Part shown: one piece after another, positions 1 to 36,663 of the stretch
Numbering within the stretch: position 1 is the first letter of the stretch
Layout: each line of letters begins with the position of its first letter
Assembly: GCA_004431415.1 (NCBI GenBank)
Contig: QPMI01000422.1
Location: 1 to 36,663 of the forward strand
DNA from: Cyanophora paradoxa CCMP329
Taxonomy: Eukaryota; Plantae; Glaucophyta
Direction of reading: 5' to 3'
DNA length: 36,663 bases
Translations under genes and position numbers: made by a program
The notes under the pieces: model-generated
Seen by the model: the letters and a program-made list of their open reading frames with translations, nothing else
What the model was told of the DNA's origin: nothing
The model's database searches: none

Positions 1-3000
1 CCTCACCGCCGGGGTCGAACCCGCAGCCTTCTACAAGGAGCTGCTGATGCAGCGGCTGGCCCAGGGCATGCAGGCGAGCGGGCCGCCGCCCCCCCCCCCC
101 CTTGCTCCTTGACCGCCCGGGGGTACAGGTGATTGCGACGGAGAGCTTCGTCGCTGAGCCTGCAAGCGGAGCGGCGGCTGCTGGGCGCCAAGGGCGGCCC
201 CCGCCCGCGTCGGCAGGTCCGCCCGCCCCTCTGCCCTCTCTCTTTCCCCTTGGTTAAAGTACAGAGTTTGGAGTCCACGATAGCTAACGTATGTACGATG
301 AATCTCGCTTAAGTTATAAGAAGTTAAAGTTGCTCTCTCTCCCTCCGCGCTCACTCTCGCTGCGCCGTGCAGCGCCTCAACGTCGGGGCCGGCGGCGGGC
401 AGTCGGCGCGGATCCGTCGCCGCGGTACCCTCGGTGCGCCTCGCCACCTCCCCCCCCTCCCTCACACACACAGACCCTCCCCCCCCCCCCCCCCCCCAAC
501 ACCCCCCCACCCCCTTCTCCCTCACCTCCTTCCGCCCGCTGAACGCCGGGCAGGGCTGGGTCCGGGGCGCCGCAGCGCTGCGTGTACAACCTCGGGATGC
601 GGCACCAGTACCACATTCTCACCTTCGACCACGAGAACAAGAACATCCAGATCAAGGCGCGAGCGTACCCCCTCGCCTCCTCCCCCCTACATCCGTCTTT
701 GCTTTTCGAGCCCCCCCCCCCCCCCCCTCCCCCCTCCCCCCCCCCCCCCCCCCCCGCAGCGGTACCAGGCGCGGGAGGACTCGCGGGAGGCCCCCGGGCC
801 CTGGGGCGTGTACCCTACATGCTCTGGGACTCCTGGGAGGGCGCTTCCTCCCCTGCCGGCGCGCACCCCCTCCCCCGCCCCGTTTTCGCCGTACCCGGCC
901 TTGATTCCCGACCGCAGGCGCGTCATCGAGCAGGTCCAGGTCTGCCCGCCCCTCCGCGGCGCCTGTACCCCCGCCCCGGCGCGGCCCGCCCCCGGCCGAC
1001 AGCTCGCCCCGCCACGCAGGACCACTACCGCTGGAAGCACCTCGACAGCTCATGACCTGCGGCTGCGCGCGTGCGCGGGAACCCTGCCTCCTTTCCTTCT
1101 GCTCCCCGCCCTGTTCCCCGCGGCGAACCTTCCTTAAAATTACTTCTAATAGAAAGTCAATAAGCTTGGGCGTTTACTTCTTATGGAGCTGCACGTACAG
1201 CTTATTTGGTTGAACAATTAAAAGACTAGGTTTTCATTATGCAACAAAAGCTGGAATCTCATGCCGCCCGACGACCCCGCTGCAGAGTGCACGCGCAGCA
1301 CCTGCCGGCGATGAAGAGCCGCCGCCTCCGCTTCGCCGTCATGCCCGTGCGCCCGCTCGGGAGGAGGGACGTTGTACAGCTAGGAGGGAGCCAGCTCGAG
1401 TCAACTAAGCTTTAATGCTTAACTAAAGTCTAACTGAAGAGAATCGCGCGCGCCACTCGCCTTTCTTCTGGCTTTGGTGACGCCGCGGGGCAGGGCCCGC
1501 TGCTGGTGCCCGTCCCCGGATCCGAGCCCGCCTCCTTCTTCTTCGCTGTACCCAGGCGGCCCCGGCCCCGCCGGCGCCGGCTCCGGCTCCGGCTCCGCGC
1601 CGGCCCCGGCGGCAGCTCCTCCCCCTCGGGCCTGGCCTGCTCAGAGGCGCCTCCGCCTCCGCCTCCGCCTCCGCCTCCGCCTCCTCCTCCTCCGCCGCCC
1701 GGGGCCGCTCCCGCGTGCTCCTCCACGAGCCGAACACGGTCCTCCTGCTCCGCCTGCGCTCCGGCCTCGCCGCCGCCGGCCACTCCGTCGTCCCGTGCCC
1801 CTCCCTCGACGCCGCCCTCGACGCGGCCCGCCGCGCCCCCCGCGCCCTCCGCCATCGTCGCGAGGGCGTCGGTCCTCCCCGCCCTCCGCCGCGCCGCCGA
1901 GCAGGCCGCCGGGGCCGGGGCGAGCCGCCCCTCTGCGTCGCCCTCGTACCCCTCGACCGGTGGGGCGAGCGCGCCGAGCTCGGCGCCGATGTGGTGCTCC
2001 CCGTCGGCTGCTCCCCGCAGCCGCCGCGCGCGCCCTCGACGCGTGCTCCCCGCGGCGGCGGCCGGCGCCGGCGCGGGGCGGCGGCGGAGGACGAGGAGCG
2101 GGCGGGGCGGGTCTCCGCCTTCCGGCTGCTGAGCCGGCACCTGCTCGGGCGGCCCTCGCGCGGCCTTGGCGTACCCCCCGAGGACGACTCCCCGACCTCT
2201 TCCAAGTCTTCGTCGTGCGTCCGCGCCTGTACCCCCCCTCTGCAGCTTCGTTCCTTCGTCAATGCGCGTACTTTCCCCCCTCCAGGACCCGGCCCCTCTG
2301 AGCAGCCCTCGAAGGCGGGCGCGGCGCCCCGCCCGCGCCGCGTCGGCCGTCGCGTCGTCGTCGGCGGCGGCCGCCTCGTCGGCGGTGGCGGCGGGCCGCA
2401 GCGGCTCGCCCGTGCCGATCGGCGTGTCCCCCGCGGCGCTCGCCCGGGCGGTCCGCGGCGTCCGCTCGAACTCGTTCTCCAACTCGCCCACCAACGCCCC
2501 GGCGGCGGCGCCGTTGCCGGCTCGGGCTTCGGGCAAGGCCCCGGGGGCGCCTTCGGGCCGCCCCCTGCGACGCAGAGGAGGCGGCGGCGGCCGTCGCGGC
2601 CGTCGCGGCGAGCGCGGCCTCCACGGGCGGGGCCTACGGCTTCGTCGGGCACGGCACGTGCGTCTACGAGGAGAACTACGGGGCGGAGGGCAAGGCGAGA
2701 GCTCCCCGCCCTCCTCGCGAGCCCTGCCTCCCGCCTCATCGAAGCCTATGCTCAGGTGACGACGGACGAGCACGGGCGGCCCGTCCTTCCGCAGCGCTTC
2801 ATCAAGGTGCCCCGGGCCCGCCGCCCTTGAGAGCCGCCCGCCCTCGAGGCCGCTTGGCTGCGGTCGGTCACGGCTGTCGCTGCTCGTTCCGCTTGTCGCG
2901 AGACTGCCTTTCTTCTTCCTCCCCGTACGCGTGCTTCTCGCGCCCGATCCCCCGCGGCAGGTGGCGATCGAGTCGGCGAACGAGGACGCCCGCGTCGAGT

Positions 3001-4428
3001 GGATCGTGCGCCCCCCCCCCCCCCCCCCTCCCCCCCCCCCTCCCGCCCTTCTCCTTCAAGGCCCCGCTGCGCATCCACGCCCCTCTCCCCAGAGCCCGCG
3101 ATGCTCACCTACACGCGCGCTCCGCCCTAGATCTCCGCCCCGCCCCTCTCTCTGAGTCGCACCCTCACGCCCGTGCCCGCGCCCCCGCCCCGCTCGCGCG
3201 GCAGGCGCTGCTGCACGACGCGACGTTCGCCCCGGACCGCGTCTGGTTCTTCGAGGCGCGCCCCGCCCCTCCCGGCCCGCCCCCCCCCGTTCTGCGCTGC
3301 TAGGATAGGGAAGGCCCCGCCCGGCTTGCACCTGCCTGCCGGCTAGGATAGAAAAGGCCGGCTATCCCCTCTTCCGGCCCGCCCCTCCCGCCCTTCCCGG
3401 CCGGCGCCTGCCGCCCACTCGGGCAAGAGAGATCCCGCCTGGAATTCGATCCCGCCCGGCCGCGGCCCGACCTCACGCCCTCCGCCCCGCCCCACAGGTC
3501 CACTGGCTCGTCTGCTCGGGCGTCGTCCGTGCGCCCCCCGCGCCCCGCGCGCCCCTCGGACTTCGCTCCGGCTGAGCGGCGGGGCGACGTCGACCTCGCA
3601 GTGGAGGACTTCACGAAGTACCTCTACCGCAAGACGGCCGCCTTCGCCGTGCCTCTCGTCCAGGTCCCCATCGAGCGGGTCCGTGCATCCGAGACCGTGC
3701 ACGTGGCCTAGAGCGCCTCCACTGGCTTCTTCTCTGTCGGCTCGGCCTTCCGGTCGCCCGCTTTGATTTCGCCCCTGCCCCCGCGCCCCGCCCCGGCAGG
3801 AGCCGCACGCGTCGGACCCGTTTCACGAGGGCCTCTGGATGGGGACCGTCGCCCCCGCCCTCCGCGCCCCCCTCCACGAGGCCCTCCTCCACCGCTTCCA
3901 GGCCCGGCCCCGACCCCGCCCCCGCCCTCGCCGCCCCTTCTGTTTGCGCGTCCACTAGTGCTTGGTCTGAGATCTCGCAGTTCGCGGTGGCCTCGGCCCC
4001 GCCGGGCGGCTGGTCGGCCGAGGGCGGCGACCGGCGCGACGCTCCCGTGCGCCCGCGGCCGCTCCCCGCCGCCTGTCGCTGCCGGCTTCGGCTTCTAACC
4101 GCTGCGGACGGGGCGCAGGAGGAGGGGGCCGGCGAGCAGCGGGGCCGGCAGCCGCTGGCGCGCTACGTCCACAGGTCCGGCGCCGCATTCCTCCGCCTCG
4201 AGCGCAGCGGCCTCTTCTGGTGCGCAGCCGAAGAAGAGAGTTGCTGAGACTCGCTCTTTTGCTGAGGTGTACCGCAGGGTGTCGAACTTCTTGCCGCAGC
4301 CTGCGCTGCGGGCGGCGGGGCGGGCGCTGCAGGGGACGCACGCGCAGCTGCGCGCCTTCCTGCTCGCCCTCGCCGCCGCCCGCGCCGCCGCACTCGAGAT
4401 CGCCGACGCCCTCCCCTGCTTCCCCTGA
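1..4428 (+). CDS. DEPDC5: Host GATOR1 subunit DEPDC5/IML1, 3' part of a multi-exon gene (start lies upstream of the window; exon boundaries only partly resolved)
   Basis: Exon peptides appear in DEPDC5 order: FYKELLMQRLAQGMQ (~29-73), YNLGMRHQYHILTFDHENKNIQIK|RY, YMLWDSW, HYRWKHLD, SRRLRFAVMP, LLHDATFAPDRVWFFE|VHWLVCSG, VEDFTKYLYRKTAAFAVPLVQVP, RYVHRSGAAFLRLERSGLFW|VSN. Stop TGA at 4426-4428. C-rich introns separate the exons. Confidence 0.8.
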
Positions 4429-4775
4429 GCCCGGGGCGGTCCGCCGCGAGCGCCCCTTCCCGCCCCGGCCAGTACTAGTACTAGTGCTTGGATGATAATG
4501 TTTCTTCGTCTGCAGCGCTAGCTGCCTCCCACATCTTTAATTTCTACGGCCCATCATTGTCAATCTACATACACGGCTCGACTCCATTCTTAGAGCTGAG
4601 GCGATGGCATCGGGCAATCTCATTGCAGCCGCGTGATAGAAGGCCGGAAGGCCGGCGCGCCGGCGGGAGAAGAGGCAAGGGGGCGACTCGGCAAGGCGGA
4701 GGGCGCGGCGAAAAGGGCGTGGGGCGGGGCGCCCCGCAGCTCTGGCGTCAACGCGCGTCGTACGTATATATAAGT

Positions 4776-5487
4776 TCAGCGCCGGATCGCTGCGGCGCAC
4801 GCCTCGAGCAGCGTCTCGACGCTGGCCGCTTTGCGCTTGTTCTGCACGGGGTACGGGATGGCCGTGCCCGCAAAGACGCCCCTCAGATCCTCCGGGATCT
4901 CCCCCGCTGGCGGAGCGGTCAGCCAGGCCTAGATCTAGAGCTAGGCGGGGGCTGGGGCGGGATGGCGGGGCGGACCGGAGGGGAAGGGGCAGGAGCTCTC
5001 GTCGTGGAGGAGGAGGATGGTCTTCTTGGCCCTGGCCGCGTGCCGGACCTCGCCCAGCGCGCCCGCGCTCTTCAGCACGTCTGCCCGGGCCGGGCCGGGG
5101 TCGACGTCAGAAGGGAAGCAACGTTAACGGAGCAGAGCATTTGAGAGGCAGGAGAGCGATCGATCGCGGGGGCGGGGGCGGACCCTGGGAGATGACGAGG
5201 ACGAAGTTCGCGGACGCGTCGATGGTCCGCTCGAGCCTGCGGGCCGGGGCGACGCGGCCGGTCAGCAGCGAGGCCAAAGGGCGCCCGCTGGACGAGGCGA
5301 GGGCCGAGGCCGGGGCGGGGGCGCACTCGGGCAGCTCGGGGCGGGGGTCGCCGGCGGGGAGGAAGACGCGGAGGCCCGGGCGGGTCTGCTCCAGGTGCAG
5401 CTTCAGGGCGGGGGCGAGCTGGCCCGCGCTGGCGCCGTGCGAGAGGAACACGTCGTAGGCGTACTGCCCCCCCGGCCCATCGCCCCC
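4776..5487 (-). CDS. Host TIR (Toll/IL-1R) domain exons, the 3' end of the LRR-TIR gene
   Basis: Splicing GT-AG introns 5081-5183 and 4907-4975 gives YAYDVFLSH...LKLHLEQTRPGLRVFL...TIDASANFVLVISQDVLKSAGALGEVRHAARAKKTILLLHDESSCPFPSAGEIPEDLRGVFAGTAIPY...IRR* (stop 4776-4778). This matches the TIR betaA YDVFLSH motif, betaC FVLVIS and the alphaC glutamate. Confidence 0.8.
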
Positions 5488-5699
5488 TACAGAAGATCAG
5501 AACTCGAAAGATATCATCGAAGCAGGCTCGGCCCAAAATGGATGCGCGTACCAGAGGCGCAGGCCGAAGAGGACGAGGGCCCGGCTGCCGGCTGCAGCGA
5601 GGACTAGGGGTGAGGGGCCGCGGAAGCAACACAGAGCGGCGGGCTCACGGCAGAACTGCCAGCGGCAGCGGGGCGTTGGCGACGGCCAAGCCCCCTGCC

Positions 5700-6242
5700 T
5701 CATCGCCTGCCTCCCCTCCCCTCCCCCTCCTCCTCCTCCTCGCTGTAGTAGTCCATCGGGTTCTTCTCTGTGTTGAGGCAGCGGAGCTTCGGGAGCCGCA
5801 TGACCTCCTTCGGCAGCTCCTCCAGCTCGTTGGCGTACAGGTCCAGCTCCTCGAGGCTCGCGAGCCGCCCCAGCGCCCGCGGCACCGAGCGCAGCCCGTT
5901 CCGCGCCAGGTCAAGCTTCCTCAGGTTCGCGAGCTGCCCGATCTCCCGCAGCGCCGAGCTCTCCAGCCAGTTGTCGCTCAACTCTAGCTCCCGCAGGCTG
6001 GAAAGGCGCCCGATCTCCCTCGGAAGCCTCCTCAGCTCGTTGCCCCACAACGAGAGCCTCTCCAGGTTCGTCAGCTTCGCGAGCTCCGCCCCGGGGATGT
6101 GCTGGAGCTTGTTCCGGCTGAGGTCCAGCACGCGGATGTTCTTGGGTCCCACCTGCTCGATCACGGCTGTCGGCCACGCCGTCAGCCCCTCGCTTGACAT
6201 GTTCAGCTCCGTCTCGGTGGGATTCCAGTATTTCCACCGGGC
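5700..6242 (-). CDS. Host LRR block 2 (exon of the LRR-TIR gene)
   Basis: LxxLxLxxNxLxxLPxEIGxL repeats. Joined in phase 0 to the upstream LRR exon by intron 6243-6326 (GAT|GTGAGT...TTGAC...ATGCAG|GCC). The frame beyond the TGA at 5700 is in phase with the downstream linker and TIR exons, and the stop sits among G-runs. Confidence 0.8.
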   Translation of the reverse strand, partial: ARWKYWNPTETELNMSSEGLTAWPTAVIEQVGPKNIRVLDLSRNKLQHIPGAELAKLTNLERLSLWGNELRRLPREIGRLSSLRELELSDNWLESSALREIGQLANLRKLDLARNGLRSVPRALGRLASLEELDLYANELEELPKEVMRLPKLRCLNTEKNPMDYYSEEEEEGEGRGGRR

Positions 6243-6326
6243 CTGCATGCGGAGTTGTCAATTGTAATTATGCATAAACCAGCCGGAAACCCCCGTAGTG
6301 AATGAAGGGAACAAGGCAGAACTCAC

Positions 6327-6936
6327 ATCTATGGTGGCGCCTGCAGGCGGCAGCTGCGGTTTGCAATAAGAATCGTGAGGCCTAGGGTACGTGAAAAAAC
6401 ACGGCGTGATCACCGACGCGTTCGAGGCGGCGAGGGATCGGAGGAAGGCAATCAGATCTTTGCGCGCATAGTTGGGCAGGCCTGTGAATGGGTTGCTGCT
6501 CTCTCGTATCCACCTCAGGCTTGCAATGCGGCCAAGCTCCGCCGGAAGAGTCAACAGCTTGCCGCCAAGGACGTGCAACTCCTCCAAGTTTGCCAGGCGC
6601 CCGATTTCCGACGGCAGTTCTGTAATCTCGAGATAGTCCAGGTTTAGAATTTTTAGGCTTGCGAGCTGCCCCATCTCCGGTTGCAGTGCTGTCAGCTTGT
6701 TTTGTCCCATCGAGAGTTCCACCAGGTTTGCAAGCTGCCAAATCTCAAGCGGCAGCACCGTCAGCTCGTTGCTGCTGATGTCGAGCTTCTTCAGGTGCAA
6801 GAGCCGCCCGATCTCCCGTGGCAGCGTCGCCAGCTTGTTTCTGCGCACGTAGAAGATCTGCAGATTCACAAGCTGGCCGATCTCCGCTGGTAGAGCCGTC
6901 AACTCGTTGTCATAAATGTAGAGCTGCTCCAGGCTC
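6327..6936 (-). CDS. Host LRR block 1, 3' half (downstream of the viral insertion)
   Basis: SLEQLYIYDNELTALPAEIGQLVNLQ... about 6 LRRs plus cap. The first ~36 aa of ORF 6258..7043 are viral TIR read-through. Confidence 0.88.
6931..6936 (+). repeat. Left target-site duplication AGGCTC
   Basis: Identical hexamer directly flanks the right end at 32655-32660. Confidence 0.95.
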
Positions 6937-7793
6937 GCTCGCATGGGGGTAGCCCCCACCAATTGCGCGACCTTCCCGCAACCATTTTCAATAAGCACAT
7001 TTTCAGCATCACGAATCTCAGTCACAAAATCACAAATTCGCACTGAGCCACATTGTATTTTTCAAACATCTAACCCTTCCTTACTGAAACCAATCACGAA
7101 ACCCTTTCATTCTTCATTTTTCTAATTCCTTACCATTCCCAGTAAGCCCTTTAACTTTCCCCCGATCTCTCAGTAAGGACAGTAAGACCCTCATTTTTAC
7201 GAAATGTTCCCGATCGTTTCCGGACTGTTTTCAGTTACCCAAATTGAAAAATCAAGGTGAGCCCCACCAATTAAACAAGTGATCCCCACTTAAAGACTTC
7301 CAGTTAATATACTGTAACAATGGCAAGCAATCAAGTAAATCTACCTGAGACTAAGCGGTGCAATGTTTGCGATAAGGTAAAACCGGCATCGAGTTATGCA
7401 TTGCAAAAGCGTAGCTCAGGGAATGTTACTTTAAATTGGAGATGCAAAGTCTGCGACCGAGACTATCACAATTACCTTTATCATTTCGTGTTAAAAACGC
7501 GTCCGAAAATCGAAGTGCAATCGAAGATATGCTCGCACTGCAAGATTGAGAAGCTTGCAAGTGAGTTTAATAAAAGACAAAGAACGAAGGATGGTCTCAA
7601 CTATCAATGCCGAGAGTGTTATAGCAAAACTCGTAAGAGTTAAACCGAATTTCATTTTATATTTTTTAAAGCGAGTATGTGCATGAGCAAGCATGCCGAA
7701 AATGCCCACCTGCACAAACTCGCGACTTCAATCGAAATGTTCCATTTAATGCACTGGAACCACTCGCGCCCCGCCACTATGCAAGATACATGC
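6937..7793 (+). repeat. Left terminal inverted repeat (857 bp)
   Basis: Reverse complement of 31799-32654. By eye I found one substitution (6980) and three 1-bp homopolymer indels. Confidence 0.95.
7320..7643 (+). CDS. TIR-encoded tandem zinc-finger protein, 107 aa (copy 1)
   Basis: Two KxCxxCxxxKxxxx(Y/F)...CKxC/CREC modules of the kind found in viral DNA-binding and endonuclease-associated proteins. Identical protein at 31949-32272. Confidence 0.8.
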   Translation: MASNQVNLPETKRCNVCDKVKPASSYALQKRSSGNVTLNWRCKVCDRDYHNYLYHFVLKTRPKIEVQSKICSHCKIEKLASEFNKRQRTKDGLNYQCRECYSKTRKS

Positions 7794-8041
7794 AAACTAC
7801 ATGCGAGTTATATGAAAAATAAAAATTCAGTCATGTATATATTTCGTATATATGTCCGAACCTCCGTGTATGTGATCCCGCGCAACTTTGAATTTTTGTG
7901 TTTTTTATGTTTTTTTCGCATATGACGACATATACATATATATACCGGCGTCACCGACATATTCGGGGTCATCACATCGCGGAGATTCCGAAACATATAG
8001 CATGCGATAGCGTAGTATTTTAACGTGGTCTGATCGGAATG

Positions 8042-8467
8042 TGATAAATCAGCTGATAGGGCTGATCGTAGTGTGATAAATCAGCTGATCGCCATCTGAT
8101 AAATCAGCTGATAGGGCTGATCGTAGTGTGATAAATCAGCTGATAGGGCTGATCGTAGTGTGATAAATCAGCTGATCGCCATCTGATAAATCAGCTGATA
8201 GGGCTGATCGTAGTGTGATAAATCAGCTGATCGCCATCTGATAAATCAGCTGATAGGGCTGATCGTAGTGTGATAAATCAGCTGATAGGGCTGATCGTAG
8301 TGTGATAAATCAGCTGATCGCCATCTGATAAATCAGCTGATAGGGCTGATCGTAGTGTGATAAATCAGCTGATCGCCATCTGATAAATCAGCTGATAGGG
8401 CTGATCGTAGTGTGATAAATCAGCTGATAGGGCTGATCGTAGTGTGATAAATCAGCTGATCGCCATC
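8042..8467 (+). repeat. Higher-order tandem array (ABAAB)x3
   Basis: A=TGATAAATCAGCTGATAGGGCTGATCGTAGTG (32 bp, 9 copies); B=TGATAAATCAGCTGATCGCCATC (23 bp, 6 copies). The 142-bp super-unit occurs three times exactly. Confidence 0.95.
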
Positions 8468-8493
8468 TGATAAATCGTGATGTGATCGCAGGA

Positions 8494-8670
8494 GATAGTA
8501 TAGCGGGATAGTATAACCCAGGGGTGATAGTATAGCCGGATAGTATAACCACGGGCGATAGTATAGCGGGATAGTATAACCCCAGGGGGCGATAGTATAG
8601 CCGGATAGTATAACCCCGGGCGATAGTATAGCGGGATAGTATAACCCCATAGCCGGATAGTATATAGTAT
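8494..8670 (+). repeat. Second tandem array, about five 31-34-bp units GATAGTATAGC(G/C)GGATAGTATAACC...GGG(C/T)
   Basis: Units start at 8494, 8526, 8557, 8591 and 8622, followed by a partial unit. GCGG and GCCG alternate. Confidence 0.9.
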
Positions 8671-9084
8671 CACCAGGCATAATAGCCGCCGGTATTTATT
8701 TACCGGAACACCGGCGATCGCGACTTCGCGGAGACCCCTTCCGTTTTTCCCGCATAACTTTGGACAGGAAGCGATCTCGGCGCGCTCTCAATTGCTACGT
8801 GCTCGTAACTTGCTTCCGGGCACGATGGTGCTACTTTGACTAGCTTACGCAACCGTGACGCGAAACCCCAGTTCGCCAACGGCACAAGTGCCCGAAAACC
8901 GAGGTGTCCGCTACATTCTGAGCGCCGGCGCGCGTTCCCCTGAGGCTCCACTAGTCATACTTTGCATCCGTGTGCGTATAGAGTAGTTCTACGCTAATAC
9001 AAAGCGGCGCGGTCAGATTCGCAAAGGGCGCGATTTGGCGGCTACGAAACCACATAGCTCACAAAAATATCGACTTAAATAATA

Positions 9085-9477
9085 ATGGATTCCAAATACC
9101 GCGGCTACCACGTTATGCTCGACTATATAACCGACCCGTTCACCGAGTCCCCGGAGGCATGCGCCGAGTGGATCACAGCGAACCTATCGCAATATATCAC
9201 AGATCGCAATATGCGCATCGTGCACCAGCACACATGCATTTTCGATGGCTCTATTTCCCCTCCCGGTTTCGCGATTGGCTTTCTATTAGATGAGTCGCAT
9301 GCCACAGCTCACTCTTATAGCGACCAGGGGCTATTAGCGATCGATATCTTTACATGCGGCTCAAATGCCGAAGCGAAGACAATGGGTATAGCACAGGACA
9401 TTAACGAACTCATACAAGAAAGGCTGAAAGTTCGAAAGTGGGACTTACAGGTCGAGCAAAGGTTCCCAATTTCATAA
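9085..9477 (+). CDS. speD: Prokaryotic-type (short, class 1b) pyruvoyl-dependent S-adenosylmethionine decarboxylase proenzyme, 130 aa
   Basis: GYHVMLD N-terminus, PPGFAIGFLLD-E|SH-ATAHSY self-cleavage site and AIDIFTCG motif match the SpeD/SpeH family. Confidence 0.88.
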   Translation: MDSKYRGYHVMLDYITDPFTESPEACAEWITANLSQYITDRNMRIVHQHTCIFDGSISPPGFAIGFLLDESHATAHSYSDQGLLAIDIFTCGSNAEAKTMGIAQDINELIQERLKVRKWDLQVEQRFPIS

Positions 9478-9502
9478 AAAATGAAAAAAGCGACATATAC
9501 AT

Positions 9503-9817
9503 TTAATGTTCCTTGATCGGAAACTTGCCCATTAGCGGGTGATCGAGACCCATGACATACCAGGATTTCATAACGGGATCCCAGCGGGCTCTCTCAGCCT
9601 TCGCTTGATCCTTAAATTCATAAGGAATATCGAGGTAAACCTTCACGTTTCTTTGATACACTTGCTCATAGCTTAGAGTTTTGAACTGAGAGCATAGGGG
9701 GTGATCTTTCTTCGTGACATACCAGCATGAATTCTCACGATCCCACTTTCCACCGAGGGATTTCGCAACGTCTTTTTTATCAAACGGAATATCAATAAAA
9801 TGCTTTTCACCCTCCAT
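9503..9817 (-). CDS. Tandem DUF5710-like domain protein, 104 aa
   Basis: Two repeats, IDIPFDKKDVAKSLGGKWDRENSCWYV and LDIPYEFKDQAKAERARWDPVMKSWYV. Confidence 0.8.
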   Translation of the reverse strand: MEGEKHFIDIPFDKKDVAKSLGGKWDRENSCWYVTKKDHPLCSQFKTLSYEQVYQRNVKVYLDIPYEFKDQAKAERARWDPVMKSWYVMGLDHPLMGKFPIKEH

Positions 9818-9830
9818 CTCTTTTATATTT

Positions 9831-9850
9831 ACCGGAGAAAATAATTTCGG
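9831..9850 (-). promoter_or_regulatory. Conserved upstream motif (minus strand CCGAAATTATTTTCTCCGGT) before the DUF5710 gene
   Basis: 20-bp exact copy at 15597-15616; 13 bp separate it from the ATG at 9817. Confidence 0.65.
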
Positions 9851-9856
9851 GGTTTG

Positions 9857-11239
9857 TTATGAACGAGATGACCGAAGAATGCGCGTAGTAGGGGCTGTGT
9901 AGCTTGCGCTCTGATTCTTGAATGATTTATACCACCGCTGACTGTTTACCTCTGAGAGCTTCTCGGTTCCCGCAATCGTTAATTTAGCGAGCTCCCTCAG
10001 CGCCCTCTTTGTCTTTTCTGCGCGATCTTCCAATAAAGCCCCTTTCGGAACACTTGCGGCGACATCTATGCCTTCTTTTTGAACCTGCCGGATCGAAGCT
10101 GCCTCTACATCAGCCGCTAAAATAGCGTTGCCTGATGGCTCGACCACAGCTTCGACCTCTGTAATGATCTGCAATTCGTGCGGCTTAAAAAGCTTCGGCA
10201 TTACGTTCCCCGCTGCATCTTGCACCTCTATCGCGTTTCCTCTCCTTCCCGCAATTTTGTAGACCTCTCGGCTATACCTTTGGGTCGCTCCTTTATCAAA
10301 CTTTGATCTCGGCAATAATACACGGACGTGGAGACCCGGCTTAAAGTCGCTGAATATATCCTTTACGATTGTGTTCTTCTTTGAAATAATAGCCGCTCGG
10401 ATCCGCTCCATATCAGAAAGCTTAACATCTGCGGGTTTCATTCCTATGGTTCTGTGAATGGTGTTATTATAATTGAAAACGAAGTCGTCCAATTTGTCCA
10501 TGAATCGAACTGTATTATAAGCGACACAGTAATTGTTTATCATCGTTTTTAAGGTCAAATGAAAGCGATTCATTATTCCCAGAGAAGTGTGATCTCCGAC
10601 CTGTTTAAAGCGGTGCTCTATTCCATTATTTTTTACGACCTCCTGAAACTCCTTCGCAATGAATTCCGAACCGTTATCTGTCTCCAATCGAATCATCGGA
10701 GCCGGGAGCTCTGTGAGCATCTCCGCAAAAGCGGCGGCAACACTTGCGCCCTCCTTATTCTTTAACTTCTTGGCATATGCTTTTCGGCTTGTCATCTCGA
10801 TGAGAGTAAGGACTGCAATGTAGCCGGAATTATAGCTGCCATATGAGAGATAAAAGATGAGATCGGCTTGGTAGCACCACGGCGGGGCTGTGATGGGAAT
10901 AAAAGCGGTTTGGGTCGGTGCGGGGGGCTTCTTGTTGATCTGCATAAATTCTTGTTTCGCTGCGACATCTTGCACTTCTTTCAGTGTGAGGGTCTTGTCC
11001 TCTTTTCTCAGCTCTTCGTACAATGCCGATGGGTTCTTAAAACCTGTTTTTGGGTCATACATGCGGCGCACGATCTTAGAGGACGGGTTAGCAATGCTAA
11101 AAGGAACATCTCCTAATAAATTTGATTTTGCTTGGCGTTTTGTGATTTTTTGGGGGACTTGCTCAGTTTCAGGAACCGCGATAGGTAGTATGGTGGTCTC
11201 TGTCTCCTCGCCCGCTACCCTTCTAACGATCCGTGACAT
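9857..11239 (-). CDS. Polinton-type retroviral-like (rve) integrase, 460 aa
   Basis: YQADL (D1), ETDNGSEF (D2), LGIMNRFHLTLK (N in place of E, 35 residues after D2), YNNTIHRTIGMKP, and C-terminal FKPGLHVRV...FDKG...YSREVYKI typical of Polinton integrases. Confidence 0.93.
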   Translation of the reverse strand: MSRIVRRVAGEETETTILPIAVPETEQVPQKITKRQAKSNLLGDVPFSIANPSSKIVRRMYDPKTGFKNPSALYEELRKEDKTLTLKEVQDVAAKQEFMQINKKPPAPTQTAFIPITAPPWCYQADLIFYLSYGSYNSGYIAVLTLIEMTSRKAYAKKLKNKEGASVAAAFAEMLTELPAPMIRLETDNGSEFIAKEFQEVVKNNGIEHRFKQVGDHTSLGIMNRFHLTLKTMINNYCVAYNTVRFMDKLDDFVFNYNNTIHRTIGMKPADVKLSDMERIRAAIISKKNTIVKDIFSDFKPGLHVRVLLPRSKFDKGATQRYSREVYKIAGRRGNAIEVQDAAGNVMPKLFKPHELQIITEVEAVVEPSGNAILAADVEAASIRQVQKEGIDVAASVPKGALLEDRAEKTKRALRELAKLTIAGTEKLSEVNSQRWYKSFKNQSASYTAPTTRILRSSRS

Positions 11240-11257
11240 TCTTCTAATTAAACCTGT

Positions 11258-14200
11258 TTATTTTTTGCTGCAATTGCACCCGTGATGCACGAGCTGGCAA
11301 TTGTCTTTAAGATGTGGGCGCCTGTTGTTTATGCGATCCACGACGAGCTTGTAATTCGGATCTTGTGGCTCAGTCGGAATAGGAAGGGAACAGAGCGCAC
11401 AGGCGCCCTTCTGTTGCTTCTTGCGCTCTAATATCCACTCCGGCGTAATATAATCCGCCTCATCGAAATCGCGCCCGGCACGCTGATCCTGGCATTTGTA
11501 ACCGCGGATCTTCCCTTTCAGATACTCGATGTAGTCACTCTTTCCTTGGAACTTGTGAATCGGTGTATAAATCAGCACAGTAGACAGATCGCGGTTACGA
11601 GTGAGCGCGGTATAGAACCATTCGCGAGTGGTATAGCGGAACGTAGCCTCACAAATGACAATGCCCGAATCAAGTGTGAGACCTTGCGTTGAATGACCTG
11701 TTCCTGCATAAGGGAGAGAAAAATGTTCTAACATCGCGCACGGAACCTCAAACGTGACACCATCGAAAACGTCCGTTAATGTGACCATTTGCTTTGTGAT
11801 TTTGGTGATTCGATAGGTGTAATTCGTGTATGCGTTTATAGACTCGCCCTCAGACCGCGAAATGCGTAGATACTTGCGGCAAACGACTTCCAAACCCTTG
11901 TAGAATTTGATGCCATTGACCTCTACGGTTGGGATATTTACTTTGCGTCTATCGTGCATCAGTTTGTTGTAGGCTAAGGTCATTTCGTTTCTGTAAGCGA
12001 TGCCAAAGTAGCCGTCGGGAATAGCGCTTAGATCATTAATTGTCGGCAACCCGTATTTCGAGATAATCTGTGCGGCTTCCAGTCCGTTCTCGAAGAGATC
12101 CTCTTTAATCGCCCGAATTAATTCACGGTCTGTCTCCTTCTTGTGCCGCTTGTTAATGCGTAGACTCAGGACGTTAGGGAACATGCTCTGCACAGCGCGC
12201 TTATAGTAGCCCTTGCGATCAGAAACCGATAGCTCATCATTAATCGGTTCGTTCTGATAGGTATCGCCATTAGCCAAATATTTGATATCCGGATAGCGAT
12301 CGATAAACGACTTGATCTTAGCGAGATCTTTTACGGAATACGCGAATATCTCGTCGAACATAATGTGACTGAACTCGGAGACGAACGCCCTCTGGTCTTT
12401 TTCGCTCATAGCCTCTTCGTAGGTCTGATCATTTGAGACACGGATCCCGAGAACATTATATAAAGTACGAACGGTAATATTCTCGATTCCGCGGACTTTG
12501 AGAGAGTCCCTCAGCTCCGCGCACTGTTTGTTATAGGGGCAAATAACTAAGCAATTCGACTTTTGAGATGCGAAACAGTTAATACCGAGTGTCGACTTTC
12601 CACTTCCGGGCATGTCAGCAAGGACAAGCATACGATTATGGAGCTTCGCAACCCAATTAAAGCACTCCGGATTAAATTCGTCCCTCAGCGAGAACCGGTT
12701 AATGAGTGTCTCGGGATCCTGAAATTCGAGAGTTACACCCCGTGGTGGGCGGAGTGCATTCTCAGGGCATCTTTTCCCGGGAATATAGCTGAATTTGCCC
12801 ATGTTCTCAAACGCATTTCGGTCGAACTCTTTCTTACTTGTCCATGAACCTTCGATATATAGGCAATCCGTTCTGATCCCGGCAACCTTGTGCCCGCGCG
12901 CTGTCAGGCGCTTGTATTGCGCAAACATATTGGCACGGTTGCGATCGTAAATATGAAAGTGGATAGGAAGGAATCCGTTAACGAGCTCGCGGTGGGAGCT
13001 GATCTTAACGAAATAGATGTGACCTTCGAATTCGCTAAGAGTTTTGACACGTTTCGAATTCTTAGGATTGAAAGTAAACACCTCTACTGTTCCTCCGCAT
13101 TCTTGGGCGAACCTCTCAGCCTCGGCACGGTTGTAGAACATTTTCGTGGATGTTTGCGAGTCTTGGAATTTGCCGAGCATTCCGATCTCTTTCACTAAAA
13201 TGTGCTTCTTATCTGTGGTTTGAATGTCACTTGAAAGTACTTTCTTCATCTCCGAGATCGAAGTATTGGGCACCAAATGCGAAGGCTCCGCGACCGCGAT
13301 AATCTCTATCTTGTCCTTTACGTCCGCCCAATGCATGGAGAGAGTGTAGCCTGTCATGAAATTATAACAGCGACCACTCACGGAAAATGCGCGATCCAGT
13401 ATAATTTCGATTCCATCAATCTTGCGAGACATGGCGGCATCATAATCAATATCCTCGTCGTCTGCGAAAGTTGCTTGCTCTCTCTCAAACGCAACGACAC
13501 GCACGTAGTAGATCGCGTATTCGAGAATATCGCTTCCCGCTTTAAAGGGAACGAAGTCATCAAACACATTGTATTTCGGAAGATATTGCATGCCTTTCAG
13601 TATCGAAGGGTAGCACTTCGCCATATCGACAGCTGTGTAGGTAGCTTTCGGGTTCGGCTTATAGAAATAGCCGCTTAGTGCGGATCGCTTGTAGTGCGTG
13701 AGAATTTCGCGCATATTCGGGCTGTAATGTGAGATATTCGTCGCATTTAGAAGCGACTCGCGGAATCCCTTCCCGATTTCACAGACCTTATTATAATACT
13801 CCTCTGTTTCGAAATCTTGCTCAATAAAGTGGTCTGTTGTGCGTGGATCTTTGATAGAGAACATCGAGCCATTAGCTTTGAATGTGATGCTGTCGATCTG
13901 TTTCGATGGTGTTAGCTTCACTGCGGGTTCATATCGCATTTTCAGGAACGTAAATAGAAGACCTTCCAGACCTTCGCGCCCAGTATACAGAATGCGGATG
14001 AAACTGCGCTCGTCGGGCGATAGTTTAAGTTGCGTGATCTTTAACAAATCCTTGGATGTGTGCGCGAAGATATCGTGAGTAAGACACGTCGGAATTTTAT
14101 AGAGTGCTAACGAAGAGGTCGACTTAGGAACATGATTATCGAGCTCTTCGACCTCCATCTTCGCCATGCGCATTTCGAGCGACTTGATGTTATCGTTGAA

Positions 14201-15574
14201 TATATAGATGTGCTTGTTGTGAATCATAAAGTGAATATTGCGGGGAAAGATGTTTTTGTTAATTGATTCCGCCGCGAATTTGTGTATTAACTTTCCGTCG
14301 ACATCAAAGACGCGGAAGCCTGTCTGAATTCTCTTACAGAATTTCTCGATATGGCGGAGGGTGAGAGCCAGAGAGTCGCCAGGTGTGCGTTCGCGACCGT
14401 GAAAGAATTTATAGAGACCGTCGTAGGACATAGTTAAGTCAGTATATCGCGGTTTTGGCGCGTCCTGACACTTCTTAATGGACGCTCCCCATGTGGAGAT
14501 GATCATATCGTATCCGCAAGCGTTAGATGTAGATGATTTGGGAAGCTCAATAACATCTTCGAACTCAGACGCGTTTGGATTTAATGTGTAGTCTGTGAAT
14601 TTGCTCATAATCGCGGTGCATCGCATGCTGTCCGTAAGCTCCTCATCCAGAAACGCATAGCGATTGCCAGGGATAGCACCGGCTCCGTCATCTTCGACAC
14701 CTTCGTCCCCATCGATCACGACCTCATGAACAGTTATAAAGGCATCATCGATACTGCCGCCAAGATCATCAAATATTAGGCGTAGTCTTTTCTGTTCCTC
14801 GGTTGGTGGTGTCTTAAAGAAGAACACCTCGTATGCTTCGCCGAAAGTTTTAAGTCCTACTGCCAATTCATCGTAGTTTTTGAGTAAATAGAAGATTGAT
14901 TCGCTCTCATGCCAATCATGACGAACTTGACCCGGTCTAATTATAATTTGAGACATTCTATCCATTTTCGCCAGAGCAAAGCTTCGCAACACACTCACCG
15001 AAACTGTCTCTCTTATCTTGCGGTAGGTGACAAAGGTTCTGTCTGGCATATTTACTTCGGGAATTCCGGGAATAACAAATACCTCCGACGACCGAGCACC
15101 GGATCCAGGTCCCCATAGATTGAACGTAATTGTTGCGAGAGTTTCCGGATCGTATGCGGCGATTGGATCGAGAATAGTGCGTTTAATTGCATCCTCTACC
15201 GTTTTTAGTTTACCTCTCTGCTGCTTTGCTTCGAGCTTCGCTTCTTTCGCTCGTTTCTGTTCTTGCTTGCGATCGAAGCGCTGTAAACGCTTAGCCTCTT
15301 GTTCTTTTTGCTTTTGCTTTTCTATGTTAACTTGGGTGCGAGCGGCGCGCTTTTCTTTCCGCTCTGCCCTGCGGAAAACGCGGGGATTAATGATGCCATT
15401 CAGAGTATCCCGAATGTCGATCAGCGTTTGGAGCTTGGGCTTCCGATTCATTGTGTTGTGCATCGCCCAATGCGCCTGTTCTTCGGTTAGCAAATCCTGA
15501 CTCAATCCCTGCATAATGTATCCGATAATTTCATCCCGAACATTGTTAGCGATTCTGTTGGTTGCGCGCGGCAT
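11258..15574 (-). CDS. Fusion of divergent family-B DNA polymerase, SF1 (RecD/Pif1-like) helicase and C-terminal HNH/His-Me finger domain, 1438 aa
   Basis: PolB motif A AVDMAKCYPS, motif B KKHILVKEIGMLGK, motif C GIRTDCL. Helicase Walker A MPGSGKS, Walker B MFDEIF, GDTYQN, TGHSTQGLTL, YTALTR. C-terminus CALC...VDRINNRRPHLKDNCQLVHHGCN. Confidence 0.88.
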   Translation of the reverse strand: MPRATNRIANNVRDEIIGYIMQGLSQDLLTEEQAHWAMHNTMNRKPKLQTLIDIRDTLNGIINPRVFRRAERKEKRAARTQVNIEKQKQKEQEAKRLQRFDRKQEQKRAKEAKLEAKQQRGKLKTVEDAIKRTILDPIAAYDPETLATITFNLWGPGSGARSSEVFVIPGIPEVNMPDRTFVTYRKIRETVSVSVLRSFALAKMDRMSQIIIRPGQVRHDWHESESIFYLLKNYDELAVGLKTFGEAYEVFFFKTPPTEEQKRLRLIFDDLGGSIDDAFITVHEVVIDGDEGVEDDGAGAIPGNRYAFLDEELTDSMRCTAIMSKFTDYTLNPNASEFEDVIELPKSSTSNACGYDMIISTWGASIKKCQDAPKPRYTDLTMSYDGLYKFFHGRERTPGDSLALTLRHIEKFCKRIQTGFRVFDVDGKLIHKFAAESINKNIFPRNIHFMIHNKHIYIFNDNIKSLEMRMAKMEVEELDNHVPKSTSSLALYKIPTCLTHDIFAHTSKDLLKITQLKLSPDERSFIRILYTGREGLEGLLFTFLKMRYEPAVKLTPSKQIDSITFKANGSMFSIKDPRTTDHFIEQDFETEEYYNKVCEIGKGFRESLLNATNISHYSPNMREILTHYKRSALSGYFYKPNPKATYTAVDMAKCYPSILKGMQYLPKYNVFDDFVPFKAGSDILEYAIYYVRVVAFEREQATFADDEDIDYDAAMSRKIDGIEIILDRAFSVSGRCYNFMTGYTLSMHWADVKDKIEIIAVAEPSHLVPNTSISEMKKVLSSDIQTTDKKHILVKEIGMLGKFQDSQTSTKMFYNRAEAERFAQECGGTVEVFTFNPKNSKRVKTLSEFEGHIYFVKISSHRELVNGFLPIHFHIYDRNRANMFAQYKRLTARGHKVAGIRTDCLYIEGSWTSKKEFDRNAFENMGKFSYIPGKRCPENALRPPRGVTLEFQDPETLINRFSLRDEFNPECFNWVAKLHNRMLVLADMPGSGKSTLGINCFASQKSNCLVICPYNKQCAELRDSLKVRGIENITVRTLYNVLGIRVSNDQTYEEAMSEKDQRAFVSEFSHIMFDEIFAYSVKDLAKIKSFIDRYPDIKYLANGDTYQNEPINDELSVSDRKGYYKRAVQSMFPNVLSLRINKRHKKETDRELIRAIKEDLFENGLEAAQIISKYGLPTINDLSAIPDGYFGIAYRNEMTLAYNKLMHDRRKVNIPTVEVNGIKFYKGLEVVCRKYLRISRSEGESINAYTNYTYRITKITKQMVTLTDVFDGVTFEVPCAMLEHFSLPYAGTGHSTQGLTLDSGIVICEATFRYTTREWFYTALTRNRDLSTVLIYTPIHKFQGKSDYIEYLKGKIRGYKCQDQRAGRDFDEADYITPEWILERKKQQKGACALCSLPIPTEPQDPNYKLVVDRINNRRPHLKDNCQLVHHGCNCSKK

Positions 15575-15596
15575 CTCTATTAGTTCTTTTAAAATA

Positions 15597-15616
15597 ACCG
15601 GAGAAAATAATTTCGG
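15597..15616 (-). promoter_or_regulatory. Conserved upstream motif before the PolB-helicase gene
   Basis: Plus-strand ACCGGAGAAAATAATTTCGG, identical to 9831-9850; 22 bp separate it from the ATG at 15574. Confidence 0.65.
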
Positions 15617-15743
15617 CGCAATCTACCAAATTCTCCTTTTCATACCCTTGTCGCCAAATCTTTAAGTGCTTTTTTGACCGATACGGGGAATAAAAATGGA
15701 GGTAAAAAATTAATCATTTTTTGCATCGTGCGGATACTTTCCG

Positions 15744-16157
15744 CTACGAATTTTTCGCGTTCTCGACGACATGCTTTCGGGGTCTCCCAGCGGGCTTTTG
15801 CGGCTGGGGCTTCACCGGCGGATTCAGCTTTCGTTCCGCTCTTTTCCTGCGTTGGTATTCCCTTGCCTTCTCTCGGATTTTCTCCCGATACTCTTCATCG
15901 TCTTGGTATCGCTGCTGTTTACGAATTGCAATCTTTTGTAGCTGTTCCGGGGTGAATATCGTAGCCTCTCCGGCGGCTAATCGCTCCTGTTTCTGTCTCT
16001 GATGCTTGTTTCGCTGCCGCTCGGCGTCTTTTTCGCGTTTCAGTCTTAATCTCTCCGCCTTCTCCTCTTCTGTGATCACCTTCTTTGGTCGCCCGGGTCT
16101 GCGCTTTTCTTGCTGTGCCGCCATTGCCTCTTGGTTTGAAATCTTGGGTTTCGCCAT
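15744..16157 (-). CDS. Basic coiled-coil protein with two AT-hook motifs, 137 aa
   Basis: KRRPGRPKK and PAGRPRK flank K/R/E/Q-rich helices. The shared motif lies at 16166-16178. Confidence 0.75.
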   Translation of the reverse strand: MAKPKISNQEAMAAQQEKRRPGRPKKVITEEEKAERLRLKREKDAERQRNKHQRQKQERLAAGEATIFTPEQLQKIAIRKQQRYQDDEEYREKIREKAREYQRRKRAERKLNPPVKPQPQKPAGRPRKHVVENAKNS

Positions 16158-16165
16158 TTACTATA

Positions 16166-16178
16166 ACCGGAGAAAATA
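16166..16178 (-). promoter_or_regulatory. Conserved upstream motif (TATTTTCTCCGGT) before the AT-hook gene
   Basis: Minus strand reads TATTTTCTCCGGTTATAGTAAATG directly into the start codon. Confidence 0.6.
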
Positions 16179-16281
16179 GTTTTTTGTCACTCTGTATTAT
16201 TTCCCTTGCCCTTATATACCTTTTACCGAAACCTTCAATTTTTGCGCTCGGATCGATACAAGCGCCACCGAAATTCACCGC

Positions 16282-16716
16282 TCAATAACCGTTCCAGACG
16301 GTTCTTTCTTGTTGCTGAGGATATACATAAGGTTGCTGAGGATAAACATAAGGGTTCGTTACATTTTCATCGTCGCCTAATGGCATTTGATCCAATCTAT
16401 ACATCGGATAAGGGGAGTCAGCGCGCAAATGACCTTCTACAAATTCAGGACATGAGCGCCTTCTAATATGCTCTACATGCACGTCCTCTATCTGAGCGGT
16501 TTCGATATTAGAACTCATAGCCGCGGGCACAGGCGAGGGCGATCGAGATCGTGGGTGGTTGTGATTGTCGCTGTGGTTAGAATATACAGAAAGGCGCCTA
16601 CCTCCATTCTCGTCGTCAGAAATATTAACCTCTACGGTTGTGTCACAGCAAGGACTGTGGCAATTAGACACGACATGAAGCTGAAACATTTCAATGCATT
16701 GTGTGATGAAATTCAT
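16282..16716 (-). CDS. Hypothetical viral protein, 144 aa (Cys-rich N-terminus, PYVYPQQ repeat)
   Basis: ATG-initiated ORF filling the gap, with the shared motif upstream at 16748-16759. Confidence 0.6.
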   Translation of the reverse strand: MNFITQCIEMFQLHVVSNCHSPCCDTTVEVNISDDENGGRRLSVYSNHSDNHNHPRSRSPSPVPAAMSSNIETAQIEDVHVEHIRRRSCPEFVEGHLRADSPYPMYRLDQMPLGDDENVTNPYVYPQQPYVYPQQQERTVWNGY

Positions 16717-16765
16717 CGATCCTACAAGGACGCAACGTATTAAATATCGGAGAAAATAAAAGGGA

Positions 16766-16924
16766 ATGAGGGCTTTACTTGCTCGTGTGTTCCCCTACGA
16801 ATTGGTCGAACTTATAATGCTGTTTATGGAGCCGACCTGTCCCTATTGCAAGGGAGTCCACATAAAGACCCGCTCTAAATACGGGCGGGTTCAGCTTTGC
16901 CTTGCGGATATTCACAGCCATTAG
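16766..16924 (+). CDS. 52-aa micro-ORF with an F-box-like N-terminus and CxxC-H-C residues (not in the ORF track)
   Basis: MRALLARVFPYELVELIMLFMEPTCPYCKGVHIKTRSKYGRVQLCLADIHSH*. It fills the intergenic gap exactly, and its TAG overlaps the convergent TAA at 16921-16923. Confidence 0.5.
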   Translation: MRALLARVFPYELVELIMLFMEPTCPYCKGVHIKTRSKYGRVQLCLADIHSH

Positions 16925-17604
16925 CGGATATGGCGTTTACCACCAAGCATTGCGGCATAATTCACGGGTGCGGTCGGCACAATATGTGCATATTGCGGGG
17001 CAACCGATTGCTGTCGAGTTACGGCTTGCGCATCTGTCTTTTCCTCCTTTTTAATCTCCTCTACGTCGACTTTTTGCTTTAATCCGAGTTTGGAGATCTC
17101 TTTCTTCACGAGCCCCTTTAATTTCTTGCGTTCGTTATAATCTTGCATCCATTTCTCGTAGTTAGAGACTTTCATTTCAAGGTCTCGCACTTTCTCTTCG
17201 AAGCTCATGACAACGTCGACAGGAACCGTGTGTTTTTGATAGGATCCGCGCTTTTTGAGCTCAGTTTCGGCGGCTTTCGGGACGTCTTGCGTTTTGTGCT
17301 GGCTTGCGACAACTTGCGCTTTAATTACTTTGTCGGTTGCTTCATCAACAGAGCCGCCTCCAATCTGTGGTTTTACAGTAGCTAAATCGTCCATTTGGCG
17401 TTTACCGCTATCTTGGTTTCCCTTGTCCGCGGTGGCACTCGCAATAATCGCCTCTTGCTTGGCGACCTCCTCTGGCGAAGTGTCTATAAGATATTCGGGC
17501 ATTTCGAGACCGCCACCCGACGTTAACCCAGACTCTTCAAGTCCGCGATTAGGATTACCAGAAGCGACAGTTTGAATGGTTTGAGGCTTCTTTCGGTAGA
17601 CCAT
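16921..17604 (-). CDS. Hypothetical viral protein, 227 aa, with a coiled-coil/lysine-rich C-half (possible core protein)
   Basis: ATG starts 2 bp after the ATPase stop, in a compact co-oriented block with MCP and ATPase. Confidence 0.7.
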   Translation of the reverse strand: MVYRKKPQTIQTVASGNPNRGLEESGLTSGGGLEMPEYLIDTSPEEVAKQEAIIASATADKGNQDSGKRQMDDLATVKPQIGGGSVDEATDKVIKAQVVASQHKTQDVPKAAETELKKRGSYQKHTVPVDVVMSFEEKVRDLEMKVSNYEKWMQDYNERKKLKGLVKKEISKLGLKQKVDVEEIKKEEKTDAQAVTRQQSVAPQYAHIVPTAPVNYAAMLGGKRHIR

Positions 17605-17606
17605 GA

Positions 17607-18473
17607 TTATCTTCTCTTACATTTGATTAACATTTTCTTTTTCTTAGGCGAAATTTGCGAAAGTTTGGGGATACCTTCAAGCTCACGCTCAAATTTGGAT
17701 AAAGTTCGACAGACAGTTGTCGAATCTTTGACAGGCGGCGGTTTTGTCGCTTGCTCCTCTTGTTGTTTGCGCTTCTTTTCTTCAAAAGCCGCCCGCTTGT
17801 GGAATTTAGTAAACGGATGGTCATCGATCATATCGGCTTTTTCGACCCACCATCGCACAGAATACCCGGTATTATCGTGAATGATCGCTTGGTAGCTATG
17901 ACAGAATTCTTGGAACATGCGCTTAAAACTCTCTTTATCCATGTTCCCGAACTCTTCGTGATATGCTTCAAACTCTCGCATGTTTGACCAGCTTAGGAAT
18001 ATGATATACTCCGCATTGCTGCGAATGATCGTTGAAAGCTTTGTTAGTTTCTGCGATATTAAAGCGACGCTACAAAACGTATGACGACCTTGCGCCATCA
18101 ATTTATTTAGCAAATGATCGCGCGAGAGATCAATAGTTCCCGATTCCAAACAATCGTCGAGCACGATGAGAATATTCTTTGGTTTCTTACCCGCAATGAT
18201 AGCCTTTTTGCGGGCTTCTATGATCGACTCTACGTATTCCGGTTTCCAGGTGTCATGTACTTCGTCTGTTATTTGACCCCAGAAACCGTTAAAACTCGTA
18301 GGACAGAAAACCAGAACATACGAGATCTGGTCTTCGAGTTCTTTGATCAGCCACTTTAAGAATACCGATTTACCACAATTGGTTTTCGCCAATAGGAGAA
18401 ATCGTGCGGGAAGTTTCACCCTCTGTTTCGGGTTCCATTCTTCGAGATCCATGGGCGTTGTCCCTTTTTGCAT
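17607..18473 (-). CDS. A32-like (FtsK-HerA) genome-packaging ATPase
   Basis: Walker A LLAKTNCGKS, Walker B ILIVLDD, QGRH arginine finger, LISQK and IRSN. First ATG at 18473. Confidence 0.92.
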   Translation of the reverse strand: MQKGTTPMDLEEWNPKQRVKLPARFLLLAKTNCGKSVFLKWLIKELEDQISYVLVFCPTSFNGFWGQITDEVHDTWKPEYVESIIEARKKAIIAGKKPKNILIVLDDCLESGTIDLSRDHLLNKLMAQGRHTFCSVALISQKLTKLSTIIRSNAEYIIFLSWSNMREFEAYHEEFGNMDKESFKRMFQEFCHSYQAIIHDNTGYSVRWWVEKADMIDDHPFTKFHKRAAFEEKKRKQQEEQATKPPPVKDSTTVCRTLSKFERELEGIPKLSQISPKKKKMLIKCKRR

Positions 18474-18531
18474 TCTTTCACTATAAAAACAATAGAAAAA
18501 TAAGACTGACTGTGGTAATCGCACGAATTCC

Positions 18532-29900: not shown

Positions 29901-31438
29901 CGAATACATTACAGCCAATAACACCATGTTGTGGGATCGGTCAATTACCAACGAATGCGCCACTTTATTTGGAACAATGGTTTTTCCACATTCGCAAATA
30001 TATACGATAAACGTTATTATGTCGGGAAATGCTTACGCAGAGCATATTATGCAATGGATGAAACAGTAATACAAAGATTGCAAAACTTGTTTCAGAACAG
30101 CGTGTCAATAAAGACCAGTATATACAAACAGGGAAATTCTCAAAATCTTTGACAATCACAGGTCCGGGTCATTGGGGATTTCACAGGTTGTCACATTCCC
30201 GAAAGCATTTGCGGAAGCCCAGAAGTGGTTCTCATCTGATACAGGATATAATGGTGTCATATGTATTGTATATGGTGTCACAAGTTCCACAACAACAACA
30301 TTTACTATTCATGCAACAATTTCGGCAGAACATGCATTCAATGAAAGCATGGACTTTTCACTATCAAATGAGTTATATAGCAACAGGGAAGATGGTAGCA
30401 TAATATTCTCACGTAATAATAATAATATTCTCACGTATATAAAGAACAATCAAAAGATGTCGACAGTATTCACGCCTGTCTTCTCCTGAGCGCCTCAGCT
30501 GTCCACAACGTGCAACACACTATATATGATCTAAGTGAGTCATTCCCTTCGACTGAGACAGCGAAAACGATTCTTTCAATGAGACCTCCATTCTCAGAGT
30601 CAAAGAACTCAGAGCTGACAAGGCTGGTGGAATCGTTAAAGCTACTGAACTGATCGTATCGAATCGACCCGCAATCTCTTCGGGGCTGGTCACCAAAGAA
30701 ATCTATATGAAGGTCAACAGGATTCCAAACGGCTTTAATCCGGCTGATAGGAATTCGGCGCTTTTCAGTTATTATGGTGGTGCCTGGATCGGATGGACTG
30801 AGTGTGAATGGGAGTGCAACAATTACTGGAAGCCTTTCAGCTTCGGGTGGATTCACTGGTTTACTCACAGCAAGTGGTGGATTAAACGATTCTATGATAC
30901 TGTGGGGCAACTGATAATTTTACGATAAAGAGAAACGGGGCAAACTGTTGCTTCTACATATTCAACAGGTGTGTCTCCAAATGATTCGTATGGTTTAACA
31001 ATAAATGGGAGTAAATGCTATCTTGCTCTTCCAAACCACCCCCGTTTCTGTGTTGCACTAACAGCTCCAATCGCTACAAACGGAACCATTGGTAACTGGA
31101 ATTATACATTTCTAAATCATGGAAACCATCTAGCAACATCAACAGGCATCTTCACAGCACCTGTTTCAGGTCACTACAAGTTCATCTTCTCAGGAGTAAC
31201 AACAGCAAATAATGTTAATACACAGGTTATCCTGCGACAAAGTAACCTTACAACTCAACTTATTGCACATTCTCCTGGACTTGGATCACCACTGAGTAGA
31301 TCTATTGGGTTTAATTTTAGTGTTAATATGGGAGCGGGAGATACTGTGAGGTTAGATCTTTATGGTGGTGGATTGGATTCAGCAGGAACACCGGCGATGT
31401 ATACTGTGTGGTCTGGTGAATTAATTTCTGCAACATAG
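26957..31438 (+). CDS. Phage-tail-fibre-like protein B ending in a C1q/TNF-like head domain; multiply frameshifted in this sequence
   Basis: ATG at 26957 after an AT-rich spacer. Repeats HTHTKSEITDF, HLWEHITNRPLTFPPDPHTH and FATVATTGNYDDL. Intact C1q domain NHGNHLATSTGIFTAPVSGHYKF...MGAGDTVRL...TVWSGELI (30971-31438). Confidence 0.6.
28696..29125 (+). repeat. Internal tandem duplication (~224-bp unit) in fibre gene B
   Basis: Both units carry GGTGATGTGCATGC...CCTGTTGTCCACCTTGGTGCTGAATATGTATTAGATCCAA. A more diverged copy (PVVHTGREFILGDNTP) lies near 27390-27460. Confidence 0.8.
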
Positions 31439-31447
31439 AATAAAAGA

Positions 31448-31709
31448 ATGTCGAACATCTACCAAGTGTTCTAACTGACACTGGAAACTGGGAATGGAAT
31501 ACTGTGCCTACTCTGTTCAGGATTGGATCGATAATATGGCTCATAATAGGGCGAGAATCGCGATTGATGAGATTGTGGACAAAGAAGTTAAATCGTGTAT
31601 TGCCGCTGGAATTCCGATTCCACTCACAAAGGAAGCGATTGTGGAGCAAGCATTTAATCGGGGGACTGTTCGAAAGGCAAGCGAAATTCCTGTAAGTGCT
31701 CCTATGTAA
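31448..31709 (+). CDS. Small fibre-associated protein (probable start 31448, with an indel before 31494)
   Basis: MEYCAYSVQDWIDNMAHNRARIAIDEIV... follows the C1q stop after 9 bp. From memory it resembles small proteins encoded after C1q tail fibres in tailed phages; unverified. Confidence 0.55.
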
Positions 31710-31798
31710 AGAATTCGAAGAATGAGAGAGGCGCAGCCGAGGCAGCTTGTCTGACGACTGGGTTTATTGTTATTTTTCATAGATCATGCATAAGAAAG

Positions 31799-32654
31799 GC
31801 ATGTATCTTGCATAGTGGGCGGGGCGCGAGTGGTTCCAGTGCATTAAATGGAACATTTCGATTGAAGTCGCGAGTTTGTGCAGGTGGGCATTTTCGGCAT
31901 GCTTGCTCATGCACATACTCGCTTTAAAAATATAAAATGAAATTCGGTTTAACTCTTACGAGTTTTGCTATAACACTCTCGGCATTGATAGTTGAGACCA
32001 TCCTTCGTTCTTTGTCTTTTATTAAACTCACTTGCAAGCTTCTCAATCTTGCAGTGCGAGCATATCTTCGATTGCACTTCGATTTTCGGACGCGTTTTTA
32101 ACACGAAATGATAAAGGTAATTGTGATAGTCTCGGTCGCAGACTTTGCATCTCCAATTTAAAGTAACATTCCCTGAGCTACGCTTTTGCAATGCATAACT
32201 CGATGCCGGTTTTACCTTATCGCAAACATTGCACCGCTTAGTCTCAGGTAGATTTACTTGATTGCTTGCCATTGTTACAGTATATTAACTGGAAGTCTTT
32301 AAGTGGGGATCACTTGTTTAATTGGTGGGCTCACCTTGATTTTTCAATTTGGGTAACTGAAAACAGTCCGGAAACGATCGGGAACATTTCGTAAAAATGA
32401 GGGTCTTACTGTCCTTACTGAGAGATCGGGGGAAAGTTAAAGGGCTTACTGGGAATGGTAAGGAATTAGAAAAATGAAGAATGAAAGGGTTTCGTGATTG
32501 GTTTCAGTAAGGAAGGGTTAGATGTTTGAAAAATACAATGTGGCTCAGTGCGAATTTGTGATTTTGTGACTGAGATTCGTGATGCTGAAAATGTGCTTAT
32601 TGAAAATGGTCGCGGGAAGGTCGCGCAATTGGTGGGGGCTACCCCCATGCGAGC
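31799..32654 (-). repeat. Right terminal inverted repeat (856 bp)
   Basis: Reverse complement of 6937-7793; ends ...GGGGGCTACCCCCATGCGAGC. Confidence 0.95.
31949..32272 (-). CDS. TIR-encoded tandem zinc-finger protein (copy 2)
   Basis: Same 107-aa sequence as 7320-7643. Confidence 0.8.
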   Translation of the reverse strand: MASNQVNLPETKRCNVCDKVKPASSYALQKRSSGNVTLNWRCKVCDRDYHNYLYHFVLKTRPKIEVQSKICSHCKIEKLASEFNKRQRTKDGLNYQCRECYSKTRKS

Positions 32655-32660
32655 AGGCTC
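32655..32660 (+). repeat. Right target-site duplication AGGCTC
   Basis: Matches 6931-6936. Confidence 0.95.
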
Positions 32661-33924
32661 ACGAGCCGCCCGATCTCCGGCGGTAACGTCGTCAACTTGT
32701 TGTCGTTCGCGTAAAAACACTTCAAATTTACAAGCTGCCCGATCTCCGGCGGTAGCAATGTAAGCTGGCCATGGTTGTCACTGAGATTCAGCTCCCTCAG
32801 ATTCCCGAGCCGCCCGATCTCTGCAGGGAGCGTTCTCAACTCGTTTCGCTGCAACAAGAGCTTTTCCAGGTTCCCAAGCTGGCCGATCTCTGGCGGTAGA
32901 GCTGCAAGCTTGTTGTTGTCCGCACACAGCGTCCTCAGGTTCGCCAGCCGCCCGATCTCCGGAGGCAGCGCTGCGAGCCTGTTCTTGCTGATATTTAGGT
33001 TCTTCAGGCCCACCAGCTGCCCAATCTCTGGAGGCAATAGTACAAATGAACAGCCGGTCACAGAAAACTCCTCCAGGTTCACAAGTCGACCGATTTCCAG
33101 GGGAAGCGCTGTCAACGGATTGCCATCTGCATGCAGCTTCTTGAGGTGTAAGAACAGTCCAATCTCCTCTGGAGAGCCGGCAACCCACTGCAGGCCACGT
33201 TCAGCTCCTCCAGATTCGCCAGTCCTGCGAGCGCCGCCCAGGTTCCGGTGTTGCTCGTAATCATGGATGAAAAGTACTTGAGGTTCAGCACACGGAGCAT
33301 CTTGAGCTGCACAAACTCAGGCGGCAGCTGGGATCCGTAAAATTCCAGGTCGAGCAGCTGCAAATTCACAAGCTGTCTGATCTCCGCTGGCAGTGATGTC
33401 AGCCCGTTGTGTCCCAACGAGAGCTCCACCAGGTTCACGAGCTTCCCGATCTCCGGAGGCAGCGCCGTGAGCTCGTTCCTGCTGACGTCGAGCTTCTTCA
33501 GGTGCGTGAGCCGCCCGATCTCCCGTGCAGCGCCGCCAGCTTGTTGCTGCGCACGTACAACTCCTCCAGGTTTACGAGCTGCCCGATCTCCGGCGGGTAG
33601 CGATGTGAGCTCGTTGTCGCTGGCGAGAAGCCGCCTGAGGCCCGCGAGCCGCCCGATCTCCGGCGGCAACGCCGTCAGCCGATCAATGAATATATCGCCC
33701 TCCACATTCAGCTCCTCCAGGTTCGCCAGCTTCGCGAGCTCGGCCCAAGGGACGCTCGTGGCCGAGCAGCTCTTGAGGTCCAGCACGCGGATGTTCTCAG
33801 GGCCCGCCCGCTCGATCGCCGCCGCTGCAGCTGCGGCCGACTGCGCGTTTGCCGTCGTGAGGACCAGCTTCCCCTCGCCGGCAATCCATGTCCAGCCATC
33901 GATATCGACGTCCCCCGCATGCAT
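32655..33924 (-). CDS. Host LRR block 1, 5' half, interrupted by the virus (start uncertain; several 1-bp indels)
   Basis: Repeated LPPEIGxLxNLxxLxxxxNxL. The N-cap IERAGPENIRVLDL parallels IEQVGPKNIRVLDL in block 2. Ends ...LPPEIGRLVSL at the TSD. Confidence 0.88.
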
Positions 33925-34059
33925 TGATGTCCCGCCGGTCCCGGCCCTGCCTGCGACGCGCCCGCGCACGCGGCGCGATCGTGATCAGTTCGGTCCCAAG
34001 GCCGGCGCCGCGGCCGTAAATAAAAGCGCGGACTTCCGAGTGCAAAGTTCCAGTGGGCT

Positions 34060-34800
34060 AGCTATAGATCGAGGCTAGGCGCCCCAATTGCAAGCTTAAG
34101 GCGCGCGCGCCTTAAGCTTATGCATATATGATCTATCATAGTATCATAGTATAGCTAGCTCTAGATCATAGTATAGCTAGCTCTAGATCGATCGCGACTA
34201 GTACTCGGCGAGCTCGATCGCGAGCCGCCGCGCCCCAACTGCAAGGCGCGCGCGCCTCATGATCAGGGCTTTAAGCTTATATGCGCATATCATCTATCAT
34301 AGTATAGCTAGCTCTAGATCATATATATAGATCTATAAATATGCATATAGCTGGATAGCCAGTACTAGTGATCGTGATCATATGCATATATATGCATGAT
34401 AGAAAGTGCGGGGAGTCGGGGACCCCCATTCGTATACGTATATATACGGATCCCGGACGTATATACGCGTATTATGCGGCGTATACGTATACGTATCGAA
34501 GTTCTATGGCCAGTTGCAATTGGCCGGGCTAGATAGATCGAGGCGCCGCGGCGCCTATAGCTGATGCATGTATAGATATAGAAAGATAGCCAGTGATCAT
34601 ATGCATAGATATAATTGTATAGCGTACACGTATACGTATATATACGTGTACCGTGGTACGTATATATACATGTATGCATGCCGCAGCGCACGCCGTGCAC
34701 GTGATCATGATGAGCCGCGAGCAGCGCGCACCTTCAGAATGCTTATGTATACGTATGTGATCAGTACAGCGACAGTACTAGCGCTGTTCCCAGTCGCGCC
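34060..34800. repeat. Low-complexity non-coding region dense in short palindromes
   Basis: Perfect 28-bp palindrome AAGCTTAAGGCGCGCGCGCCTTAAGCTT (34092-34119), three copies of CATAGTATAGCTAGCTCTAGATC, and runs of TATA/GATC/CTAG/TGCA/ACGT. Confidence 0.7.
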
Positions 34801-35373
34801 GCCGATCTGATAGCGATCCTCACGGTCCGATCCTCACGGATCGGTACGGTTGCTGCAGCTGCTAGCTCAGCCTAGCAGGCCCTAGCTGGCACTTCAAGGA
34901 ATCAAGGCTTGCTGCAGACCGTCCGGACTCAGTGACTGTGCCACGGTGCTCTAAGATCTAGGTAGAGCCTAGAGGCAGCAGGCTCTGAGAGCTCGAGGAT
35001 CGCGCCGATCGCGGGCCGATTCGCGCGCGATTGCCAAAAAAAAAAGTTGGCCGCCGCGGCCGGCCGCACAGACTTCGGCACAGTGGCGCCGGCGTACTAG
35101 TAGTACTAGTAGTCTAGTACTACGGTACCACACTAGTGCGGCACTGCGGCACGTACGCTTACCGGCCCGGGTAGACCGGCCCGGGCTAGCCGGCTTTACG
35201 CCTAGTCGCCGCCTACGCTAGTACGTTAGCCCGTGTATATGTAGGCTCGGTGTATAGCCGGCAAGTCGGCGGCAACTTGGCGGCAAGCTACTAGGCTAGC
35301 GGCCCATGGCCAGTAGCGGGTAGATTAATTATAAAAAACAATGAATTTGTTTTTGGTGAATTACCGGCGCAAT

Positions 35374-35597
35374 TTACCGCGGCCGGTTTTTTTCAATGCG
35401 GGGAGGGCGCTCGGGGCGGGGCCGGGGGCGGGGCGGGGCCGGGGCCGGGGCCGGGGCGAGGCGGCGAGCCATGCGGGCGAAGCGGGACTCGCTGCGGGAG
35501 GCGGGGTCGGCGAGGAGGGCGCGGGGCGGGCCGGCCTCGACCACGCGGCCCCGCTTCAGCACCAGCACCCGGTCCGCGTCCGCGATCGTCCCCAGCG
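35374..35597 (-). CDS. Terminal exon of an ABC transporter (ABCC/MRP-like second nucleotide-binding domain)
   Basis: LGTIADADRVLVLKRGRVVEAGPPRALLADPASRSESRFARM matches the post-H-loop consensus. No upstream exons recognised in the window. Confidence 0.65.
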
Positions 35598-36663
35598 CTA
35601 GCCTGGCCCCGCCCCGGGCCCGGCGGCCCCGGCCCCGGCCCCGCCCGTCAGCCCAAGATATCGATCTAGATCTAGATCTAGAGGCCCCGCCCGGCAGCCG
35701 GGCGGGGCCCGGGGTTTAGAGCGAGGCCGAGGCGCGGGGCCGGGGCCCGCGGGCGGCCGCGGGCGCTGCGGGCACTGCAGGCATAGGTCCGGATCCAGCC
35801 ATGGCCAGGCAGGAAGGACTGCGCCGCTGTTTCCAGCTGCAGCGGCTCGGCACGGACCGGACCGTACGCGTCACTCAGAGCCGGGCCGGGGCGGGGGAGA
35901 TGTCACAGTGTACGTAGTTATAATTATAAGCGGAGGGGATCCGGAGTCCTAGCCCGCGTGCGGATCCGGAGGGGAGACTAAAATTAAAGGGATCCAGGAT
36001 CCGGAGGAGTTAAAATCCCAAATTTTAGAAGCGAGGATCAAAGGTGGAATATTATTTGATCGGCAGCCACGGGGATCCCCCCGCTGCCGGCCGGAGGGGA
36101 GGGGAGGAGGAAAATCCGGAAAAGGCATGCATGCGCATGCGCAGATCGATATCGATCAACTCGCGCCGCGTTCGACACACACGCGGCGTTCGCGATAATT
36201 CAAGCCGCAGCTGATCGATCGAGGCCATGGACGCGGATCAAGGCAGCAGCCCCGAGTACGTCGTCGAGTACGCGGGCTCCGTCCAGGGCCCGCTCCGCCA
36301 CGAGCACTTCCAGCAGGCGGTCCTCATGCAGGCCTTCCACGCGTCAAACCCGAACGGAGTTTCGAGAAGGCGCCCAATTACGACGAAGTGGGCGAAGGAA
36401 ACGGCCCCCGTCGCGGAATCCCGCACAAGCGAATCGGACTTTCGCGGGTGCGACCTTCTCAATTATATATATCTGATTCTCTGCGCCGAATCGCCGAATT
36501 CGCGCAAGGGGCTGCGAAAATCCGGATCGGCGACGACCCTCACGTGGCCGCTACGTTTTCGACGTCTTCAACGGCGCGTACGACTTCAGCCAGCGGAGCC
36601 CAAAAGAGATTGATCCGGATGAGATTCCGGATGACGTGCGCCGCGGGCACGCGGACAAGGGGC

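What the first reader, a model, noticed from the sequence alone, without database searches (positions are those of the whole stretch)
4776..33924. The virus interrupts a host LRR-LRR-TIR immune-receptor-like gene, and the empty site is perfectly in frame
Seen: deleting 6937-32660 gives minus-strand ...GAG ATC GGG CGG CTC GTG AGC CTG GAG CAG CTC TAC ATT = EIGRLVSLEQLYI, a seamless LRR. A phase-0 intron (6243-6326) links this to a second LRR block, and further short introns lead to a TIR domain that keeps the alphaC Glu (SAGALGEVRHA). The link across the TGA at 5700 needs three G-run deletions or readthrough, but the downstream phase already fits. Known: LRR sensors coupled to TIR domains drive innate immunity, and many TIRs are Glu-dependent NADases. 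Inference: a soluble TLR-like receptor (no TM or NB-ARC seen) in a protist, knocked out by a virus; either chance insertion in an expanded family or selected immune evasion.
Basis: partly seen in the sequence, partly recalled or inferred. Interest (0 to 1): 0.82.

Follow-up and report, generated by a model that had tools for sequence, protein, structure and literature searches.

The report
Virus-like element splits algal LRR–TIR gene
A 25.7-kb polinton-like virus genome sits inside an open leucine-rich-repeat reading frame of a glaucophyte alga, at a locus that likely encodes one soluble LRR–LRR–TIR immune-type receptor; the hit is most likely a chance insertion, so it is a neat but single example.

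Summary
A 25,718-bp element (6937-32654) with about 857-bp terminal inverted repeats, a 6-bp target duplication (AGGCTC), an rve integrase, an A32-type packaging ATPase and a capsid-like ORF sits inside an LRR reading frame. Removing it plus one duplication copy restores a seamless 23-residue LRR register.

Short-read contigs show five homopolymer errors in the window. Three are in the upstream half, and once corrected the pre-insertion LRR block is an unbroken 625-codon ORF.

The TGA at 5700 is probably a sixth artefact of this kind. A gene model from a sister contig (P0006) reads two more G there and fuses LRR block 2 to the TIR domain through two extra introns. Two paralogues (P0003, P0004) are LRR-TIR and LRR×3-TIR. 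All carry Cyanophora paradoxa labels.

The TIR domain is SARM1-like (profile E 1.3e-10), and its invariant Glu aligns with SARM1 E642.

Still open:
- **LRR1-LRR2 intron:** unverified, with mixed evidence.
- **RNA:** no RNA data could be laid.
- **Empty allele:** none was seen in seven runs.
- **Targeting:** nothing supports targeting of immune genes.

Verdict: a real polinton-like virus insertion in an LRR(-LRR)-TIR locus, most likely by chance. Interest is moderate.

The parts
32661..33924 (-). LRR block 1, N-terminal part (ATG 33924 to the insertion point). It is 421 codons after three read-supported single-base corrections.
   Evidence: Pfam LRR_14 7.9e-22 and LRR_8. Corrections at 33170, 33526 and 33595 in 4 of 4 runs. 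Translation.
32655..32660 (.). Target site duplication, copy 2 (+ strand AGGCTC)
6937..32654 (.). Integrated polinton-like virus genome, 25,718 bp, GC about 0.40-0.49 against about 0.70 in the host flanks
6937..7793 (+). Left terminal inverted repeat
   Evidence: 857/856 nt, 1 mismatch, 3 gaps. Read depth is about 50-130 times single copy.
31799..32654 (-). Right terminal inverted repeat
9857..11239 (-). rve-type integrase (460 aa)
   Evidence: Pfam rve 2.5e-13, 50.6 bits against a cut-off of 32.6
11258..15574 (-). 1438-aa ORF with a C-terminal superfamily-1 helicase-like region
   Evidence: Weak Pfam hits only, all below cut-off: UvrD_C_2 6.8e-4, Viral_helicase1, AAA_19
17607..18524 (-). A32-type genome-packaging ATPase
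   Evidence: Pfam Pox_A32 1.6e-10, 41.3 bits against a cut-off of 22.8
18532..19845 (-). Capsid-like ORF (437 aa), a candidate major capsid protein
   Evidence: ESM Atlas look-alikes score 0.98 to viral clusters in which 12-18% of members carry Capsid_N or Capsid_NCLDV; this is a lead only. One relative at 60% identity among 5.8e9 proteins.
21678..23170 (-). Patatin-like phospholipase, split into two overlapping ORFs
   Evidence: Pfam Patatin 2.5e-12 and 7.9e-6
6931..6936 (.). Target site duplication, copy 1 (+ strand AGGCTC)
6327..6936 (-). LRR block 1, C-terminal part, with a C-cap (NP...FLRSL) and a Pro-rich tail
   Evidence: Pfam LRR_8 1.1e-21. The frame is continuous with the upstream half.
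6243..6326 (-). Putative phase-0 intron (GTGAGT...CAG, 84 nt, GC 0.48) linking block 1 to block 2; unverified
   Evidence: Sequence; composition. No RNA data.
5649..6242 (-). LRR block 2 (N-cap W..GPKNIRVLDL, LRRs, acidic Gly/Glu linker). It holds the apparent TGA at 5700-5702.
   Evidence: Pfam LRR_8 7.7e-31. P0006 reads through with two more G. +G behind 5669 in reads.
5592..5648 (-). Intron (GTGAGC...CAG) used by model P0006; it contains the read-supported +G behind 5640
5552..5591 (-). 40-nt exon (PAAGPSSSSACAS)
5487..5551 (-). Intron (GTACGC...TAG, 65 nt) used by model P0006
5184..5486 (-). First TIR exon (YDVFLSH...). It includes a candidate extra 90-nt GT..AG intron at 5237-5326, which equals a 30-column insertion absent from the paralogues.
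5081..5183 (-). Intron (103 nt)
   Evidence: Models P0002 and P0006
4976..5080 (-). TIR exon carrying the invariant Glu (codon 5051-5049, in GALGEVRHA)
4907..4975 (-). Intron (69 nt)
   Evidence: Models P0002 and P0006
4776..4906 (-). Last TIR exon, with stop codon TGA at 4778-4776

Best explanation
A polinton-like virus genome (25,718 bp, about 857-bp terminal inverted repeats, 6-bp target duplication AGGCTC) is integrated inside an otherwise unbroken leucine-rich-repeat reading frame of a glaucophyte locus, and that frame is likely the first block of one soluble LRR-LRR-TIR gene whose SARM1-like TIR domain is predicted to be an NAD-cleaving effector.

Shown:
- The element's ends, its duplication, and its integrase, ATPase and capsid-like genes.
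- The seamless 625-codon LRR ORF once the element and five assembly errors are removed.
- The fusion of LRR block 2 to the TIR domain in a gene model of the same locus, and in two paralogues.
- The TIR fold, and the Glu at the SARM1 E642 position.

Inferred:
- The element's own rve integrase would have made the staggered 6-bp cut, with little target choice.
- The event is recent, because the repeats are near-identical and the split gene shows no decay.
- The insertion is fixed in this likely haploid culture strain.
- It would end the upstream LRR product five codons into the element and sever block 1 from block 2-TIR.
- The hit is most likely a chance insertion of a many-copy element in a gene-dense genome, not immune evasion.
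- The intact LRR2-TIR part may still be made, from ATG 6248 or from the in-frame ATG at 6944-6942 in the repeat end.
For: Element:
- Repeats and duplication.
- rve 2.5e-13, Pox_A32 1.6e-10.
- Capsid-like lead.
- GC drop to about 0.40-0.49.
- Published PLVs are 14-40 kb with TIRs, their rve integrases typically give 6-bp duplications, and a PLV of Cyanophora paradoxa is mentioned (PMC12220804, passages).

Host ORF:
- LRR Pfam hits on both flanks.
- Three upstream frameshifts corrected in 4 of 4 runs.
- 625-aa ORF with a continuous 23-residue register.

LRR2-TIR fusion:
- P0006, a 369-aa gene model from a sister contig, 98% identical over LRR block 2. It reads EEEEEGEGEGEAGDEAGG... where the window has EGRGGRR*, and it uses GT..AG introns present in the window.
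- The window under-calls G/C runs in 4 of 5 verified differences.
- No in-frame ATG exists for a stand-alone TIR that keeps the invariant YDVFLSH.
- Paralogues P0003 (LRR + TIR_2, 33.6 bits against 28) and P0004 (three LRR blocks + TIR_2, 31.7 bits).

TIR domain:
- Family profile against PDB gives SARM1 TIR at 1.3e-10 and C. elegans TIR-1 at 9.2e-10, with the invariant Glu opposite SARM1 residue 642.
- Foldseek hits to SARM1 for both models.

One gene:
- Only 10 nt lie between the stop at 6261-6259 and ATG 6248, while the mean intergenic distance in this species is 770 bp and the mean intron is 86 bp (PMC6704402, passages).
- An AT-rich intergenic-type sequence occurs upstream of 33924 but not between the blocks.

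Chance insertion:
- Repeat depth is about 50-130 times single copy, so there are tens of copies.
- The other flanks seen as loose ends at 6936 are not LRR-like.
Against: - No RNA evidence exists for any splice junction.
- GC3 is 0.74-0.77 across LRR block 1 but 0.94-1.0 across LRR2-TIR. Block 1 also has no intron in 1.9 kb, in a genome averaging 9.2 introns per gene. Both fit two genes, or a recently joined chimera.
- Block 2 begins MQARW, with an ATG four codons before the first Trp. An internal Met sits at the same spot (MGRGW, MGCGW) in the first blocks of the P0003 and P0004 models.
- Its N-cap aligns with the N-terminus of block 1 at 52% identity.
- The two extra G in 5701-5753 rest on one ab initio gene model; the read tool skipped that repeat.
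- Pfam TIR_2 on the locus's own protein stays under the cut-off (21.6 against 28 bits).
- Junction contigs reach only 29-30 nt into the repeat, one or two short of the tool's 31-letter rule for bridging.
- All runs appear to be one organism label, so the absence of an empty allele says nothing about populations.
Confidence: 0.6

Rival explanations
1. Two adjacent genes. The element would have hit a stand-alone, intron-less LRR-only gene that ends at TGA 6261-6259. The neighbouring LRR2-TIR gene starts at ATG 6248 and is untouched, so no TIR receptor is disrupted.
For: - GC3 steps from about 0.75 to about 0.95 exactly at the boundary.
- Block 1 is intron-less while LRR2-TIR has 5-6 introns.
- Block 2 starts MQARW, like the MGRGW and MGCGW seen in the first blocks of P0003 and P0004.
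- Model P0006 starts inside block 2.
Against: - Only 10 nt lie between the stop and the next ATG, against a mean intergenic distance of 770 bp.
- There is no AT-rich intergenic-type stretch between them.
- A canonical GTGAGT...CAG phase-0 interval spans the stop.
- P0004 shows that three blocks can be modelled in one protein.
- The internal N-caps of P0004 match block 2 at 53-55% identity.
Confidence: 0.35
2. Targeted or selected immune evasion. The element would integrate preferentially into, or be retained by selection in, LRR/TIR sensor genes because disabling the sensor helps the virus.
For: The gene hit belongs to a small family: 4 cluster representatives with E <= 1e-3 among 1.84e9. A random hit on that family is therefore a priori rare. 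The insertion is intact and recent.
Against: - This is a single case, picked after the fact.
- The loose-end consensus flanks listed at 6936, other than this copy's own junction, were X20 (1 contig), X1 and X4 (2 contigs each, same consensus) and X2 (3 contigs). None shows the LRR motif.
- Per the cited paper, rve integrases typically leave a 6-bp target duplication (PMC12220804); that they choose targets loosely is recalled, not from a call.
- The TIR effector part is left intact.
- LRR genes as a whole are abundant targets (one search shows how common this LRR type is).
Confidence: 0.05
3. Assembly artefact. The element would have been placed in this gene by a long-read mis-join, or the flanks would belong to two different LRR paralogues.
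For: The window's assembly has at least five indel errors. The element is high-copy, and LRR units repeat.
Against: - Short-read contigs at single-copy depth run from each host flank into the first 29-30 nt of the repeat. This holds in 3 of 3 DNA runs on the left and 4 of 4 runs on the right.
- There is a perfect 6-bp duplication, and the LRR register and frame continue across the joint.
- No contig joining the two flanks directly was listed. However, 23 and 22 loose-end rows, and 209 and 255 contig-piece rows, were not shown.
Confidence: 0.02

Closest known systems
SARM1 / C. elegans TIR-1 TIR domain (NAD+ hydrolase)
   Same: - A profile of the four family TIR domains hits SARM1 TIR at E 1.3e-10 (44.7 bits) and TIR-1 at 9.2e-10.
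- The predicted models match SARM1 structures (E 1.2e-8, TM to target up to 0.78 for the P0005 model; E 7.3e-6 for the P0006 model).
- The invariant Glu aligns with SARM1 residue 642, the position mutated in entry 7cm7 'E642A'.
   Different: - The N-terminal part is LRR blocks, not ARM plus tandem SAM domains, so there is no SAM octamer scaffold.
- The locus copy has SHGASAG where the paralogues have SHERDTAG and SARM1 has SYRRNSG.
- NADase activity is untested.
Animal Toll-like receptors and plant TIR-NB-LRR receptors
   Same: The logic of an LRR sensor coupled to a TIR signalling or effector domain.
   Different: - No signal peptide or transmembrane segment: the highest Kyte-Doolittle 19-residue mean is 1.3-1.44.
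- No NB-ARC or NACHT domain in any Pfam scan.
- The domain order is LRR to TIR, in a soluble protein built of repeated whole LRR blocks, each with its own N-cap and C-cap.
Endogenous polinton-like viruses and virophage-like elements of protists (such as the cryptophyte PLVs of PMC12220804)
   Same: - Size of 25.7 kb, and TIRs several hundred bp long.
- rve integrase with a 6-bp duplication.
- A32-type ATPase and a capsid-like ORF.
- Many copies per genome.
- Patatin-like and C1q-type accessory genes.
   Different: - No protein-primed PolB or maturation protease among the 20 ORFs scanned.
- The capsid-like protein has one relative (60% identity) in 5.8e9 proteins and none in IMG/VR.
- The right third (about 25.3-30.9 kb) has no ORF over about 100 aa.
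Bacterial LRR-(Roc-COR)-TIR_2 proteins
   Same: The LRR type (LPPEIGxLxxLxxLxLxxNxL) is 45-50% identical to LRRs of mostly bacterial and metagenomic proteins. Several of these also carry PF13676 TIR_2 (P0038, P0051, P0077, P0081, P0091, P0107).
   Different: - Most of those have a Roc-COR GTPase between or beside the domains.
- BLASTP of P0003 against P0107 aligned only the LRRs.
- The Cyanophora genes carry spliceosomal introns.

Membership tests
TIR domain (Pfam TIR_2 PF13676 / TIR PF01582) | Profile-HMM score at or above Pfam's gathering cut-off | tested here: inconclusive
   The locus's own models score below the 28-bit cut-off: P0006 21.6 bits and P0002 20.7 bits. They carry a 30-residue insertion that is probably an unspliced intron. 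Single exons gave 0 of 3 hits. Paralogues P0003 (33.6) and P0004 (31.7) pass; P0005 (27.2) just misses.
TIR domain | Sequence homology to a solved TIR domain | tested here: met
   Profile of A3 (4 sequences, the locus copy first) against PDB: 19 SARM1 or TIR-1 sequences at E 1.3e-10 to 7.9e-8, and plant RPV1, RUN1 and AT1G72930 at about 0.012.
TIR domain | Flavodoxin-like five-strand beta-alpha fold | tested here: met
   AlphaFold models have moderate confidence (P0006 TIR part pLDDT about 55-75; P0005 mean 71). They show alternating strands and helices. Foldseek finds SARM1, TIR-1, RPP1, RUN1 and RPS4 TIRs. The alignments behind the models were shallow (4-5 rows).
Catalytic (NADase) TIR domains | Glu at the position of SARM1 E642 | tested here: met
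   The invariant Glu (E107 of A3 row 1; window codon 5051-5049) is paired with the Glu of ...DWVHKEIVTAL... in the HMMER alignments. Counting from the reported ranges (chain 6-128 = residues 562-684) places it at 642. The catalytic role of E642 is established knowledge, recalled, and consistent with the entry title 'E642A'.
Catalytic (NADase) TIR domains | NAD+ cleavage activity | not testable with these tools
   Needs an enzyme assay.
Toll-like receptor | Signal peptide, extracellular LRR domain and a single transmembrane helix before the TIR domain | tested here: not met
   No 19-residue window reaches a Kyte-Doolittle mean of 1.6. The maxima are 1.3 (LRR1), 1.17 (P0006), 1.23, 1.34 and 1.44. 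So this is not a TLR; it only resembles one in logic.
NLR / TIR-NB-LRR | Central NB-ARC or NACHT NTPase domain | tested here: not met
   No such Pfam hit in the window's host ORFs or in P0002-P0006.
Polinton-like virus (PLV) | Terminal inverted repeats, and a short target duplication made by an rve integrase | tested here: met
   857/856-nt repeats, 6-bp AGGCTC duplication, rve 2.5e-13.
Polinton-like virus (PLV) | A32/FtsK-type packaging ATPase | tested here: met
   Pox_A32 1.6e-10, 41.3 bits against a cut-off of 22.8.
Polinton-like virus (PLV) | Double jelly-roll major capsid protein (and a penton protein) | tested here: inconclusive
   No Pfam hit on ORF 18532-19845. ESM Atlas look-alikes score 0.98 to viral clusters where only 12-18% of members carry Capsid_N or Capsid_NCLDV.
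Maverick/Polinton proper | [quoted passage not shown] | tested here: not met
   Neither appears among the Pfam hits of the 20 ORFs scanned. A large helicase ORF is present instead.

The most novel reading that the evidence does not exclude
The insertion is not neutral. Either this virus family is retained preferentially in LRR-TIR sensor genes, disarming a SARM1-like NADase suicide sensor of a basal alga. Or the repeat end, which supplies an in-frame ATG (6944-6942) reading out into the remaining LRR-LRR-TIR frame, drives a truncated receptor, so that the endogenous virus rewires a host immune gene.
Probability: 0.06. Interest if true: 0.8.

Novelty: new member of a known kind. Interest (0 to 1): 0.45.

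Why it matters
Endogenous polinton-like viruses are known to pile up in protist genomes, but what they hit is rarely looked at gene by gene. Here one copy has cleanly split a reading frame at a locus of a small, lineage-restricted LRR-TIR family. The TIR domain of that family is closest to the SARM1 NADase and keeps the catalytic-position Glu.

This gives two concrete handles:
- A soluble multi-block LRR-TIR architecture in a glaucophyte, which bears on how TIR-based immunity was built in the lineage leading to plants.
- A natural insertion allele for asking whether such a receptor matters during virus infection.

It is also a practical warning. In this window, 5 verified and probably 7 homopolymer errors create false frameshifts and a false stop. 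These broke the public gene model at this locus into a truncated 164-aa 'TIR' protein.

Tried and rejected
- **Whole genome:** none is held for this window, so other copies of the element and their flanks could not be surveyed.
- **RNA:** no RNA holder was listed. The one 'RNA?' run that was laid (X20) gave only a 216-nt contig over 6489-6704 at depth 2.3, plus contigs of other loci. No splice junction could be tested, and both read-laying runs are spent.
- **5701-5753:** this stretch was skipped as a repeat by the read tool, so the two G inferred there are not read-verified.
- **Pfam on single TIR exons:** 0 of 3 hits.
- **phmmer of TIR exon A against PDB:** only spurious pentatricopeptide matches.
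- **Uninterrupted or differently modelled copies:**
  - The C-terminal half of block 1 against proteins of 357-2000 aa found 1129 LRR proteins, best identity 50%, and no near-identical model.
  - Block 2 against proteins of 100-319 aa gave nothing at E <= 1e-40 among 1074 candidates.
- **Capsid-like ORF:** 1 relative in 5.8e9 proteins and none in IMG/VR.
- **PADLOC:** no hit for P0006, and weak TIR-effector hits for P0005 and P0003 only.
- **Earlier findings of this scan:** nothing by place or by sequence.
- **Linking the blocks by homology:** BLASTP of the tail of block 1 and the start of block 2 against P0004 aligned only LRRs and N-caps, not the linker. The resemblance PPAGATID-ARWK / PPAPASGTD-RRWK is by eye only.
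- **ATG 5480 as a start for a stand-alone TIR gene:** rejected. It is out of frame, and the G run beside it is confirmed by contigs of 3 runs.
- **Literature:**
  - No paper holds Cyanophora + 'TIR domain' + 'leucine-rich repeat' (0 hits).
  - 'Glaucophyte' + 'TIR domain' gave 4 papers. I read passages of one (PMC7145615), which says nothing on LRR-TIR in glaucophytes. The other three I saw as listings only.
- **Supplementary tables of PMC12220804** (PLV lists that may include this element) were not opened.
- **Complex prediction:** not used; no binding claim is made.

Full report
**What is in the window.**

Host-type DNA with GC about 0.70 flanks a 25.7-kb block with GC about 0.40-0.49. The block runs from 6937 to 32654. 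Its ends are inverted repeats that align over 857/856 nt with one mismatch (6980) and three single-base gaps. It is bracketed by a perfect 6-bp direct repeat, AGGCTC on the + strand, at 6931-6936 and 32655-32660.

Of 20 ORFs scanned against Pfam, the block encodes:
- an rve integrase (2.5e-13);
- an A32-type packaging ATPase (1.6e-10);
- a 1438-aa ORF with weak superfamily-1 helicase matches;
- a patatin-like phospholipase split over two ORFs;
- AdoMet_dc-, DUF5710- and C1q-like ORFs.

The 437-aa ORF next to the ATPase has no Pfam hit. Its language-model look-alikes are viral clusters in which 12-18% of members carry capsid families (score 0.98), which is a lead and not proof. It has a single relative (60% identity) among 5.8 billion proteins and none in IMG/VR. 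No PolB or protease was seen.

This is the anatomy of an integrated polinton-like virus. The literature describes such elements as 14-40 kb with long TIRs, says their rve integrases typically give 6-bp duplications, and mentions a PLV of Cyanophora paradoxa (PMC12220804, passages only).

**The observation.**

Removing 6937-32660 joins ...PPEIGRLV | SLEQLYIYDNELT... in one frame on the minus strand, and the 23-residue LRR period continues without a break. Both flanks give strong LRR Pfam hits. That the empty site is in frame follows automatically from a duplication-flanked insertion inside an ORF. The real content is that both flanks are one ORF.

As written, however, the upstream half has three frameshifts. 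I laid contigs of public short-read runs on it. In 4 of 4 runs (X1, X5, X12, X19) the contigs carry one more G behind 33170, one more G behind 33526 and one base fewer at 33595. These are exactly the three places where the LRR frame breaks. With these corrections the pre-insertion block is an unbroken 625-codon ORF from ATG 33924.

On the other flank, 3 of 3 DNA runs (X1, X2, X4) carry one more G behind 5640 and behind 5669. So the window's assembly has at least five G/C indel errors in about 3.8 kb of host sequence, and four of them are missing bases.

**Is the insertion real and fixed?**

In every DNA run laid, a contig at single-copy depth runs from the host flank into the first 29-30 nt of the repeat:
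- Left junction: 5754-6965 in X1, X2 and X4.
- Right junction: 32625-34400 in X5, X12 and X19, and 32625-32696 plus 32667-34223 in X1.

That is one or two letters short of the tool's 31-letter rule for bridging, as expected where a 31-mer graph meets a high-copy repeat. No contig joining the two flanks directly was among the rows shown, although some rows were not shown.

Depth over the repeats is about 50-130 times that of the flanks, so there are tens of copies. The species' genome paper argues for haploidy (PMC6704402, passages), which fits a single filled allele. All runs carry one organism label, so nothing can be said about other strains.

**What the host gene is.**

A phmmer search of the first TIR exon against 1.84 billion representatives found only four proteins. 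All are EukProt gene models labelled Cyanophora paradoxa.
- **P0002 (164 aa)** is the public model of this very locus.
- **P0006 (369 aa)** is its cluster mate from a sister contig. It is 98% identical to LRR block 2 and identical over the TIR-frame stretches that tblastn aligned. Where the window reads EEEEEGEGRGGRR-stop, it reads EEEEEGEGEGEAGDEAGG... and continues into the TIR. It does so through GT..AG introns that are present in the window at 5648-5592 and 5551-5487.

The difference is two G in two G runs within 5701-5753, the one stretch the read tool skipped. Three things make the TGA at 5700 most likely another assembly artefact: the window's proven habit of dropping G from runs, the lack of any in-frame ATG for a stand-alone TIR, and the architecture of the paralogues.

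The paralogues are P0003 (524 aa: N-cap, LRRs, C-cap, Pro/Ala linker, TIR) and P0004 (1115 aa: three complete LRR blocks, then TIR).

An alignment shows a 30-column insertion only in the locus copy. It coincides with a 90-nt GT..AG interval at 5326-5237. I therefore propose one more intron, which the public models retain.

**The TIR domain.**
- **Pfam TIR_2:** P0003 (33.6 bits) and P0004 (31.7 bits) pass the 28-bit cut-off. The locus models P0006 (21.6) and P0002 (20.7) do not.
- **Profile search:** a profile of the four TIR regions hits the SARM1 TIR domain at 1.3e-10 and C. elegans TIR-1 at 9.2e-10, with plant TIRs near 0.01.
- **Predicted structures:** the models have moderate confidence (pLDDT 66 for P0006 and 71 for P0005, with alignments of only 5 and 4 rows). 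They have the alternating strand-helix order and find SARM1, TIR-1, RPP1, RUN1 and RPS4 TIRs by Foldseek.
- **Catalytic-position Glu:** the family's invariant Glu (window codon 5051-5049) lies opposite the Glu of SARM1's ...DWVHKEIVTAL.... Counting from the reported ranges gives residue 642.
- **Other domains:** no NB-ARC, NACHT or transmembrane segment is present.

It is neither a TLR nor an NLR, and the nearest solved relative of the effector domain is SARM1.

**One gene or two?**

This matters because the element sits in block 1, not in LRR2-TIR.

For one gene:
- The stop at 6261-6259 and ATG 6248 are 10 nt apart, in a genome whose mean intergenic distance is 770 bp and mean intron 86 bp.
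- The interval 6326-6243 is GTGAGT...CAG, phase 0, with GC 0.48.
- AT-rich intergenic-type sequence lies upstream of 33924 but not between the blocks.
- P0004 is a multi-block model whose internal N-caps match block 2 at 53-55% identity.

For two genes:
- GC3 is 0.74-0.77 in both halves of block 1 and 0.94-1.0 in LRR2-TIR.
- Block 1 has no intron over 1.9 kb.
- Block 2 begins MQARW, like the MGRGW and MGCGW in the first blocks of P0003 and P0004.
- The two N-caps align at the same distance from their ATGs.

I put the single transcript at a little over one half.

**Consequence and cause.**

The upstream product would stop five codons into the element (...EIGRLVSLLAWG-stop). The frame leaving the other repeat end is open and has an in-frame ATG at 6944-6942. 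LRR2-TIR is intact.

The near-identical repeats and the undecayed halves point to a recent event. For targeting I found no support. The other insertion flanks that surfaced as loose ends at 6936 are unlike LRR sequence. The element is many-copy, and genes span 60% of this genome. One case chosen after the fact cannot show enrichment, and without the genome the survey could not be run.

**Verdict.**

This is a real, recent, fixed polinton-like virus insertion in an LRR frame, at a locus that encodes a SARM1-like LRR-TIR protein and probably an LRR-LRR-TIR one. It is a new member of known kinds rather than a new kind. The immune-evasion reading is unsupported.

Noticed in passing
window 5640, 5669, 33170, 33526, 33595 (and probably two G in 5701-5753): The window differs from short-read contigs by single G/C indels at five places, in all runs that cover them. 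Four are bases missing from the window. They create false frameshifts, and probably the false TGA at 5700.
   Followed up: yes
window 6942-6944 (minus strand), within the left repeat end: The last bases of the element supply an ATG in frame with the downstream LRR ORF (M-R-A-S-L-E-Q-L-Y...). The frame is open back to 7043. A truncated product is conceivable if the repeat has outward promoter activity.
   Followed up: partly
window 5754-6935 and 32661-33924 against 4776-6242: GC3 is 0.74-0.77 and there are no introns in LRR block 1. GC3 is 0.94-1.0 and there are 5-6 short introns in LRR2-TIR. The best database matches of block 1 are bacterial or metagenomic LRR proteins at 45-50% identity, so the block may have a different origin.
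   Followed up: partly
window 5237-5326 (minus strand): A 90-nt GT..AG interval, in frame either way, equals a 30-residue insertion found only in this copy's TIR domain. It is probably an intron that the public gene models retain.
   Followed up: partly
window 21678-23170 (minus strand): The element's patatin-like gene is split into two ORFs that overlap by 4 nt. This is either a real frameshift or another homopolymer error.
   Followed up: no
window 8030-8476 and 8494-8664: Subterminal tandem arrays inside the element: period 142 nt at 3.1 copies and 99% match, and period 31/65 nt.
   Followed up: no
window about 25300-30900: The right third of the element has no ATG ORF longer than about 100 aa. 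It may be non-coding, decayed, interrupted by introns, or damaged by indel errors.
   Followed up: no
window 6980: This is the only mismatch between the two repeat arms (A on the left, G-equivalent on the right). All read contigs show G here, so the A may be an assembly error or private to this arm.
   Followed up: partly
window 33472-33775: In each of four runs, one contig joins 33472 to 33775, skipping 302 nt, with only 21 letters on the shorter side. It is probably a paralogous LRR gene or a repeat-unit join, not a deletion allele.
   Followed up: no
window 34000-35000: AT-rich, palindrome-rich sequence (GC about 0.50) lies upstream of ATG 33924, with TATACGTATATATAC-like motifs. A short similar motif follows the TIR stop codon at 4776. 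It looks like this genome's intergenic signature.
   Followed up: no

What the first reader, a model, noticed from the sequence alone, without database searches (positions are those of the whole stretch)
6931..32660. Complete, apparently young endogenous Polinton-like virus with exact borders and an unusual gene set
Seen: 25.7-kb element, near-identical ~857-bp TIRs, perfect 6-bp TSD, and open core ORFs (integrase, 4.3-kb PolB-helicase, ATPase, MCP, two pentons). Known: a 6-bp TSD with an rve integrase is typical of Polintons/Mavericks and mavirus-like elements, and PLVs generally lack the adenain maturation protease, which I cannot find here. Inference: a recently integrated, possibly reactivatable virus whose gene combination (DDN integrase, PolB-SF1-HNH, AdoMetDC, patatin-discoidin, phage-type fibre) may define an undescribed lineage.
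Basis: partly seen in the sequence, partly recalled or inferred. Interest (0 to 1): 0.88.

Follow-up and report, generated by a model that had tools for sequence, protein, structure and literature searches.

The report
Integrated algal virus with odd integrase
A 25.7-kb virus genome with matching inverted ends sits inside a gene of what is likely a glaucophyte alga; it is likely one of dozens of copies of an already catalogued kind of Polinton-like virus, but its integrase lacks a normally conserved catalytic residue, so another element likely helped insert it.

Summary
The element is real: 6937-32654 (25,718 bp), 857-bp TIRs differing by one substitution, a 6-bp TSD, inserted into a host LRR gene. 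Short-read contigs from two runs match both junctions, and contig depth suggests roughly 30-50 copies. The 437-aa ORF folds as a double jelly-roll capsid. The 'unusual' gene set is mostly known. PolB-SF1-HNH plus rve, without protease, is the Tlr1-like PLV design. Near-identical capsid sequences from the glaucophyte Cyanophora paradoxa are in Bellas 2023 (Table S2). Bulzu 2025 (Table S6) counts rve, SF1 helicase, HNH, lipase and AdoMetDC across 156 glaucophyte PLVs. Core genes show purifying selection between copies (33 of 44 differences synonymous). Frameshifts in the 9-kb fibre arm look like assembly errors. Two things stay open. The capsid lineage is unnamed and very isolated (6 relatives among 1.84 billion proteins). 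The integrase has Asn where 13 of 13 homologs have the catalytic Glu, so integration was probably supplied in trans, or DDN works. Verdict: a well-preserved new member of a known kind; reactivation untested.

The parts
6931..6936 (.). Left target-site duplication (AGGCTC)
6937..7793 (.). Left TIR, 857 bp
   Evidence: X2 and X12 contigs run from host 5754 to 6965 with no differences
7320..7643 (+). 107-aa Cys-rich zinc-finger ORF inside the TIR (identical copy at 31949-32272, minus strand)
   Evidence: PHROG endonuclease VII/HNH-like N-terminal hits E 1e-11
7943..8664 (.). Subterminal tandem arrays (23/32-bp and 31-34-bp units), left end only
9085..9477 (+). SpeD-type AdoMet decarboxylase, 130 aa, with the ESH self-cleavage motif
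   Evidence: Pfam E 1.3e-11; PDB SpeD alignment
9503..9817 (-). Tandem DUF5710 protein, 104 aa
   Evidence: Pfam E 1.2e-24
9857..11239 (-). rve integrase, 460 aa; D126 and D188 present, Asn224 at the third catalytic position
11258..15574 (-). Tlr1-like replicase, 1438 aa: vOTU-like Cys/His, PolB motifs A/B/C, SF1B helicase, C-terminal HNH/EndoVII
   Evidence: helicase E 1.7e-13 and EndoVII E 1.8e-9; vOTU and PolB motifs seen by eye and shared with P0002; fold failed
15744..16157 (-). Basic AT-hook protein, 137 aa
   Evidence: Pfam E 0.003
16282..17604 (-). Two ORFs of unknown function (144 aa, 227 aa)
   Evidence: no family
17607..18473 (-). A32-type packaging ATPase, 288 aa
   Evidence: Pfam Pox_A32 E 1.6e-10
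18532..19845 (-). Double jelly-roll major capsid protein, 437 aa
   Evidence: near-identical published MCPs
19893..20819 (-). Minor capsid protein (penton) 1, 308 aa
   Evidence: PBCV-1 P1 E 4e-4; DUF5901 E 1e-3
20836..21681 (+). Minor capsid protein (penton) 2, 281 aa, paralog of penton 1
   Evidence: pairwise E 1e-7
21678..23170 (-). Patatin phospholipase in two overlapping ORFs; C-terminal beta domain unassigned here
   Evidence: no hit for the C-terminal part
23214..31709 (+). Fragmented arm with fibre/tail-spike-like pieces, 35-36-bp repeats and a C1q domain (30929-31438)
   Evidence: indel-only mismatch to short-read contigs
31799..32654 (.). Right TIR
   Evidence: X2 and X12 contigs run from 32625 to 35406
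32655..32660 (.). Right target-site duplication (AGGCTC)
6258..6936 (-). 3' part of the interrupted host LRR gene
   Evidence: Pfam LRR; frame open across the empty site
32661..33924 (-). 5' part of the interrupted host LRR gene

Best explanation
This is a 25.7-kb Polinton-like virus genome with inverted ends and a 6-bp target duplication, inserted into a host LRR gene; it is likely one of dozens of copies in a glaucophyte alga, is predicted to replicate with a Tlr1-type polymerase-helicase and to form virions, and was likely integrated with help from another element's integrase. Shown: borders, TSD, junction contigs, capsid fold, gene order, a synonymous bias between copies, Asn at the third catalytic position. 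Inferred from known relatives: the replicase (terminal protein?-vOTU-palm-SF1-HNH) copies a linear genome from the TIRs; the A32 ATPase fills a double jelly-roll capsid with pentons and fibres; patatin and lectin-like tips aid entry; an rve-type strand transfer with a 6-bp stagger made the TSD. Who supplied that activity: another PLV's DDE integrase (about 55%), its own DDN enzyme (about 30%), or a lesion limited to this copy (about 15%). A giant-virus helper is plausible (about 50%), given a motif shared upstream of four genes.
For: Borders and empty-site frame. Both junctions in X2 and X12 contigs; element contigs about 30-50 times deeper than host flank contigs; one X21 contig leaves the TIR end into 1.97 kb of other DNA. 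DJR fold. Tlr1 encodes MCP, mCP, ATPase and RVE, lacks protease and has about 30 copies; PLV helicases carry a PolB palm, vOTU and C-terminal HNH. Near-identical C. paradoxa MCPs, 307 of 308 residues by eye. Same gene families in glaucophyte PLVs. Purifying selection: 33 of 44 core differences synonymous against 25% expected, p 5e-12; 14 of 15 in the three capsid genes, 4 of 4 in the integrase. 13 of 13 homologs have Glu; DDD-to-DDN is among the changes that abolish SETMAR transposition.
Against: The replicase fold failed (pLDDT 30) and no Pfam PolB hit was obtained, so PolB and vOTU rest on motifs and one homolog. The MCP could not be placed in any named PLV clade. No particles, free DNA or induction were examined. 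Depth is not a true copy number, and GC bias could inflate it. Synonymous-only integrase differences (n=4) hint that the DDN protein is still needed, which fits a working DDN enzyme as well. The residue in other copies was not seen.
Confidence: 0.8

Rival explanations
1. The family is autonomous and its DDN integrase is itself active, a variant catalytic triad in an rve integrase.
For: Clean 6-bp TSD and near-identical TIRs; an Asn codon two base changes from Glu is unlikely to arise after so recent an insertion; no difference at that codon among the 40 printed rows of 316; 4 of 4 integrase differences synonymous.
Against: Glu in 13 of 13 homologs and in HTLV-2 integrase; DDN SETMAR is transposition-dead; the host carries many other PLVs, 85 of 156 with rve, that could act in trans.
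Confidence: 0.3
2. It now spreads only as a nuclear self-synthesising transposon; virions are no longer made and the fibre arm is truly decaying.
For: Fibre arm fragmented; lower CpG o/e there (0.67 against 1.3); many joints between copies in that arm; gene fragmentation described for OmPLV.
Against: Capsid genes under purifying selection, 14 of 15 synonymous. Arm contigs show 0 substitutions but 6-8 gaps per 340-550 nt; 12 of 12 printed indels (of 135) lengthen a homopolymer run; single-copy host DNA also shows 4 gaps and 0 substitutions in 2.7 kb.
Confidence: 0.12
3. It is a classical Polinton/Maverick or a mavirus-like virophage.
For: rve, TIRs, 6-bp TSD, PolB motifs.
Against: PolB fused to SF1 helicase; no protease found; MCP closer to PBCV-1/iridovirus (Z 28) than to Sputnik or mavirus (Z 14.2, 13.6); this host's MCP clusters (21, 29) carry no Mavpol or virophage label.
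Confidence: 0.05
4. The element or its borders are an assembly artefact.
For: The assembly has many indel errors, and this copy differs by about 1-2% from the majority contigs.
Against: Exact TSD, an open LRR frame across the empty site, and junction contigs in two short-read runs.
Confidence: 0.03

Closest known systems
Tlr1 of Tetrahymena thermophila and PLVs with Tlr1-like pPolB-S1H replicases (Aquintoviricetes; PMC5499653, PMC11161782)
   Same: PolB palm N-terminal to an SF1B helicase, vOTU-like domain, C-terminal homing nuclease (HNH as in PLVs), rve integrase (as in Tlr1), MCP, mCP, A32 ATPase, no protease, TIRs, about 30 copies
   Different: HNH rather than Tlr1's GIY-YIG; a very divergent MCP outside Bellas' Tlr cluster; two pentons; AdoMetDC, patatin, fibre arm; DDN integrase
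Cyanophora paradoxa / glaucophyte endogenous PLVs (PMC10120064 Tables S2, S4; PMC12220804 Table S6)
   Same: Near-identical MCP; 366 MCP hits in two unnamed 'new' clusters; 156 EVEs with rve (85), SF1 helicase (34), HNH (40), lipase (89), AdoMet_dc (66), protease (0); discoidin-patatin and tail-fibre repeats noted
   Different: Catalogued only; in the parts I read there is no genome-level description, name, selection analysis or mention of a DDN integrase
OmPLV of Oxyrrhis marina (PMC12721341)
   Same: About 25 kb, TIRs up to 858 bp, about 1,500-aa helicase-PolB fusion, no protease, divergent MCP
   Different: Reverse domain order with a full exonuclease, tyrosine recombinase, no TSD, no mCP
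Mavirus/EMALEs of Cafeteria (PMC8547959)
   Same: Low-GC elements in a high-GC protist, rve, TSDs, insertion into exons, shared upstream motifs
   Different: Virophage MCP, protease, separate SF3 helicase
Virome PLVs L001-L003, L019
   Same: Closest integrases (29-34% identity), each directly downstream of a large replicase gene
   Different: Ordinary pPolB (Pfam hit in 3 of 4) and 550-600-aa MCP-like ORFs with no tblastn match to this MCP: module mosaicism

Membership tests
PLV with Tlr1-like replicase (Aquintoviricetes) | Double jelly-roll MCP | tested here: met
   (Z 28.2, rmsd 3.3, 336 aligned)
PLV with Tlr1-like replicase (Aquintoviricetes) | Minor capsid protein and A32 ATPase | tested here: met
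PLV with Tlr1-like replicase (Aquintoviricetes) | C-terminal SF1B helicase plus HNH/GIY-YIG nuclease in a 1,000-1,400-aa protein | tested here: met
PLV with Tlr1-like replicase (Aquintoviricetes) | N-terminal vOTU and pPolB palm without exonuclease | tested here: inconclusive
   Motifs present and shared with P0002; no HMM hit; fold failed
PLV with Tlr1-like replicase (Aquintoviricetes) | No maturation protease | tested here: inconclusive
   None in the ORFs scanned, but 9 kb is fragmented
PLV with Tlr1-like replicase (Aquintoviricetes) | MCP within the TsV/PgVV/Dino/Tlr clade | not testable with these tools
   No reference MCPs could be fetched; only 6 unnamed or host relatives; published label is 'new' cluster
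Polinton/Maverick (Polintoviricetes) | rve integrase, TIRs, 5-6-bp TSD | tested here: met
   third catalytic residue is Asn
Polinton/Maverick (Polintoviricetes) | Stand-alone pPolB of the DNA_pol_B_2 type | tested here: not met
   No PF03175 hit; fused to helicase, whereas L001/L003/L019 replicases do hit it
Polinton/Maverick (Polintoviricetes) | Adenain/Ulp1 protease | tested here: inconclusive
   not found; fragmented arm
Virophages (mavirus-like) | Virophage-type MCP | tested here: not met
   Z 14.2 and 13.6 to Sputnik and mavirus against 28.2 to PBCV-1; 437 aa
Virophage lifestyle | Dependence on a giant virus | not testable with these tools
   Only a shared upstream motif

The most novel reading that the evidence does not exclude
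A glaucophyte-specific, unnamed capsid lineage of small DNA viruses is still spreading in its host with an rve integrase whose third catalytic residue is Asn: either the first working DDN integrase or a whole virus family mobilised by a helper virus's integrase.
Probability: 0.3. Interest if true: 0.65.

Novelty: new member of a known kind. Interest (0 to 1): 0.42.

Why it matters
Glaucophytes are an early-branching lineage of primary algae, and my searches found no paper devoted to their DNA viruses. A precisely bordered, selectively conserved PLV in a culturable alga is a good reference genome for an unnamed capsid lineage, and points to an undiscovered giant virus if the family depends on a helper. 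The DDN integrase makes a clean, testable question of how such families integrate. The architecture itself is not new.

Tried and rejected
No whole genome was held, so there was no BLASTN copy count. MCP and ATPase found no related loci in IMG/VR or metagenomes; MCP had no PDB sequence hit. The single-sequence fold of the replicase failed and was not searched. The ESM Atlas gave no answer. No RNA holder was listed; RNA-guess runs X16 and X21 gave a few scattered low-depth pieces, which I do not use as expression evidence. None of 10 element proteins is in the protein collection by exact match, so other copies' integrases could not be read. The 34 of 40 Glu count in viral loci is circular, because the search pattern required Glu; not used. 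Metagenome integrase hits were distant and not used. Discoidin and fibre-repeat pieces had no hits. No tRNA. Earlier scan findings: none. The literature search for AdoMetDC with Polinton returned 0 papers, yet the family is in a supplement, so that blank was misleading. No MCP tree was built, as no reference set was available.
Full report
Observation. The element runs from 6937 to 32654 (25,718 bp). The hexamer AGGCTC flanks it on both sides (6931-6936, 32655-32660). The TIRs (6937-7793, 31799-32654) differ by one substitution and three one-base indels in homopolymers. GC is 44.6% inside against 70% and 60% outside. The element interrupts a minus-strand host LRR gene, and the frame is open across the empty site for the roughly 260 codons tested. 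No genome was held, so I used public runs. Fifteen of 24 listed runs, all labelled organism A, hold at least half of the words of 5500-15000. In X2 and X12 one contig runs from host 5754 to 6965 with no differences, and another from 32625 to 35406. They reach 29-30 letters into the TIRs, just under the tool's 31-letter bar; I infer this is the expected break where a unique flank meets a many-copy TIR. These contigs are unbranched across the TSD, so no common empty allele appears in those two runs (contigs drop rare variants). X1 and X10 contigs start further out and say nothing on the junction. These runs may be the window's own strain, so they check the assembly, not independent biology.

Copy number and age. 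Single element contigs are about 30-50 times deeper than host flank contigs (X1 2694 against 85; X2 3440-3885 against 90-108; X12 594-658 against 12-21). The tool warns that depth is no copy number, and GC bias may inflate it. One X21 contig leaves the TIR end into 1.97 kb of other DNA, which points to a second insertion site. This copy differs from the majority contigs by about 1-2% (for example 10 letters in 676). I classed 60 of the 80 printed difference rows (688 rows existed; 20 printed rows outside the long ORFs were dropped): 45 synonymous, 15 not, none a stop. In the six core genes 33 of 44 are synonymous against 25% expected (p 5e-12), 14 of 15 in the capsid genes and 4 of 4 in the integrase (neighbouring changes in one codon were classed singly). 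So the family diversified under purifying selection that includes the capsid. One TIR substitution in 857 bp fits a recent insertion, present at least in runs of 2019 and 2024; no rate is available to date it.

The fragmented arm. ATG-ORFs of 100 aa or more cover 94% of 9.0-22.8 kb but 17% of 22.8-31.75 kb. Short-read contigs there show no substitutions but 6-8 gaps per 340-550 nt; all 12 printed indel rows (of 135) are bases missing from the window in homopolymer runs; single-copy host DNA shows 4 gaps and no substitutions in 2.7 kb. I read most breaks as assembly errors, but contigs may come from other copies, so real decay is not excluded. Assignments there are thin: C1q (E 2e-7), weak tail and tail-spike hits.

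Core genes. The 437-aa ORF has 1 relative in the word search (61% identity in alignment) and 6 among 1.84 billion representatives. Folded with a 6-sequence alignment (pLDDT 66, pTM 0.72) it is a double jelly roll: Foldseek E 5e-19, TM 0.64 to iridovirus MCP; Z 28.2 to a PBCV-1 capsid chain, 14.2 to Sputnik, 13.6 to mavirus. There is an A32 ATPase and a pair of paralogous pentons. The 1438-aa protein has an SF1B helicase and a C-terminal HNH/EndoVII. Upstream it carries PolB-like motifs (DMAKCYPS, KxxxxKxIG, RTDC) and a Cys353/His455 pair, all matched in P0002; these labels rest on motifs, as the fold failed. No adenain was found. AdoMetDC keeps the ESH motif.

The integrase. D126 and D188 are intact, but position 224 is Asn in IMNRFH, where 13 of 13 homologs read (V/I)ERFN and HTLV-2 integrase reads VER. 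The codon is two base changes from Glu, hard to gain after so recent an insertion, and no difference at it is among the 40 printed rows of 316, a weak hint that Asn is family-wide. That the third carboxylate is needed for catalysis is established knowledge (recalled); DDD-to-DDN is among the changes that abolish SETMAR transposition (PMC6715855, passages). Yet the TSD is what an rve enzyme makes (PMC12220804, passages). I favour integration in trans (about 55%) over an active DDN (30%) or a lesion of this copy (15%). Searches listed no paper on DDN integrases in PLVs (titles and abstract starts seen).

How it likely works. Inferred by analogy: the replicase copies the linear genome from its ends with the helicase replacing strand displacement; the ATPase fills an icosahedral capsid; fibres and patatin serve attachment and entry; incoming genomes integrate at unspecific sites, here an exon, as EMALEs do (PMC8547959, passages). 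A motif upstream of four genes resembles the type-specific motifs linked to giant-virus activation, so helper dependence is plausible but untested. AdoMetDC may raise polyamines for DNA packaging (recalled analogy to chloroviruses).

Comparison with what is known. Tlr1 has about 30 copies, MCP, mCP, ATPase and RVE, no protease, and a PolB-SF1 fusion; PLV versions end in HNH (PMC5499653, parts 1-3 of 5). These proteins are TP-vOTU-palm-S1H and predicted active (PMC11161782, passages). Bellas 2023 (PMC10120064; passages and supplement rows) lists two Cyanophora paradoxa MCPs that match this one almost letter for letter by eye (307 of 308 residues; about 238 of the first 240), with HHpred 92-97% to NCLDV-type capsids, and 366 MCP hits in clusters 21 and 29, both labelled only 'new'; I could not tell which cluster is ours. 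The host is therefore most likely that glaucophyte (inferred; P0003, 37% identical, is also from it). Bulzu 2025 (PMC12220804; passages and Table S6) counts, among 156 glaucophyte EVEs, A32 139, rve 85, SF1 34, HNH 40, lipase 89, AdoMet_dc 66, protease 0, and only 2 hits to their Polinton MCP profile; AdoMet_dc also occurs in three cryptophyte sets (10, 17, 45). These are counts per group, not proof that one element holds all genes. OmPLV has the reverse fusion and a tyrosine recombinase (PMC12721341, parts 1-3 of 7). Replicase-capsid mosaicism is general (10.64898/2026.10.13.758929, parts 1-3 of 5), and my virome loci show it too. Starrett 2021 mentions adintovirus-like proteins in this alga (PMC8502044, passages). 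Figshare/Zenodo data, the cut part of the Bellas supplement and bioRxiv supplements were not seen and may describe this element further.

Verdict. It works like a Tlr1-type PLV (well supported). Formal membership of Aquintoviricetes is likely but untested, since no MCP tree was possible. It is a new member of a known kind, already swept up in two surveys; the isolated capsid lineage and the DDN integrase are the parts worth following. Interest 0.42.

Noticed in passing
window 9831-9841, 15597-15607, 16166-16176, 16746-16756 (minus strand): The motif TTTTCTCCG(G/A)T lies 8-30 nt upstream of four genes (DUF5710, replicase, AT-hook, 144-aa ORF); 4 matches against 0.74 expected, though the pattern was picked after seeing it. 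Shorter TATTTT(T)CT forms precede the ATPase and MCP. Candidate viral promoter.
   Followed up: partly
window 7943-8664: GATC-rich tandem arrays beside the left TIR only (about 30 GATC per kb); contig depth is lower there than elsewhere in the element, and one X12 contig skips 7820-9063, so some copies lack them.
   Followed up: partly
window 27000-31750: CpG o/e 0.67 and TpG 1.35, against CpG 1.3 in the core, with many joints between copies: the fibre arm may have a different history or be hypervariable.
   Followed up: no
window 5700-6248 and 6258-6936 plus 32661-33924: Two adjacent, apparently intronless host LRR genes; the element interrupts one of them in a repeat unit.
   Followed up: partly
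window 34050-35350: Host DNA made of many short self-complementary words (ApT o/e 1.48 in the right flank); X1, X2 and X10 contigs skip 34679-35612 and X12 likewise. Unexplained.
   Followed up: no
window 22500-22517: A cluster of 8 differences in 18 nt in the patatin gene between this copy and the majority contigs, suggesting recombination between subtypes.
   Followed up: no
L001:6151-11140, L002, L003:289-5622, L019: Virome contigs place a related integrase directly behind a large pPolB gene, with different capsids: the replicase-integrase tandem persists while both replicase and capsid change.
   Followed up: partly
P0001 (3.8-kb Logan contig): A 61%-identical MCP of unknown origin; P0004-P0007 (23-28%) come from ENA/Logan contigs, so the capsid lineage exists outside this genome.
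   Followed up: no

Follow-up and report, generated by a model that had tools for sequence, protein, structure and literature searches.

The window analysed here, the whole stretch of 36,663 nucleotides from Cyanophora paradoxa CCMP329, carries a 25.7-kb block of low GC content (0.446, versus 0.705 in the left flank and 0.599 in the right flank) bounded by terminal inverted repeats. An inverted-repeat search placed the left repeat, of about 838 bp, at 6937..7775 and the right one at 31818..32654; the two arms are made of three adjoining pairs, each pair 100% complementary, and a Cys-rich ORF of 107 aa in the left arm (7320-7643) has a second copy in the right arm. A 6-bp direct repeat, AGGCTC, directly abuts the arms (6931-6936 on the left, 32655-32660 on the right), and such a target-site duplication at both ends is the footprint expected from the rve-family integrase of the element (9857..11239, minus strand, 460 aa; PF00665, 50.6 bits). 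The minus strand also encodes a replication protein of 1438 aa (11258..15574) that has an SF1 (UvrD-like) helicase region at its C-terminus and for which all Pfam matches lie below the cut-offs, an A32-type packaging ATPase (17607..18473; PF04665, Pox_A32, 41.3 bits) and a DUF5710 protein with two repeats (9503..9817; Pfam). A patatin-like lipase was likewise recognized in the element by Pfam. With its inverted repeats, target duplication, integrase and A32 ATPase, the carrier is an integrated polinton-like virus (PLV), and the earlier note, which had spoken of a small integrating eukaryotic virus, was right on this point.

The ORF of 437 aa at 18532..19845 (minus strand) is taken as the candidate major capsid protein from its language-model look-alikes and gene position only. 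These look-alikes are viral clusters in which 12-33% of the members carry Capsid_N or Capsid_NCLDV. The AlphaFold2 model, built from a 2-sequence alignment, has a pLDDT of 29.9; comparison by hhalign with the capsid candidates of three viral contigs described below (L012, L013 and L018) gave a probability of 3%; a profile search of the PDB returned nothing under E 0.59 and no profile match, and no relative was seen among the viral contigs scanned. A single homolog, at 60% identity, was present in a collection of 5.8 billion proteins, so this virus lineage must be rare in the databases.

Two tandem-repeat arrays (8030..8664; a 142-bp unit repeated 3.1 times and a 31-bp unit repeated 4.9 times) were located by a repeat search between the left arm and the gene of interest, an ORF on the plus strand at 9085..9477 (130 aa from an ATG start, stop codon included in the coordinates) which encodes a pyruvoyl decarboxylase proenzyme of SpeD fold. 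This gene is convergent with that of the DUF5710 protein, the stop codons being 25 nt apart. The 14-nt motif ATTATTTTCTCCGG occurs upstream of four other genes of the element (4 matches for 0.49 expected) and was not found upstream of the decarboxylase gene, the expression of which is thus probably under separate control; Rfam gave zero matches across the window. Spermidine synthase, agmatinase, DHS, agmatine deiminase and N-carbamoylputrescine amidohydrolase are all absent from the 15 main ORFs of the element (Pfam, E<=0.01), and the polyamine-partner families are absent as well from 74 further stop-to-stop frames of at least 60 aa inside it (E<=0.001), in agreement with the earlier statement that the element holds no spermidine synthase. 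Some frames are broken in this copy: the patatin gene occurs as a split frame, and long ORFs are missing between 25 and 31 kb.

The stretch is present in 17 DNA runs of one organism. In four runs, the element contigs have 15-40 times the depth of the host-flank contigs (single contigs compared), for example 1,480-4,020 on the element versus 90-106 on the flank in run X1, and many of these contigs are 95-99% variants. Tens of copies or an episomal form would fit this excess, depth not being copy number. Among the matches listed for four DNA runs, the decarboxylase gene shows three substitutions and no indel; by reading, two substitutions are synonymous and one changes the protein (E108D). None of the runs with the stretch is recorded as RNA; three further runs, guessed to be RNA, gave scattered 151-nt contigs at a depth of 2-5, one of which covers 9094-9244, and they are indistinguishable from DNA carry-over.

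The proenzyme and its sequence marks

The protein encoded at 9085..9477 matches PF02675 (AdoMet_dc) with 45.2 bits for a cut-off of 25 (E 1.3e-11). When aligned with the SAM decarboxylase (AdoMetDC) of T. maritima from the PDB, its E70-S71-H72 corresponds to E62-S63-H64, H76 to H68 and C91, which sits in a D87-I88-F89-T90-C91-G92 motif (DIFTCG), to C83. The Ser, His and Cys positions are the residues required for self-processing and catalysis (Li et al., JBC 2023, PMC10407285), and S71, H76 and C91 are invariant across 75 aligned members of the clade. From the alignment of these 75 relatives, AlphaFold2 produced a model with a mean pLDDT of 96.6, in which the protein is predicted to adopt the alpha-beta sandwich of about 120 residues of the family. 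The top five PDB matches found by Foldseek are chains of class-1b AdoMetDCs (2iii, 1vr7, 1tlu, 1tmi), with TM scores of 0.69-0.79 and identities of 19-25%. The family, the fold, the Ser/His/Cys triad, the viral setting and the clade are thereby established, and the ORF encodes an intact class-1b SpeD-fold proenzyme. The earlier note had recognized an intact SpeD/SpeH-type proenzyme from its E|SH site and its DIFTCG motif, and the Pfam score, the T. maritima alignment and the fold model bear it out. From the family chemistry, cleavage is predicted between E70 and S71, which would leave residues 1-70 as the beta chain and 71-130 as the alpha chain.

The substrate is a different matter. All the Pfam and NCBIfam matches name AdoMetDC models only, every processing and catalytic residue is retained, and the position of E72 in T. 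maritima is occupied by another acidic residue, D80, all of which speaks for a genuine SAM decarboxylase. One position of the sequence stands against it. Bona fide AdoMetDCs invariably have a proline that the SpeD-derived arginine decarboxylases (ADCs), which as a group have otherwise little diverged from AdoMetDC, do not conserve (PMC10407285), so that this Pro rule is the sole sequence discriminator. At the Pro position of the H-x-[WFY]-P-E motif our protein has S79 and reads HSYSD, where the SpeDs of phages S-PM2, S-TIM5 and a Bacillus phage (speH) read HT[WY]PE and that of P2559S, by eye, HTFPE; those of S-PM2 and P2559S are validated AdoMetDCs (PMC9992855). The AdoMetDCs of T. maritima and Aquifex aeolicus in the PDB (1tlu, 1vr7, 2iii), which are the best structural matches and align at E-S-H, His and Cys, differ in the same place, HTWPE being replaced by HSYSD, and the A or S found two residues before their catalytic Ser is replaced by D69, a residue invariant in the 75 aligned members of the clade. 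Proline never occurs at the position equivalent to S79, neither in the 144 readable motifs among the best 150 of 293 representatives, nor in 15 viral-contig proteins, nor in 80 proteins of Marine Group II (MGII) archaea, and the signature DESH..AH[CSA]Y[SAT][DE] is found in all 144 readable motifs of the best 150 of 293.

The NCBIfam equivalog model for AdoMetDC of B. subtilis type, TIGR03330, gives our protein 48.9 bits for a cut-off of 75.65, compared with 133.1 for S-PM2 and 96.9 for S-TIM5. This cut-off is an imperfect test, since the validated AdoMetDC of P2559S also falls short of it (63.3 bits), which leaves room for a SAM decarboxylase.

We also considered an ornithine decarboxylase of the SpeDC type and rejected it: SpeDC domains read ..ETSL.SGHF..Y.D.FSCK (Fig. 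S5 of Li et al.), and our protein, which reads DESHATAHSY..IDIFTCG, is without the diagnostic Gln, Thr, Phe and Tyr positions.

Relatives in archaea, protists and viruses

A word-index search with the single protein returned nothing and was superseded by HMMER and alignment-based searches. Against 1.84 billion representatives, HMMER returned 293 matches at E<=0.001, the best being 41% identical over two tandem copies; one representative of the clade is from Chromulina nebulosa (EukProt). With each prokaryotic species represented by a single genome, 485 relatives were confirmed, and the best 80 of them all belong to MGII/Poseidoniales archaea, with 38-54% identity. In 79 of these 80 loci, a DHS-family gene comes directly 3' of the SpeD-like gene, a few dozen bases away at most, and an arginase-family gene lies 5' in 29 of them; in the metagenome loci, the same neighbours were seen in 75/80 and 14/80 cases, respectively. 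This is the speB-speDA-speY arrangement described for an MGII/III euryarchaeote and a Poseidoniales MAG, whose enzymes accept L-Arg as their sole substrate and fail to complement an E. coli speD mutant (PMC10407285). In the same study, the MGII/Poseidoniales, Gimesia, Solirubrobacter, Nannochloropsis and Tribonema enzymes form one supported clade, the intron-bearing genes of the two stramenopile algae, Nannochloropsis and Tribonema, being also Arg-only, and the 11 SpeDA candidates assayed (Table S1), both eukaryotic ones included, were active on L-Arg and none on Orn or Lys. From taxon and gene order, we infer that the MGII loci are orthologous to the assayed SpeDA enzymes. That the archaeal members of the clade occur in a gene cluster of an Arg-specific type argues against SAM as substrate.

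The same association reappears in fused relatives. Among 28 long matches scanned, one joins an arginase to the SpeD-like domain and five join the SpeD-like domain to DHS. An NNMT-like methyltransferase is fused in four, two of which also carry DHS, and a SET domain in two; the PQ-loop and SET partners are confined to the members outside MGII. For the DHS part of one fusion (P0041), the nearest NCBIfam models are 'homospermidine biosynthesis protein' and '1,9-bis(guanidino)-5-aza-nonane synthase', both far below their cut-offs.

For a careful maximum-likelihood tree, 67 rows were chosen from 238 domain rows, two metagenome-locus ORFs and the full-length P2559S protein; they comprise 41 of 150 representatives, 8 of 80 MGII genes, 11 of 15 viral-contig genes, 2 of the 3 best metagenome loci and 4 phage SpeDs. 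The four Pro-bearing phage SpeDs (S-PM2, S-TIM5, P2559S and Bacillus phage speH) split from the 63 others, our protein included, with a support of 100/100, another point against a bona fide AdoMetDC. Our protein belongs to a protist/giant-virus group, with identities of 40-47%, and the MGII genes are found elsewhere in the ingroup. It is sister to P0003 and three sequences, two of which come from loci L107 and L109 (support only 81/68), within a cluster of 7 rows (90/85) and a larger group of 31 protist-like and virus rows (81/97). The description 'bacterial-type' was right for the fold class, 1b, but not for the kinship: the nearest relatives belong to giant-virus contigs, to protists and to MGII archaea rather than to bacteria.

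Viral carriers of such genes are of several kinds. The three best metagenome loci (42-47% identity) have giant-virus contexts, with an Erv1 thiol oxidase, RNase III, a D5-type helicase and a GH46 chitosanase, and one of them, L109, has an NCLDV major capsid protein. In IMG/VR, a single-sequence scan found 0 loci and the alignment-based scan 18 loci with a homolog; neighbours were scanned with Pfam in 13 of the 18. In four of these loci (L005-L008), the neighbours include giant-virus genes, among them those for RNA polymerase Rpb2, ribonucleotide reductase, poly(A) polymerase, a D5 primase with an intein and eIF-1A; two (L003, L004) have DVNP and a match to DNA gyrase B (PF00204); and one (L002) is a phage. 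Two small contigs of 18.9 and 20.1 kb (L012, L018) present a PLV-like layout of primase-helicase, SpeD-like gene, A32 ATPase and a protein of about 450 aa that has DJR and virophage capsid families among its look-alikes, and L013 and L014 have the same layout as judged from ORFs only. A D12 DNA methyltransferase is near the homolog of L001, and a SET gene lies 4.5 kb from that of L018. Within 7 kb of the homolog, a polyamine partner gene is absent from 16 viral or virus-context loci (13 from IMG/VR, 3 from metagenomes). For a SAM decarboxylase, this absence of spermidine synthase, as in the element itself, is unfavourable.

The occurrence of these genes in contigs of the L012/L018 type and in giant viruses indicates a recurrent cargo of small PLV-like genomes and giant viruses, and the gene is not peculiar to this element. 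Since the other proteins of the element have no match in the 18 viral and 80 metagenome loci (E<=1e-3), these carriers are not close relatives of it. The SpeD-like genes of the PLV-like contigs also form a subclade distinct from that of our gene, and distinct subclades with no other shared proteins fit separate acquisitions by the element and the PLV-like contigs. That the nearest relatives of our gene lie in giant-virus contigs suggests that genes pass between giant viruses and small viruses with common hosts.

Substrate and role of the viral enzyme

The ORF at 9085..9477 probably encodes a pyruvoyl L-arginine decarboxylase of the SpeDA type, which would raise the supply of agmatine and putrescine. 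This reading, drawn from sequence comparison, is based on the missing proline, the 100/100 split, the Arg-specific cluster type of the archaeal members and the TIGR03330 score below the cut-off; the fusions of the relatives, which keep the arginase/DHS linkage, and the absence of the ODC-type motif also argue for it. By analogy with the family, the proenzyme would cleave itself between E70 and S71, and S71, by then the first residue of the alpha chain, would be converted into the pyruvoyl group. The amino group of the substrate would then form a Schiff base with the pyruvoyl group, and H76 and C91 would complete the decarboxylation. L-arginine as substrate and agmatine as product are assigned by kinship, from the relatives, and would be expected rather than certain. 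Agmatine could be converted into putrescine by a host agmatinase, or by an agmatine deiminase and an N-carbamoylputrescine amidohydrolase, and putrescine into higher polyamines, whose increased supply might serve virus replication, translation or DNA condensation. A benefit through polyamine supply for replication and translation is suggested by the literature on viral enzymes (PMC9992855). The earlier note had mentioned raised polyamines as a fallback, which agrees with the speB-speDA-speY-type clusters of the archaeal members, and its caveat that some SpeD homologs have switched to Arg/Orn activity would agree with the missing proline and the Arg-specific relatives.

The SET fusions (2/28) and the methyltransferase genes near homologs in two loci are not explained by an arginine substrate. 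The SET fusions and the SET gene of L018 may point to a connection of some kind with SAM-dependent methylation.

A bona fide SAM decarboxylase would supply dcSAM to the spermidine synthase of the host and thus more spermidine during replication, as has been demonstrated for several phage and phycodnavirus SpeDs. Validated stand-alone AdoMetDCs do exist in phages and in two algal giant viruses (PMC9992855), and this gives the reading some weight beside the retained residues and the P2559S score; in view of the proline, the tree split, the archaeal clusters and the missing synthase, we nevertheless hold it to be unlikely.

A further switch inside the protist/giant-virus subgroup, towards L-ornithine, L-lysine or an unknown amino acid, seems rather improbable. 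The family has switched substrate several times (PMC10407285), odd partners such as PQ-loop and SET are seen in non-MGII members only, and because our protein lies outside the MGII subclade, with 40-47% identity to the archaeal genes and nearest groupings at only 81/68 and 90/85, its specificity could have changed. However, the ODC-type diagnostic residues are missing, and none of the 11 assayed SpeDA candidates, all active with L-Arg, accepted Orn or Lys (PMC10407285).

The main proposal of the earlier note was that the enzyme drains SAM, or produces inhibitory dcSAM, against the methylation-based silencing of the provirus or against a helper giant virus. If so, the provirus would escape silencing or a co-infecting giant virus would be sabotaged. 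The gene does stand alone, with no aminopropyltransferase in the element, relatives are fused to SET (2/28 long matches) or NNMT-like methyltransferase (4/28) domains, and a D12 DNA methyltransferase and a SET gene lie near the L001 and L018 homologs. But such a role needs SAM specificity, against which the Pro rule, the TIGR03330 score (48.9 versus 75.65) and a clade that includes the Arg-specific archaeal cluster type all speak. Moreover, the NNMT-like fusions carry a DHS domain or share a subclade with DHS-bearing ones, and so fit polyamine chemistry. The published kcat values of SpeD-derived ADCs, 0.02-0.5 s-1 (PMC10407285), are slow and would make a poor SAM sink, and no role of this kind is given for SpeD homologs in the available parts of PMC10407285 or PMC9992855. 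We therefore consider the draining of SAM against silencing or a helper virus very improbable, and scarcely less so the wider version in which the enzyme, as a sink for SAM or a source of dcSAM, weakens the methylation of DNA or histones and the SET and methyltransferase fusions are the trace of a SAM-linked role of the whole clade. An arginine decarboxylase which feeds the polyamine pools is likely, and this makes an anti-methylation role unlikely.

Finally, a decaying passenger gene with no present function, as the split patatin gene and the stretch without long ORF at 25 to 31 kb might suggest, is hardly credible for an intact ORF that keeps all the invariant residues of the clade, models with a pLDDT of 96.6 and shows only three substitutions and no indel among the matches listed (short-read contigs, four DNA runs).

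Known systems and significance

SpeDA, as described by Li et al. (PMC10407285), is known from MGII/Poseidoniales, Gimesia maris, Solirubrobacter, Nannochloropsis gaditana and Tribonema minus, and shares with our protein the fold, the Ser/His/Cys triad and the Pro-less signature DESH..AH[CS]Y[SA][DE]. Our protein differs in standing alone in a virus, without a DHS-like or agmatinase-like neighbour, and its likeness to the assayed enzymes is drawn from their published descriptions. The linkage to speB and speY is seen in archaeal and fused relatives only, and is absent at the element and at the viral homologs scanned. Among viral enzymes, Li et al. (PNAS 2023, PMC9992855) described the AdoMetDCs of S-PM2, P2559S, phiYS40, phiN3, HaV01 and YSLPV2, the ADC of pelagiphage HTVC201P and the ODCs of uncultured phages. 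Our protein resembles those SpeDs as a small, PLP-independent product of a single virus-borne polyamine gene, all of class 1b, but it has at most 32% identity, over partial lengths, to any phage record, and its carrier, an integrating PLV of about 25 kb, is of a class outside that survey.

The fusions of the relatives bring to mind another group of proteins. Diatom multi-domain 'AdoMetDC' fusions were reportedly proposed (Michael, FEBS Lett 2011) to build long-chain polyamines, and we know of no assay of the activity of such fusion domains. Two relatives of our protein in the same 31-row group, P0041 and P0044, are similarly fused to an NNMT-like methyltransferase and DHS, whereas ours is virus-borne and has one domain only. 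The SAM-degrading enzyme of phage T3, the functional analogy chosen in the earlier note, lowers SAM, and both the protein and its chemistry are unrelated to SpeD; the likeness to our enzyme would lie in the lowering of SAM, and only if ours used SAM, of which there is no sign here.

In the literature searched, we found no link of PLVs, polintons or virophages with SAM decarboxylase or polyamines: the decarboxylase context of a polinton-like virus in PMC11633385 is a phosphatidylserine decarboxylase, and in PMC9992855 'polinton' has 0 occurrences and 'virophage' appears only in the title of one reference. That viruses carry SpeD homologs, some of which have turned to arginine, was already known, and what changes here is the function call, which is probably to be corrected from SAM.

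With this case, virus-encoded polyamine enzymes, documented for phages and giant viruses, would extend to the smallest eukaryotic dsDNA viruses, in whose genomes of about 25 kb each kilobase is costly. The label 'S-adenosylmethionine decarboxylase' is probably wrong for the whole clade (293 representative clusters at E<=0.001), whose members come from MGII archaea, protists, giant viruses and contigs of PLV-like type. Being small and soluble-sized, the protein from this element lends itself to testing, directly and at low cost, the Pro rule by which AdoMetDC is told from SpeD-derived ADCs.

Termini and copy state of the element

The integrated polinton-like virus (PLV) is bounded by two inverted arms of 838 bp (6937-7775 and 31818-32654), reported as three pairs which are each 100% complementary. 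Directly outside the arms lie the two copies of AGGCTC, a perfect target-site duplication of 6 bp (6931-6936 and 32655-32660). Because the arms are identical, they suggest a recent insertion of the element, or a homogenisation of its arms. Each of them carries one copy of a Cys-rich ORF of 107 aa (7320-7643 and 31949-32272), with a weak match to the Stc1-like zinc finger.

Comparing read depth at 6913-12000 (element) with that at 3000-6912 (host flank), we found that single contigs of the element were 15-40x as deep as those of the flank (four DNA runs, one coded organism), and the element contigs of these runs comprised many variants at 95-99%. Depth is not equal to copy number; with this caveat, the observations would be compatible with an element present as a multi-copy family or as an episome.

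Repeats and a putative promoter motif

The interval that separates the left arm from the decarboxylase gene (9085-9477, + strand) contains two tandem-repeat arrays: the first consists of 3.1 copies of a 142-bp unit with nested periods of 23, 32 and 55 bp (8030-8476), and the second of 4.9 copies of a 31-bp unit (8494-8664). The depth of short-read contigs at these arrays is 10- to 50-fold below that of the rest of the element, and therefore the arrays probably differ between element copies. Directly upstream of the decarboxylase gene, at 8700-9020, the GC content reaches 55-61% and exceeds that of the element.

The 14-nt motif ATTATTTTCTCCGG was matched four times with 0-2 mismatches, versus 0.49 matches expected. 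All four copies lie on the minus strand (9832-9845, 15598-15611, 16167-16180 and 16747-16760) and precede the genes of the DUF5710, replication, AT-hook and 144-aa proteins by 20-45 nt; looser copies lie ahead of the gene of the capsid candidate (437 aa, 18532-19845, - strand). The motif probably serves as a promoter motif of the element itself; it was not found upstream of the decarboxylase gene.

Replication protein tail and broken frames

The replication protein of 1438 aa (11258-15574, - strand) ends with about 60 Cys/His-rich residues which, judged by eye, resemble an HNH-type nuclease motif, without any Pfam match in support. The patatin-like lipase is split over two frames (22805-23170 and 21678-22784). 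Short-read contigs contain a single additional base at each of 22814, 23399, 23471, 25044, 25140, 25294, 25513 and 25617, and in all four runs the host flank also has one at 5640 and one at 5669. Some of the broken frames in the window may therefore stem from single-base errors in the assembly or from defects in this one copy.

From 25000 to 31800 (about 6.8 kb), no ATG-started ORF exceeds 99 aa. This stretch is preceded by ORFs on the same strand (23584-25076) and closed by a frame with a C1q domain (30929-31435, + strand, 31.7 bits), and it resembles a gene for a long fibre or adhesin, either broken, spliced or wrongly assembled.

Relatives of the decarboxylase in proteins and viral contigs

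Among its relatives from the representative-protein search, the SpeD-like domain is duplicated in tandem (P0001, P0010) or fused to SET domains (P0021, P0073), to an NNMT-like N-methyltransferase (P0041, P0044, P0114 and P0143, the first two also with DHS) or to a single PQ-loop membrane domain (P0004, P0014, P0034, P0036). Because PQ-loop proteins include cationic amino-acid exporters, this last partner would suit an arginine enzyme.

Four small IMG/VR viral contigs (L012 and L018 and, by their ORF layout, L013 and L014) share a layout of primase-helicase, SpeD-like gene of 125 aa, A32 ATPase and capsid candidate of about 450 aa. L012 and L018 measure 18.9 and 20.1 kb, and the latter additionally carries a SET-domain gene. 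The four look like a separate PLV-like lineage with the same enzyme family.
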